Source of the DNA: Blastocystis sp. Blastoise
Lineage: Eukaryota; Protista; Bigyra: Opalinata
Direction of reading: 5' to 3'
DNA length: 64,000 bases
Assembly (NCBI GenBank): GCA_039096225.1
Contig: JBBPEB010000006.1
Span: 1,316,665-1,380,664, forward strand
Of the stretch, positions 1-64,000 are shown one piece after another. The notes beneath the pieces were generated by a model. The model ran no database searches, had not been told where the DNA came from, and was given only the letters and a program-made list of their open reading frames with translations. The translations under genes and the position numbers were made by a program. The number at the start of each line of letters is the position of its first letter. Position 1 is the first letter of the stretch.

Positions 1-1
1 A

Positions 2-975
2 GGACTAATATCACAACTCATTCTAATTGATGATGAAGAAGAATTCTATAAGCTTATTAATGATTCTTCAATAACAGAGAACCAGAAGAAGCAAATACTC
101 TCACAAAGGGGAAAGAATATGTATAATATAGATCTACCACCTCATGTATCCAGATATGGATACATTGCCTCAAGTTTGGCCGAGTCATTTAATAATCTTA
201 TTAGTGACATAAGAGGAATGTCTATACAGAAGGTATTGTTTGAAATCTATAATCATGCAATTAATTATCAACTGAAAATAAAAGAGGCACCTCATATATC
301 ATTCTTTCTTCCTTACTTTCAAAAAGAGTTTGATATGGCTGATATATTTGTTTCTAATGTGATATCATATAAGAGTATAAATAAGGGTTTATATAGACTA
401 GTAATGGAAGAAGAAAACCGTGAATACATAATTAATTTTGAACAGAATACATGTTCTTGTTCAATTTTTCAATACCAAGGTTATCCTTGTATACATGCTA
501 TTCTTCTATATAAAAAGTATAATAGCAGTGTTTCGTATAATCAACAAGGAATTGACGATTTCAATACTATTGCCAAATACTTCATTCCATATAAGAACCA
601 TATGAATACTTATTATAATTATTATGTAGATAGGTAATGATATATATAATACATATTATATAAATATTTTTTTTTGTTATATATAGAAGAATAGATGATT
701 CATGCTTGAAAGAAGAAAGTCACATAAATATTACAGGACCAAATAATCCAATTCGTAAATCAGGTCGACCATCTAAGTTTAACTATTCTCATATAACATC
801 TTATTATCTGAAAAATAAGTATTGGAAAATAAAGAACAGTATTCCAGCTTTGGAGTGTTTGAATGAGTGTGCAGTTGAAGCTGAAAAAGAGAAATATGAA
901 GAAACTGATATTGCCTCAATTCCTACACTTGAAGATGTAGAATCATCAGAATATAGTTCGAAGAGAAGAAAGTAG
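2..975 (+). CDS. MULE/Mutator-like transposase, C-terminal part with SWIM zinc finger (5' truncated by the window; intron 634-686)
   Basis: Contains SSLAESFNNLI (Mutator catalytic-Glu motif, xESFN), the SWIM finger CSCSIFQYQGYPCIH and KSGRPSK. A GT..AG intron at 634-686 joins ORF 119..637 in frame to ORF 706..975, and the frame is open back to position 2. Confidence 0.8.
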
Positions 976-1274
976 TATTTTTTAAATGATAAGTCTATGT
1001 ATATACTTATTATAATCTATAATACATATTAATTTTTTTACATTCCTAATAATATAAAATATTTTTAATTAATCATATTTAATATAAATGTCTTCTTATT
1101 TATAAGATCATTGTTTTGTTATTGATTCAAATATAATATCATATATGTCGTTGATATTGCAGATATTCATATTAAAGAGACTAAGACTAATAAAAAAGAA
1201 TACTCATCAACGGATATAAATCCAAAATGAAACCAGCTAGAGTAATATGTATTACAAATTATTGCATATGCAAA

Positions 1275-2915
1275 TAAATGAAAGAGGACAAGAATAAGAA
1301 GGAGAAGGAGAAGGACAAGGACAAGGACAAGGAGCAGAAGAAGAAGGATAGGATAAAGATAAGAAGAAGGATAAGGATAAGGATAAGAAGAAGAAGTAGA
1401 AGGAGAAGGATAAAAAGGACAAAGATAAGGATAAGGATAGGAGAAAGAAATGACAAGAAGAACGATAAAAAAAGAGAATGGCAGAAATAAAAGAAAAAGA
1501 AGGAGAAGGAGAAGGAGAACAAGAAGGAAAATAAGAATAAACCAAGAATAAACATAATAAGGAAAACATCAATAGAAGGTAAGGATAAGTAGAATGAGAA
1601 TGATTAGAAGTAGAAGCATAAGAATAATAATACGAAGAAGACGGAGAAAGAGAAGCATATGTGGGAGTAGAAGAAAAAGCATGTGAATAAAAATGGAAAA
1701 AGAAGAAACTAAAAAGAGAATAGAAGGAGAGGATCAAAATATGAATAAGAAGGAGAAGGATAAGAAGGATAAGAATGACAAAGAGAAGGAGAATAAGAAA
1801 GAAAGAACGAGAAAGAGAAGAAGGAAAAAATAAACAGAAGAAGAAAGAGAAGGAGGAGAAGAATGAGAAGAAAAAGAATAGGAAGGAGAATGACAAAAAA
1901 AAACAAGAATGACAAGAATGGCAAAAGGAAAAAGGAGAAGAAGACAAATTATAGAAGGAGGAGAAGAAGAAAAATTATAGAAGAAGGAGAAGAAGAAAGA
2001 TTAAGAAGAAGGAGAAGAAGGAAAAGGAGGAATCAAAAGAAGGAGAAGGAGGAAGGAGAAGAAGATGAAAAAATAAAATTATAAGAAGAAAAAGTAGAAG
2101 AAGAAAGAGAAAGAGAAGAACCACAAAGAAAAGGGGGAGAAGAAAGAAATTATAGAAGTAGAAGAAGGAAAAGAAAAGAGAAAAAGGAGAAAGAGAATAA
2201 GGACAAGAATAAGGTAAAAGTAAAAGTAAAAGAATCAATAGAAGAAAAAGTATGAGAAGAAGAATATTGAAAAGGAGATAGAGAAGTAGACGAATAAGTT
2301 GAGATAAAATGAGAAAGAAGAAGAAATAAAAGTATGGTAGTAGAAACAGAAGTAGAAATAGGTAGAAATAGATGGAAAAGGAAAATGAGAATCAGTAGAA
2401 GAAGAAGAAGAAGAAGAAGAAAATGAGAAAGAGAAGAAGAAGAATGAGAAATAGAATATAGAAATGAAATAGAAGAAACAAGAATGAAAGAAGTAGAAGA
2501 AGAAAAAATAATACTAATAATACGAATGTGAATGAGAATAAGAAGAAGAAATAGAAGAATAGCAATAATGGAATGAAAATGAAAAAAAAAGAAGAAGAAA
2601 GAGAAATAGAAAAAGAAGAACAAGAAGTAGTTGTAATAGAAATGGATGTAGAAGCATAAAAAAGTAGTAGAAGCAAAAGTAGGAGTAAGAGTTGAAGTTG
2701 GAGTACAAGCGAAGTAGAATAGAAATATAAGTAGAAATATAAGTAGAAGAATGAGAAGTAGTATTAGTAATAGTGTAGAAGTCGAAATGGAAGAAAAAAA
2801 TAACAGTAAGTAGTAGTAGTAGAAATATGAGTAGAAGAACAAGTATAAATAGAAGAATAAAGGAAAGAAGGAAAGAAGCTGAAGTAGAAGAAGTATAAGG
2901 AAAAGAAGGTAAATA

Positions 2916-2948
<33 letters not shown>

Positions 2949-5900
2949 TAAGGAAAAGAAGGTAAATATAAGAATAATAATAATAATAGTAAGGAGAAGT
3001 AGTAAAAAAGAAGAAACAGAAGAATAAGGAGGAAGAGGAAATGAGATGAATAAAGAAAAGTAAAAAGAAGTAAAATATTGAGAAATAGAACGAGAAGTAA
3101 AAGAATAATAAAAAACAAACTTTAATAAGTATGGATAGAAGAAAAAGAAAAAGAAAAATAATGAGAAATAGAATAAAGAGATTGAAAATGATAAGAAAAA
3201 GGAAAGCATGAAAGATAATAGGAATGAGAATAAGAAGAATAAGTAGAAGTATAAGGAGGAGTATAAAGAAAATGGAGATAAGGAGTAGAAGCAGAAGGAG
3301 AAGCTAAGGTTGAAGAAAAATAGAAAGGATGATAATAAGAAAGATAAAAGAAATAGAAGGAAAACGAGAGTGTGAAGTAAAATAAGAATAACAAAAATAA
3401 AAAGAAGCAGAAGGAAAACAAGAAGAACTAAATGAAAATGAGGAGAGGAAGAATTTGAAAAAGAAGAAATATAATAAGAAGAATAAGAACAAGAAGAGGA
3501 ATCACAAAAATAAAAAGAAAGATACTACAAATAAAAAGAATACTGAGGAAGACAAAATATAGAGTAAAAAATGATATAGAAGAAGCAGAAGATAGTGAAT
3601 AAGGAGAAGAAGAAGATAAAGTAGAAGAAGAAGTAGATCGAGAAACAGAATAAAGGGAAATGAAAAGTAGAATGAAAATAAGTAAGAAAATAGGAATATA
3701 TAAATAAGATGTAGAAGAAAAATTGAAGCAAAATGAGACGAATTTAGAATAAAACAGAATACGTTAAATTAGAAGAATATGAAGAATAAAAAATGAGAAG
3801 CATACAAGTAGAATAATGAGAAATAGACAAGCCTGTAGAAGAAAGGCAAAAAAAGAAGAATCTGGAAAAAACAAGAATAAGAATAGAATAAGAATAAGAA
3901 TAAGAATAAGAATGGAATAAAAACTGACTGAGAAAGTACTAGAAGTAGTAGAAGTAGTAGTAGTGTAAATAGACTTAGACTTAGACTTAGAAGCAGAAGG
4001 AGAAGCACAATTATGTATGTATAAATAGAAGAAACAAAGTATAAGTAAAATAGGAAAAAGAAAAGGCGAATAGATGAAGTATAATTATAAATATAAATAG
4101 AAGAATGAGAAAGAGAATATGAATAAGAATAGATGAAGTATAATTATAAGTACAAATAGAAGAAGAAATAGAAGAAATAGAAGAAAAATATAATAGGAAT
4201 AAGGAGTAGAATTAAAAGAGTCTAATATAAATAATAATAAAAAGAAGTTATACTAGTATAAGTAGATGTAAAATGATGAATATAAGTTGATAAACAAGAA
4301 GTACTAGAAGTAGAAGAATAAGTAGAAGTAGAAGAAATCGAATTATAATAGAACTAAAATAAAAAGTAGACGAAAAAGAGTAGAAGTTCAAATTGAAGAA
4401 TAAGAATTAATAGTAGTACGAGTACATGTAAAAGGAGAAGTGAACGTAGAAGGAGAAATAGTCATAAGTAGTGGTAGTAGAAGTAAAGAACAAGAAGAAG
4501 AAGAAGAAGGAAAACTAGAAAGTATAAGTAGAACTAGAAGTAGAAAAGAAAGTAGAAGTAGACGTGCATGTATAAATAAAAGTAAGAATAGAAGCACGAG
4601 TACAATGATAAGTAGAATTAGAATAAGAATAAATACTAGTAGAAAGAAATAGGAATAAGAATAATAACAAGTAGTAATAGAACTAGTAGTAGTAGTAGAA
4701 ATTGGAATAAGAATGAAAGTAAGTAATAATATAAGTACAAGTAAACAAAAAGTATAAGTACAAGTAGAAATAGAAGAATAAAGTAATGAATGAAAAAAAA
4801 CTGAAGAAGACGAAGTATAAGGAATAGAATAAGAACAGAATAAAAAAGGAATGAAAATAATAATAATGATGTAAAAACGTGAAAAGAAGGAGAAGAATAA
4901 AGAAAAGGAAGAGAGACTATATAATTAGAAAGAGAATGAGAAGTAAAATAAGAAGAACAAGAACTAATATAAATAGAACGATAATAAGAAATAGAAGGAG
5001 AAGGAGAATATCAAAAAGAGAGTGAGAATGAGAAGAAAAAGGAAAATATGAAAGATAATAGGAATAAGAATAAAAAGGATAAGTAGAAGTACAACGAAGA
5101 GAAAGGAAAATGAAGAGAAGAAGTAGAAGCAAAAGGAGATGATGATGTTGAAGAAAAACATGTTGGAGAATAATAATAAACCACATAAGGAGAAACAAAA
5201 GGAAAAGAAGAATTTGATGTAAAATAATAAGTATATGAAAAAAGGAGAAGCAGAAGGAAAATGAGTAGACTTAAACTGAGAATACATGACAGAGAATTTG
5301 AAAAAGAAGAAATAGGATGAGAATAGTAGGAAAAAGAGAGGAATGAGAATAAGAAATAGAATGACGATACAAATAAGAAGAAGAAAAAGAAAATATAGAG
5401 AAAAAAGATGATATAAAAGAATGAGAAGATAGGGAATAAGAAGAAGATAAAAAGTAGAAGAAGAAGAAGAAGAAGAAGAACCAAAGCTAGAACTAGAACA
5501 AAGAGAAGGAAAAGTAGAAGTTTAAAAAAGAAAGATAATAGGAGAAAAAGTAAGAATTAGAATAAGATATAGAAGGATAGTGAGAAGAATTTGGTGAAAA
5601 TAGAATACGCAAAAGTAGAAGAATATATATAAATAAAAAGTGAGAAGTATACCAGCAGAGTAAGGAGAACTAGACAAGAAAGTAGATACAAGTAAAAGAA
5701 GAATTTGGAGAACAATAAGAATAAGAATATGACTAAGAGAGTAGTAGTAGAACCATAAGAGAAGTATGAATAGATGTAAAAGTATAAATGAAGTAGAAGG
5801 AGAACAATAAGTATGAGTAGAACCATATGTATAAGTATAATGAGAATAAGAATAAAATAAGAAAGATGACAATATGAAGTGTTAGTAGAAGGAAAATGAG

Positions 5901-7620
5901 ATAAATAGTAGAATAAAAAGAAGAATATTAAGGAGAGAAAGTTTAGAAGTGGAAGGAGTACAATAAAAATAAGAATGAAGTGAATAAGAATAGGAATAAG
6001 AAGAATAAAAAGGAGAAATGAAAATAGAAGGAGAAGAAAGAAGATATAAAGGAGAATAATAATAAGTAGAAGGAGAAATAAAAAATAAGTTTAATAAGAA
6101 TGAAAATAAGAATAATAGAATAAATTGAAGATAGAAAAGTATAAGAAAAGAAGGAAGAAGAAGGAAAGTGATAAGATGAAGAATTAGAATAAATAATAAG
6201 AAAATGAAGAATACGAATAAGGAGTATGATAAGCAGAAGTGAATAAAAAGAATGAGAAATGGAAGGACAATACTAATAATAATAATAAGAAAAAGAAGAT
6301 ACAAAAGGAGGAGGAGAAGAATGAAAAAAAGTTAAGGCTAACTAGAAGCAGAATAGTATAAAGATAATGATAATAAGATTGTAGAACAAGAAATAGAAGT
6401 AGAATAAGAAGAGAAATGATTAGGAAGTATAAGTAAAGTAAGAAGAGAAAGATATCATGAATAAGAAGAGAAAGATATCATGAATAAGAAGAGAAAGATA
6501 TCATGAATAAGAATAAGAATAAAAAATGAAGTAGAAATACAAGCAGAAATAGAAGTAGAATAAGAGTGTAAAAATAAGGTGAATAAGAATAAAATGTGGA
6601 AGATGAAGAAGTAGTAAAAGTTGAGTGAATAGTAAAGAGAAATGGAAAGTAGACACTAAGGCTTATGAAATGAAAACAAAGGAATAACACCAGAAATAAG
6701 AAGTAGAATTAGAATAAGAAGGAAATTAAGAATGAAATGCTGAAGTAGAAGAAGAATTAACAGGAGACAAGAATAAGTAGAAGGCGAAGCAGAACGAGAA
6801 TAAGCGTAAAAATAATAATAATTAAAGAATAATATCAATTAAAAGAAGGAAAATAGGAATGAGAAGTAAAATAGAAATTACAATAAAAAAAATAAGTAAA
6901 AGTAACTAGATAAGCAGAATGAAAATATGAATAGTATGATGAAGGGAAAGGAGAATGAGAAAGTCGCATATGAAGGAAAGCGAGAAGTAGCACGAGGATA
7001 GTAATAAAAATAAGAAAGAGAAATTAAAAAATAAGGAGACGTGGAATAAGAAGGAGAAAGTGAGATATATGGAAAAACTAAATAAGAAACAAAATATTAA
7101 GTAAAATAAGAAGTAAAAAAAGAAGTAAAAAAAGAAGTAACAACAATATATGAAAAAGAAGAAGTTGAAGAAGTTGAAGAAGGAGAAGAAAAATAAGAAT
7201 AAGAGAAATATATCTAAGAATAATAAAAAGAAGATGACAATAACAAGGAGAAGTAAATTTACAAGGAGAAAAAAAAGAAAGGAAACATAAGTGAAGAAGG
7301 AGAATAAGGAGAAGTAGAATAAGATGTACAGGTGAAGAAGAATAAGTAGTAGACGTAAAGTAAGAAGAATAAGAATAAGAATGAAAGGATAAGAAGAAGG
7401 ATAAGAAGAAGAAGAAGAAGAATGAAAAGGAAAGGATAATTAGAAGTATAATAATAAAATATAATAGTAGAATTCGTGAAGAGGTAATAGTTATGAAAAC
7501 AAATAAAGAAAAATTAATATCTATACAAAAAAGAAGAAAAAGATGTAGTAAGAAGTGTATTAGAATGAAGAATGAAGAATGAAGAATGAAGAATGAAGAA
7601 TGAAGAATGAAGAATGAAAT
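1275..7620. repeat. Purine-rich (AAG/AGA/GAA) low-complexity tract ending in (GAAGAAT)n
   Basis: The + strand is strongly A/G-biased with very few C. All ORFs here are F/L/S- or R/K-rich artefacts. A 7-mer array lies at ~7563-7618. Confidence 0.85.
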
Positions 7621-10061
7621 TTTGTAAACCAAAAAATTTAATAAATAAAAGAATAATAAATTGCAACTTTCCTAATAGACTAATAATATTTGTAATCAAT
7701 TTTTTGTTTTATAGAAGAAACAATAAAAATACCACTAGGTCTAAAGAATATATAATATTATAAAAATAGAATATTAATAATTATAATATAAAGAAAAAAA
7801 TAACATATATATTATTAATAGTCAGTTAAAACAAACTAACTATATTATTAAATACATATATACCTTAATAAAGACTTGAATCATCGCAATCTGATTCCCA
7901 AGTTGTGCTTAAATACGCTAAGATTCTATAAATAAATACGTAGAATAAATTAATAAAATTAATTAAAGTATAAACATATTAGAAAAACAACAAGATAGAA
8001 AAATAGGAGCTAATTCAATTATAAAAAGTATAATATAAAATTAAAAAAAGATAGGGATGCTATTAGAATGATAGTGATGTATTAATAGCATAGACAAGAA
8101 ATAGATATAGCAAAAAATAAACAAAATGAGAAAAATGAAAAATATCTATATACCTTAGATTCATCAGTATTGTTTACCAAGACCTTTTGAATTGATCTGA
8201 AACCAGATGAAGTTTGTTTTGAGCATATAAACAAGAAATAACCCATTGATCAACTGATTACTATATAAAATTAAATATTTGAAGAGAGTAAACTATATAA
8301 TATATATATTTATAACTAGAAAACATACATAGATTCATTTTATATGCTTATAATGAAAATATATGAAATAAATCAATATTTGATTTTCAAGAAATAACCA
8401 TTCTGAGGATGGAAACAGAGGAAAAACAGCCTAAATAGCGGAATTAATCTCTTCTATAGAAACTTTTTTGGGTTTCAGTGAACAAGTTTTAAAAATAATT
8501 TCTAGAGATTCAAAGTATGGTATAAAAAGTCTTCTTTGATATGGTCCCTATTCTTGGAGTCTTTCAGAATCACTTAAATCTTTGGAAAACCGTATTCAGC
8601 TACGGCTTAAATGAACTCCTAAAAAAGAATATTTTTTAAATATTATTATATGGATTATTTGCTTATTTAGAAGGTTATTTTATTATTTATATTTATATTA
8701 TATTTTATTAGGTAGATTATTATAGATTAGGCTTGAAATGAATCCAGATAATAAACCAATTAGTGATTCATTCTTTCACGTATATACTTATTTGATTTAC
8801 CATTATTTATATAGGTTTAGAAACATGATTTAGAGAGCCCGGTGGAGTTGGCTACAATATTGGAAGAAAACGCAATGATCGGAATTTTCCTCTTTAAGAA
8901 TATTCTTTGGTGTATGTTCTAGTGGTATATTATTTTGTTTTTTGTTTGTATATTTAATTATTTATTTAGGAAATTCAAAAGAAAAAAGTAATTGGTCTCC
9001 ATCTACTAAGAAAATTGATGTCTAGGTCCTTCTTTTGATTTTTATTATTTTATTTTTTTATCAGAAGTATATATTTATGTTATTAATGCTATATTGTATC
9101 TAATTATATAGAAATGGCAAGTGATTATTGTTTTGGAATTTTTGTAACTTTTCGATTTCAGCACAATTATCGAGTCCTTAAAAGTATATAAATATATTAA
9201 ATAATTATTTTTTTCTATAGATATATGGAGTAAATTGATATGGTTATATATACAAAAAAAAATACTAGAAGAATATGGCTAAAAAGTATATATTTTTTTA
9301 TTTTTATATTATTAAAATTATATATATTTGTTTAATTAAATTTGTATATTGTAGTTATTTATTTTTGTTATAACTGAGGCTCTAACATTGATATATGGTT
9401 CAAATATATATATATATATTTTTATTATTTATAAATTCTTAATATTTTATTAATTTATTATATTATTTTTCTATATAGGACTATTAATTATCATTCTTTT
9501 ATTATAGTTTATATATATATATATGTATTATTTATTTTCGATATATTTTATTCTTATTCATATATATAGTATTATTAAGCTATGTACTCATTAGCTTCTC
9601 TACATCAATACTATTATGTGACTAGGTATATTATATATATATTTAATTATTAGCATATTATTTTCTATTACTTCTTAATATATATATATATATATTTATA
9701 TATTAACTAGTATTTTTATATAGAGAATGTGACGTTTCCCTTATGTTATAAACTTCATGGTCATCAATTTTTATATCTAAGGTATATAGTTTTTATATGT
9801 AAGTAATTGTTTTATTGTAGTATATTGTTTCACATTATTTTTATATATTATTCTATTTTCCGTACAATAATTTTTTATTTTTTTTATATAATTTATATTA
9901 TGTACCTATAATTACTAATAATATCCTATTGTTTATATTTCTGTTATTCATGTCTCTATAGTTTTATTAGTTATATAAAAATATAACTAGTAAAACTGTA
10001 ATTACATATATATATTATATAGGTGTTATATAAATATACGAATGTTGCTTTAGTTGAAGAA

Positions 10062-10064
<3 letters not shown>

Positions 10065-10142
<78 letters not shown>
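10065..10142. repeat. (TA)n microsatellite
   Basis: Read directly from the sequence. Confidence 0.95.
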
Positions 10143-10146
<4 letters not shown>

Positions 10147-11032
10147 GTTATAGACTTTTATTGTATTCTTTTTATATTATTATTTTATACATTTTTCTCT
10201 CTATATAACATATTCACAGATATATTTACCAAATATATACTCTTTAGAAAATTGATATATGTTTTATTTTGGAAGTTGATAATATATACTAGAATCAGTT
10301 CATATCAATTGTTTATTCTTAAACTTTATATATATATATATATATTATTTATCAAAGTCAAAGTTATATATAAATAGAATAATGAAGAATTATCTATATA
10401 TAGTGGTCTTTAGTTCTATTACTACATTATTTTTATGTATTTAAGGTATATATAAATATATTATATATATACTTTTATATATACTTATTATATAAATATA
10501 AACTTATAGACTTATATATAGTAATATATCAGTTATCCTTTTATTTTTCTCATGAGTTTTTAAGTATATAGTCTTTTTATCTTATTATATATATAATACA
10601 TTTTTTATAATTGACACAAAAGGTAATATTATTTGTATATATAATTTTATCTCAACTATTCTTCTATTTTATTCTTTTATATCACTTTTTCTTTCTATAA
10701 CTATATTATGTATTATCATTTTATAATATAATTTGTTTATAGTTAATTATGTATATATATGTAGTAACAGTAATAACTCTTCTTTTTATCTCTTTTGTTC
10801 AATTATACTAGTATATTTTCTATGATAATATATATACTTTGTATTTATCTCCTTTTATATATATTATCTATTTATTTTGATACTAATTATATATACACTT
10901 AGTGTTATGTATACTACATTTTCTTTTTGTTTATAATACTATACTAATATCATTTTTATTATATATAGGATTAAGGATATATATAATTGTTTTGAATGAT
11001 TTACTTTTGTATTATGTTAAACCTTATTTTCT

Positions 11033-11075
<43 letters not shown>

Positions 11076-11793
11076 TTTTCTTTATATTTTCCAGCTTTCT
11101 TTTCTATTATATACATTTATACTCACTATAGTGTACTATTATTAATATATATAGTTTGTGAAGATATTAAATAGATTCTACGTAAAGAGTATGTATTTTA
11201 ATTGTTTTAATACATATACATAATATGTTCCTATGTTATATTTAAATATATATATTTTTTACTTTATATATATATTTTTCTCATAATTACATATATGTAT
11301 ATATTCATATATATATATATATAGACTTGGTATTCCCTTAATTAATTCATGCCGTCTTATTCATTCATTTTATATATATAGTCTATAATCAGCTTTTATG
11401 AATTATTACAAATAATGTATACAATCCTTTTGTATGTATTTTATTTATATTTATATAGCTTGCTATGTAGTATTTTCTATTATAACAATATAATGTGTTT
11501 ATTTTATTTATATATATATTAATTTTTTTTTAATCTATATATAGAACGTATCTTTAGCTTATCTTCTATGTTCGTATACAACTTAATATAGATAGTATAT
11601 ATTGTATATATTTATTATATATATTGTTTGCTAATATTCTATTTTTAACTTTATTCTTAATTACATTATATTCTATTGTATATTGAAATAATCTTTTTAT
11701 TCTACATGTTTTTATTATTTAGGTTAGTATTAATAGGTGTAATAGAGTATATATATATATAATTACAATATTTTTATAGTCTCTTTTCTTCAA

Positions 11794-11826
<33 letters not shown>

Positions 11827-11845
11827 TATTCATATAATTAATATT

Positions 11846-11913
11846 CCTTAGACTGAATATGGTCAGTAGCAATCATTAATAGATTGCTATCAGGTTCAAT
11901 TCCTGATCTAAGG
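11846..11913 (+). ncRNA. tRNA-like cloverleaf (linker-less four-way junction), copy 1
   Basis: Stems are CCTTAGA/TCTAAGG, CTGA-atatgg-TCAG, TAGCAATC-attaata-GATTGCTA and TCAGG-TTCAATT-CCTGA (B-box/T-loop). Confidence 0.6.
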
Positions 11914-13434
11914 TTGTATACTATATTTTTTATAAAAAAATTTAAATGTTTTTTCCCTATAGGTATTCTCATTCATTAGAACCAATATGAATAAATACAT
12001 TGAGTTTCATGCAATTGAATCAACTCTATACGTCGTTAGTCGCTCTTTTATAATAATTTTAGATACCTTTACTTAAAACCAAACACATTCACAATTACAA
12101 TCACCCAAAATTATCTAGTCATTATTTTGTTGAGTTATGTATCCTATTCATCAATTTTACACACAAATAAAAAATAAATATTCATCAATAATATCTTGAA
12201 GTCTATAAACACGCAATACATTATTTGTTTATACTCTTAAAAGGCATTTCTACTGTTTATATTAATATGATTGACACTAAGAATCATTTCTAACCAACTT
12301 TAAAAACTTTTGAAGAACCTTAACAAATTTACATTACCTAAAAAACTATTATAATCAACTTTGGCTTATACGAGTCATGATTAAATTTAAATTATTAATA
12401 GAAATTCATAATAAAGGCATTCTATCTCAACATATCACCAAGAGAAATCAATTATGTTTGTAACTTCCCTAAAATTAAATTAATTACTAAAAGACGTATT
12501 TTAATTAATGTAGAATTCAAATTCAAACACACATAAACTCATCATTTCTGACAATTTTACACATTTAGACAATCTAGTGAGTATCACATAATCAACTAAT
12601 TCTTGTTGTCTTCATCAAGTCTAACGATTTCCTTATGACAAGAAGCATCAATTTTATTTTATTCAACACTCTATAAATAATTAATCAATTAACTAATTTT
12701 ATTTACTTAAATACATACTCCAATAACAACAACAAGACATCAGGAGTGAGAATAACTGATTAAACTATTTAAATAAAATAATTAATAATAAAAAGTAGAA
12801 ATATTAGGATTTTAATAATTTTTAATAAGTTAATTTATAGTGAAGTTTCAATAATCATATAAAAAATATGATTAATTTAGCTTTTGTATGTTCTAAGCAT
12901 ATATCTATCTATATATAGTCCCTAGGAGTATATTAGAGTACCTTCCAGTCTCCATTGGCAGATTGATCTAAACTGGTATGTTCTCTTTCTCTATTATGAG
13001 CTAATCTAGGTGATGTAAAGTGGTTGTACTAGATGGTCAGCTATTGTGTCGTGGTTATAAATGGGATGATGTGACGTCACCATATAAAACTATTTCTTTA
13101 GGTTTTATCAATGAGTGGGAAATGCTTGGCTATGTTAACTGAGCGTTGCTTGAAACTTTCAAAAAATCAATTGGTCAAATGTCTAAACAGATTTGTCTTG
13201 AATCATACAGAATCATGATCTATTCACATAATCACTACATCTACAATTCAAATATTCATATTTGAAGTTACTTGGTTTAACTCATATTCTGATTCTAGAT
13301 GTATATATTTTCTACATTTTTTTTATATAAATATAATTATATAATTATATTAATGTTTATATAGGTTGTTATATAGCTATTAAATCTAGTTCTTGCTTTT
13401 CTTGTCACTAAATTCTTGGTTCTTCTCTTTTATG

Positions 13435-13465
<31 letters not shown>

Positions 13466-13619
13466 TATTATTAACTTCTTATGTTTTGATTTTATAATAT
13501 AAATTTCTTAATTTTTGAAAATTATTTCTATTTATACATATTATTAGTTTCTTCTATGTACTTATTTGAAGTTTTTATTAATATTAATTTATGCACTTTT
13601 TTCTTTTTTTTAATTATAT

Positions 13620-13656
<37 letters not shown>

Positions 13657-13759
13657 CTATTTCTATATATATTTGGTTTTCTTTTTGTCTATATTTGCCT
13701 TCTTTTCCATTTTATTCTTATTAATTTCTTTGTTATACTTTATATTTTTCTTATAGTCA

Positions 13760-15620
13760 TCGTGTTGATTCGGGTAATTGTTACTACTATTAATACTACT
13801 CAATATCACATTTCATTATATAATATACCTTTTTTCTTTAGTTCTTACTTATCATTCTCCTTACATTCTTCTTATCTTTCCTTTTTGTGTTCTCCTTCTA
13901 TAATTACATCTTCTCTTCATTTCCACCTCTATATCTTAATCTTCTTGTTCTTCTTCATTTTCTTCTTATGTCATTACTTCCTTTTCATATCTTTCCACTT
14001 CTACTTTTCTATTCGCTATTCCTTTTAATTCTTCATCTAGACGTTCTTTCTATATTCCTTTTTCTTTTATATATCCTTATTCCCCTTCTCCTTTTCTGTC
14101 TCCAATATTCTTTTCCTACTCGTTCTTCTTCATCTATTTATCCTTATGCTTCTATATCTTGTATATACCATTCTTTTGCTTCTCAATCTCAATCTCCTTC
14201 TCTCAATCTCTTCTGTATCTCTTCTTCTTCCTCTTCTTCTATATATCCTTATTCCCCTTCTATATCTTATATATATCTTTATTCTTCTTCTATATCTTAT
14301 ATATATCCTTCATCTTCTATATATCCTTCGTCTTTATATTCTTTTTCTCTCTATATATCCTTCGTATATATATTCTTTTTCTCTCTATATATCCTTCCTC
14401 TGCATTCCTTCTTCTATTTGCCATTATTCTTCTTATACATTTTATCTATATCATTCTCCTCCTATGTTTTCTATTTTTTCTATATATCCTTATTCTTATC
14501 TTTCCTCTTCTATATATCGTTTTTCTTCTATATATCTTATTTTTGCTTCTTCTTCTATATATCTTTCTTCTTCTTCTATTTATTGTTCTTATTCTTCTGT
14601 ATCCTCTATTTATCATTATTTTCCATAGTATTCTTCTACTGTATCTTCTTCTTGTCTCTTTCTTCTTCTTAAATATCTCCTTCTTCTCCTTCTTTTCTTC
14701 TATATCTTCAATATACCTTTCTTTATCTATATATTTTGATGTTCATTATTTCTCTATATATCTTTATTCTCCATATTCTTCCGTATCTTCTTCTTCTTTT
14801 TATGCTTCTCTTTATTCTCCTTCTATATATCTTTCTTTTCCTTCTTTTCCTTCTCAGTCTCCTTCTCTTCATTTTATCATTCTCTTTCTCTCTATCTCTA
14901 TCTCTTTCTATTTCTATATCTTCTATATGTACTTTTTCTTCTTCTTCTTCTATATATCATTATTTTCCTCCTCCTCCTACTCTTCCTTCTTCTTTTATCA
15001 TCATTCTTCTACTTCTTCTATCATTTCCTTCTTCGATTTCGATATCTCTATATATCATTTTTCTCCTTCGTCTTCTCCTTCTTTACTCTTTATATTATTC
15101 TAATTTTATTCCTTTTCATCTATTTCCTCTTTATCTCAATATTCTCTCGATTTATTACACATAATATCAATTATATATATATATATATATAATCTTTTAT
15201 ACTCTTTTTCTTTCATCATATACTATCTTTTTTCCTACATTTACACTTGTACTTCCTATGTGTACTCTACTTATATTTTTATTTCCTTCTTAATTTATTC
15301 TCCCTTGTTCTTCTTCTAACTCTCTTCTCTATCTGTTTTCTCTTCTTCTCCTATACATGACTTTTTATTATCCATCTATCTTTCTTTTCTTCTTACCTTC
15401 TTATCTTATTTTTTACTCGCTTCCTATTCTTATTCTTCTTCTTTATATATATGCTTTTTATTCTCTATCCTATTAACTAACTCCTCCTTCTTCTTCTTCT
15501 CATTTACTTAATATTTTTCTTTTTCCTAATTTATTTTCCTATATTCTTCATATTCATGTTTTCATTTTTTTATATTCAATTCCTATCTTTTATCATCTTA
15601 TATCTATATATATACTTCTC
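13760..15620. repeat. Pyrimidine-rich (CTT/TAT) low-complexity tract
   Basis: Composition; the overlapping F/L/S/Y-rich ORFs are artefacts. Confidence 0.75.
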
Positions 15621-15774
15621 TCCATATTTAAACTATTTCTATCTACTATACTAATTAATATAGTATTTATTTTTATTAATAAAAAGATTTTATCCTTTTT
15701 ATTTCTTATTTATACTTATTATTTTATATGTTTCTTGTTTATATATTTAATTTATATATTAAAATAATTTTTTC

Positions 15775-15818
<44 letters not shown>

Positions 15819-15951
15819 GCAACAGTAATATGTATTCTATTTGATAAATATATATGAAAGAGATAAGTATATATTTATATATCTATATTATTGATTCATC
15901 TTTTTTAGATATATATATTAAATATTGTATTTTATTATTATTTATTATTAC

Positions 15952-16019
15952 TCTTATGCTCTATAAGGTGAGAGGCTATCATAATTCGATAACAATCAGG
16001 TTCAACTCCTGACATAAGT
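15952..16019 (+). ncRNA. tRNA-like cloverleaf, copy 2 (degenerate middle arm)
   Basis: CTTATG/CATAAG acceptor-like stem and TCAGG-TTCAACT-CCTGA T arm. Confidence 0.5.
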
Positions 16020-18530
16020 CATTCTATATATATATATATATATATTTTTTTATTTAATAAACGTTTTAATTATATGTTCTTTTTACACTTATTAATGTAT
16101 TTATTAAATTATTTATAGCTCTTCATCCTTCAAAACTTCATAGTTTCTGAAATGAGTTGTAATCTGTTTTATTCTCAAAAGTGTAGCTTATTCAAAATAT
16201 GTTTGAATTGAGTTAAATACAGTTTTAAAACTTAGATTCATTTTTTATTTTCAAAATATACTCAAATACAGAGTATATTCAGCAATCATTAATACTTTAA
16301 CGACTGTAGTTTATTATTTTTAACTGAATTCTGGTCAGTATACTCAATACAAACAACTAAGTACAATACATACGTATTCATGATTTTTAAACAACATTTT
16401 CCATTTCGACATTTACTTGATCCATTATAAAACTATTTGTCCTTTTGATATAGTAAAGAAAAACGAATACCATATACCAAACAAAACGTTTTAACTTGAA
16501 TCTCGTCATCTATTAAATATTTTTCTTAATCAATTCACAGTTCATACTCTTAAAACAGTTATTTAAGATTAATATTTATGTATTTGTCCTTATACAATAT
16601 TTTCATGACACTGTAATAATATATATGAAAATTAAAAGAGTCAAGAAATCTGTTAATTATCAAAAAATAAGTTCTATTTACTAAAATCATATTTATAAGA
16701 TTTATAAACTTATACCATATAAAAACATAGCTCTTATATAAAGTATTGGCTGAATTAGTTTATTTGTAAGTAAATTAAAAGTATGTTATATAACGTAATT
16801 TTAGGTTACTCTTTTTAATCAGATTTATTTCATAGCTATTTATGGTTTATTTGTCTGTTAATCTTATTTTTTAAAACAATTACAGACAATTATATTATGA
16901 TCCTTGTCTATTAAGTTATTTTATTGAATTAATAGTATAAATAAAAGTTATATAACAAAATAAATGTATATATTGATTAAAATAAGGAATGAATATAAAT
17001 AAATAAAAATAGATAAAATTGCCAAAAAGCAAATTCTTAGAATTATATAGTACAATAGACGAACTTCTAATAGAAACTTAAAAATCGATTGATTGGATCA
17101 AATAGTCAAATCCTAACGTCATAATATGAATTATTCTTTTCATTTTTTATTAATTTAAATTCTTGAAATACATCTAATAAACACGGTTATTATATAAATT
17201 AATACGATTGGACAACGAAATCAAAATGTTAACAGAAATTTTTGGGTATTTCTAACAAATCATACAAAAAATTGGGTATGTATACAAATCAATAGGGAAA
17301 TCTGGGTATTTCTAACATTTTTCCTTTATATTATATATATATTTTTATTTATAAAGTTTATATAGGTGGTTATGAATGTATATAATATGAAATATAAATT
17401 ATTTAAGCAATATTTTTCGTTGAAACGATTCAAAATAGAAAAGAAAATTATTTAAAAATTACAAAATTTTTCTACTTTGTTTTCAACTAGAGGCTCTTTG
17501 ATGAATTATAATTGTATATATTATTTATTTTATTATATATTATTATTATATAGGTTGTGTGTGTGTTTAATATGTATTTTGTGTATAATTAAAGTAAAAA
17601 TATCATAATAAAAAAAGAAGAAATAATTGAATATGTTTTTCATATATTATTTTAAAAAATTAATTTTTTAATATGTTTAAATGATAATTATAGCATAATA
17701 TAAATACAATTAATGTAAATTAACATATAGATACTATTTAAATAAATAAAAGTTTAGTTTAAAGACATTTTGTAAAAAACTATGAATTCACTCATGTTGA
17801 CTTGAATAAACAAAAATGACTTTTATGAAGTTATTATAGACTAATAAACATATAGGTGTAATAATAACTTGTTTTCTAAACAAAATAGTTTAATAATGTT
17901 AAGAATGGTGTGTATAAAAGAATATTTGAAAAATAATTGTGACAGAGTATTAATAATAGAGTACTAAAGTCATTAAAAAGTTGAGTCATAAACAGTTTGA
18001 AGATAGTTAAAAAAGAGACTTTGACATGATTTGTTTAGAATATTTTATAAAAACATGTTAAATGAATTTATAAAGTGATTATTAATAAGAATTAAACATA
18101 ATAATAACTTTAAGAAAATAATTAATAAGAATGAAAATATAATGTTTTAGTTAAGTATAAAATAAAAAATATATATGATGACTAGAGATGATAATGAGTA
18201 TAAAAATGAATAAATAATGAATATTAAGAGTATGAAAATAATAAATAAATAAAAAGAAGAAGTTTGAAATGAGAGATAAAGTTCTTATTATAATTTTTCT
18301 TTTTATTCTCATTTTATTATTTTTAAATAACATATATTATTCTTTTGAATTAAAATTGATACTATTCATTGAATAATAGTCTATAGTATACACTAGTATG
18401 AACAAAAGTTGAAAAATAGAGTAAAATATTTTTTAAGAATGGATGAATTATGTATCAAAATAGTTATTTAGAATGCTTACAGTAGTTAATAATGCTATAA
18501 TAAATATTTATAATTGAAAAAAGATAATAG

Positions 18531-19426
18531 ATTCTTCCGTTCTTCGAACTGCAGAAGGGGGTATGCAAACCCCGCATAGAGTCTGCGCGACGCGCGCAGC
18601 CATAAGCGGGGAAGTCATCCCCCCTTTTTGTTCTCGACGGAAGAATTAATAACATTTCTGAAGTAAAATAACCATGGGAGTGTAGGGTAGTGTGTGTGTG
18701 TATTTATTTTTTCCCATGTTTATTTATTTTTAATTTATTTGTGTTCCGATTCCAACGTGAAACGTAAAGTGATCAAGGAGAAACTCATAGTAATCATAAA
18801 AGAAATAAAATACACAGTCCAACCCTCCCCTTTACAGGGAATATTCATGGAAAATGACTCCATCGTTGGTAAAGTGAGTAAAATAATCACGGGAACACAG
18901 AAAGAAATACGAAAAGAAGCACAGAATGTGCTAAATAAACACACACCCCGACCCTCCCTTTATATAGAGAAAAGATGAAATGGATGGTTCTATCTAAAAA
19001 GAAATAATAAAAATAATCACGGGAATATATAAAAATAAAAATGTATGTATAGTGATCAATAAATAATATAAAAAGTAATGATAATCATAAAAAAATTTAT
19101 ATAAAAAGAGTAAAGTGATCAAGGTATGTATTTATAGTGGGTGAAAGAAAAGCTGGTGGTGGTGTGGTCTTGTAAAAAGATGTACCCACCACCACGATTA
19201 TAACGAGAGACTTTTGGAAACAAGGGTGACCGTTATGGAAATAGGATGCGTCATCGTGAATTGTCCAATCAAATTGCTTAAAAATGTAAAAATGAGGGAT
19301 TTTGGAACACAAAAACACAATTATTATGGGGAAACTGGGGAAACTAATTATGTTCCAGTGGTTTTAGGTGGCGGGATGTATATCAATTTTCTAGAATATT
19401 CTAGAACATTCTCGAAACTTCTAGAA
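18531..19426 (+). repeat. Left terminal inverted repeat (896 bp)
   Basis: Reverse complement of 45539-46435. I noticed only about 3 substitutions and one 1-bp indel. ORFs 18694..18978 and 45988..46272 mirror each other. Confidence 0.97.
19389..19426. promoter_or_regulatory. Heat-shock-element-like array (8 alternating nGAAn/nTTCn units)
   Basis: TTCtaGAAtaTTCtaGAAcaTTCtcGAAacTTCtaGAA. Confidence 0.6.
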
Positions 19427-19473
19427 TAATAAATTGTATTATGCATTTTTTTTCTATTTTTATACTATTTATT

Positions 19474-19641
19474 ATGGATTCTCCAAAGCAATTTGCTCCA
19501 GATTATAAAGAAGGTAATTGGAAACCTTATGGAAATTTTGAAGTTGATGAATTAAGTGATAGTGATTCTGAAATGGATACTATTCAAACTGAAAGTGAGG
19601 ATGATTACGAAGATTATATCAAGAATTTTATTGATTTTTAA
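19474..19641 (+). CDS. Small acidic viral protein (55 aa, MDSPKQF...)
   Basis: ATG just downstream of the HSE array, virus-like codon usage, D/E-rich, followed by the 3' motif variant TTGTTTAGTT. Confidence 0.55.
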   Translation: MDSPKQFAPDYKEGNWKPYGNFEVDELSDSDSEMDTIQTESEDDYEDYIKNFIDF

Positions 19642-19715
19642 ATTAATTTTTATAAATAACAAAACAAATTGTTTAGTTTTTTAAAATAATAATAAATAAA
19701 ATAAATTAAAATTAA

Positions 19716-21206
19716 CTAATGTTTTCTACGTTTATTTCTTAATTTTTTATTTTTTGAAATACGTCTTTTTCTACGTAATCCATTACCTTCTTCGAGATCA
19801 TAAAATACCTCACCATCATCTTCATCAAATGATTGAAATTCATCATCTTCTTTTTTATTTCGTTTATTATTATTTTCAAGAGTTACATTTTCTACTGGAT
19901 TAGGAATCGGGGCTACAGGTGTATTATTTGGAGTGAATTTATTCGTTATTGCTTGAGACATTGGAACAATATCAGGTAAAGGAGCAGTAGGATCATTCAT
20001 AAGAGGAATTAAATTTGGAGGATTTGAATCTTCTATATTAATATTATGAATATTTTCTAGAGTTAGAGTATCAGGGGTAGATGAAGGAGTTGATATAACA
20101 TTATTATTTGTTTCTATTGGATTTTCTGTTTGTGGTATTTCTTCTTCTGGATTTTTACCATACCACCAATCAGAAAAACTATTAAATACGTTCTTTGTAC
20201 CACTAACAATAGAGTTTGCAACTTTTTTAACACCATTAACAATTGGTGTTCCTACATTTGTTGCAGTATTAACAACTTTATTAACAAATGTAGGGTTTTC
20301 TGCATAGGGAATATAATTTTTATGAAATGTTTTTGCTTGATCTTCTAAAGATTTAGTTTTGTTAAGTCTTTGTTCTTTAGTATCATTACCTGACATATGA
20401 GCAAATCTAAAATAGTTATCAGCTAATAATTTATTCTTTTTCTTAGCTTCATTATCATCAGTTAATTTCCAATTATCATATAAATTATTTCTATCACTTA
20501 CAAGTTTTCCTTTAATATCATTGAATCCTTCTTTTGGATCAACATTAATATCTCTCCACCAATTCTTGAGATCTTTGAATTTATTTGCACCATAATCAAC
20601 AGCATTACTTATTCCATGAGTGATATTATTAATACCTCCAGTTAATTTATCAGACACATTGTATACATCACTTACAGTGTGATAAATATTAGAAAATAAA
20701 TTACCACCTCTAGAATATAAATAACCATCACGATCTCTTTTAGTAAAATCAATTGCACTATCAATTGTACGAGGATTTAATAATCTTGAATATTTAGCAT
20801 AATCAGACATATGATTTTGTTTCATATAAGGTAAGACATAATCATGAGCATAAATGAGTTTTCTTGTAAAGTTCTTCGGAATTCTACCATCAGGTAATAA
20901 CCCAGATCCTTCATCTATTGGTTCACTTTCTTCTGATTCTTCTAAGGAACTTTGTATAATATCTTGTCTGGTTTCTGATAAATAGGAGAAAAATGGATTG
21001 GATGTTGCTCTATTGACCATATTACTTTCAATTTTCTTAACAGCATATAATGAATTTGGAGCAATAGAATAATTAATTGGATAACGTTCTTCTCCATCAG
21101 GAATAGATCCTGGAACAATATAATTTCGATATTCATGACCAGTAGCACGATGATTTACGCCTACTAATCCTTTATTTGAAACATTTAAACGAGCACTTTG
21201 TATCAT
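19716..21206 (-). CDS. Viral hypothetical protein, 496 aa; putative core/structural protein with GxG sites and a basic C-terminal tail
   Basis: Long intact ORF with EGSGL, SRGGN and EGNGL followed by RRKRRISKNKKLRNKRRKH; 3' motif at 19658-19667. Confidence 0.8.
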   Translation of the reverse strand: MIQSARLNVSNKGLVGVNHRATGHEYRNYIVPGSIPDGEERYPINYSIAPNSLYAVKKIESNMVNRATSNPFFSYLSETRQDIIQSSLEESEESEPIDEGSGLLPDGRIPKNFTRKLIYAHDYVLPYMKQNHMSDYAKYSRLLNPRTIDSAIDFTKRDRDGYLYSRGGNLFSNIYHTVSDVYNVSDKLTGGINNITHGISNAVDYGANKFKDLKNWWRDINVDPKEGFNDIKGKLVSDRNNLYDNWKLTDDNEAKKKNKLLADNYFRFAHMSGNDTKEQRLNKTKSLEDQAKTFHKNYIPYAENPTFVNKVVNTATNVGTPIVNGVKKVANSIVSGTKNVFNSFSDWWYGKNPEEEIPQTENPIETNNNVISTPSSTPDTLTLENIHNINIEDSNPPNLIPLMNDPTAPLPDIVPMSQAITNKFTPNNTPVAPIPNPVENVTLENNNKRNKKEDDEFQSFDEDDGEVFYDLEEGNGLRRKRRISKNKKLRNKRRKH

Positions 21207-21435
21207 TTTAAATTAATAAAACTAGGGTCACGCCGCAGGTCCAGTGCCTAACGGCCCCGGACCGCGGCTGCATGAAAATATGTGTGTTTAGTTTTTTAGT
21301 ATCCTTCATTATTTTTATATATTGTTTATTGTTTATTGTTTATTATTTATTGTTAATTATTTATTTATTATTAATTATTTATTATTTATTTATTATTATT
21401 TATTATTATTTATTATTAATCATTTATTATTTATT

Positions 21436-21503
21436 TCTTATACTCTACATGGAGAGTTATAATCAATAAATGATTGTAATCAGGTTCAATTCCTGATATA
21501 AGA
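21436..21503 (+). ncRNA. tRNA-like cloverleaf, copy 3 (inside the Helitron)
   Basis: Stems are TCTTATA/TATAAGA, CTCT-acatgg-AGAG, TTATAATCA/TGATTGTAA and TCAGG-TTCAATT-CCTGA. Confidence 0.6.
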
Positions 21504-21929
21504 ATCTATTATACTTTTTCAATAATATATAAAAATAAAGAAGAAATTATTTTAAATAAAGAACAACGTTTTGAGTTATATTCATTATAAAAAATTATTT
21601 TCTAAATCAATTTTGACATTATTAATAATTATACAACTGTTTAAAGCTTTTTTTGAGTTTTAAAGTCAATAATTTTAGAAATGAGTAACAATGTGAAGAA
21701 CTTTGAAGTATTTTTAATTCATAAAATTCATTTAAATAAGCATAATAAAATAATTTAAACTCATTTTAATAATTTTTAAAAGAATTTTGAAGTTTTAATC
21801 ATAACAAAGTCAACATTCATTTTCACTTTGACAACTAAAACATTATTTAAAAAGTTAATATTTTTATATTCGTCTCAAATAATGATTTTAATTATAAATA
21901 ACTCAAAATAGTAACTTTTAAAGAGACTT

Positions 21930-23310
21930 TACACATTCAAGATCCACTGTATCAAAATAATTTCTTTCAGTCTTTTGATATAGTATAGAGTTTATCATAC
22001 TATTTATTAAATAAAAGTAAATGTTTTGAATCTCTGTCTTAAAGACCCTTTTTGACACATTATGAAAAGTTGACACACTTAAACTCATTTTTAAATGCTA
22101 ATATTTACACACTTTACTTAATAATACCATAGCTACACATTGGTCATCACTTTAAAACATTTTATAAACCTTTTGCATTTGCTCATTTACTTCGACCAAA
22201 ATATTTTCGTCCCTTCTTTTGACATAATATAGAGTGTGTGGTCTAGTTATATGAAAGTGAGGGGGAATTTTGAATCTCGTCCTCTAAGTCAATCATTTTC
22301 ACATTTTTTAAAATTAAGACCCTTAGAGTTGATTTTTTACGTTAATTTTTCTACAGTGTTCCAAAAACACGATTTTGGATAAACTGAAGTAAAAATGTTT
22401 TTTCAATAACTCTCACAACCCTTTACACATCCACTCTCTAAAAATAGTTTTTGCTATATTTTTGATATGTTGTAGAGTGTCTCTTAGTGTATACTGAACA
22501 ATATCTCGTTTCTTAAAACTCTCATTTTATGACTCTCTTTGAACATATTTTTACTAATTGAAAGACTTAAACACATTTTTAAAAGCTAATATTTACATAG
22601 TAGACTTTATATGACTCTATAAGCACATTAGTCAACACTTTAGACTTTTTAAAGACACTTTACCATTTGCTCATACACTTTGATCAAAATATTTTCGTCC
22701 CTTCTTTTAACATAATATAGATCATACAGTCTAGTTTAATGAATAAACACTCTTATTTTGAATCTCGTCCTCTAAGTCACTCATTTTTACATTTTTTTAA
22801 ATTTAAGGCCCTTAGAGTTGATTTTTTGACTCAATTGTTCTACAGTGCACGAAATTCACGATTTTAAATAAACTGAAGTAAAAATAAATTTTAAATAATA
22901 GTCACAACACCTCACACATCCACTCTCTAAAAATTATTTTCTTTGAACTTTTGATATGTTGTAGAGCTACTACAGCTGTACACTAATTAATATCTCTAAA
23001 TTTTTTATTCATAGTCTAAGACTATGTTTTACACATTCTTTTGAATTTGACAACCTTAAACTATTTATTTAAAGCTCTTATTCATAAAATAGACTTAATA
23101 CATGATTCTATACACATATGCAAACCCTTTTACTTTTTAAGACACATTTTGTCATTTGGTCATACACTTTGACCATCATAATTTTGACTCTCCTTTTAAC
23201 ATAGAATAGAGTTGTAAGTCTAGTTTATTAAATAAAAGTCATTATATTGAATCTTATCCTCTAAGACCACTTAATTCACATTTTTCAAAATTGTCACTTT
23301 TAAACTCGTT
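21930..23310. repeat. Degenerate tandem repeat with ~244-bp monomer and ~488-bp dimer
   Basis: ATCCACT..TTTTGATAT..TAGAG recurs at ~21942, 22429 and 22918; TTGAyCA..TTTTCGTCCCTTCTTTT-like segments recur at ~22191, 22680 and 23168. Confidence 0.7.
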
Positions 23311-24004
23311 ATTTTAAGACTTTGTTTTAACTATAGTAGTTTGAGGACCTATCAATTACAATACTGTAATATTAGTCGATTATAAGAAGATCGAAGAAAA
23401 TATCGATCACTCAAAAATCGTCCTCAGGAGCTGAAAATCGCTACACCTAGGTTTTTGGACCTCCTGAATCAGAATATGATGTCAAAATAAGAATCTAAAT
23501 TTGACCGTTAAGGCCTCACGTGTTCAATATGAAAAAGTATTAAAAAATAGATAAATATAAAGAATAAACACGGATAACGTATATTGTGGGATTGAGAAAA
23601 AATCAAGTTTACCCCATGTTTATTTTCCAATTGTCTGGTCAACAATTTTTATCGGGGTCACCCCAAAGAGCCAATCAAAAACGACTCAAAAATCATGTTT
23701 TCTGTTCTTTTATTAATATCTTTTTAATTATAAATAACATCGCTTAACCAAATATACGGTGCACAACTACACGTTATATCCTATTGAACTGTGTTTCAAC
23801 CAAAAGTTAACTTCCCGTAAGTTTAGAGGAGTTGTGGGTACAAACTTGAGTATATAGTAGCCAATCAAATGAATTTTCCAAAAACTGACCAATGGGAATT
23901 TTTTTGCCTATTCTCATATATATAGTAATGATAATTATGAATTTTAAAACAAAACAAAAAAAAGAAATTATTTATATTATATAGTTAGTATATTAATAGT
24001 ATCA

Positions 24005-24802
24005 TTAATTATTATGAGTATTTTTTAAATAATCGTCAATATTCATTGATTTATCATTAGCTTCAACAAATAATGTTTTATTTTTGTAGAATATATTATT
24101 ATTTCCAAAAACATCACTATTGGTGCATTCAATAGGTCCATCAGTATACCATTTGAATTTATACTTTCCATAAGTGGCGTTATAATATGTTTTTTCGTCG
24201 GTATCTTGTTGTAAATTCATATCGAATTCAAATTTCTTTGGAGTATTATCATCTTCTTTATCTGGTTTCTTTTCAGTTTCAGGTTTAGTTTCAGGTTCTT
24301 TAGCTGGTTTCTTTTCGTGTTCAGGTTTCTTTTCAGGTTCTGGTTTGGGTTGTTCTTCAGTGAAATTAGAATTCATGGATTCTGGTTGTGGTTTCACTGT
24401 ATAGTCTTCATTAGGATTTCTTACAGTATGAATAAGTTTTTCATATTGATAGTTATTAGGATTACTAGCATCATACCATATCTTACTTGTAGTAGGAATA
24501 CCATAATTCGTTTGCCATTGAGATAACATGGATGTATATCTATTGGTATCACCATTAGCTTTAGCTGAATTCATAGTAGCTATAAACATATCTTCAGGTG
24601 ATTGACCATGATTTCTTAATGCTTGAACTGCCATTGAGCTATACATAGATCCTTGGGCATTAGGATCATGTGCTAATGGTTGTACAGGTTGTTCATCTTG
24701 ACAAATATATGAATTGGGTAACCATGGATCCCAAGATTGTTTTTTCTGATTTCTTGATAAAATATCATAGAGAGTTACACTATCTCCTAAATTACTTTGC
24801 AT
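24005..24802 (-). CDS. Viral hypothetical protein, 265 aa, with a KPE-rich linker
   Basis: Intact ORF containing KPEPEKKPEHEKKPAKEPETKPETEKKP; 3' motif at ~23947-23957. Confidence 0.8.
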   Translation of the reverse strand: MQSNLGDSVTLYDILSRNQKKQSWDPWLPNSYICQDEQPVQPLAHDPNAQGSMYSSMAVQALRNHGQSPEDMFIATMNSAKANGDTNRYTSMLSQWQTNYGIPTTSKIWYDASNPNNYQYEKLIHTVRNPNEDYTVKPQPESMNSNFTEEQPKPEPEKKPEHEKKPAKEPETKPETEKKPDKEDDNTPKKFEFDMNLQQDTDEKTYYNATYGKYKFKWYTDGPIECTNSDVFGNNNIFYKNKTLFVEANDKSMNIDDYLKNTHNN

Positions 24803-24878
24803 TATTTATTGTATTAATTTAAAAATAATTATATAACAAAACAAATAATTAATTATGAAATAATAAAAGTTAAAATAA

Positions 24879-25916
24879 TTAATTTAAATGAAATTTTTTT
24901 AAGAAGAATTGAACAAGATTAATAATTAAATTAGTAGTAGTATCAAAGGATGTAGAGTTGACAAGAGCACCACCACAACGTTCAGCATTCTCTTTTGTAA
25001 CACCACTTCCACTAGGATTTTTAAAATAGTTATCAGCAGTTTCTTTACGTTTCTTATCATCATCAGTAGTAATCATATTATAAGCGAAATCAATAGGGAT
25101 ACCAAGAGAAGGATAATAGTATTTTAATGCATTCACTACAATAGGAACAATCGTTTTAATAGTTTTAATAGCAGTATTCGCAATAATAGAATGCTTTTGT
25201 TTTGGATCCATAGGATATTCTTTATCGATAACGACATTAACAATATCACGTACAGACACATGCTCATCATTTTTAGGTAATCGTTCTTTAATATCTTGTA
25301 ATTTCTTCTTATTAGACTTTACATTACTAGAACGAATAGCCTTCTTAGCAATAATTTTTATTTGAGGAGTTACAAATTTACTTGTTTTCTTTTCTTTTTC
25401 TCGGTGACTCCCATGTTCTTTACGATGTTTCTGATGCCTTCTATGTATACCTTGACCAAATATATCATCATAATTTTCATCTTCAAGATTTGCATTATTA
25501 TAATCTTTATCATCATCAGCCATCATTTTTCTTGTTATTCTCTTTGGTTGATAAGTATCATCATCGTTATATAATTCATCATCTCTATTAGCATCTTCAA
25601 TATGTTCTTCAAATTGTCTTTTCTTTTCTTCTTTTGCTTTTTCTTGACGTTTTTGTTCTTTACGTTTCTGATAATAATTATATCCAGCAAATGCTCCTAA
25701 TGTACCTAAAATAGGTAATGCAGTATAGACACCATTTTTAAAATCAGCCCAATCAGCATCTTTAGCTTGTTGTCTAACAATTTCTTCAAAACCAGTTCCT
25801 CCATATCTTACATAACGTTTATGATAAAGATCACGTCTATTTGATTTTGGTGGTGATCCTCCAAATAATCGTGGATCACAATTTTGTTTTAAATATCTTT
25901 TTGTAATTGAACTCAT
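24879..25916 (-). CDS. Viral hypothetical protein, 345 aa; putative single-pass membrane/core protein with GG/GxG sites
   Basis: Hydrophobic GVYTALPILGTLGAFAGY followed by a basic coiled coil; also LFGGS, RYGGT, FGQGI, SGSGV and RCGGA. Confidence 0.8.
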   Translation of the reverse strand: MSSITKRYLKQNCDPRLFGGSPPKSNRRDLYHKRYVRYGGTGFEEIVRQQAKDADWADFKNGVYTALPILGTLGAFAGYNYYQKRKEQKRQEKAKEEKKRQFEEHIEDANRDDELYNDDDTYQPKRITRKMMADDDKDYNNANLEDENYDDIFGQGIHRRHQKHRKEHGSHREKEKKTSKFVTPQIKIIAKKAIRSSNVKSNKKKLQDIKERLPKNDEHVSVRDIVNVVIDKEYPMDPKQKHSIIANTAIKTIKTIVPIVVNALKYYYPSLGIPIDFAYNMITTDDDKKRKETADNYFKNPSGSGVTKENAERCGGALVNSTSFDTTTNLIINLVQFFLKKFHLN

Positions 25917-25969
25917 AACAAAACAATAAAATAATTATGGTTTATTTAACAAATTAAAATATAAAAAAA

Positions 25970-27007
25970 TTAATGAAAAGAAGGATAACCAGAATAATGT
26001 TTTTTATTTAAATAAGGATTAAAAATGCGTCGTTGACTATCTTGTATGATTTGATCTTGTATGATTTGTAAGATGGATTCTTTAGGTTTATCTTTTTCAT
26101 CTCGTTCAATACCTTTCAATGAGACTTCTTCTTCAACAGGTAAAAACTTCTTCATTTTCTTTTCATATGTAGATATATGTTCATTAGGACGTTTAATACC
26201 ACTACCTGATACTTCACCTTGTTCTTCTCGTTTCTCTTTTTCACTATCTTCTTCTGTCCATTTCCTTTTCTTTACCATCTTATATACATTCTGTTTACTA
26301 CCACAATCAGGATTAGTCCATATTGTTAAATCATCACTACCTTGTTTTAACATAAAGAATTGATGTGGATCATTCATTAATTCTTCATCTGTAAGAATTT
26401 CATTTAGATTTGATGGCATAATCTTTAATTTATCTGGTAAGAATCCAGGATCACGTTTTAAGATTTGACTATTAATAAAGAAATGAGATACTTGACTTAA
26501 TATAGATTGATTCGTGACATCTGTATGACTTTGAAGACATATAATAGCATTCTGTTTATAATGACGACCTTTAGATAATATAGATACAATCAATTGTTTG
26601 GTTTGTCTAGATAATGGATAGATATCATCCAATACAATAAAATTATGTTCTGGTAATTTATATGTATTGACTAATTCATCAACAGTTTTAATCTTTTTAA
26701 ATTTATCATCTACAGAATCATACCATTTATAATCAATTCCAGCATGTTCACAAATATCTTGAAAGGATGTATAACATTCATTCTTATTGGATGCATCAGG
26801 ACAAATTACTGTGACTTGTTTATATTTATTTTTAAGATCCATAGAACATAAGAGGTTCACAGTTAAGAAAGATTTTCCTGAGAATGTTCTTGCAATAATC
26901 AATATGAATTTTGATTCATATGTTTTATGATGGGATTTTCCATATTTAAATTCTAAGACTCCACATCCTTTATGTGTTTCTTTTAATGGATTTATTTTAT
27001 TCACCAT
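25970..27007 (-). CDS. A32-like (FtsK/HerA) genome packaging ATPase
   Basis: Walker A variant ILIIARTFSGKS, Walker B FIVLDD, A32 motif SKGRHY, and sensor ICLQS. Confidence 0.92.
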   Translation of the reverse strand: MVNKINPLKETHKGCGVLEFKYGKSHHKTYESKFILIIARTFSGKSFLTVNLLCSMDLKNKYKQVTVICPDASNKNECYTSFQDICEHAGIDYKWYDSVDDKFKKIKTVDELVNTYKLPEHNFIVLDDIYPLSRQTKQLIVSILSKGRHYKQNAIICLQSHTDVTNQSILSQVSHFFINSQILKRDPGFLPDKLKIMPSNLNEILTDEELMNDPHQFFMLKQGSDDLTIWTNPDCGSKQNVYKMVKKRKWTEEDSEKEKREEQGEVSGSGIKRPNEHISTYEKKMKKFLPVEEEVSLKGIERDEKDKPKESILQIIQDQIIQDSQRRIFNPYLNKKHYSGYPSFH

Positions 27008-27076
27008 TTTATATGATTTTAATCAACAAAACAAAAAATTAATTAATGATAAGTTAATGATAAATATATGATTTTA

Positions 27077-27748
27077 TTAAGATGCAGTAAAGTATATATA
27101 AAGATTTGTATTTGATAAATCAATTGGATTATTTAATTGATCATATACTTCCCATTGGATATCTGTATATTTACCATCAATACACGGAATAGATAAATCA
27201 CTGAGAGCAAATGTATTATCAAATCCTTGTTTAGCATATAAAGGAATAGAAATTAAATCATTATCTTTATTAATAATATCACAATACACACGTAACATAT
27301 AGATCTTATACCATGAAATATTATTGGATATATATTCATCAGTAAATACGATTGTATCACCCGGTGAAAAGTATGATGATTTAATGCCTAAGTATTTAAA
27401 TAGTCCAGAACTAAGACCACATTCAAACCAATGATTTGATTTAAAAGTTTTAGTTTCTTTATTATAGCTGAAACCATAAGGTTCTCCTTCAACATAGGAT
27501 TTCATTTTTTTTCCAATTTCATATAATTGATCTAAAAAATCTTCTAAAGTATAATTTCCAGCTGGAAATGTATATCTACCAGCATTATCAAAAAACTGAA
27601 TATTGAATTCAGGAATATTAATGATATCACTTGTATTCACTAATGTATTGATATGAGTTATATTTTTACCTACTAAATCCAAAGTATAATTGAATTGTTC
27701 ATGACAGATTTGACTTGTAATTTTACTTAGATGAGATATTGATGTCAT
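27077..27748 (-). CDS. Minor capsid protein (penton, single jelly roll)
   Basis: FPAGNYTLEDF, LRVYCDII and IQWEVYDQLNNPIDL resemble Polinton/PLV penton motifs; it lies between the ATPase and the MCP. Confidence 0.8.
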   Translation of the reverse strand: MTSISHLSKITSQICHEQFNYTLDLVGKNITHINTLVNTSDIINIPEFNIQFFDNAGRYTFPAGNYTLEDFLDQLYEIGKKMKSYVEGEPYGFSYNKETKTFKSNHWFECGLSSGLFKYLGIKSSYFSPGDTIVFTDEYISNNISWYKIYMLRVYCDIINKDNDLISIPLYAKQGFDNTFALSDLSIPCIDGKYTDIQWEVYDQLNNPIDLSNTNLYIYFTAS

Positions 27749-27839
27749 TTTTTATTAAATAAATTAATTATGTATTGATAAACAAAACAATATTTATTAA
27801 ATTGTATAAATTGATAAAAGAAAATATTAGATAATTAAA

Positions 27840-29063
27840 TTAATTGGTTGCACCATCTCTAACAAATTTAACAAATATAAAATGAGCATATAAAGTATAA
27901 GTACCACTAGTAATATTTGCACCATTATATTCAGTTAATAAGGAGATATTAACTTCACAACCACTACGAGTATTGACATCAACAACACTTGAAATAGGGA
28001 ATATATAAATAGGTTGTTCATACCACTTTTCACCATTTAAAGGAGATTGAGGATGACTATTACATCTCCAAGTATTATAAAGCATAGCATTAGGAATAAT
28101 TTGTGATGGATTCGTTGTTTTATATGTAGTAGGGAAATCCGTCTTTGGTAAGATATTTTGACCACCAATTTGGAATTGACACATCTTCAATAATTCAGTC
28201 TTAATAGGAATCATACTCTTCTCTTGAGTTGTAAAATATAGCATACAGTAATCAGGTACGAAAACAACACTTCTATTGGATAAGAATTGTTGTGGAGTTG
28301 GTTTACCTGCTGTTGTGAATGTTTGTGAATAAACAGGTGTAGTAAATGCAGATATTTGACAATTATTAGGAATACATTTAATTAAAGCACGTGGATCATT
28401 ACCAAAATTAATATCATAAATTTGTTGAAGATGAATATAAACACGATCAAAAGTTAATGCAGTGATTTTAGTGGTTCCAGTAAATAGATTCTTTAAATAA
28501 TTTGTAACGAATTGCATCTTCAAAGATTTTACTTTAATAGCACAATCAAATGTACCAAGACCAGTAATAAGAGATAAAGGAATAATAACTTGAGCTTTAG
28601 TAGAACTTTGCATTCCAGAAATACTACTTAATGTTGTATTATATAAGCATTCTGTCATACTATACATAGATTTATCAATTTCATCTTTACTTAATTCTTT
28701 AATAGTAACAAATTTTCTTGCTTTACTGGATTCAATAGATGATTCAGAATAATTAATAAGAATATCTTGACCCGTAGGAGATACAAACGTAAGATCTGTA
28801 GTAATTTTATCAATAATACTATAGATATTAGAATGTTGTACAACAGAACTAGTTGTAGCTGCATTTGTTGTAATATTGAAATTCAGTTCTAAGAATGAAT
28901 TGCTGAAATCAATAAAAGGACTATCCACTGAATTATATAAGAATTCAAATGGATAAGGTTGATTTAATAAATCCTGACTTGTAGAAACTAGAATAGGAAT
29001 TTGTACAGGTTTAATAGTTTGATTTGCCTTTGAAGGTAAGAATTGTCTTGGGAATCCTTCCAT
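27840..29063 (-). CDS. Double jelly-roll major capsid protein 1 (407 aa)
   Basis: N-terminal FIDFSNSFLELNFNI motif typical of Polinton/PLV MCPs; beta-rich sequence, expected size and gene context. Confidence 0.82.
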   Translation of the reverse strand: MEGFPRQFLPSKANQTIKPVQIPILVSTSQDLLNQPYPFEFLYNSVDSPFIDFSNSFLELNFNITTNAATTSSVVQHSNIYSIIDKITTDLTFVSPTGQDILINYSESSIESSKARKFVTIKELSKDEIDKSMYSMTECLYNTTLSSISGMQSSTKAQVIIPLSLITGLGTFDCAIKVKSLKMQFVTNYLKNLFTGTTKITALTFDRVYIHLQQIYDINFGNDPRALIKCIPNNCQISAFTTPVYSQTFTTAGKPTPQQFLSNRSVVFVPDYCMLYFTTQEKSMIPIKTELLKMCQFQIGGQNILPKTDFPTTYKTTNPSQIIPNAMLYNTWRCNSHPQSPLNGEKWYEQPIYIFPISSVVDVNTRSGCEVNISLLTEYNGANITSGTYTLYAHFIFVKFVRDGATN

Positions 29064-29238
29064 TTTAATAATTATTGTTTATGTATTTTTTTAACAAAAT
29101 AAAAATAAAATAATAATAATATTTTATAATTATTAATTAATTTTAATTTTTATAACAAAACAAATGATTGTATTATAGAATAGAATAGAATTAATTAAAC
29201 AAGTTAACGTTAAGAATAGTAAGTAAGAAATATTAAAT

Positions 29239-30711
29239 TTAAATATCACGTACACTACGTACAGCAATCATATGTAATGTATAAGGATGCTTCTCATTTA
29301 GTTCAGTATTAATATGTTTATAAATACCAGCATGAGATGCTACACTATAAGAAGCACCAGTATCAGGTGTCCATATTTTAGTAGTTTCATTATATGTACA
29401 TGTATATCCATCAGGAACAGTGGATGAATCAGCATGTCCATATTCAATATCATGGACATCTAGATTACAATCAAAATTCATTTCTATACCACTATCTGAT
29501 TGGATATTCATTAATGCTTTAGTTGGAATAATATAAATAGGATGTTTAATCCATTCATCATATTTAAGAATAGTTTCAGGATTTGAATTATCAGCCCATA
29601 AACAATATAAATTTTTATTAGGACAAGATAAACTAGCAGTTTCTTCATTATTGAAGACATGACCTTTAGTAGTAAGATTATGATAATACATTTGAGTAGG
29701 GAATTCAGTTTGAGGGAACATTTGAACATCACCAATCAAACAACTTTGATATTTAGGCCATACAGATGGACTAGCTATATTACTAATAGTTGTTGAACTA
29801 TAACCATTTGTAAACCAGTATAATATATATTCAGGTATAAATGGTAAAGCTCTATTGATATTGAAATGATCACTAGTTATTCTTGTATTTTGATAATCGA
29901 CTTGAATACATGTAGGTATAGTTTTATATAATTCATTCGTTTGGAATTGAATATCTTTATAAGTCATTAAATTCATAGTAGCTGATTCCAATTCAAATGT
30001 CTTAAACCATTTTTCATCAGTTAGATGTAACCATTGTGTTGATAATTTAGCACCACCATTCTTGAAATAAATACTCATATTATTATCAATTAAAGATTCA
30101 ATTGTACTCGTTCTAAATAGCATATTGAAATGTTTAGTTAATATTAAAGAATCTCCATCAACACCTAAACCACTAATGAGATATAAAGGAATAGCAATAT
30201 GAATAGATTGTTTTGGATGTGCACGTATATAACGAATAGAATTCAATTCATAAGTATCTGCAGATAAATCTTCACCATACATAGATTTTTCTAAATCATT
30301 CTTACTGATATCTTTTAATAAAATCATCTTACGACCACGTGAAGCATGTGTACAATTTTCTTCATATTTCAAAGCACGATCAGATCCATCAGGTAATGTA
30401 TAAACCATTTCAACATCAGTGGAATCAATAATAGAATAAATATTAGCTTTCTGAACTAATTGATCCAAGAAATATTGACATAATTGATCATAAGTGAAAC
30501 TAACAGAAGTACCTGTTTCATCTAAATAAACAGAAACTGGTCCTTTTTTATCTGTAACAGTTGCTTTGACAGTAAGATCCAAATAGGATTGATTGAAATT
30601 GATATAAGTATTATCCACATTAGTCCAATGATATTGAAAGATATAAGGACTTGATAGAATATCAGTATCACTTTGAATAGGAATATTATCTTTAATTCTT
30701 AAGATTCTCAT
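29239..30711 (-). CDS. Double jelly-roll major capsid protein 2 (490 aa), paralogue of MCP1 with insertions
   Basis: YINFNQSYLDLTV, NIYSIID, IPLYLISGLG, FIPEYILYWFT, PQTEFPT and PIYIIP are collinear with MCP1 motifs. Confidence 0.8.
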   Translation of the reverse strand: MRILRIKDNIPIQSDTDILSSPYIFQYHWTNVDNTYINFNQSYLDLTVKATVTDKKGPVSVYLDETGTSVSFTYDQLCQYFLDQLVQKANIYSIIDSTDVEMVYTLPDGSDRALKYEENCTHASRGRKMILLKDISKNDLEKSMYGEDLSADTYELNSIRYIRAHPKQSIHIAIPLYLISGLGVDGDSLILTKHFNMLFRTSTIESLIDNNMSIYFKNGGAKLSTQWLHLTDEKWFKTFELESATMNLMTYKDIQFQTNELYKTIPTCIQVDYQNTRITSDHFNINRALPFIPEYILYWFTNGYSSTTISNIASPSVWPKYQSCLIGDVQMFPQTEFPTQMYYHNLTTKGHVFNNEETASLSCPNKNLYCLWADNSNPETILKYDEWIKHPIYIIPTKALMNIQSDSGIEMNFDCNLDVHDIEYGHADSSTVPDGYTCTYNETTKIWTPDTGASYSVASHAGIYKHINTELNEKHPYTLHMIAVRSVRDI

Positions 30712-30805
30712 ATTTCTTTTAATTTTAAATAAAATATTAATAAATAAATAAAATTAAATAATTTTTATAAATTAATATAAATTATTATTTTATAAATTAG
30801 AAAAT

Positions 30806-33244
30806 ATGGAACTTGATGATGATAATTATGAAGAACAGACTTCATTAGAAGAGAAGGATACTCGTATTAAAACACATGTAGTCCCTATTGATGTTCGTTG
30901 TATTGATAATCAATTCAATATACATTTATCGAATTCTATTGATATCACTAAAAATATCATTTCTTATATTGATCTTAATTTAATTGGTAGTGAAAGTGTG
31001 CCTCTATTTGATACTTTCACAAAAACACAAATATTCAAATATATAAATACTCGTGTTAATGGAAATAGTAAAGTATACACAATCACTTTAGATCAGAAAA
31101 ATTATTCAATTCCACAATTATTAGAACTATGTCATTTTGATGTATGTGATAGACCAGTAATAAAAGATTCTCCTGATATTGATCCTACTGTCAAAATTAA
31201 TGAATCCCCTACAATAACCATTGATAGAGATGATTGGTATTGTGAATTCACAATTGCCTATACTAGACGTGGCTTTTATTTCCCAAGAGGAACCTATACA
31301 GATATAGAATTTTGGTGGGTTGCTGTATGTTGTGTATCAGCTGTATGGAAAAACCCGGTAGGTAATCGAATAATGATGAAATATGATGATGATACTATAA
31401 CAATATATAGACCTGAAGTCACCACTTATAATATTCCTGTTACAACAACAGGAACTTATACATTTAATGGATTCTTTACTAATGGAAGTAATGATTATAA
31501 AACATATACTGTTTCAACACAAGATAGTGAAAATAAAATAACTTGTGAAGTAAATGGTGCTCATACATTTTATTTTAATTGGTCAAGTAGTAATATACTC
31601 AGTTTAGAAAGGCAATTATTCACTGGTTTGAAAATAAATAGCAATACATTGGTGTATACTACACCTCAAAAAGAAATTACATTAAATAGAATGAAAAGAA
31701 CAGTTACAGTTGAAGATAAATATAATAATATGATTATTAGACATATAAATAAATATGATGGTAATTATGACACTACATTCACTGTTCCTCCTGGTGACTA
31801 TACTGAAGATGAATTCTATGATTTATTAGAAAGTTCAATTAATAATACTATTAAAACAAATTATTTAAGTATATCAAAAGATGCTCAAACTATGGACGAT
31901 AAGGATGGATATATTTTATATTTATCATTTCAAGATATTGATTCAACATCATGGACATTTACAGCTATCGATATAGAACATTCATTATTTAAGTATCGTG
32001 GTGCTCTACATAATATACGTCCTGATCTGGTATATGATGAACAAGGATGTTTTGCTTGGCATGTATCTTATGGTAAACAATTATTACCAGATACACCTGT
32101 TGATTTGAATACATTAGATTTAGATGGTAATTATAAGTGTTATACTGATAGTTATCATATAGATTTTTCTCAAGCTCAAGAATTAGGTGAAATCCTAGGA
32201 TATAATAAATTAGGTCATGATGAAATTATTAATTATGGTATTCATAATATTGATAGTAGTCGTCCAAAAGGAATGTTAATAGCTCAATCGAATATAGTAG
32301 ATAATAGTCAGAATTCTTTATATTCATTCAATGTGAATAATTATAAAGGCAATAATGAATTTCATGATATTATGAATATTAATGTGTCTCCTTATTTGAA
32401 TACAATACAAGATATTACAATACGATATACTGATAAAAATAAACAATATGTGAATTTCAATAATAATTGTATTTTAAGAGGATTCTTAGAATTCTCAGAT
32501 ACAGTAGATACGATTCAACCAAGTGAAACTATTAAGAAATTATGTTTGAATTGTCAAACAGCAGACACACAATTCTATGCTGAATATCCTACATTGAATA
32601 TCCAAAATAAGATCTTAAAAGATATTATTATTCAAAATGATACAGATACAATCCAAGCAAATGCATCTAAATTATGTACTGGATATATAAATGGATCTTA
32701 TTATCCTACATTTAGTTTTCCTTTATCTGATAAATATGTTACTTATAGTAATATAAATTCTCCAATCACAATTGATCATCATATAGATTTAAGATTTGAT
32801 GAATTATTCAAAGGAAATATCATTTGTAATATATGTGAACCGAATGGTAGTGATATACGTTTCAAAGCTTATGATGAAGTATATTGTGATTTTAGTACGA
32901 GTAAGAATTTAATTTATGAATTGAAGAAAACCAATGTCTATGGATATCAATACTTAACGAATATACAAATTATATCAGTGTATGGTCAATCCACTGATTA
33001 CTTATATCCTATTTCATTAAGATGTTTTACTAATGAATATGAGAATAATATTCATGTTATTGATACTACAAATCTACCTTATTACTATTCTAATGGTATT
33101 AAATATGAAGGTATATCGAATAAGATCAATAAGAATGTTTATTATTGTAATCGTAAATTATTAAAGTTATTACCTCATGATAATATGTTCTTTATTACTT
33201 GTGATTATCCTTGTGTTGTTTTATTAACTATCTCTTATATATAA
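30806..33244 (+). CDS. Large penton-like / spike protein (812 aa) with repeated PxGxY-type modules
   Basis: LDQKNYSIPQL, FPRGTYTDIEF and VPPGDYTEDEF resemble FPAGNYTLEDF of the small penton; AQSNIVD...QDITIRYTDKNKQYVNF resembles penton C-terminal strands. Confidence 0.65.
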   Translation: MELDDDNYEEQTSLEEKDTRIKTHVVPIDVRCIDNQFNIHLSNSIDITKNIISYIDLNLIGSESVPLFDTFTKTQIFKYINTRVNGNSKVYTITLDQKNYSIPQLLELCHFDVCDRPVIKDSPDIDPTVKINESPTITIDRDDWYCEFTIAYTRRGFYFPRGTYTDIEFWWVAVCCVSAVWKNPVGNRIMMKYDDDTITIYRPEVTTYNIPVTTTGTYTFNGFFTNGSNDYKTYTVSTQDSENKITCEVNGAHTFYFNWSSSNILSLERQLFTGLKINSNTLVYTTPQKEITLNRMKRTVTVEDKYNNMIIRHINKYDGNYDTTFTVPPGDYTEDEFYDLLESSINNTIKTNYLSISKDAQTMDDKDGYILYLSFQDIDSTSWTFTAIDIEHSLFKYRGALHNIRPDLVYDEQGCFAWHVSYGKQLLPDTPVDLNTLDLDGNYKCYTDSYHIDFSQAQELGEILGYNKLGHDEIINYGIHNIDSSRPKGMLIAQSNIVDNSQNSLYSFNVNNYKGNNEFHDIMNINVSPYLNTIQDITIRYTDKNKQYVNFNNNCILRGFLEFSDTVDTIQPSETIKKLCLNCQTADTQFYAEYPTLNIQNKILKDIIIQNDTDTIQANASKLCTGYINGSYYPTFSFPLSDKYVTYSNINSPITIDHHIDLRFDELFKGNIICNICEPNGSDIRFKAYDEVYCDFSTSKNLIYELKKTNVYGYQYLTNIQIISVYGQSTDYLYPISLRCFTNEYENNIHVIDTTNLPYYYSNGIKYEGISNKINKNVYYCNRKLLKLLPHDNMFFITCDYPCVVLLTISYI

Positions 33245-33313
33245 ATATTTTAATTCATTTCATTTAAATTAAAAAATGTTTTGTTATATTATTCATTTAA
33301 AAATTATTAAAAA

Positions 33314-33736
33314 ATGGAGCCTAAATCTGTATCTGAATCCTTACATTCTTTATCAAGTACAAGTTCAACAAGTTCAGATAGTTCAACAACAACCACATTA
33401 TCAGAAGAAGAAATAGAAAAGAAAAATACTTTATTAGAATTTATTATAAAAGCTATAAAATGTTTATTTGAGAAATCAACTGAATTCTTTCAATTAATTG
33501 TTAAAAATATAGATATTCATTGTAATTGTTGTAATCCACAAACAAAGAAAGTCTATTATAAGACAATGAAAATACAACAAACTATTATAGAAGAAGAAGT
33601 CAAACATATATCAGAAGTCTTGAATGAATTAGAAGAAATTGATTCTAATCAAAATGAATCAATACAAGAATTAGCTGTTCAATTAATGAAATTAAATATA
33701 AGTGTTGATTCTATTGTTCAATCTCTTCATTTATAA
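33314..33736 (+). CDS. Viral hypothetical protein, 140 aa (Ser-rich N-terminus, CNCC, coiled coil)
   Basis: Intact ORF with its own 3' motif at 33771-33780. Confidence 0.75.
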   Translation: MEPKSVSESLHSLSSTSSTSSDSSTTTTLSEEEIEKKNTLLEFIIKAIKCLFEKSTEFFQLIVKNIDIHCNCCNPQTKKVYYKTMKIQQTIIEEEVKHISEVLNELEEIDSNQNESIQELAVQLMKLNISVDSIVQSLHL

Positions 33737-33803
33737 TTCTATGAAATGTTATAAAATATTAATAATAAATTTGTTTTGTTTATAAATAATTTAATTTTTA
33801 ATA

Positions 33804-35600
33804 ATGCAATCAACAGGTTATTCAGATAAAGATTGTGAAGAATTCTTTACAAATTGTATAGATCAATTATTACATTGGAAGAAAATACAATTATCAACAA
33901 GTATAAATTGGAAGAAATGGATCAAGACAATATGTAAGAAATTTCGTAATGAAGAACGAATTCAAATAGATGATATGGAAGAACCGTTCTTTTGTGTAGA
34001 AGTGTTAACAGATCCATTTCAATTTCAAAATGTTATGCAACATACACAAACAGAAGCTCCTGGACAACAAGGTGGATTATCCAATACTACTGTAGCTAAT
34101 TATATGCAAATGATTACTTATATAATGAAGAATATATCTATTTGTACAGATGATGAAGATATCATTAATTATAAAGCATTTACTCCACAAAATATAAAGA
34201 AATGGGAACATTTATGGGGTTCTTTACAAATTGATGCTACTTATTCAAGACATTATGAAATCACTCAGAAAATTATTAATTGTGAAGCTGATTGGGGAGA
34301 AATCATTAATATCACCAAAAAGAATTATTTAGAGAATCCTAATGATTTATATTATGTGAATAGTTATTTATTAGTTTTAACTTATGATACATTATGTGCT
34401 CGTAATGATTATAATGATTGTGTAATCTATACTCGTGGTCAACAAATTCCTTTATCCTTAAGAAGAACAACTAATTATATTGATTTAAATACTTTGACTA
34501 TTCATGTGAATGATACAAAGAATCGATTTGAAATTGGTAAGAATGAATATCCTACTTATCAATATTTATCAGAAGAATATTTGAATGTCTTAGCTAGATC
34601 CTTACGTTTATTTCCAAGACATTATTTATTTGTTACTGAGAATGGTGGTAAAGTACGTGATTTGAAATTTGGTGATGAATATATAAAACCCCATTTAGGC
34701 TGGATTTATAAAACACAACAGAATAATTCTTTAATTAATGGTTGTGATATTATAAGACATTTATTTGCTCAATATTATTATAGATTATCAAGAGAAGCAC
34801 AATTCCAACATAATGATTCAGAACACGAATCTAAAGGTGTAGAACTCTTTGAAAATTCGATTATGAAGATGTTACATAGTCAATCAACACATATGGAAAA
34901 TTATATATCTCCTTATTTATCTTCTCATTCAACTAAATTGCAAGATTTAGATAATAAAACAAGAACATTTCATATTGATATGAATAATATTACTTATACA
35001 AGAGAAATTAATCAATTGAATAAATTATTATTTTTATGTAAACGATTTAATGATCGTATAGAACAATATGAAGAAGACTATGAAGATGTATTTGGTAAAG
35101 AGAATTTCAATATGAAATCAGAATCCATATTAAGTAGTCTAGAACAATATTCATCAGATAATGATACTATAATGATTACATTAAGATATTATAAAGATCT
35201 ATTAAAGCATCATTATCCAGATAAAACAGATTTAGAAAATGAATTACCTGTAGGATGTTCATTAGAATCTGAAGAAGTTCCAGAGAATTCTAGAGATCGT
35301 TATAATCGTTTTATACGTAATAAACAATTATTACCTGATCATTTACATAATAATACAACGGATTCAGAATTAACGAATACTCAAGCATCTCTTATGCAAC
35401 AGAATACTCAAGATGAAAACTCTACACCTATAGTTATGAATAATTCAGATACTTATGCATTACGTAGTCTTTCTACTATGCCTCCTTTAGAGCCTATTCA
35501 TCGTGGTCATGGTTTATGTAGAAAACATAAAGGTAATGCATTCTTTAAAGTCAAAGTCCCTAAAAAACATTTTCATGGAATTCAATTTAAATTTTATTAA
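33804..35600 (+). CDS. Tyrosine recombinase 1 (598 aa, long C-terminal extension)
   Basis: Catalytic residues in order: CARNDY (R), VNDTKN (K), HYLF, DIIRHLF (R), and MLHSQSTHMENY (H...Y). Confidence 0.75.
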   Translation: MQSTGYSDKDCEEFFTNCIDQLLHWKKIQLSTSINWKKWIKTICKKFRNEERIQIDDMEEPFFCVEVLTDPFQFQNVMQHTQTEAPGQQGGLSNTTVANYMQMITYIMKNISICTDDEDIINYKAFTPQNIKKWEHLWGSLQIDATYSRHYEITQKIINCEADWGEIINITKKNYLENPNDLYYVNSYLLVLTYDTLCARNDYNDCVIYTRGQQIPLSLRRTTNYIDLNTLTIHVNDTKNRFEIGKNEYPTYQYLSEEYLNVLARSLRLFPRHYLFVTENGGKVRDLKFGDEYIKPHLGWIYKTQQNNSLINGCDIIRHLFAQYYYRLSREAQFQHNDSEHESKGVELFENSIMKMLHSQSTHMENYISPYLSSHSTKLQDLDNKTRTFHIDMNNITYTREINQLNKLLFLCKRFNDRIEQYEEDYEDVFGKENFNMKSESILSSLEQYSSDNDTIMITLRYYKDLLKHHYPDKTDLENELPVGCSLESEEVPENSRDRYNRFIRNKQLLPDHLHNNTTDSELTNTQASLMQQNTQDENSTPIVMNNSDTYALRSLSTMPPLEPIHRGHGLCRKHKGNAFFKVKVPKKHFHGIQFKFY

Positions 35601-35644
35601 TTTTAAAACAAAACAACTTTTTATAGTAAAAAATAAATATATAT

Positions 35645-38600
35645 TTAATTTGGTATAGCATATAAAGTATTATCTATTAAAATTCGTTTTGTTGATGACG
35701 TATTATGATATTGATCTTCACTATAAACAATTTCTTCTTTTTTAGATAAACAATTGGATAAACAGAATAAATCTGTATCTACACATTCATTATAAGTATT
35801 ATCAATCATTAAACCACAAATACCAATAGCATTCCCTCCCTTATAAAAATTTGAAGTATGTTTTCTATGAATATTCACAATATCTATAGAATTAAATGTA
35901 TCTTTACTACTTAAACAACCAAATAAAGCATTTGTAAATTTATCTAAATCTTTCTTAATCGTAAATTGATTATTATTATTCACTTTCTTATAACTATTAA
36001 AAATATCTTCAATAGTAACTACATTCAAATAATAAGGATCTATAGTAATATGGTTATCAACAAAAGATTTCAAATCATATCCTTCTGTACTACGATCAAA
36101 GAATCGTTTCTTACATTCACTTATATGATATTCATTATCTAATTCATGCATATCTAATTGCATACTAGAATAGAAATAATTACTTACTAGATAACTAAAG
36201 ATAATTGAACGATTCTGATAGAATTTATCGGATAGAGTATAATCCATTTCATAATGATTTGGTTTCAATCTCTTTTCTACTGTCTGTTTACGTTTCGGTA
36301 AATTATGATCTACATAATCTTCATATAAATTAGCATTACCAGGAGGGAAATAACGACAACATGAAGGTAAGAAACACACTCTTCTTTCAATAGGACCAGC
36401 ATTCACAGCTGTAGGTTGGATATTACTTGTCATAAATAAAGTACCCGTGAAATGAACTTTTGTAAATATATTACTGAATAATTTACGAGCACTAGCACCT
36501 TCTTTCTTTTCTGCTATTTCTTTAAAGACTTTAGAAGAGAATGGATTGAATGTTTTCTTTCTACCAGTAACATCTTCTTCTATTAATTCATTCATATAAT
36601 ACATAGTCTTATTAGACATATCTACAATCTTAGGAGCTATAGATGTTTCTTCTAAATTATCTGGATTTACTATAATACATTGATTACTACCTACAATACG
36701 AGAAATTAAATCAGTTGTTATTGTTTTACCATTACTACCTGTACTACCATATAATATATAAGAAACTGTTTTCTGAGTATTGACATAGAAAGCAGTGGTT
36801 AGGATACGTAACATAATACTTTCATATTTCTTATCGAATTCACAATATCTTGCAATATGTTGTTCAAATAATTGGATAATATCTTTCTGTTCATTATTAA
36901 TATTCCAACTTACATTAAATTCAGTATCAATTAATAAATCTTCAAACACCATATCTTCTTTATGATATGGTTGGATATAATATTGTCTAGGATCTTCTTC
37001 TGTTGATTCTTTTGGATATAAATAACCAAGTTGTGTATAGATAACACGTTCTTTATGAACCATATACGTATCTAAATATTCTTTATAAGATTTACCATAA
37101 GTCTTCAAATAACGATTCAACCATTCTTTATAATGATATTCATTAGTAACAGAAGCAGACATTATTTTATCAACTATTTTTTGATGTTGTTCATTCTCTT
37201 TGGAATATAATCTTGATAGTTTGAATTTCTCTACAATCGATTTCATAAATGTAGTTATTTTGGTTTCAAAGAAATTAATATCATAATTATTCTTACAACG
37301 TCTTAAGATATTATATTCATCAAATGTATATAAGATAAAATTATCTTTATCTAATATAATAGATACAATTTCATTAAATTCTAATAATTGAAATAACATA
37401 ACTAATGTTTGTGAATCTACAAGATTAAAGGATTGAATACATTCTAAAATAGACATAAATATGAAATCATTATCATCATCTTTATTAAATAATTTATTAT
37501 CCATTAATATCTTCAAAATATAATTATTCGATAAATGAGTAGGATCAACTTGTATATGATTCCATGTAGATTCAATTACATCATCACTTCGATCATGACC
37601 ATAACGTAATGAATAATTTTTAAATAATTCTAATCCTCTTGTTGTATTACAAATCTGTTTTGCTGCACAACATAATTTATACCAAGTATTATGGGATTCA
37701 AAATAATTCATATCTTCAATAGAACCAATCAATAATAAATATCGTTCTAATAAAGCTTCTTTAGATGCTGTAGTATCCAATATAGTATCTGTAGAAATCA
37801 ACATAGGAATATCTTTAATATCTTGTATAGAACATAATATAGTACGTGAACAATTATTTAATCTTGCATAATAACGTTTATAACGTGAATATTGTTTTAA
37901 TTTAGAAAAGATAATAGGATTAATAATATCACTTATAAGATCATCTTCATTCTTATAATTCAATAATGTTTTGAAATAATAATGTTCATCGATTTTGCCT
38001 TCTATTTTCTTCCATGATTTATTGGTATATTCTTCATATAATTTATAAGTAGATGGGGAATTATCTTTACTACAACCAAGAAACATACAACCATTATTCT
38101 TTCTGGGTTTACCAATAACATTATAATCAATGAATTCTTTTATATCTAAATTATTCATTTTAAATAAATCAACCAATTTGGTATTCAGAATCATACTATT
38201 ATATAAGAAAAATAAATAATCACCATTTACAAACCAATTTGTATATATATGAATTCCCCATGAATAATGTATTTCATTATGAACTGTCTTCTTATTCACT
38301 TCTTTCTTTGTATACACAAGCGAAATAAATTCTTGATTATAATAATGAATACAATGATTACACATTTCTTCTATAAATTCATGAATAAAAGAATCTGTTA
38401 GAAAAGAAAAATCATTTGATATTTGGTGATAATCTAAATCAAACCATAATCTTCTATAATTAGTTGATGTATTACAAGGAGTACAATCAATATAATGTAA
38501 TAATTCTTTTTGATTTTGGTAATTAGTAAATAGACTTTTATAAAATGGTAATGGATTTGGTATAATAATTTCACTATGATTATCTTTTGAGTTATCATGA

Positions 38601-38647
38601 TTAAAGGAACCAAAAGTATAAACAAAATGAATTTGTGAATTTTCCAT
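35645..38647 (-). CDS. D5-like primase-helicase (AEP primase + PriCT-2 + SF3 helicase), 1000 aa
   Basis: AEP motifs LWFDLDY and GIHIY; PriCT-2-like TWYKLCCA...FKNYS; Walker A YGSTGSNGKT, Walker B YYMNE, motif C FMTSN, and ERR finger. Confidence 0.9.
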   Translation of the reverse strand: MENSQIHFVYTFGSFNHDNSKDNHSEIIIPNPLPFYKSLFTNYQNQKELLHYIDCTPCNTSTNYRRLWFDLDYHQISNDFSFLTDSFIHEFIEEMCNHCIHYYNQEFISLVYTKKEVNKKTVHNEIHYSWGIHIYTNWFVNGDYLFFLYNSMILNTKLVDLFKMNNLDIKEFIDYNVIGKPRKNNGCMFLGCSKDNSPSTYKLYEEYTNKSWKKIEGKIDEHYYFKTLLNYKNEDDLISDIINPIIFSKLKQYSRYKRYYARLNNCSRTILCSIQDIKDIPMLISTDTILDTTASKEALLERYLLLIGSIEDMNYFESHNTWYKLCCAAKQICNTTRGLELFKNYSLRYGHDRSDDVIESTWNHIQVDPTHLSNNYILKILMDNKLFNKDDDNDFIFMSILECIQSFNLVDSQTLVMLFQLLEFNEIVSIILDKDNFILYTFDEYNILRRCKNNYDINFFETKITTFMKSIVEKFKLSRLYSKENEQHQKIVDKIMSASVTNEYHYKEWLNRYLKTYGKSYKEYLDTYMVHKERVIYTQLGYLYPKESTEEDPRQYYIQPYHKEDMVFEDLLIDTEFNVSWNINNEQKDIIQLFEQHIARYCEFDKKYESIMLRILTTAFYVNTQKTVSYILYGSTGSNGKTITTDLISRIVGSNQCIIVNPDNLEETSIAPKIVDMSNKTMYYMNELIEEDVTGRKKTFNPFSSKVFKEIAEKKEGASARKLFSNIFTKVHFTGTLFMTSNIQPTAVNAGPIERRVCFLPSCCRYFPPGNANLYEDYVDHNLPKRKQTVEKRLKPNHYEMDYTLSDKFYQNRSIIFSYLVSNYFYSSMQLDMHELDNEYHISECKKRFFDRSTEGYDLKSFVDNHITIDPYYLNVVTIEDIFNSYKKVNNNNQFTIKKDLDKFTNALFGCLSSKDTFNSIDIVNIHRKHTSNFYKGGNAIGICGLMIDNTYNECVDTDLFCLSNCLSKKEEIVYSEDQYHNTSSTKRILIDNTLYAIPN

Positions 38648-38733
38648 GATTATTTGACTTATAAATAATGAAAATAATTATAATACAACATTTAAAACAA
38701 ATAATATATTAAAGATTCTAGAAGTCAGTTTTA

Positions 38734-38863
38734 GAAGCTTCTAGAACCTTCTAGAACATTCAGGAACATTCTAGAACATTCTATAATAGTAAATATTACT
38801 TTATATTTTTAAATGTTCTAGAACCTTCGAGAACCTTCGAGAACCTTCTAGAACCTTCTAGAA
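38734..38863. promoter_or_regulatory. Two HSE-like arrays (10 + 10 units) upstream of the primase-helicase
   Basis: 38734-38781 and 38816-38863 show perfect 5-bp-phased alternation of GAA and TTC. Confidence 0.65.
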
Positions 38864-38973
38864 CATCCTTTTTATACTTTAGTGTTTTAAATGTATATAC
38901 AATAAACAAAACAATTTTCAATGATTTTTTACAAGTTTATAAGTAAAACTAGAAAAATAAACAAGAAAATAAA

Positions 38974-39597
38974 TTAAATTTCAATTGGTTCTTGACTATT
39001 AATATATGTACATGAATGAGGCCATCCATTTTTATCATATAAAATACCATCCCAGAAATACATTTGTTTTGAAGGATCTCTTTTAATCTTGTTAATACTC
39101 TTAGCATGAACAACTTCATAAGAATAAACTTTACCTTTTTCATCATAAAGAAATCCATCTTCCATATGGAATTTCATAATATCAAAATCATCATCTTTAG
39201 AATTCGAATGTTCTTTAGAATCTTCAGAACATAAAATAGTAGTTCTATCACTTTCTAAAAGATCTTCAGTATTGATAATATCTTGAATATCTTGTTCTTC
39301 ATTAAGTTGTTGAGTATAAATATCAGCAGCGAATTCTTCATAATCTTCAAGACCTTTAATAACCGCGTTTATACGTTTTAAAGCTGATCTATAGTTTTCG
39401 ACTTCGAAAGAAGCAAGACGTTCTTTAGATTTTGCAATACCCAATAGATTCTTTTCTCTATTCAATTGAGACTGATGTAAATCAATATCACGAAGAACAT
39501 TCTTATGAACTTCAACAGCCTTCTTAGAATTCTTTAGAAGTTCCATACGAACAGTTTGAAGACATTTACGGGAATCAGCAGAAAGATTAAATTGCAT
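38974..39597 (-). CDS. Viral hypothetical coiled-coil protein (~207 aa from ATG 39597)
   Basis: Intact ORF, 4-unit HSE at 39709-39726 upstream, 3' motif at 38905-38914. Confidence 0.75.
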   Translation of the reverse strand: MQFNLSADSRKCLQTVRMELLKNSKKAVEVHKNVLRDIDLHQSQLNREKNLLGIAKSKERLASFEVENYRSALKRINAVIKGLEDYEEFAADIYTQQLNEEQDIQDIINTEDLLESDRTTILCSEDSKEHSNSKDDDFDIMKFHMEDGFLYDEKGKVYSYEVVHAKSINKIKRDPSKQMYFWDGILYDKNGWPHSCTYINSQEPIEI

Positions 39598-39995
39598 TAT
39601 AATCGCGAATATCGTTACAGAGAGAAAATTTGTATTTATCAAAATGAAATAAATAATACATTTAAATGGAATATTAAATATTCTAGGAGACAGTCTAGAA
39701 TCTCTATGGAATGTTCTAGAAGGTTCATTTGATTGGCTAATTTTGTCGACTTAGCATTTTTTATTTGTGTTTCAATGACGAGTATAGTTGGCATCTGTAA
39801 TCTGATTGGATACAAAAATTAGTAAAACACAATTAGACGATGACGACGATGTGTCATACGAAATAAGTTATTTTATTGGCTTATTTTCCAGCTGGAAGCA
39901 ATAGGCTTTTGTTAGCAACTGAAATGAAGAACTGTACACTAAAAATAGTATATTTAATATATTGTATAAAAATACTTTTGAAGGTTTAAATAATC

Positions 39996-40523
39996 ATGGA
40001 AATTCCTGATAGTCTTTCTGCCAGTTTATCCCCTTTCGGTCAAGCCATGATATCCCCCTTGTTGAATCCATTTGAAAATAGTGTTTCTGCAAATCCTATG
40101 GCTTTACCCAATGATAATGATTTCTGTTTTAATTCGCGTGACGAAATCATATTTGAAGATCCACCTCAAGAAATTCATCCAATCAATGATGTTTACGTAT
40201 CTAAAAATCCAGATAGATATCATTCGGTTAACAATCAACCAATACAATTTCAAGATCAAGTAAATACAAATCCTGATAAGCAAGCATTATTATTTACAAA
40301 TGAGGAGTTAACAAATATATCCAGTCAATTCGAATCTTTATTTCAAACTATGGAAACGGCTGATAATATATTAAATAGTATTTATTGTACTGTTGATCAT
40401 TTAAAAACAAAGATTGAAAGTCAGAAACAAGATTTGAAACAGATTCATGATGATTCTAAAGAAATTGTTTCATTATTATCCGAATATTCTATTCCTTCTA
40501 TGTCTGAAATATTTGATCATTAA
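39996..40523 (+). CDS. Viral hypothetical protein, 175 aa (disordered N-terminus, C-terminal coiled coil)
   Basis: Intact ORF; 3' motif at 40547-40556. Confidence 0.75.
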   Translation: MEIPDSLSASLSPFGQAMISPLLNPFENSVSANPMALPNDNDFCFNSRDEIIFEDPPQEIHPINDVYVSKNPDRYHSVNNQPIQFQDQVNTNPDKQALLFTNEELTNISSQFESLFQTMETADNILNSIYCTVDHLKTKIESQKQDLKQIHDDSKEIVSLLSEYSIPSMSEIFDH

Positions 40524-40722
40524 TTATTTTTATTTAATTAATTATTTTGTTTTGTTTATTTTTTTTTTAAATTAATTACACAAAGTTTAAATGGAGAATA
40601 GAATAGTTTCAAATAGAATTCTTGAATGGTCTAATGGATCTATTAAAGAAATATGTAACTACAGTATCATGGTTCGATTCCGTTAAAATGTTTCCATTAG
40701 ATTATTCAAGTGTTCTTTTTTT

Positions 40723-40770
40723 TTCTAGAACCTTCTCGAACATTCTAGAACCTTCTCGAACCTTCTGGAA
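40723..40770. promoter_or_regulatory. HSE-like array (10 units) upstream of the SSB-like gene
   Basis: TTCtaGAAccTTCtcGAAcaTTCtaGAAccTTCtcGAAccTTCtgGAA. Confidence 0.65.
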
Positions 40771-40846
40771 AATTGATTCATTTGAAAAGAATATCGTAAA
40801 ATATTAGTATTAAAATACTTATATTTTTACTAAATACTTAACTAAA

Positions 40847-41440
40847 ATGTCTTCAACTGAATTTAAGAAACCTACTATTCTTGATACTTCTAACTTTAAT
40901 TTACAATGGGATGACACCAAAGAAAATGCTGTTCTTTTAAATAATAATCATCGTGTATGTATTTCTACTGATGCTACACCATGTTTATTTGGTTATATTG
41001 TTACACGTGATAAATGGACTTTAATAACGATTGAAGATGATAATCAAGTATTCTTAACTGCTTATAAAGAACTTTATCGTAAATTATGTGAATTATGTCC
41101 TGATGGTGATATTGTTAATTTTGTACGTATGGATAATGGTAAATATAAGATTACAATTAAAGTACCTATTAATGCATCGAAGAATGTTACTATTGATATT
41201 ACTGATAAAAGAGATAAGAAGATTAATATCGGTAAAGATCCTAAGTTAACTTACGAAGAAATACGTGAAAAGTATATTCCACCAAATACGTTATGTAAAG
41301 TATTATTTACAATACATGGTATTCATCGTTATAATAACAAGTATTATATTGGTTTATATGCACGTTCTATTAAAGTATTCGATAAATCTACGAAGAATAC
41401 TAACAGCAATGATACTATTATTGATTTAACTAAATTATAA
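40847..41440 (+). CDS. Probable OB-fold single-stranded DNA-binding protein (T7 gp2.5-like / NCLDV type)
   Basis: Size and the C-terminal pattern IPPNTLCKVLFTIHGIHRYNNKYYIGLYARSIKV fit this family; it lies near the helicase. Confidence 0.6.
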   Translation: MSSTEFKKPTILDTSNFNLQWDDTKENAVLLNNNHRVCISTDATPCLFGYIVTRDKWTLITIEDDNQVFLTAYKELYRKLCELCPDGDIVNFVRMDNGKYKITIKVPINASKNVTIDITDKRDKKINIGKDPKLTYEEIREKYIPPNTLCKVLFTIHGIHRYNNKYYIGLYARSIKVFDKSTKNTNSNDTIIDLTKL

Positions 41441-41515
41441 ATTTTTAATGTTAAATTTATTTTTTATTAATATATTTGTTTTGTTTATAAATAATTTTAT
41501 AATTGAAATAAAAAA

Positions 41516-43144
41516 ATGCAAAGTTGTATCTTAGGAATGCCAAGTCCTGGTACTTTTGGTATGAATTTAATTTCAACTGGAAAAGAATATAGGCGATATA
41601 ATACACAACCATTACATAAAATGGATCAATATAATCCAATATTTCATGAAATAGGTCCAAATTCATCTATGCCTGTGTCTACTTTAGAAAGTAAAGAAAT
41701 ACATGATGGTAAAGAAGATGATTATGTAGATCGTTCTAAAACATTTGGTAAAGATGCTGTTCCACAAGGAAATGGTGCTTTAATTCGTGCTAGAGCAGCA
41801 GGTAAAGGTGTAATGAAAGCAGCTGGTCCAGAAGAAGATAAAATAGATGGTGAAGATCGTCAATATAAAGTATTAAATCCATGTAAACCAAGACGTAAAT
41901 CTGGTAGAGGAATTATTCCAAATAAATCAGAAATCAATAAATTAGAGAATAATCAAGGTTCTGGTATTGGTGATGCAATTAAAAATAAAGTAAAAGATAT
42001 GTATCAACGAAATGTATTAGATATAAGAGATGCTATTGTAGATAAAAAAGCTAATAGAAAAGCTCGTGATGCATTAGCTATTTTAACTCAATATGTTGGT
42101 GATGGTCATCATGATCTTGATGATGAATTCAAAAGATTCTATGAACATAAAATAAAACGTGGTGGAAAGATTCCTATATCTGTTGCTTCAGCAATTATGA
42201 ATGCAATTAAAAATAAGAAAATGATTAAGAATCCAAAATTAAGAAGAATGTTAAGACCCTCTATTATACCAAAATATATAGATTTAGATTCAGCTCAAAG
42301 TGGTGATGGTATATTAAGAGTAAAAAGAGGTGGTGGATTCTGGAGCGGATTAATGGATTATGCACCAGCTCTATTAGGTGTAGTTGATAAAGGTATGGAT
42401 TCTTTTGCTAAAGGTAGAAAAGCTTATTATGATACACATTTGGCACAACAATCAAGTGAATTAAATGATATGGAATTTGAAATGGAAAAATTAAAACGTC
42501 AACAAGCATTAAATGAAATGAAAAAGCAAATAGGTTCAGGAAATACAATAAATAAAATGTTTGAAGGATATTATGATGTAGCTGATGAAATGCAAGATGC
42601 TCTTGATGAAGATGATAGACTACATCCACAACCCGTTGTTCAACCTCCACCACCTCCACAACAACAAGTTGATCGACCTCCTCAATCTCAACCTCCTCAA
42701 CCTTATAAACCCATGTCTCGTGATGAACAAAGTTATTATTATAAGATTTATGGTTTCCCTCAAAATGATAAAGAAAAAGTCGATAGAAAATGGAAAGAAG
42801 ATGAAAGGGATAAACGAATAGCTGCAAGAAGAGCTAAACGTAGAGGTTATGGTGGTCGAGTTAAATTAAGTAAAGCAGAATTCTTAGAACGAATGAGAAG
42901 AGGAAAAGAAGCTAAAAAGAAAAGAGGTGGTGATTTGAATCCATTAGTATCATTTTATACAGATTTTATAATACCTGCAGGAGTGGCACGAAAAAAACGT
43001 AAAATCCAAGAGGCTGATTTAAAACAATTACAAATTATAAAACAGAAAAGAGATAATAATGAAACATTAAATGCAGGTGACGAATTGTTTTGGAAAAAAA
43101 AGAAATATATGTTATCAAAAAACTCAGGGGAGGGGATCTGGTAA
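41516..43144 (+). CDS. Basic core polyprotein candidate (542 aa) with ~11 GxG/GG putative protease sites
   Basis: K/R-rich; contains QGNGA, AGKGV, SGRGI, QGSGI, KRGGK, SGDGI, KRGGGF, IGSGN, GYGGR, KRGGD and SGEGI; overlaps the protease ORF. Confidence 0.75.
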   Translation: MQSCILGMPSPGTFGMNLISTGKEYRRYNTQPLHKMDQYNPIFHEIGPNSSMPVSTLESKEIHDGKEDDYVDRSKTFGKDAVPQGNGALIRARAAGKGVMKAAGPEEDKIDGEDRQYKVLNPCKPRRKSGRGIIPNKSEINKLENNQGSGIGDAIKNKVKDMYQRNVLDIRDAIVDKKANRKARDALAILTQYVGDGHHDLDDEFKRFYEHKIKRGGKIPISVASAIMNAIKNKKMIKNPKLRRMLRPSIIPKYIDLDSAQSGDGILRVKRGGGFWSGLMDYAPALLGVVDKGMDSFAKGRKAYYDTHLAQQSSELNDMEFEMEKLKRQQALNEMKKQIGSGNTINKMFEGYYDVADEMQDALDEDDRLHPQPVVQPPPPPQQQVDRPPQSQPPQPYKPMSRDEQSYYYKIYGFPQNDKEKVDRKWKEDERDKRIAARRAKRRGYGGRVKLSKAEFLERMRRGKEAKKKRGGDLNPLVSFYTDFIIPAGVARKKRKIQEADLKQLQIIKQKRDNNETLNAGDELFWKKKKYMLSKNSGEGIW

Positions 43145-43710
43145 AGAGTAAAGATGAAAAACTTATTCAAAATTCAATGAATTGTGATAATCCTATTATA
43201 TCTGATAAAACTCGTCATGTTACTCCTAGATCCCCTGATAATTTCAAACAAACTCTATCTCAATATTGTAATATACCAAATTCTTTAATATCTCAATTAT
43301 ATAATTATGCTTATTTAAATAAACCTACCTCTTCTGTTGCTTGTGATCGTGCTGAAAATGTTATGAAACAATTAAATAAAACGAATTCTCAATCTTATAA
43401 TTATTATAATAGTTATGATGATTTTGAACAAAATATAGATCAAGATCAAACTAAATTTAATATGATCTTTCATGAAAGTCCTAGTGATCCTTATAATGGT
43501 CATTTTGAAGCTGTTATTTATAATGGTAATAAAAATATAGAACACTATTCATCATTAGGAAATAAACCTACTTTTTCAAAATCATTTATTCAAAATCATA
43601 ATATTCAATATAATCCTATTCAACACCAAAAAACTACAAGTAATGCAAATGGTTGCTTTTATTATTCTTTACTTTATTTACTTTCTAATGGAAATCTTAT
43701 GCCTTGTTAA
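43090..43710 (+). CDS. Adenain-like (clan CE) maturation cysteine protease, in the -1 frame relative to the upstream ORF (first in-frame ATG at 43177)
   Basis: GHFEAVIY (catalytic H), IEHYSSLG (cf. YFDSxG), and QHQKTTSNANGCFYYSLLYL (oxyanion Q, catalytic C). Confidence 0.8.
   Translation: MEKKEIYVIKKLRGGDLVKSKDEKLIQNSMNCDNPIISDKTRHVTPRSPDNFKQTLSQYCNIPNSLISQLYNYAYLNKPTSSVACDRAENVMKQLNKTNSQSYNYYNSYDDFEQNIDQDQTKFNMIFHESPSDPYNGHFEAVIYNGNKNIEHYSSLGNKPTFSKSFIQNHNIQYNPIQHQKTTSNANGCFYYSLLYLLSNGNLMPC
43117..43238 (+). other. Putative -1 programmed ribosomal frameshift signal
   Basis: In-frame A AAA AAC (43117-43123), a 7-nt spacer, and stems 43131-43141/43226-43236 and 43146-43151/43220-43225. Confidence 0.7.
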
Positions 43711-43796
43711 AACATTCTAGAATATTCTAGAATCTTTAATTTATTATATTAATATTTTGTATAATTAATTTGTTTTGTTTATTATTTAATACTATA

Positions 43797-43952
43797 ATGA
43801 CAAAGAAACGATTTGGCAATTACTACTTAGATCGTAGTGCAGAAACTTTAGAGAATGTAAATGAAATACTGTCAGTTATTGAAATTGTTCTTATTATTAT
43901 ATATATTTTACTTTACTTTTATATGTCCAAGAAACGTTCTAGAACATTCTAG
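43797..43952 (+). CDS. Small single-pass membrane protein (51 aa)
   Basis: ATG at 43797; ILSVIEIVLIIIYILLYFYM followed by SKKR; HSE upstream and 3' motif downstream. Confidence 0.5.
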   Translation: MTKKRFGNYYLDRSAETLENVNEILSVIEIVLIIIYILLYFYMSKKRSRTF

Positions 43953-44054
43953 AACATTCATTTTGAACTGGCTCTATTTGTAGAATCTTTAATTTATTAT
44001 ATTAGTGTTTTGTATAATTAATTTGTTTTGTTTAATCATTGGTTAATTTAAATA

Positions 44055-44429
44055 ATGAACAAGAAATATCTTAGTTATTCTTATTTTTGTCGTGTGATGA
44101 AGAATCTAAAAGAAGAAGGAATTAAATCTAAAAAGAATGAAATAGCAAATCTATTAGAACAATTTTTAAATAACAATAACAGCAAAAATCTTAGTGATTT
44201 GCAATTGAGTTACTGTAGAAACATGTTACTTTATATAGATGATCCTGTGATTCATCAACGTCTTGAAATGCTATTGGATAAACAATATATGAAGAATGAG
44301 AATCAATATCAAGATGATAAGAATCTTATTCAACCCAATAATATGTTTATGCCAACTATGAAAAGTAATCAACAACAAAATCAATATCAAAATAATAATA
44401 ATAATCTATCTTTCTTACCTTTCAATTAA
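44055..44429 (+). CDS. Viral hypothetical protein, 124 aa (N/Q-rich tail)
   Basis: Intact ORF, HSE at 43937-43959, 3' motif variant at 44453-44462. Confidence 0.65.
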   Translation: MNKKYLSYSYFCRVMKNLKEEGIKSKKNEIANLLEQFLNNNNSKNLSDLQLSYCRNMLLYIDDPVIHQRLEMLLDKQYMKNENQYQDDKNLIQPNNMFMPTMKSNQQQNQYQNNNNNLSFLPFN

Positions 44430-44504
44430 TTTTTATATCCTTTTATTACTAGTTGTTTAGTTATATTCAAAATTTAAAAACAAAACAAACATAAAAACAT
44501 AAAA

Positions 44505-45440
44505 TTATTCAATTAATTTTTTAAATAAATTATTATTTTCTAAAGATACATAAGAATTAATATGTGTATAATCATTATGACATAAAGCAGAAGCAGAATT
44601 TTCTATATCTTGGAATGTATTGGTTGTAGTTGTAGCATATAATTTTCTTAATGCATTAATGGTTAATTTTGGATGGATTTGTTTTAAATGTTTATTCACA
44701 AACCAATCAAATGCTTTAGTAGTAAATCCAGTTCTAACAGAAGATTCAAATATAAATTTACGATTTGGATTTCTTTTTAAGAGTAATTCTAGATCTTCAA
44801 TCAATTCTTTTGGTGCATCTAATTGAATTGTAGAGTATTTACCAGCAGTTTTATAATCATTTAATAGAATAGAACCAGTATGTTTCTCTTTATCATAAAC
44901 AATATAATTCTTATGAATAGCTGGATCAATAGTATCTTCTGGAGTTAGAATGAATAATTGAGCATAATCAGCACGAGCAGGAGGAAGATAGGAGTAAAAA
45001 TCTAATATTAATCGTAATGGGTTATAATTTTCTAATTTATCGTGATATTCATGTAAATATGGAGTCGTAATACCATCTTTAATAAGATCTTGAATCAAAG
45101 TACGTTTCTTATTATCCAGATATTTTTCATACATAGAATTGATAATCACATAAAATTCACACCATTTATTTAAAATACCTTCTTTATTTAATGAAGAAAC
45201 ATTACGTATAATAAATAAAATCAATTCACATAACGATTTCATTGGACTAATTTTGATTTTACGTTCATTTACCATATAATCCATGAATGAATAAGGATTC
45301 TTTAAGAATTCTGAGAACTTTTTAAATGGTAATGGGAAAATATATAAATTGAAATAATTGGTTAAACGTTTTTTCCAAATATCAGAATAATTTGAATTCT
45401 GTATAACCAAAAGATACTTGTCATAATTCGTATTTTTCAT
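44505..45440 (-). CDS. Tyrosine recombinase 2 (~311 aa from ATG 45440)
   Basis: LPPARADY (R), LNDYKTAGKY (K), FIF, INALRKLYAT (R) and LCHNDYTHINSY (H...Y), the pattern of PLV/virophage/NCLDV-type tyrosine recombinases. Confidence 0.85.
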   Translation of the reverse strand: MKNTNYDKYLLVIQNSNYSDIWKKRLTNYFNLYIFPLPFKKFSEFLKNPYSFMDYMVNERKIKISPMKSLCELILFIIRNVSSLNKEGILNKWCEFYVIINSMYEKYLDNKKRTLIQDLIKDGITTPYLHEYHDKLENYNPLRLILDFYSYLPPARADYAQLFILTPEDTIDPAIHKNYIVYDKEKHTGSILLNDYKTAGKYSTIQLDAPKELIEDLELLLKRNPNRKFIFESSVRTGFTTKAFDWFVNKHLKQIHPKLTINALRKLYATTTTNTFQDIENSASALCHNDYTHINSYVSLENNNLFKKLIE

Positions 45441-45528
45441 TGTTTTTCTCAAGTAGAATCTTTAAAACTTCTATTTTGAAAAGAATAATACATAAGAAAA
45501 TCAAAATAAAATATCTAAGATTCTCATG

Positions 45529-45576
45529 TTCTCGAATGTTCTAGAAGTTTCGAGAATGTTCTAGAATATTCTAGAA
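45529..45576. promoter_or_regulatory. HSE-like array (10 units) upstream of tyrosine recombinase 2
   Basis: Alternating TTC/GAA at 5-bp phase, ~90 nt upstream of ATG 45440. Confidence 0.65.
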
Positions 45577-46435
45577 AATTGATATACATGCCGCCACCTA
45601 AAACCACTGGAACATAATTAGTTTCCCCAGTTTCCCCATAATAATTGTGTTTTTGTGTTCCAAAATCCCTCATTTTTACATTTTTAAGCAATTTGATTGG
45701 ACAATTCACGATGACGCATCCTATTTCCATAACGGTCACCCTTGTTTCCAAAAGTCTCTCGTTATAATCGTGGTGGTGGGTACATCTTTTTACAAGACCA
45801 CACCACCACCAGCTTTTCTTTCACCCACTATAAATACATACCTTGATCACTTTACTCTTTTTATATAAATTTTTTTATGATTATCATTACTTTTTATATT
45901 ATTTATTGATCACTATACATACATTTTTATTTTTATATATTCCCGTGATTATTTTTATTATTTCTTTTTTAGATAGAACCATCCATTTCATCTTTTCTCT
46001 ATATAAAGGGAGGGTCGGGGTGTGTGTTTATTTAGCACATTCTGTGCTTCTTTTCGTATTTCTTTCTGTATTCCCGTGATTATTTTACTCACTTTACCAA
46101 CGATGGAGTCATTTTCCATGAATATTTCCTGTAAAGGGGAGGGTTGGACTGTGTATTTTATTTCTTTTATGATTACTATGAGTTTCTCCTTGATCACTTT
46201 ACGTTTCACGTTGGAATCGGAACACAAATAAATTAAAAATAAATAAACATGGGAAAAAATAAATACACACACACACTACCCTACACTCCCATGGTTATTT
46301 TACTTCAGAAATGTTATTAATTCTTCCGTCGAGAACAAAAAGGGGGGATGACTTCCCCGCTTATGGCTGCGCGCGTCGCGCAGACTCTATGCGGGGTTTG
46401 CATACCCCCTTCTGCAGTTCGAAGAACGGAAGAAT
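45539..46435 (-). repeat. Right terminal inverted repeat (897 bp)
   Basis: Reverse complement of 18531-19426. Confidence 0.97.
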
Positions 46436-46727
46436 TATTAATTAGTTTATTTTATATAAAAATGTTATAATTACAAAAGTAAAAGTGTAAATATTGAGAT
46501 ATCAAGATGATATTTGTAATGAGAATTAAAAATAACTAAAGAAAATATTATAAATATTAATTAGAAGACTATTTATTATTTGAATATTATTTAAATTTTT
46601 TCTTTTATAAAACAATGAGACCTTTGATGATAAACTAACTGAATATGTCTATATATATATAATAATAATAAAATATATTTGATTATTTTGAGCTGATAGA
46701 TAGTTCAATTCTATATATAGAATAATA

Positions 46728-46796
46728 ATTTAAGTCAGGAATTGAACCTGAAATATATATATATATATATATTCTATCCATTTATAGAACTTAAAT
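46728..46796 (-). ncRNA. tRNA-like cloverleaf, copy 4 (middle arm is (AT)n)
   Basis: Minus strand: ATTTAAG/CTTAAAT, TTCTAT-aaatgg-ATAGAA and TCAGG-TTCAATT-CCTGA. Confidence 0.5.
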
Positions 46797-46937
46797 AATA
46801 AAATAATAATATATTTTAATATATTGAATTCATCTTCTATATATATATATAATAATAATAATAATATAATTTAATAAGACGAAAAAAGAATATAAATAAT
46901 ATATAAACATAATAATATAATTATAATAAAATATAAG

Positions 46938-46958
46938 ATTTAAGTCAGGAGTTGAACC

Positions 46959-46992
<34 letters not shown>

Positions 46993-47013
46993 CATCCATT
47001 ATGGAGCTTAAAT
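46938..47013 (-). ncRNA. tRNA-like cloverleaf, copy 5 (middle arm is (AT)n)
   Basis: Minus strand: ATTTAAG/CTTAAAT, CTCCAT-aatgg-ATGGAG and TCAGG-TTCAACT-CCTGA. Confidence 0.5.
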
Positions 47014-48734
47014 ACAACCAAAAAAGGGTACTAATAAAGTTCAATAGAAGTATATATTATATAAAACAATATATATATATATATAATTATATAAACAAAC
47101 AAATATATATAAAAAAATAATATATATAGAATAAAATGTAGCCCATACGACCAAGAACAATCCCAAAACATATAATAATGACTAAAGAGAGATATAAATA
47201 AATAGTATCATCTAAGAAGAGAAAAAAAATACTATAAAATAGAAATAATTATATAGTTGAATAATAGTAATTATATATATATATATATATATATACCTTT
47301 TAAAGAATGAATAGAAGAATATCCAGGTACTAACTGCACTATAGAGCCTATATAAGAAAAAATAAGAAAGAATTAAAATAAAAATAAAAATATATATATG
47401 ATATATCTATATACCTTTAGCCTCAGAAGGATGACAACCATCAGTAGAAGACTCATTAACAACATAAGAACCTATAGATAAATAAAAATATAAAAATAAA
47501 AACAAATGAATGACAACATACCTTCAAGACCATTAGTGGAGTTCACATCATCATCAATGGCACCAGCAACAGAATCCACAACAACAGAAGAACCTATAGA
47601 TAAATAAAAATATAAAAATAAAAACAAATGAATGACAACTTACCTTCAGGACCAGACGATAACCTTACACCATCATCAATACTGGACACCAAGGACACAG
47701 AAGAGTCTAAGATAATATAAAATAATAATAAAAAGAAAGAAATGAATAAATATATACCTTCAAGACCATATAGATAAGGACCATCACCATCAACGACATC
47801 CATACTTGTATTCACTTGAGTAGAAGAACCTATATATGAATAATAAAAAAAATAAATACAATACATACTTGACCTTCTCCGAGAAAGGTAATTTTTTTTG
47901 TTCAAGGACCTCCACCTTGATGACAATCAGCCTTTTCTAGGCATCTCATTTAATAATTAAATAAAAAATAAGTATTTTTATATAGAAAACAAAAACACAT
48001 TCATATTTGAATTTTTGTAAAATAGGGTCAATATTTAAAATATGCATTTTTAAAAATATTAGGAATCATAATTAACCTTGAATTTTCATTAATTTTATTG
48101 CTAAACTGATAATTGGGTCATTTTTTGTTAAAAACATTTTGGGTACCCAAAAACTATAGTTTTTTACATTTTTTAATTATTTGTTTTTTTTTAAATAACT
48201 AAGTATGTTTTATTCATTAATTTGATGTTGTATTGTTATATTTTTTATATTTATTTTTATATATTTATTTATTTATTTAAAATAATACACTTTTCTATAG
48301 GATTCTCTTGTCTTTGTCTTGGTTGTGGTGTTAAGTGGTTCTTGAAGTGGTCCTGGTTGTGTCAAATGGATTATTTCGTGTCAGGTATATAAATATATTA
48401 TTTATTTCTTAACCTCTGTTTATTTTTTACTAATTGCTTTTTGTTATTATTATTTTTATTATCTATTTTATTTATTTATGTATTTATATCATTTATTAAA
48501 TTATTTATTATCTATTTTTATTCTATAGGAAAAAGAAAAGTAATGGATGTGTAGTGGTCTTCATTTCTTGATGTTTTATCTCTTTACTCTGTGGTCTCAA
48601 GTTTATCTATTAGATATATATATATATTTATCTATTTATTTATTTATTTATTTATTTATTTATATATATATTTATTTATTTATTTACTTATTTATTTATT
48701 TATTTTCTATTTTTTATAGGTTTAATAGTCTTCT

Positions 48735-49390
48735 TATTTTTCTTCCTTCTTTCTTTTTCCTTCATCCTTCATCCTTCATCCTTTCTTCTTCTTACTTCCT
48801 GCTTCCTACTTCATTCTTCCTTCTTCTTCATTTTTCCTGCTTCCTTCTTCCTTCTTCCTTCTTCCTCATCCTTCCTTCTTCCTCATCCTTCCTTCTTCCT
48901 GCTTCCTTCTTCCTGCTTCCTTCTTCCTGCTTCCTTCTTCCTTCTTCCTTCTTCCTACTTCATCCTTCCTACTTCATCCTTCCTTCTTCTTTCTTCCTTC
49001 ATCCTTCCTTCATCCTTCTTTCTTCCTACTTCCTTCTTCTTTCTTCTTCTTTCTTCCTTCTTCTTCTTTCTTCCTTCATCCTTGATTCTTCCTACTTCCT
49101 ACTTCATTCTTCCTTCTTCTTCATCCTTCCTTCTTCCTTCTTCCTCCTTTCTTCTTCCTTCTTCCTCATCTTTGATTCTTCTTACTTACTTCTTCCCCAT
49201 CCTTTCTTCTTCCTCATCTTTGATTCTTCTTACTTCCTACTTCCCCATCCTTGATTCTTCCTTCTTCCTTATCCTTCCTTCTTCCTCCTTCATTCTTCCT
49301 TATCCTTCATTCTTTCTTCTTCTGACTTCCTTCTTTCTCATCCTTCATTCTTCTTTCTTCTTCTTCCTTCTTCTTCATCCTTCATTCCTA
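48735..49390. repeat. (CTT/CCTT)-rich low-complexity tract
   Basis: Composition; the ORFs are F/L/S/P artefacts. Confidence 0.85.
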
Positions 49391-49441
49391 TTATATATAT
49401 ATATATATATATATAATTATTATTATTATTCTTTAAATTCC

Positions 49442-49508
49442 CTTTATGCTCTAGAAGGAGAGAAGCAATCATTATAGATTGTTTTCAGGTTCAATTCCTG
49501 ACATAAAG
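49442..49508 (+). ncRNA. tRNA-like cloverleaf, copy 6, followed by relatives of the ~244-bp repeat (to ~50320)
   Basis: Stems are CTTTATG/CATAAAG, CTCT-agaagg-AGAG, AAGCAATC/GATTGTTT and TCAGG-TTCAATT-CCTGA. Segment 50180-50320 closely matches 22660-22805. Confidence 0.6.
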
Positions 49509-50849
49509 TTTTATTTTTCTTTTTTTTTAATAATTTATTTACATATTATATATATATATATATATATATAATCTTTTTGACTTTATTTTCTTTTTTTTTT
49601 TAAATTAAAATTTTAATTATCAATAATATATACATATATCTAACTTTACATAGTTTTTTTAACAACTTATCCCAACAATCTTCAGAATGAGTAACAATCC
49701 ATTCAAGCATAAAGTATTACTCATCATCAAGACTGCTTGTATCAATCAAAATACATGTGTAAAACTTGATTTATTGATTTAAACTCAATTTTAACTATTA
49801 AAAGTAAACAAACCAAACACACATGTTGACTTTGAGGTGTTAAATTCAATGTTAAAAGGTTATTTTTATAGAGTGGACATGAAATACTAATTTAAACAAA
49901 AAGCAATGAAAACAATCAACTCTTGATACAACTTTGCCATTTGACAAAACACTCATCCACAATATTTTCCAAAGTTCTTTTGTTAAAGTGTTTATATAGA
50001 CATATTATGTATAAAATGAAAGTCAACTTCTTGAATCTCTTTGTTTAAGATAGTTTTTAAAATATTATGACAAATTGACAACCTTTAACTTATTAGTTAA
50101 AGCTAATATTTTAAGAGTAAACTTGATTTAAACCCATAAACACAACTGTCATCATCAAAACACTTTTAAAGACACTTTACCATTTGGTCATACACTTTGA
50201 TCAGAATAGTTTCGTCCCTGAGTTAAACATAATATAGGTCATACACTCTAGTTTAATAAATAAACACTCTTATTTTGAATCTCGTCCTCTAAGTCACTCA
50301 TTTGTACATTTTTTAAATTTAGACAGAAATCTAGCTTTTTAAGAAAGGATAAAATTTGAAAAATTAGATATGAATTATGAATTCATATATATTTTTTTAA
50401 ATTTGTTGTTTTTATGAACATACTAGAACTGATTACAGTGATTATAGATGTTTCTAAGCAGTGTTCATGATGTGTTAGTATTTATTTATAAAATTTATCA
50501 AAGTGTTTTACATCATTCTTATAGGTTTTCGATTCTGGATATCCTCTTCCTTTCAGACATTATTCTTGAGTAGTTTCAGAAAGGTCCATAACATGGACGC
50601 GTTGTTTTATTTATTATAAGGTATTTTATTACATTTCTTTTTTTATTCTCTTAGATTTCTCAGTTATTCTCGTCAGTACTTCTTCCAAATAACAGGTCGA
50701 GACAATATAGAGCGTATATAAATATATCTATTTAATTTTATATTGCATTGGCACATTTCTCTTTTTTCTCTTTTCCTATCGAAATTATTCATTTGATTTT
50801 TATTTACCCTATTCATATTTTATATATATTTTCAATTTATATATATTAT

Positions 50850-52180
50850 ATAGAAAAGTTATTTCATACTCCATTCTTGAATCTTGTGGTTTCTCTGATA
50901 TTTTCAAATACCAAATACGATATCAGTTGTAAAATAGTTTGTATATATATATATATGTTTATTTATTTGTATTTAATTATTTATTTTTATCTATTTAATT
51001 TAATTATTAATATAAGAATTTATTTATTTGTTTATTATATATAACATTTATGTATTATATATAGATGAGAAAGCATTGGGTATTCGTGATTGTATTATTC
51101 ATTATACAGATAATTTTATTACAAAACAACCTTCAAATTATCCAAAGTATATTTATATATTATATTTATTCTATTATTTTATATATATAGATATATATAT
51201 TCAAATTTATATTCAAAAGAAGATAGAGTAGAAACAGTATGTGATAAAGTGAATGATTATGCTGATAATAATATTCGAGCTTTTGTTGCTACTTCTCGTA
51301 TATTTATATATATAATATTTTATATATATCATATTTTATATCTTCTAGTCCTACATATTTTCCTTTAACAGATGTAAAAGGAGGATATGCATTAAGTTCA
51401 ATAGAAGAATATATTGGTAAGAAATGCTGGTTTACTATGAAAACAAATCTATTCTTCTTGTATATTATTATTTTATATTTATATTATATTATTATTATTT
51501 ATTATATATATAGATATGAGAATAGAACAGATCAATTTATAGATTTTGAAACGAATAATGGATTATGGGTTTTTATTAATAAACATTTATTCTTAGATTA
51601 TAGAGAGTATATATATATTATATATTATTATTATTATTATTTATATAGTTATAATACTCCAGTTGGTTCTCATATTAATATAACGAATTATGCAGATAAA
51701 TTAGGTCTTATTCCTGGAATCACCTATTCTATATCTATATTCTTTGCTTCTAGAACATGTAGATCAATCAAGTATATATATGTTTATATATTATTATATA
51801 TTATAATCTTTATTATTATACGTTTAATTATAATTATATTTTAGTTTATTAGTATATATACAAAAACTATAAGAATATTAGTTTCTATATCTATATCTAT
51901 TCATTGATATATATATATATATATATGTTTAGAATATGAGATACAACTTGTTTTATGATTAGAATTATATGTAAGAATAGCTATTGAACTTATTTCAATT
52001 GATATAAATATGTGAAGATTTATAGATAATAGAATATTAAAGTAAATATATATATTATTATTATAATTATCTTTTAGTTTATTATTATATTAATTATCAA
52101 TCTATAGATTCAAGCTATTTTGTTACCTGATGTATCATTTCTTTTCGTCATTTATTCTTACAATATACATTCGAAATAAC
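50850..52180 (+). CDS. Host multi-exon gene with a PA14/fibro-slime-like domain (boundaries approximate)
   Basis: Exon translations YFPLTDVKGG, CWFTMKTNLFF, FETNNGLWVFINKHLFLD and DKLGLIPGITYSISIFFASR resemble the fibro-slime pattern DDDVWVFIN..LD..LGL..G.TY...FF.ER; short GTATAT..ATAG introns. Confidence 0.55.
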
Positions 52181-52437
52181 TACTTACTTATTACTATAAG
52201 AATAAAAAGTATATTATTTATATTATATATATATGGTATTTATATAATAACATATATTTTAATCCTCCGTTTCTAATTAATATTATGCACTTATATATAT
52301 TAATGATAATAGGCTTTATATAAATATTTATTTATAGTCTCGATGTACATCCAAATATATAGAAGATTCTAGATGTTTCATCACGTGATCATCTCGTGAC
52401 TCCCTCAATCTCCACTTTAACGGACACTATTCTAGGT

Positions 52438-53855
52438 ATGTACCTCAAGTTATATGTTGAGGTATATAGAGATAAACTACATTATTATTAATATTATTAC
52501 TCTTTATATAAATTTATAGAGGCTTCTTTATATGAATATATGAATCTATTACAATCATTATGGGCAGATATCGACTTTGGAAAAGATGTATATATATATA
52601 TATTATGTTATTACTGTTATTACATATATAGTTTGAATACTTATTTTCTATGTATAAATTAAGCATATATATATATATATATATATAGTTACTTCTCTTC
52701 CTTCACTTGACACTATTTGTAATGAAAGGTATATATATATTAGAGTATTTTATTATTATATATATATATAGTTATTAAAATTTTTTACCAAGTGATTTTC
52801 CCCGCCAAATTGATGTTGATAAATATATTAATACACTGAAATTTGCTGAAAAACGAAAAATGTAATTATTATTAGTTTTTATTATGATTTATTTATATAT
52901 ATATATATATAGTTATCAAGATCCTTATGATTATCAAAAATTATATATTAATATATATATATATATATATATTGATGAGATCAAATATTTAAAATAGAAT
53001 TGATGTATATAATAATTATATATATATATATATATATAGGGAATAACGAATTTAACTACATTATTTCATGATCTTCAAACGATAAAGAAATCTGCTATTT
53101 ATAAATCACTTGTTCAATACATACGAGACAGAGTATATATAACTATATATATATATTACTTATGTATATTACTTATTATATATAGGATATATTAGATGTA
53201 TTATTCCAACAGTGTTTAAATACAGAAACATTACGATTGTCTCTCTCTCTTCTTCAATATATATGTACTGTTATCCTTGTATTTACTTATTATTATTATA
53301 TTCTTTATTATTATTATTATATAATTATTCTTATTCTTATATATATAGTTAACAAATAAGGATATTGATATATTTTATGAGGCTGTTCATAATAACCGTA
53401 TATATGAATCCATTCAAGCAACTACCATTATATGTCAACTACTCCCTCTCTTCCGTAATCAACGTATATATATATAGTATTATTATTATACTTATTATTA
53501 TATATAGAACGTGAATATTTACAAAGTTTATTATTAAATACAAGTGTTGATATATGTACAGAACAAGTATATATATATATTAATATTAATATTCTATATT
53601 ATATTATATATAGAGTATTAAAGTATTAAGTAGATTGTTAGTATTATATATAAATGACATCCCTGAATCACAACCTATTCCTGATTCTATTCGAAATTCT
53701 ATTGTATATATTATGTATTATAATAACATTCTTATTATTATTATAGAAAACAGTTGGTGAGTATATTTTCCGTTAAGGATGTATTTGTACTCCCGAATCA
53801 AATGAAGAAAAGCACGTGATATTCCATTGATTCCACTTTATAAATCAGATAGCTT

Positions 53856-53892
<37 letters not shown>

Positions 53893-55269
53893 ATTATTAT
53901 TATATATTATCATAGACTTCTTAACAACATGGTTTAAGAATGCAATATATTTAAATGATGGTTATAAATCATTCTTCAATTTATTATATACTTTTGAACC
54001 TTCTCTGAAATCCATTTCAGTTATATACCTTACTATCTCGTTTCTTACTATAATATTATATCATATTATTATATATAATACAAAGAAGAGAAATAATATT
54101 AGTAAGTCTATATATATATATGAATTGAATTACATTCCTCAAGATATTATGTATACATTATTAGCAAGAATAGCTGATATTATACAAATAGCTCTCTGCC
54201 CTTCTTCTTATATACCTCCTCAACTACATACATTAAAGAAGATAAATAGTCATTCTATTTCCTTTAATATGAGTCATAATAGTCTAGAAGAAGTATATAG
54301 TCCTCCTTTTCCTCCTCCTCCTCCTACTAATTATTTCACAGGTGCATATAAAGATATAGAAAATGATTTAATGGATGATGATGATATGGAAGTACCTGAA
54401 GAAGAAGAAATAGGATTAATGAATACTTATGAAGAGAAAGAAAGAGGAGAAGGGGAAGAAAAACCTACTGGAGAACTGATTTATGGATTAAGTTATATAC
54501 TGAATACTGTTGAAATTGAAGGTGAAGAAGAAACAGGAAAGAAGAAAGAAAAAGAAATGATAGATATGTTTAGGTATATAGGAAAAAGAGAAGAAGATAA
54601 AAATCATTGTATGTTTTATATTTTTTATATTTATTATATTTATTATGGTTTTATTATGTATAATATATAGCTATTGATGTTCAATATGTATATTCTCTTC
54701 TTCGTAATCAACTGAAAACCGCGAATAAAGAAGAAAATATGATGTGAATATGATTTTGTATATATATATATATATATATATATTATTATATACAATCTAT
54801 AGATATGTGAATCTCTCTTCATCTACTTATGTTATATGATCTTCTTAGTAAATATTTTATTAGGTATATATATATAATATTTAATACTTATATCTTTAGA
54901 TATACTTAATTATTCCCGTGGCTATATACTACTTTCCTCTTATCTTCTACTTCATCTTCCATCCTTACAGTGGCTTGTTGTCTTTATAAATCAATAATCG
55001 CGGGAAATACTTATTCTCAAGAATATTTTAATTATGTATATATATATTCACTTTATATTACTTTTGATGTAGCATATTATATATTATTTACTCTTTTATA
55101 TTTATTATTAATTATATAATATATATATATAGATAGATATTAGACATAATACAAACAAGGCTTATTATATACTTATAAACTACAGATACATCAATATATA
55201 TACTGCTACATACCTCCTATAATACCAGCGTTTTATATCCCTCATTGAGAACCATAATTATCAAAATAT

Positions 55270-55326
<57 letters not shown>

Positions 55327-55400
55327 AGTAACCATCTTAACCACGTTATATATTATCTTGCTAATAATAAAGAAATCAACTGTTTAGAATCATATGTTTA
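52438..55400 (+). CDS. Host multi-exon gene of unknown function (boundaries approximate)
   Basis: Many short exons separated by GTATAT..ATAG introns; the largest exon (~53916-54608) has PPFPPPPP and an acidic stretch. Confidence 0.45.
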
Positions 55401-55445
<45 letters not shown>

Positions 55446-55841
55446 AATCATTTTAAAGTTTTTTATTTTAGTAGTGTATGTACATATAAATATCAAAAGA
55501 AGTATGAAAAAAAAAATATTAACAAAATATATCATTATTGAAATTTTTTTTATAATTAATAAGAAGATATGTGTTTTTATATTAAGAACAATATATTCAT
55601 ATATTATAAGATAAATAATAAGATTTTCGAAAGATATTATTAGAATATATAATGTTCATTTGTATTGTTATTATAAAATAAATTATTATATAGTTTATAT
55701 TAGAATAAAAAAAAAATATATTATATACAGTATGAATAAATAAATAGTTTGTAAATAAGATAAATTAGTATTATAATTAAAAGAATTTAAATATAGAAAA
55801 GGTTTAAATATATATATATATAAAATAAAAGAATAATATAT

Positions 55842-63177
<7,336 letters not shown>

Positions 63178-64000
63178 TATTAGAAGCAAATTAAAAATCA
63201 CTGAAATTTATAAGAAATAAATTATTTTTGTAAATTTCTAAACTAAAAATAATGAAGAATCTGGAAAATTCTAGGAAATTTCTGAACTGTATATTTGTGG
63301 AAGTACTAAAATTTAATCAATTCAGGTTTAGTAAACATTCTTTTTTAATATTCTGTTTATGAATTAGTATTTATTATTTTTCAATTACTTTTGAAATAAC
63401 CATAGAAAATACTATTAGTTCTTAACTCTATATATTTGATATATATATATTTTTTAAATAAAAATTATTATACTTTGAAGATCAAACATATTCTCTTTAT
63501 TTATAAATAAAATTTATTGTTTAATGAATTTATTAATAAAGATGTAATGATATAAATATGGTTTATTCTTATAATTAATTTATTTTTATTATTAAAAGTA
63601 TAATTACGAAATTCTTAAAATTATATAAACTCTGTTTTGTTTTTAATGATACTTCTTGATATGTATATATATATGGATTGTTTATATTATTGTTTCAATT
63701 ATATATTATTATTTAGGAAATGCTGAAATAAAAAACGAAGTATGTTTCCTTTTTAATTGTCATAATTGATCAAAAAGAAATATTATTATGATATAATAAA
63801 TATAAAACTAGTATGGATTCGTCACCTATGACAACGGCTAATATATATGTTTTTTTGTTTATAATATTATTTATTTGCTGTTGTTTGTTTATCTATAATC
63901 ATATTTAATATATGTATATTTATTATATACTTATTTATAAGACAAAAGAATAATATTTAAAAAATGAAAACTTCTTTTAATATTTTATAAGAATATCATC

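Follow-up and report, generated by a model that had tools for sequence, protein, structure and literature searches.

Phased GAA/TTC arrays ahead of replication and recombinase genes in a Blastocystis provirus as candidate sites for a host heat shock factor switch

Introduction

SOS induction of lambdoid prophages couples host stress to the excision and replication genes, and it does so by removing a phage repressor. In the DIRS-1 element of Dictyostelium, the inverted terminal repeats reportedly contain a heat-shock promoter, as Zuker et al. are said to have found in 1984; we know of no internal arrays in DIRS-1. In ONSEN, an LTR-copia element of Arabidopsis, the terminal-repeat sequence nTTCnnGAAn is bound by the host heat shock factor (HSF) HSFA2, and extrachromosomal copies arise under heat (PMC3907296). 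Host HSFs also bind promoters of KSHV (ORF50), EBV and HIV-1 and favour the exit from latency (PMC12047821, PMC12366260). For endogenous Polinton-like viruses of protists, the triggers named in the literature cited here are giant viruses. The term "heat shock" is absent from the Tetraselmis study (10.1101/2025.10.09.676808) and "heat" from PMC10120064, and a literature search joining Polinton-like viruses with heat shock elements (HSEs) found no paper.

An original prediction, made from a 64-kb stretch of Blastocystis DNA (the window, to which all coordinates refer), held that perfect HSE arrays allow host HSF to induce a provirus. Here we describe the provirus and its arrays and weigh this reading against its alternatives. 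No description of the element was found in the accessible parts of the literature on endogenous Polinton-like viruses of Blastocystis; relatives may be listed in bioRxiv supplements.

Results

The provirus, of Polinton-like or MELD type, spans 18531..46435 and measures 27.9 kb with a host insertion and about 25.2 kb without it. It is bounded by terminal inverted repeats at 18531..19426 (plus strand) and 45539..46435 (minus strand), which differ by 3 mismatches and one gap over about 896 nt (0.9 kb), and its ORFs are intron-less. A 2-nt AT target-site duplication is possible, as compared at one copy only. The insertion (21222..23931, minus strand, 2710 nt) is not viral but Helitron-like: its TC...hairpin-CTAG ends lie between A and T, in line with the Helitron end rule, and it matches the host flank at 49389-50321 at 66-81%. 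A double-jelly-roll capsid, a packaging ATPase, terminal inverted repeats and a size within 15-30 kb characterize Polinton-like viruses (PMC10120064), and all are present here; of the required combination of primase-helicase or pPolB with a tyrosine recombinase (YR) or rve integrase, the element has the primase-helicase and the YR. No protein-primed PolB and no retroviral-type integrase was matched among 19 ORFs, which places the element outside the Polintons/Mavericks in the strict sense. No RNA polymerase was recognisable in the virus, and Rfam gave no match in 16000-51000.

A scan of the whole window for alternating GAA and TTC units in 5-nt phase (at least 3 units) returned eight arrays and no further ones, with 8, 10, 10, 4, 10, 4, 5 and 10 units, and thereby reproduced all coordinates and unit counts of the original prediction. 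The inverted repeats contain the array at 19389-19426 a second time, at 45539-45576; since the two are one sequence, only seven of the eight arrays are distinct. The occurrence of the arrays is not due to chance: across 100 local Markov resamplings the mean number of arrays was 1.47 at 3 units and 0.02 at 4, with none longer, and the pattern TTCTAGAANNTTCTAGAANNTTC was matched 6 times against 0.00 expected. The scan found no arrays in the 36 kb of repeat-rich host flank within the window, and a search for broken arrays (6 units with at least 15 of 18 core matches) found none elsewhere in the element.

By a published definition, an HSE consists of at least three inverted nGAAn pentamers in phase (PMC12366260), and each array contains 4-10 of them. 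Among the spacers of the four 10-unit arrays, 16 of 72 positions deviated from the commonest letter of their array, compared with 0 of 96 interior core positions, in arrays that had been selected by perfect cores. The cores are thus invariant and the spacers variable, as originally described, but the spacers are not free: of the 24 TTCnnGAA spacers, 16 are TA (P between about 1e-7 and 4e-10), and A is the first letter of 41 of 53 pentamers. Six sites (five distinct), all inside the element, are identical to TTCTAGAAnnTTCTAGAA, the preferred consensus obtained for yeast Hsf1 by ChIP (PMC6340206). Two array regions also have a duplicated downstream block in common.

Although only 13.7% of the element is non-coding, every one of the seven distinct arrays is located within an intergenic gap or at its border and ends 65-168 nt ahead of an ATG; the three convergent gaps of the element hold none. 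Two 10-unit arrays (38734..38781 and 38816..38863) lie 86 and 168 nt ahead of the ATG of the primase-helicase (35645..38647, minus strand, 1000 aa), which matched PHROG 1156 DNA primase (E 2.4e-9) and whose relatives gave weak PriCT-2 and DUF5906 matches; its profile found no match in the PDB. The 10-unit array at 45529..45576, with eight units within the right inverted repeat, lies 88 nt ahead of tyrosine recombinase 2 (44505..45440, minus strand, 311 aa), the profile of which matched integrase 3nkh (E 0.002) and in which R156, K197 and R265 are invariant and H288 near-invariant among 28 relatives. Its 8-unit copy (19389..19426) forms the inner end of the left inverted repeat, 14 nt ahead of an acidic 66-aa ORF (19441..19641, plus strand), an uncertain gene whose exact sequence is absent from the protein collection and which is followed by a variant 3' motif.

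The remaining 10-unit array (40723..40770) lies 76 nt ahead of a 197-aa ORF (40847..41440, plus strand), originally called an SSB. Its matches in the Atlas (score 0.95) are clusters from giant viruses, some of which carry DUF5871/DUF2738 in 10-18% of their members, and DUF2738 presumably provides the link to SSBs. A literature search tying DUF2738 to SSBs found nothing, and the single-sequence model (pLDDT 37) had no fold match, so that the label stays a lead only. Altogether, four of the seven distinct arrays front the primase-helicase, the possible SSB and recombinase 2, in agreement with the predicted placement before replication and recombinase genes, but the other three front ORFs without assigned function. 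A 4-unit array (39709..39726), which shares a divergent gap with three CCAAT-like boxes, lies 111 nt ahead of a 207-aa ORF (38974..39597, minus strand; 4 cluster members, no usable Pfam or Atlas match) and 269 nt from a divergent 175-aa ORF (39996..40523, plus strand; 16 cluster members). The 175-aa protein has a coiled-coil-like C-terminal part; its candidacy as a lookalike of an HSF-binding coiled coil found no Pfam support and was dropped. Another 4-unit array (43715..43732) lies about 65 nt ahead of a 51-aa ORF with a hydrophobic stretch (43797..43952, plus strand), an uncertain gene absent from the protein collection. The 5-unit array (43937..43959) overlaps the stop of this ORF and lies 95 nt ahead of a 124-aa ORF (44055..44429, plus strand).

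The scan of the 64 kb placed no array ahead of the ATPase, the two capsid genes, a 223-aa ORF or recombinase 1, just as had been claimed for the ATPase, MCP, penton and recombinase 1; the penton candidate is the 223-aa ORF, which had no Pfam or PHROG match. The packaging-type ATPase (25970..27007, minus strand) matched PHROG 2666 (E 1.2e-10) and, weakly, the FtsK family of Pfam. The predicted structure of the double-jelly-roll major capsid protein (27840..29063, minus strand; pLDDT 72.6) best matched a MELD virus protein (E 4.3e-15) and also the Sputnik, PRD1 and mavirus capsids, and a second capsid paralogue (29239..30711, minus strand, 490 aa) aligned to the capsid profile (hhalign 99.96%, 30% identity). 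Tyrosine recombinase 1 (33804..35600, plus strand, 598 aa) aligned to the recombinase 2 profile at 94.7% (hhalign) with catalytic motifs in register. A 496-aa ORF without assigned function (19716..21206, minus strand; 15 cluster members) has no array either. Contigs of dataset X1 (n=24), whose RNA nature is a guess, cover parts of the array-fronted primase-helicase, 207-aa and 175-aa genes as well as the array-less recombinase 1, 140-aa and 812-aa genes, and allow neither gene ranking nor induction to be derived; datasets X2 and X3 had no contigs on the element.

Near-identical proteins carry the name Blastocystis and correspond to about 20 copies, mostly with full-length genes, whose primase-helicases are 98.5-99.4% identical (15 of 19 compared). 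These copies point to recent activity. We found 87 capsid relatives, and the family is apparently large and uncultured. No DNA of related viruses turned up in scans of viral contigs (queries: primase-helicase, two relatives, a capsid alignment and ATPase), in metagenome scans with two alignments or in phage-record searches.

Similar arrays occur elsewhere. In IMG/VR, the TA-type 5-unit pattern was present at 12 loci, among them six CRESS viruses and four giant-virus contigs. The array ends 98-134 nt ahead of the Rep ATG in L052 (twice), L067, L075 and L082, with a TATA box between array and ATG in L052; the exceptions are L073, with the array at the 3' end of Rep, and L078, with the array ahead of the other gene. 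Judged from these genomes, arrays ahead of Rep occur in several unrelated CRESS viruses. Arrays of 6 units were found at 68 IMG/VR loci, most inside long reading frames; TA filled 8 of 88 TTCnnGAA spacers in IMG/VR arrays, and two CRESS viruses together with one contig of a giant virus account for six of these eight. A search of prokaryote genomes (596 Gb) found the same 5-unit pattern 30 times, four times with 8-10 units, and some Prevotella assemblies carry such repeats several times per genome. Since bacteria are free of HSF and the 6-unit loci lie mostly in reading frames, phased GAA/TTC arrays also arise without HSF.

Three tortoise Blastocystis genomes encode 2, 3 and 2 proteins with the HSF-type DNA-binding domain IPR000232, and five human ones encode 2 each (PMC10690189); a host without HSF, which would speak against the original prediction, is therefore unlikely. 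In 18 of 20 ORFs, TGTTT(T/A)GTT or TGTTTGTT lies in sense 14-77 nt past the stop, and neither occurs in the two divergent gaps; the viral motif closely resembles TGTTTGTT, the motif for polyadenylation in Blastocystis (PMC4159000). The sequence TGTTTTGTT, considered as a late promoter, was rejected because convergent gaps carry it behind the stop codons and divergent gaps lack it.

Discussion

Starting from the observed sequence and placement of the arrays, the constraint on their cores and the anatomy of the provirus, we put at roughly 50% the probability that the arrays are promoter sites of early genes through which host HSF acts as a stress switch. Because the arrays lie ahead of replication, recombinase and small genes and not of capsid genes, the virus likely uses host HSF for the former. 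Within the original prediction, it is the part concerning HSF sites in early promoters that gained support, from the cores, the Hsf1 consensus, the distance to the ATG, the host HSF domains, the 3' signals and the CRESS parallels. Under heat or protein-folding stress, host HSF would switch on the primase-helicase, recombinase 2 and several small genes, and this expression would start excision and replication. A 10-unit array could hold three HSF trimers and give a strong cooperative response. Host polymerase II would transcribe the virus, since no viral RNA polymerase is recognisable and the 3' signal is host-like. Genes with an array would be expressed early and those without one (capsid, ATPase and recombinase 1) late, perhaps after activation by a small protein of the early set. 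Excision would fall to the early recombinase 2 and integration to the late recombinase 1. The early/late split and the recombinase roles are the weakest steps of this proposal. Several observations count against an HSF switch: recombinase 1 lacks an array, three of the distinct arrays stand ahead of ORFs without assigned function, and two of the small ORFs behind arrays (66 and 51 codons) are doubtful as genes. The arrays of HSF-free bacteria and the differently placed ones of CRESS loci L073 and L078 also speak against it. We advance only tentatively a bolder version, in which a helper-free temperate virus would have its whole early programme, excision included, wired to host HSF, possibly tuned to body-temperature swings, and several CRESS viruses would have evolved the same trick independently.

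HSF might instead bind the arrays as a constitutive or infection-triggered booster, with chromatin silencing keeping latency and another signal waking the virus. The CRESS viruses with arrays ahead of Rep fit this reading, having to our knowledge no latent state to switch. Yeast Hsf1 drives about 20 genes basally and its binding is limited by chromatin (PMC6340206), infection activates HSF1 for poxviruses and coronaviruses (PMC12366260), and ONSEN output depends on methylation besides HSF (PMC3907296). We nevertheless consider a mere booster unlikely, as a recombinase and a replicase under the same element suit a switch and, in heat-shocked yeast, perfect elements are the ones with the most dependable binding, 7 of 8 (PMC6340206).

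Ranked next, and unlikely as well, is binding by a viral protein, the arrays being iterons, loading sites of the primase-helicase or operators of a viral regulator such as the 207-, 175- or 124-aa protein. Small ORFs without annotation could include a DNA-binding protein, one array is present in both terminal repeats, and phage contigs carry similar palindromic arrays of 10-bp period, albeit mostly within long reading frames. Replication iterons cluster at one origin, whereas the seven sites are dispersed ahead of start codons at a narrow distance from the ATG. Tyrosine-recombinase core sites flank the recombination junction, but here about 860 nt separate each end from the nearest array. Moreover, TA spacers are far rarer in the IMG/VR arrays than here, and a viral binder would require convergence on the HSF consensus.

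It is improbable that a giant virus serves the element as a helper and that the arrays mimic a promoter of this helper. Tetraselmis Polinton-like viruses with a D5 helicase-primase and a tyrosine recombinase are awakened by a giant virus (10.1101/2025.10.09.676808), and the pattern is present once at each of the four loci on giant-virus contigs; host-like 3' signals, however, favour host transcription, and one survey did not connect Blastocystis with gut egoviruses through gene flux (10.1101/2024.03.23.586382). Neutral 10-bp palindromic microsatellites grown by slippage, as the Prevotella repeats and the duplicated downstream block might suggest, are hardly credible given 16 spacer differences against no core difference, the array-free host flank and the placement only ahead of start codons.

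If the HSF switch is true, the element would be a eukaryotic counterpart of prophage induction, naming a host-only trigger in an organism that is in culture and carries about 20 nearly intact copies. It would offer a route to the virions of an uncultured family, and the motif could locate stress-wired viruses elsewhere, as the CRESS matches suggest.

Hijacking of HSF is already known from ONSEN, DIRS-1 and herpesviruses, and multi-gene arrays in a protist DNA virus would be a variant of it. ONSEN is a retroelement with one promoter for which binding and induction were shown, whereas seven arrays here front separate genes of a capsid-encoding DNA virus known from its sequence. DIRS-1 resembles the element as a tyrosine-recombinase element with a reported heat-shock promoter in inverted terminal repeats, but is a retrotransposon without a capsid. 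KSHV has a single stretch of three pentamers ahead of its master regulator, in contrast to 4-10 perfect units directly ahead of several genes in this protist virus. Endogenous Polinton-like viruses (PMC10120064; Tetraselmis S2x, 10.1101/2025.10.09.676808) have the same 15-30 kb size, terminal inverted repeats, double-jelly-roll capsid, ATPase, primase-helicase and YR; their known trigger is a giant virus, and the present element differs in its two capsid paralogues and two recombinases. The Blastocystis MELD viruses (PMC8502044) come from the same host genus, and the best structural match of the capsid is a MELD virus protein, but the described Blastocystis virus has PolB and a retroviral-type integrase in place of a primase-helicase and tyrosine recombinases. 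Finally, where SOS induction removes a repressor, a host activator would here act directly on each early promoter.

Gene content and copy number of the provirus

The element consists of 20 intron-less open reading frames (ORFs) between two inverted repeats of 0.9 kb (18531-19426 and 45539-46435), which differ by three positions and one gap. The predicted structure of the 407-aa protein is a double jelly roll (pLDDT 72.6) whose closest structural match is a MELD virus protein (E 4.3e-15), and it also matches the Sputnik, PRD1 and mavirus capsids. The adjacent 490-aa protein (29239-30711) is a paralogue of this capsid protein. A packaging-type ATPase and a primase-helicase are also encoded, together with two members of one tyrosine recombinase family: the 311-aa recombinase 2, which matches an integrase structure by profile and has R156, K197 and R265 invariant, and H288 nearly so, in an alignment of 28 relatives, and the 598-aa recombinase 1. 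PolB, retroviral integrase and RNA polymerase were not detected among the 19 ORFs scanned.

Near-identical proteins named Blastocystis sp. Blastoise were found across many contigs (19 for the primase-helicase, 21 for recombinase 1). Identities were 98.5-99.4% for the 15 primase-helicase copies compared, 99-100% for recombinase 2 (10/10) and 93.6-100% for the capsid (9/9). Capsid relatives numbered 87 among 2363 candidates, most of them 55-63% identical and on contigs of at most 27.5 kb. Capsids 55-61% identical and primase-helicases 46% identical are encoded on ENA/Logan contigs of 23-27 kb. Judged by these sequence comparisons, the element is a Polinton-like provirus that exists in many copies, was active recently and belongs to a larger family. 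Three capsids under the same organism name (P0170, P0172 and P0173) are only 48-50% identical, a divergence that points to further provirus families in the same genome.

This copy carries a Helitron-like host insertion at 21222-23931 (-), which is 2710 nt long, non-coding and non-viral, starts with TC, ends with CTAG and contains a GC-rich hairpin and a 489-bp repeat. It lies 15 nt upstream of the start of the 496-aa ORF, in a gap that would otherwise measure 88 nt, similar to the neighbouring gaps, and may impair this copy. A short host repeat that contains a tRNA-like T-loop word is dispersed over 11803-11946, 15872-16032 and 46719-46913 and also occurs inside the insertion. Reading frames in the host flank at 58061-60324 (-), interrupted by simple repeats and showing tyrosine-recombinase-like motifs by eye, are possibly another mobile element.

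Arrays and their placement

The heat-shock-element-like arrays are a real feature. Scanning the whole window for GAA and TTC units that alternate in a 5-nt phase recovered eight arrays, at exactly the positions and with the unit counts of the original prediction, and no further array of at least three units; in resampled sequence, four-unit arrays averaged 0.02 and longer ones never arose. All eight are present, but they are not independent: the first and the last are one sequence at the inner ends of the inverted repeats, leaving seven distinct arrays. The sole degenerate phased array in the host flank (63254-63286) has 15 of 18 core matches and no clear gene adjoining.

Two arrays end 86 and 168 nt ahead of the primase-helicase and another 88 nt ahead of recombinase 2. 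The others end 111 nt ahead of a 207-aa ORF (269 nt ahead of the divergent 175-aa ORF), 76 nt ahead of the 197-aa ORF, about 65 nt ahead of a 51-codon ORF and 95 nt ahead of a 124-aa ORF, whereas the left-repeat copy ends 14 nt ahead of a 66-codon ORF. The array ahead of the 197-aa ORF is where it was described; the proposed identity of that ORF as an SSB is only a lead. Non-coding sequence makes up 13.7% of the element, and arrays are absent from all three convergent gaps and, as had been claimed, from the gaps ahead of the capsid, ATPase and recombinase 1 genes. An AT-rich block downstream of the array is common to four arrays. There are CCAAT-like boxes next to the 39709 array and within the repeats. 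Near-duplicate blocks at 43725-43797 and 43978-44055, each downstream of an array, suggest that a promoter was duplicated around the 51-codon ORF.

Similar arrays in other genomes

Among 2.9 million viral contigs, the 8-unit pattern occurred at 4 loci, three of which represent a single invariant satellite, and the 6-unit pattern at 68 loci (30 distinct arrays). The latter lie mostly inside long reading frames, and TA fills 8 of their 88 spacers if the 16-unit satellite is disregarded. Of the 12 loci matching the TA-type 5-unit pattern, six belong to CRESS viruses from about four lineages, with Rep identified by Pfam, four are on giant-virus contigs and two lie elsewhere. Intergenic HSF-consensus arrays in the CRESS loci lie at L052:1484 and 4545, L067:998, L075:4978, L082:3767, L076:254, L078:315 and L073:446. 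Leaving out L076, the array ends 98-134 nt ahead of the Rep ATG in L052 (two genomes), L067, L075 and L082, and in L052 a TATA box lies between them and a TGACGTAA site next to the array; the array-then-Rep order was not seen in L073 and L078.

The same TA-type pattern was found in 30 stretches, four of them with 8-10 units, across 596 Gb of prokaryote genomes, contaminant contigs possibly among them. In Prevotella-group assemblies (L083, L085, L088, L096, L097, L102, L103, L109 and L111), dispersed TCTAGA-rich palindromic repeats mimic heat-shock elements. Because the pattern also occurs in prokaryotes, the motif alone is no proof of HSF binding; the case rests on its density (six matches within the 28 kb of the element), its placement and a host with HSF. 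A host lacking HSF would have refuted the original prediction, but the supplement of PMC10690189 counts two, three and two HSF-domain proteins for the three Blastocystis genomes from tortoises and two for each of the five human ones. Passages of its main text on "virus" and "heat shock" do not describe the element.

Probable HSF binding of the arrays and rival explanations

We put the probability that HSF binds the arrays at about 0.7. HSF trimers would most likely load cooperatively and activate transcription of the primase-helicase, recombinase 2 and the small early genes, while late genes would be switched on via another route. Should HSF bind, a true induction switch, as originally proposed, is somewhat better than an even bet; HSF as a basal or infection-triggered booster of early genes is the less likely role. 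Contigs of the sequencing run X1 cover both array-bearing and array-less genes and give no ranking of them. The stress-switch reading is cheaply testable.

Binding by a viral protein instead of HSF is unlikely. Six sites are identical to TTCTAGAAnnTTCTAGAA, the consensus reported for Hsf1 ChIP peaks in yeast and for an element bound by HSF across eukaryotes; in heat-shocked yeast, Hsf1 was present at 7 of 8 perfect promoter elements (PMC6340206). It is more doubtful still that the arrays are the promoter of a helper virus. TGTTTTGTT or a close variant lies 14-77 nt past the stop in 18 of 20 viral ORFs, in sense downstream of nearly every viral gene (19658-44484), and exact copies of the 9-mer number 16 within the element against two in 36 kb of flanking sequence. 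It appears to be the Blastocystis polyadenylation motif TGTTTGTT lengthened by one base. In human Blastocystis that motif marks polyadenylation sites (PMC4159000), although it is reported as unenriched after host genes of tortoise strains (PMC10690189). We infer that host polymerase II transcribes the viral genes, which makes a host activator plausible. Neutral repeats are the least credible explanation: interior core positions of the four 10-unit arrays never differ from the local majority (0/96), against 16/72 spacer positions, in a comparison of arrays selected by their cores, with no decayed arrays found elsewhere in the element. The predicted invariance of GAA/TTC therefore holds, but the spacers do not vary freely, TA filling 16 of 24 TTCnnGAA spacers; A comes first in 41 of 53 pentamers.

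Comparison with known systems

DIRS-1 is reportedly an HSF-hijacking, heat-shock-linked element. ONSEN is an established case of such hijacking (PMC3907296), and further cases have been reported in KSHV, EBV and HIV-1 (PMC12047821, PMC12366260). Our search, with most subscription papers outside its reach, found no literature joining "Polinton-like" and "heat shock element", and "heat shock" is absent from the available text of two recent preprints on endogenous algal virus reactivation. Polinton-like viruses with a primase-helicase and a tyrosine recombinase have been described (PMC10120064, 10.1101/2025.10.09.676808), and MELD viruses are known from Blastocystis, but with a gene set other than that of this element (PMC8502044). 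HSF hijacking itself is thus known. The novelty lies in the arrangement: a protist provirus holds many of these elements, long and perfect, with one at each predicted early promoter.

Follow-up and report, generated by a model that had tools for sequence, protein, structure and literature searches.

An intact-looking, multi-copy endogenous virus of the PLV type in Blastocystis sp. Blastoise, with two putative tyrosine recombinases and a predicted double-jelly-roll capsid

The window analysed here, a stretch of 64,000 nucleotides from Blastocystis sp. Blastoise, contains an endogenous virus with the following features (numbered by position in the window).

18531-46435, endogenous virus element, 27.9 kb, bounded by TIRs
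18531..18647, plus, left terminal hairpin: 117-nt imperfect palindrome, long, GC-rich
18531..19426, plus, left TIR, 896 bp, by alignment to the right arm
19389..19426, heat-shock-element (HSE) array, 8 perfect units, 48 nt upstream of the 55-aa ORF
19474-19641, plus, plausible small ORF, 55 aa
19658..44491, TGTTT(T)GTT motifs, n=16, all intergenic, sense strand, 14-77 nt past ORF stops
19716..21206, minus, 496-aa ORF, basic C-terminus; only weak tape-measure PHROG matches; 15-member cluster
21207..24004, non-coding region, 2.8 kb, about 3 degenerate 488-bp units, 64-74% alike
24005..24802, minus, 265-aa ORF call; Pfam/PHROG scan without assignment
24879..25916, minus, 345-aa basic ORF, one hydrophobic segment; without assignment
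25970..27007, minus, packaging ATPase, A32/FtsK-type, 345 aa, by motifs and profile matches
27077..27748, minus, 223-aa ORF, candidate minor capsid (penton) by capsid-block position; no profile match
27840..29063, minus, MCP2, MCP1 paralogue, 407 aa, by homology to MCP1
29239..30711, minus, MCP1, double jelly-roll major capsid protein by predicted fold, 490 aa
30806..33244, plus, 812-aa ORF, variable from copy to copy; its 90% cluster has only 4 members
33314..33736, plus, 140-aa ORF call
33804..35600, plus, tyrosine recombinase 1 (YR1), 598 aa; no heat-shock array upstream
35645..38647, minus, primase (AEP-type)-SF3 helicase fusion, 1000 aa, by motifs and profile matches
38734..38863, two HSE arrays, 10 perfect units each, 87 and 169 nt upstream of the primase-helicase
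38974..39597, minus, 207-aa ORF call; 4-unit HSE array upstream
39996..40523, plus, 175-aa ORF call; 4-unit HSE array upstream
40713..40770, HSE array, 11 units, 77 nt upstream of the 197-aa ORF
40847..41440, plus, candidate SSB-like 197-aa ORF; no supporting profile match
41516..43144, plus, 542-aa basic ORF, Gly-Gly motifs
43177..43710, plus, 177-aa protease-like ORF, adenain type by motif order only (motifs at 107, 123, 149, 158)
43797-43952, plausible small ORF, 51 aa
43937-43959, HSE array, 5 units, upstream of the 124-aa ORF
44055..44429, plus, 124-aa ORF call
44505..45440, minus, tyrosine recombinase 2, 311 aa, adjoins the right TIR
45529-45576, HSE array, 10 units, 89 nt upstream of recombinase 2
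45539..46435, minus, right TIR, by alignment to the left arm
46319..46435, minus, right terminal hairpin, sequence a copy of the left end

The initial annotation had placed the element at exactly these coordinates, and its estimate of about four differing positions between the TIRs agrees with the three substitutions and one single-base indel in the alignment of the two arms. Base composition shifts abruptly at both TIR ends (GC 26.8% in the element versus 23.3/19.2% in the flanks; CpG per kb 11.5 versus 5.7/4.7; (TA)6+ runs 0 versus 14/36). The flanks are of low complexity. A 10-bp stem closes the terminal hairpin exactly at the element end; folded as DNA, the left hairpin gives a z of -5.6 and the right one of -7.9, with 0/200 shuffles equally stable in each case. 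The element ends show no real target-site duplication, the one candidate being a 2-bp AT that is trivial and requires the ends to be shifted.

Inside the element lie 19 ATG ORFs of at least 80 aa, in keeping with the roughly 19 uninterrupted ORFs noted initially; 18 do not overlap and give a coding share of 74%, the other being a 100-aa antisense ORF within the ATPase gene. A further two, of 55 and 51 aa, are short but plausible. The absence of pPolB and an rve integrase, likewise claimed at the outset, was confirmed by profile searches, with no match in 20/20 ORFs (Pfam, PHROGs) nor in 18/18 (NCBIfam), and the same three collections revealed neither a DNA nor an RNA polymerase in the element's ORFs. 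As 21207-24004 contains no stop-free stretch longer than 85 aa, this gap conceals no polymerase; an Rfam search of the 2.8-kb region gave no match, and at 21480 the region holds a host tRNA-like repeat in a single copy.

Both MCPs of the initial annotation hold, MCP1 by predicted fold and MCP2 by homology to MCP1. Judging from its AF2 model (pLDDT 75), MCP1 is a double-jelly-roll capsid protein, the model aligning with the capsid proteins of faustovirus (VIA Z 19.9, rmsd 4.8, 353 aligned), Sputnik (VIA Z 18.4, rmsd 3.9, 356 aligned) and mavirus (VIA Z 17.2, rmsd 4.4, 349 aligned); its top BFVD match is A0A8S5L5M3 of MELD virus sp. (E 7e-16, TM 0.58/0.67, identity 12%). MCP2 is 28% identical to MCP1 (E 3e-39), and its ESM Atlas neighbours bear DJR/Capsid_N families at 0.96-0.97. 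Pfam virophage MCP families matched neither MCP1 nor MCP2 nor 6 relatives. The ATPase carries Walker A (39-46), Walker B (124-128) and GRH and Q motifs (146-159), which we take to be the A32/FtsK family pattern, and matches PHROG 2666 (labelled terminase large subunit; E 1.2e-10) and, weakly, Pfam FtsK (E 0.049). The 223-aa ORF, with motifs that we regard as penton-like, likely encodes a minor capsid (penton) protein, and the 812-aa ORF, which matches it weakly and locally (E 0.045), may encode a second penton or spike of extended form. From their sequences, the 496-aa ORF is likely a virion or core protein, and the 542-aa ORF may encode a core protein that is also a protease substrate. The protease of the initial annotation stands in part: read against what we presume to be the adenain family pattern, the 177-aa ORF has the His, with Asp and Cys-Gly positions that depart from the usual motif, whereas every profile search (Pfam, PHROGs, NCBIfam) was without match and a single-sequence model (pLDDT 51) found no fold match.

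The primase-helicase and the two tyrosine recombinases, also called initially, are supported by their motifs together with weak profile matches. In the fusion, D70, D72, H133, D174, K641, E687, N742 and R756 are invariant in 7/7 aligned sequences; its helicase part matches a PHROG primase (E 2e-9) and TIGR01613 (E 9e-9), and the putative AEP part is assigned by motifs. Recombinase 1 has R200, K239, R318, H358 and Y367 invariant in 14/14 aligned sequences and ESM Atlas neighbours at 0.96-0.98, one cluster of which has 16% Phage_integrase. Recombinase 2 (motifs at 155, 194, 263 and 287) aligns with the YR1 profile over 272 columns (26% identity, E 2e-4, probability 44%) and weakly with Pfam Phage_integrase (E 0.084). 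Going by these residues and alignments, the two are paralogues with intact catalytic residues, the motifs being intact in 13/14 and 9/9 annotated copies and in 117/119 metagenome matches. The 197-aa ORF presumably resembles, and is possibly, a single-strand binding protein.

The element has 6 HSE arrays of at least 5 units, against 0 across 36 kb of flank and 0 in 60 shuffles. They are restricted to replication genes, small ORFs and one recombinase (recombinase 2), with none upstream of the capsid, ATPase, recombinase 1 or protease-like genes. The TGTTT(T)GTT motif follows 15/18 ORF stops (shuffles: mean 0.12, maximum 2 of 18), is absent from within ORFs, and from this placement is likely a 3'-processing signal; a promoter role is ruled out, since the motif also trails convergent and last genes. 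It is one T longer than TGTTTGTT, described as the poly(A) motif of Blastocystis ST7 (PMC4159000). According to the genome paper on a tortoise isolate, the downstream motif is not enriched in host genes (PMC10690189), so the element's motif may go unread in this host.

The initial annotation had proposed that copies in the assembly be counted, and at least 20 syntenic, near-identical loci are indeed annotated in Blastocystis sp. Blastoise (a lower bound, counted as runs of at least 4 syntenic genes among annotated accessions), in both orientations on 12 contigs told apart by length and some of them neighbouring in gene order. That these 20 loci are only about 1% apart in replication proteins supports its view of the insertion as young; identity to the window's element is 98.5-99.4% for the primase-helicase and 99.0-99.7% for recombinase 2, whereas MCP1 differs by up to 11%, its differences clustering in a few segments, mostly residues 425-475. 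Most annotated copies encode full-length forms of both MCPs, the ATPase and the penton-like protein, and some copies have shortened genes (recombinase 1 of 125 and 534 aa, ATPase of 255 aa). Relatives at 42-55% identity occur in many public metagenome assemblies; the capsid core is kept at 44-49% identity, with 75 invariant columns, and a second family retains both MCP types (48-49%). Searched against 1.84 billion protein representatives, the MCP1 profile matched nothing outside its own family.

PLV is an umbrella term, and the element has the double jelly-roll MCP, the A32-like packaging ATPase and, at 27.9 kb within a 15-45 kb range, the TIR-bounded form with a replicase and an integration gene, the 223-aa and 812-aa minor capsid candidates being assigned by position, with no profile match. 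It is not a group-1 Maverick-Polinton, having no pPolB, no rve and no 5-6 bp target-site duplication. Sputnik carries a primase-helicase and a recombinase. Sputnik-type virophages (Maveriviricetes) further resemble the element in size, DJR capsid, ATPase and protease-like gene (PMC9952930), from which the element differs in its two MCPs, its host-type promoters and the lack of a Pfam virophage MCP match; the fold Z of MCP1 to Sputnik and mavirus is near that to NCLDV capsids. The initial annotation also regarded the hybrid gene set as novel, which does not hold: AHEV_PLV2 and CBEV_PLV1 are described as combining protease, primase-helicase and tyrosine recombinase without pPolB or rve (10.1101/2023.10.16.562556). 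Like the element, they have TIRs, an A32-like ATPase and a D5-like primase-helicase, and their recombinase is proposed to act on the ends; their protease is of adenovirus type, and the element has a protease-like ORF by partial motif. They differ in their insect/poxvirus setting, in having one reported recombinase, and in phospholipase and mu-like genes (same source). No sequence link to the element was found, the comparison being by description. Gosseviruses bear protease and recombinase clusters, five oomycete elements bear helicase-primase with recombinase (PMC7805220), and replication-module swaps and multiple MCPs are given as common in the 2026 PLV framework (10.64898/2026.06.19.733378).

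Gosseviruses share stramenopile hosts with the element and, together with group-2 Maverick-Polintons, an endogenous state with TIRs, a possible AEP-SF3 replication module and, in some, a recombinase replacing rve; protease is a core gene there, and the element has a partial motif atypical at two positions (PMC7805220; 10.64898/2026.06.19.733378). The element also differs in its two MCPs and two recombinases, with no phospholipase detected, and their proteins were not matched by the MCP1 profile among the 1.84 billion representatives, a comparison made from the element's side. The Blastocystis hominis MELD virus resembles the element in host genus and in capsid proteins unrecognisable by sequence, and differs in having pPolB and an integrase (PMC8502044); A0A8S5L5M3 is a 'MELD virus sp.' protein and may or may not belong to that virus. 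Endogenous virophages/PLV subtype 4 of Halocafeteria likewise combine TIR-tip palindromes with non-pPolB replicases, for which hairpin priming is proposed, but their palindromes are of 52 nt beside target-site duplications and their integrases rve (10.64898/2026.07.28.741278), whereas the element has an imperfect hairpin of 117 nt, lacks a real duplication and encodes solely tyrosine recombinases. One survey lists 285 MCP genes for Proteromonas lacertae, of the gut-dwelling sister genus of Blastocystis, and these cluster separately; ten Blastocystis assemblies in it carry no MCP count (PMC10120064); the MCP1 profile did not match Proteromonas MCPs, which the searched library may not contain. 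Mriyaviruses have more than one MCP gene, 35-45 kb, HUH/VLTF genes and no integration genes, and Trimcap PLVs three highly divergent MCPs (10.64898/2026.06.19.733378); the element differs from the former at 27.9 kb with two recombinases, and from the latter with two MCPs at 28% identity. HUH endonuclease, VLTF2/3 and Mriya48 found no match (Pfam, PHROGs, NCBIfam), at least 8 ORFs being without assignment. The gene combination is thus already known and does not define a lineage, as the initial annotation had suggested it might; its proposal of a new lineage is otherwise supported by the MCP1-profile search, which points to one without described members, and the capsid family looks new.

On balance, and with moderate confidence, we consider the element a recently multiplied, intact-looking PLV provirus, likely of Blastocystis, stress-inducible, transcribed in the nucleus and forming a predicted double-jelly-roll particle; it is plausibly still functional. 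Host stress would likely switch it on through a putative heat-shock factor binding the HSE arrays and inducing recombinase 2, the primase-helicase, the SSB-like gene and small ORFs as early genes, with host machinery ending the mRNAs at the TGTTTTGTT motif. Recombinase 2 would cut the 10-bp stem at each end, giving a linear genome whose ends fold into hairpins, and the primase-helicase would copy it from these, by its own primase-polymerase activity or with a host polymerase, in place of protein priming by pPolB. Packaging of the genome would fall to the late block, with its two MCPs, pentons, ATPase, core proteins and protease-like protein, and recombinase 1, in that block, would insert an incoming genome at a new site without target duplication, a division of labour suggested by gene position and promoters only. 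The atypical protease motif without profile or fold match and the shortened genes in some annotated copies count against an intact provirus, and the lack of an encoded DNA polymerase against established autonomy.

The element could instead be a helper-dependent, virophage-like PLV, latent until a giant virus infects and lends its replication or transcription machinery, an explanation that we regard as unlikely and for which we know of no helper virus. It would fit the absence of a DNA or RNA polymerase among the ORFs and an MCP1 model about equally close to Sputnik/mavirus and NCLDV capsids, and infection itself can trigger a heat-shock response. Gezel and several Tetraselmis PLVs are described as relying on giant viruses (10.64898/2026.06.19.733378), but in the element both promoter and 3' motifs have a host nuclear character, and the account of gut egoviruses reports no gene flux with Blastocystis (10.1101/2024.03.23.586382). 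Somewhat less probable again is a virus-derived transposon that no longer makes particles, its recombinases excising and reinserting it within one nucleus by way of a circular or a hairpin-ended linear form. This would suit the large number of near-identical copies, of which some are adjacent, and the atypical protease motif, yet in most annotated copies the genes for both MCPs, the ATPase and the penton-like protein have their full length, MCP1 differences cluster in a few segments, mostly residues 425-475, and relatives at 44-49% identity retain the capsid core with its 75 invariant columns.

We give very little credence to the idea that the copies are artefacts of assembly, in which free viral DNA was joined to host contigs, or that they arose by segmental duplication of a small number of older insertions. 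Low-complexity flanks and the neighbouring of several annotated copies in gene order could be so explained; against it, the copies diverge in protein by about 1%, reaching 11% for MCP1, and are spread over 12 contigs, facing either way, and the element in the window shifts sharply in composition at both TIR ends and has a host tRNA-like repeat inside. Returning to the provirus, it is a tentative and rather doubtful extension that it typifies a widespread family, so far undescribed, of Blastocystis-infecting gut DNA viruses, helper-free, replicating as a hairpin-ended linear genome, splitting excision and integration between two recombinases and induced by heat shock like a prophage.

Blastocystis is among the commonest gut eukaryotes, and the element offers a defined, multi-copy, intact-looking DNA provirus with a simple candidate trigger and relatives in many public assemblies. 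It opens two questions to tests in culture: does Blastocystis harbour an active DNA virus, and can reactivation and replication of a PLV proceed in the absence of a giant virus? Its capsid family is also an addition that the IMG/VR-based PLV framework would miss. Were the helper-free, heat-shock-induced family real, particles should be obtainable from cultured cells and traceable in gut metagenomes. A 2026 review treats Blastocystis viruses as unconfirmed and in-silico virus reports as uncertain, and recounts old microscopy of Blastocystis with particles of 30 nm and up to 200 nm (PMC12835684).

The element at positions 18531-46435 of the window (27,905 bp) is a genuine endogenous Polinton-like virus (PLV), young and present in multiple copies. 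It is bounded by terminal inverted repeats (TIRs) of 896 and 897 bp, the aligned arms of which differ by three substitutions and one indel, in agreement with the four or so differing positions noticed in the initial annotation. The roughly 19 uninterrupted ORFs reported there were recounted as 18 non-overlapping ATG-initiated ORFs of at least 80 aa, occupying 74% of the element's length, plus two small ORFs. GC and CpG are higher in the element than in its flanks, and (TA)n runs, numbering 14 and 36 in the flanks, are absent from it. The only long ORF-free gap (21207-24004) has no stop-free stretch of more than 85 aa, which rules out a pPolB hidden there. Inside this gap (about 21900-23400) lie approximately three degenerate tandem units of 488 bp, 64-74% alike and without an ORF, representing a possible origin or regulatory region. 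Immediately 5' of the 496-aa ORF, the coding strand of that ORF carries a GC-rich stem-loop (21228-21275; z -4.0, 0 of 200 shuffles; no Rfam match).

The last 117 nt at each end, with the same sequence at both, form a long imperfect hairpin with a 10-bp closing stem at the exact boundary; when it is folded as DNA its z is -5.6, and none of 200 shuffles was as stable. A search of Rfam gave no match in 18000-47500. The element's ends show no target-site duplication except a trivial AT when they are shifted inward by two bases, so a duplication of the Maverick type was rejected. Terminal palindromes in elements without pPolB were reported in 2026, according to the available text of 10.64898/2026.07.28.741278.

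Profile libraries barely recognise the proteins encoded by the element, and sequence searches of the PDB were uninformative for the major capsid protein MCP1, the primase-helicase, the ATPase, the two recombinases, the protease-like ORF (177 aa) or the 197-aa ORF. Structural comparison bore out the capsid assignment: the model of MCP1 (490 aa; folded with 13 relatives, pLDDT 75) is a double jelly roll, with Z values to known viral capsids of 17.2-19.9 (faustovirus 19.9, a PBCV-1 chain 18.5, Sputnik 18.4, ASFV 17.9, mavirus 17.2), far above those to unrelated folds (about 7 or less). Among predicted viral structures it is closest to a 420-aa protein of "MELD virus sp." (E 7e-16, 12% identity), the next match being at E 1e-9. 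MCP2 (407 aa) is a paralogue of MCP1 (28% identity, E 3e-39). The 345-aa ATPase carries Walker and A32-type motifs and has a PHROG match (E 1e-10); in the 1000-aa primase-helicase the residues of the AEP and SF3 motifs are invariant in all seven sequences compared, with profile matches covering the helicase part only. Both tyrosine recombinases, i.e. recombinase 1 (598 aa) and recombinase 2 (311 aa, beside the right TIR), retain the R-K-R-H-Y residues, and an alignment of the two spans 272 columns (E 2e-4). Profile scans of the element's ORFs found no pPolB or rve integrase. The gene set originally proposed thus stands as regards the primase-helicase, two recombinases, two MCPs and the lack of pPolB and rve; the protease, called from motif order and with atypical residues, is a candidate. 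Its motifs follow what we take to be the order of adenain-type enzymes, with the His present, Ser at the usual Asp position and the Cys-Gly motif altered; profile tests were blank, and the model, too poor for fold comparison, gave no fold match. Penton, SSB and core-protein labels of other ORFs reflect presumed resemblances.

The idea that this combination of genes marks a new lineage is not supported, and the gene mix was rejected as new, on published PLVs with the same genes. As described in the available text, AHEV_PLV2 and CBEV_PLV1 possess an ATPase, an adenovirus-type protease, a primase-helicase and a recombinase (10.1101/2023.10.16.562556), and the mix recurs in part in Gosseviruses, which share protease and recombinase clusters, and in five oomycete elements with a helicase-primase and a recombinase (PMC7805220). 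Replication-module swaps and multiple MCPs are common according to a 2026 PLV framework (10.64898/2026.06.19.733378), the available text of which mentions neither Blastocystis nor the gut. The element falls within the loose definition of PLVs and, on gene content, outside group-1 Mavericks, mriyaviruses, Trimcap and the Blastocystis MELD virus; unlike the element, that virus, from Blastocystis hominis, is described as having both pPolB and an integrase (PMC8502044). In the portions available, the supplement of a 2023 survey (PMC10120064) gives 285 MCPs for Proteromonas and no MCP count for the ten Blastocystis assemblies it lists, and the genome paper contains no passage on endogenous viruses (PMC10690189). 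We found no description of the element in the literature, coverage of which was thin for subscription papers and supplements. The capsid family is likely undescribed, Gosseviruses having been compared by their published descriptions and virophages by Pfam capsid families and predicted fold, and the new side of the element likely lies in its doubled MCP and recombinase genes and its host-type regulation. It stands out by its host, by how widely its relatives occur and by how simply its induction could be tested.

The nearest named proteins are annotated in Blastocystis sp. Blastoise itself. The copy count proposed in the initial annotation yielded at least 20 syntenic runs of at least four genes, 19 of them with MCP1, on 12 contigs told apart by length and in both orientations judging from accession order; the figure covers the protein accessions listed and is thus a minimum. 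Compared with the window, copies are 98.5-99.4% identical in the primase-helicase (14 copies compared), 99.0-99.7% in recombinase 2 (nine), 89-99.4% in MCP1 (14) and 93.6-99.8% in MCP2 (eight), and a few have shortened genes. Two further families of this virus group, less closely related, occur in the same organism, with MCP1 35-49% identical (P0006, P0010, P0012, P0014, P0030, P0096, P0097), one with four loci (MCP1 and MCP2 adjacent in three) and the other with three. Sequencing run X1 gave nine short contigs on 27000-30700 (depth 2-4, seven of nine at 95% likeness or more), and runs X2 and X3 gave none there; all three are silent on expression, particles and junctions. Several copies adjoin in gene order. 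In one pair they are inverted and meet at their recombinase-2 ends, in another they follow each other in the same direction, and elsewhere a complete copy precedes a partial one in inverse orientation; hot spots or integrated concatemers could account for these arrangements.

Relatives beyond Blastoise come from ENA/Logan assemblies in 9 of 14 matches for MCP1 (44-49% identity, clusters of 2 to 343 members), five of seven for the primase-helicase (42-44%) and 119 of the best 120 of 163 for recombinase 1 (52-55%). Their longest contigs reach 24-27.5 kb, near the element's length, as would be expected of free genomes or equally of insertions whose multiple copies had been collapsed; from the host we infer a gut setting. 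A capsid profile run against 1.84 billion representatives retrieved 11 matches, all MCP1- or MCP2-type members of the element's family or fragments thereof, and no related loci were found in IMG/VR, JGI metagenomes, GTDB genomes or the phage collection. In the sole tree, a within-family tree of 16 rows, the MCP2 clade is supported at 100/100 and a single group of the metagenome rows at only 66/98, long branches being flagged. The 100-aa record P0101, the C-terminal half of which matches an MCP end and the N-terminal half of which looks unrelated, is probably a chimeric contig.

For 15 of the 18 ORFs (average in shuffles, 0.12 of 18), the sense strand carries the motif TGTTT(T)GTT 14-77 nt past the stop codon, the exceptions being recombinase 1 and the 542-aa and 124-aa ORFs; the motif never occurs within an ORF. 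The TGTTTTGTT motif was rejected as a promoter from its placement after stops. It is reported that Blastocystis ST7 has a poly(A) motif, TGTTTGTT, which the element's motif resembles (PMC4159000), and that this type of motif was not found enriched in tortoise isolates (PMC10690189, available text), so the virus may come from a motif-using lineage, or the motif may be read otherwise. Words of the form TTCTAGAA are clustered (20 vs 1). Heat-shock elements have the consensus nGAAn, and the element contains six arrays, predicted to be such elements, of 5-11 alternating GAA/TTC units each, with none in the flanks or in 60 shuffles. The genes they precede, at distances of 48-169 nt, are the primase-helicase, recombinase 2, the 197-aa ORF and two small ORFs; no array of at least five units is found ahead of the capsid block or of the genes for the ATPase, the protease-like protein and recombinase 1.

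Taken at sequence level, these features suggest a provirus that host RNA polymerase II would transcribe, with a putative heat-shock-controlled early gene class and a late structural class. Recombinase 2, early and beside the TIR, would free the element's ends, giving a hairpin-ended linear genome whose replication would fall to the primase-helicase, using either its own polymerase or one of the host; recombinase 1, from the late block, would integrate incoming genomes without duplication. Were a nicked hairpin end joined to host DNA, an unfolded hairpin would be expected at each junction. A circular intermediate may take the place of the hairpin-ended linear form. Dependence on a helper is unlikely, a capsid-less transposon life somewhat more so, and an artefact or segmental duplication very improbable; the provirus reading is the more probable.

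The element is inserted in gene-poor DNA. Long low-complexity tracts with strong purine/pyrimidine strand skew and no credible genes extend over 1000-8000 and 14000-16000. The surroundings also contain a repeat:

11890, 15996, 21480, 46735, 46945, 49485: tRNA-like repeat with a B-box core, six copies

Of these, one falls within the non-coding region of the virus and another some 300 nt from the right end of the element; ARAGORN predicts tRNA-Ile at one of them (15950-16020). A further gene, separate from the virus and on the host side (58061-60324, minus strand), resembles tyrosine recombinases and is broken by a long (ATT)n tract; inspection by eye shows R, K, HxxR and H..Y motifs, Pfam gave no recombinase match, and the gene may be Crypton-like. 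An open frame at 2-634 (plus strand) has a Pfam match (E 1e-8) to the SWIM zinc finger and may be part of a MULE-type transposase.

Follow-up and report, generated by a model that had tools for sequence, protein, structure and literature searches.

A probable −1 ribosomal frameshift between a predicted core polyprotein and its protease in a virus integrated in Blastocystis DNA

The window analysed here, a stretch of 64,000 nucleotides from Blastocystis sp. Blastoise, contains an element that we interpret as a Polinton-like (MELD) virus integrated into the DNA of a gut protist, and in this element a predicted core polyprotein is followed, in the −1 frame, by a predicted maturation protease. We consider it likely that the protease is reached by −1 ribosomal frameshifting at the heptamer A AAA AAC, as a C-terminal domain of the polyprotein, and the signal is real and probably functional. 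A first-pass annotation of this DNA had proposed frameshifting, and this reading is upheld by fused homologues, by conservation upstream of ATG 43177 and by identical core ends in all 21 database copies.

Results

Reading frames and slippery site

The two ORFs meet at the following features.

41516..43144, plus strand, 0 frame: predicted core polyprotein, 542 aa, basic and punctuated by Gly-Gly
43096..43102, plus strand: a further, non-conserved heptamer, A AAA AAG, within a run of eight A's (A8)
43117..43123, plus strand: slippery heptamer A AAA AAC, coding for Ser-Lys-Asn, where the −1 shift is predicted
43124..43130, plus strand: spacer TCAGGGG, 7 nt
43123..43710, plus strand: product read in the −1 frame past the shift, 195 aa long, with an LRGG/DL linker and a predicted clan CE cysteine protease
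43501-03 and 43654-56, plus strand: His and Cys codons of the protease, whose internal ATG is at 43177

At the core end the 0 frame reads TCA AAA AAC TCA GGG GAG GGG ATC TGG TAA, the stop codon (43142-44) standing six codons past the in-frame heptamer. Starting at 43081, the −1 frame remains open as far as its stop at 43710, with LRGGDL after the heptamer and no ATG before 43177. The protease ORF had been placed in the −1 frame, overlapping the end of the 542-aa ORF, and this is confirmed; the coordinates and register of the in-frame heptamer and its 7-nt spacer were also verified. A one-base backward step at the heptamer gives a 731-aa core-protease architecture. A_AAA_AAC has been ranked among the shiftiest eukaryotic heptamers (PMC5009743).

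The 17 viral ORFs contain 27 in-frame heptamers in 6,668 codons. Only at 43117 and 43096 does the −1 frame stay open for more than 15 codons, and the heptamer at 43117 is followed by the strongest downstream fold of the 27 (z −3.55, the next being −1.86). The heptamer at 43096, which had been put forward as a second one, is present but not conserved; as the main site it was rejected, its downstream fold having a z of +0.62 and its sequence being broken in nine of the 21 copies of the core protein. It is probably incidental. The features of a canonical −1 frameshift site are found at 43117: an X XXY YYZ heptamer; a spacer of 5-9 nt followed by a stable predicted structure; and a −1 frame that is open, conserved and without a start of its own.

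Predicted RNA stem

43131..43157, plus strand: 5' side of the predicted stem (43131-41, 43146-51 and 43153-57), including the 0-frame stop at 43142-44
43212..43236, plus strand: 3' side of the predicted stem (43226-36, 43220-25 and 43212-16), encoding VTPRSP

The arms of the 11-bp helix, AGGGGATCTGG (43131-43141) and CTAGATCCCCT (43226-43236), pair as had been described, and the GAGTAA/TTACTC extension appears in the MFE fold. A further inner extension, ATGA/TCAT, holds only in part: a helix of the GATGA/TCGTC type forms, but 43153-43157 pairs with 43212-43216 and not with TCAT. The stem closes a loop of about 60 nt. Folding the region downstream of the heptamer (43124-43245), a check that the first-pass annotation had called for, gave −31.2 kcal/mol with a z of −2.61, equalled by 2 of 200 shuffles; the z values obtained range from −2.6 to −3.6. 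When 600 nt of context were included, ten of the 11 helix pairs formed with a probability of at least 0.96 and the first A-U pair with 0.72. Synonymous resampling after 43146, with the protein held, equalled the fold in 6 of 1000 trials, and the stem arms contain rare codons (GGG, 2%; CTG, 1%; TCC, 8%). The 11-bp helix ranks second of the 1242 perfect helices of at least 9 bp in the element, and the corresponding 110-nt folding segment ranks only seventh to eighth by total MFE among distinct places. No compact hairpin or pseudoknot was found within 80 nt downstream: the best folds of the first 40-80 nt reach −1.5 to −6.9 kcal/mol, and the best loop-to-3' helix of at least 6 bp reaches −4.5.

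Core polyprotein and its database copies

Four GG sites bound segments of the core ORF, two of which have a pI above 11; the ORF contains KRGGDL, with its GG at residue 471. From the GG sites and high-pI segments, which fit such a role, we infer that it is a DNA-binding core precursor.

Database copies of this ORF number 21 and fall into four clusters, and near-identical copies are named by their source as Blastocystis sp. Blastoise proteins. Compared as proteins (identity 82-97% or more), all 21 end in MLSKNSGEGIW and so keep, at the protein level, the Ser-Lys-Asn codons of the heptamer. Just upstream, 12 read WKKKKY and nine WKEKKY; allelic blocks are seen upstream, yet the end is invariant. 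The copies are not independent, as they are closely related. An A-run error splitting a single ORF was looked for in them, as had been advised, and because all 21 proteins end alike, a one-off sequencing error at the core end is unlikely. Pfam and PDB sequence searches named neither the core nor the protease.

Protease domain

The downstream ORF is predicted to be a clan CE protease of the Ulp1/adenain fold. This prediction comes from the model of a homologue (P0005, 61% identical, pLDDT 66), which in VIA-align matches the folds of Ulp1/SENP, ASFV pS273R and the adenovirus protease; the best rows were CE-clan folds (Z 9.5, rmsd 2.9, 118 aligned), with the adenovirus protease at Z 7.7. A Foldseek search of the PDB with the same model gave no match at E 0.001 or better. 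Among viral proteins, the top match is the protease of a MELD virus (E 6.6e-5). The family does not vary at His, Gln and Cys, and the usual Asp position is Ser (YSSLG) in all seven aligned family sequences. As this replacement of the usual catalytic Asp is family-wide, the protease activity is only putative. Adenain-type enzymes cleave after Gly-Gly, and adenain and ASFV pS273R trim core proteins at GG sites.

Fused and split relatives

When 1.84 billion representatives were searched with a profile, six matches were obtained, four of them with E below 1e-30, and three of these four best matches are longer and have core-like sequence ahead of the protease. P0043 (Logan) and P0049 (ENA), from two different sources, encode core and protease in one frame: they have EFLERMRRGKEAK in common with the window core and then continue in frame through P[S/T]GG-TQFSKDEDKIQDAM. 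The 533-aa fusions P0045, P0051 and P0052 are homologous from the core N-terminus (E 6e-22) and are eukaryotic gene models, in which predicted introns could be hidden. A search with the core C-terminus gave seven matches and added two proteins. One, P0055 (617 aa, the only one read of a cluster of 30), aligns from the core N-terminus (E 5e-27), has EFLERMRRGKEAK and continues into the protease; Atlas scores for its core part are at most 0.80. The other, P0056 (likewise the representative alone, of a cluster of 20), is a core that ends without a protease and may be partial. Its end, T-L-K plus five residues, is compatible with U UUA AAR, a compatibility with slippery sequence found for about 10% of its dipeptides; possibly, U UUA AAR stands in that lineage at the register that A AAA AAC occupies here.

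Of the 13 residues before Met 43177, five to eight match in each of six homologues, and the Met itself is replaced by Leu in P0044 and is absent in P0045 too. Given this conservation and the homologues fused in frame, the native form of the protease is, to judge by protein sequences, most likely a domain at the C-terminus of the core polyprotein. Under the host name, 21 core copies are annotated, but no protease of this family encoded on its own was found there. The window transframe and four joined homologues also have in common a Gly at position −15. LRGGDL had been proposed as a release site resembling the upstream KRGGDL. Both motifs are present, but in P0043, P0049 and P0044 the GG stands one residue away, and P0055 has GA in its place; release at LRGG is therefore plausible from sequence and not invariant.

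Other families look split. P0044 and P0050 are near-identical copies of a sister family whose models cross the junction by different joins, which suggests a break bridged by gene prediction. When compatibility with the stem was assessed from proteins, a comparison that is not independent of ancestry, P0044 was found to keep VTPRSP with 17 of 17 pairs possible, vs 13 of 17 in the fused P0043 and P0049. In the P0001 and P0002 clusters, none of the 21 members exceeds 205 aa, and the gene calls often place an M (MKESRDEQ) at the register of CTG 43138. This M may be a true ATG, which fits reinitiation, or a TTG; a TTG would pair with the 3' arm as altered by an Arg-to-Lys substitution (3 of 4 pairs, vs 2 of 4). 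No DNA locus of a relative was found in viral_contigs, metagenome_contigs, genome_contigs or phages; the window itself did match the protease pattern. At least two further diverged families (P0045; P0044/P0050) occur under the same host name, one of them with a 533-aa fusion.

Gene-end motif

43770..43779, plus strand: TTGTTTTGTT gene-end motif after the protease, with a putative 3'-end role

Of the 17 tabulated viral genes, 13 have TGTTTTGTT at most 75 nt past their end, the protease among them (43770); between core and protease the motif does not occur. The motif had been said to follow almost every gene except the core; however, three other genes also have none within 75 nt (in one it is about 80 nt away), and its absence after the core is thus suggestive only. 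The divergent junction 30711-30806 does not contain the motif, and this speaks for a role at 3' ends. The 45 nt before ATG 43177 have a GC content of 31%, vs 2-13% in 14 of 16 other genes. A single mRNA for core and protease is likely. A motif related to TGTTTTGTT marks transcript ends in human Blastocystis and, in the part of the source that bears on it, is not enriched in the host genes of tortoise isolates (PMC10690189).

Throughout the virus (19430-45540), TTGTTTTGTT follows most genes and resembles the transcript-end element of human Blastocystis.

The integrated element

18531..46435: integrated element, 27.9 kb, with terminal inverted repeats of about 900 bp
18531..19426: left terminal inverted repeat, complementary to the right one at 98-100%
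45539..46435: right terminal inverted repeat
27840..29063, minus strand: one of two paralogous genes, for a predicted major capsid protein; low-confidence model

Low-complexity AT-rich DNA surrounds the element, whose length and repeats fall within the range of Polinton-like/MELD viruses (15-40 kb with terminal inverted repeats). The model of the capsid-like protein (pLDDT 43) best matches a MELD virus protein (E 2.8e-7) and also the mavirus MCP (E 3.5e-3), and Atlas scores it 0.97 to viral clusters, one of them with 10% DJR-like members; on this modelling, the protein would place the element among Polinton-like/MELD viruses. The ORF at 25970-27007 has P-loop family matches below the cut-off (FtsK, E 0.049), and a recombinase-like ORF has a weak Pfam match (E 0.08). 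No PolB-like ORF was recognised in the element, and an Rfam search of 18500-46500 returned 0 matches.

Several other parts of the element were noted. The capsid-like paralogues, 27840-29063 and 29239-30711 (both minus strand), adjoin each other and are 33% identical. About 2.7 kb inside the virus (21212-23950) contain no ORF of note and no Rfam match, and include a tandem repeat (489 bp x 2.5 copies at 22070-23292, 75% matches). Just upstream of the ORF starting at 21206 lies a short GC-rich tract (21225-21275, minus strand); the 110-nt segment around it folds at −36.4 kcal/mol, rank 2 for stability in the element. That ORF (19716-21206, minus strand, 496 aa) has a start that, on visual comparison, looks like the N-terminal part of the 542-aa core (..ATGHEYRNY.. 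vs ..STGKEYRRY..), and is possibly a second core-type precursor. The strongest perfect helix of the element is an 18-bp inverted repeat in the intergenic gap 40621-40710; TTCTAGAA-type units lie beside it and again near 38730-38870, 43715-43740, 43935-43990 and 45526-45589.

Discussion

On the likely reading, in which the RNA fold and the clan CE fold are predictions, slippage at a minority level, co-packaging and Gly-Gly release may be inferred to proceed as follows: a predicted single mRNA would carry the core and protease ORFs; the predicted stem, 7 nt past 43117-43123, would pause ribosomes at A AAA AAC; a minority of these would slip by −1 and make the 731-aa core-protease fusion, while the majority would terminate at 43144 and make the 542-aa core protein; the fusion would package the protease together with the core; cleavage after Gly-Gly (LRGG/DL) would free a 191-aa protease; and the freed protease would then cut the core at the four GG sites of the latter. 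The earlier suggestion that frameshifting sets the dosage of the protease has to be narrowed: as relatives are fused in frame, dosage control is not essential for the family and is an option rather than a necessity. On balance, we lean towards the view that this one junction has changed, in several lineages, between fusion in frame and a −1 frameshift of the retrovirus type, the protease being the tail of a Gag-like core.

The protease might instead have a separate start, either the near-cognate CTG 43138 or ATG 43177, used by reinitiation or on a transcript of its own. The latter is only 33 nt past the core stop, and the P0001/P0002 calls begin with MKESRDEQ at the register of the former, where an ATG would overlap the upstream stop. 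However, CTG 43138 and its surroundings are buried in the predicted stem; the residues before ATG 43177 are conserved, with the Met missing from P0044 and P0045; the AT-rich leader and the gene-end motif are both absent between the ORFs; and the M of the relatives may be a TTG, which pairs better. We therefore regard separate initiation as unlikely. Frames could also be joined by an alternatively spliced intron, such as 43087-43127 (41 nt, GTTTTG...CTCAG), giving ...ELGGDLVK...; 15 GT-AG pairs at most 200 nt apart link the frames without a stop, the sister-family models P0044 and P0050 seem to bridge the junction by joins, and host intron length varies in tortoise isolates (PMC10690189). Splicing appears quite unlikely all the same, as those joins differ in near-identical copies and so resemble a prediction artefact, none of the 21 core-family models is joined, and a stem exactly 7 nt past the heptamer is left unexplained. 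The best-looking intron, 43141-43229 (89 nt), makes a TGA at its junction and was discarded.

A fixed loss of one base in a once-fused gene would leave the family protease-defective and complemented by fused relatives in the host. Such relatives exist, one family (P0045) under the same host name, the break is at an A run and the 21 copies could have a single founder; yet the protease ORF is intact with its His, Gln and Cys, the end is invariant across copies despite allelic blocks upstream, P0056 and the P0001/P0002 clusters look split too, and the stem requires rare codons, all of which make a fixed defect very unlikely. A systematic homopolymer error of long-read assembly might split a single ORF, and one more A in the run would yield the same product. 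Such an error would, however, need to recur in every one of the 21 copies, across many contigs, and farther upstream in this ORF longer A runs have left all these frames intact; this is highly improbable. Short-read polishing is described in a paper on Blastocystis assemblies (PMC10690189) and may apply to this window. Of three sequencing runs compared, one gave short contigs that match parts of the two ORFs, and none covered 43086-43179. Finally, RNA polymerase could add one A to some transcripts by slipping on the A8 run (43094-43101), which is within the overlap, or on the A6 run. The A8 run is interrupted in the nine copies with WKEKKY, an A6 run is short for polymerase slippage, and a downstream RNA stem at ribosomal spacing would not be required; slippage of this kind is improbable in the extreme.

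The predicted ribosomal frameshifting at A AAA AAC resembles the gag-pro switch of MMTV, in which the heptamer AAAAAAC and the 7-nt spacer are identical to those of the window (PMC3835772) and a structural polyprotein is likewise followed by a maturation protease in the −1 frame. The site had been called a signal of the MMTV gag-pro type, and this applies to the heptamer and spacer but not to the structure: MMTV has a compact pseudoknot with stems of 5 and 7 bp, whereas the window has a predicted long-range stem-loop, and no compact H-type pseudoknot of less than 35 nt was seen at its site. Moreover, MMTV is an RNA virus with an aspartic protease, and the window has a predicted clan CE cysteine protease in a dsDNA virus. 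The likeness is one of analogy, with no homology.

The first-pass annotation knew of no such frameshift in Polinton-like viruses or virophages. For Polinton-like viruses, and in the literature covered, this stands for a core-protease junction, but not for the category: for adintoviruses, Penton and Hexon-Adenain (Hexain) −1 frameshifts have been predicted (Buck et al. preprint, PMC11071296). There, too, a Polinton-like virus is predicted to slip by −1 into an adenain-type protease; the upstream partner is a capsid protein, whereas in the window it is a predicted core polyprotein with in-frame fused homologues. In the part of the preprint concerned, the claim takes one sentence, derives from KnotInFrame and cites no fused relatives (PMC11071296). 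In the freely accessible article texts covered, the adintovirus prediction was the one precedent; neither a fusion of core and protease nor a frameshift between them was found described for Polinton-like viruses, and the word frameshift is absent from two 2026 PLV surveys. The core-protease junction would thus be new relative to the adintovirus prediction, while the category itself had already been predicted. According to a review, the use of frameshifting is known from relatively few DNA viruses of eukaryotes (PMC8310308).

The predicted fold, the His-Gln-Cys order and the Gly-Gly sites in the putative substrate resemble those of adenain, ASFV pS273R, poxvirus I7L and the MELD virus protease. 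In contrast to these enzymes, the window protease would be a C-terminal domain of its putative substrate and has Ser at the usual Asp position. Adenain, ASFV pS273R, poxvirus I7L and the MELD virus protease are encoded by stand-alone genes.

The Blastocystis MELD virus is likewise a midsize linear dsDNA virus from Blastocystis datasets (Starrett et al. 2021, PMC8502044). It has PolB and an rve integrase, whereas the element described here has a recombinase-like ORF and no recognisable PolB-like ORF; no frameshift is described for it in the relevant part of that paper.

The signal is about 130 nt long and, if the site is real, could be one reason why the protease of such viruses gets overlooked. 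The fused and split relatives would then constitute a natural experiment. If true, a canonical gag-pro switch of heptamer plus stem would have evolved convergently in a eukaryotic dsDNA virus, which would thereby have arrived at the retroviral way of dosing and packaging a maturation protease.
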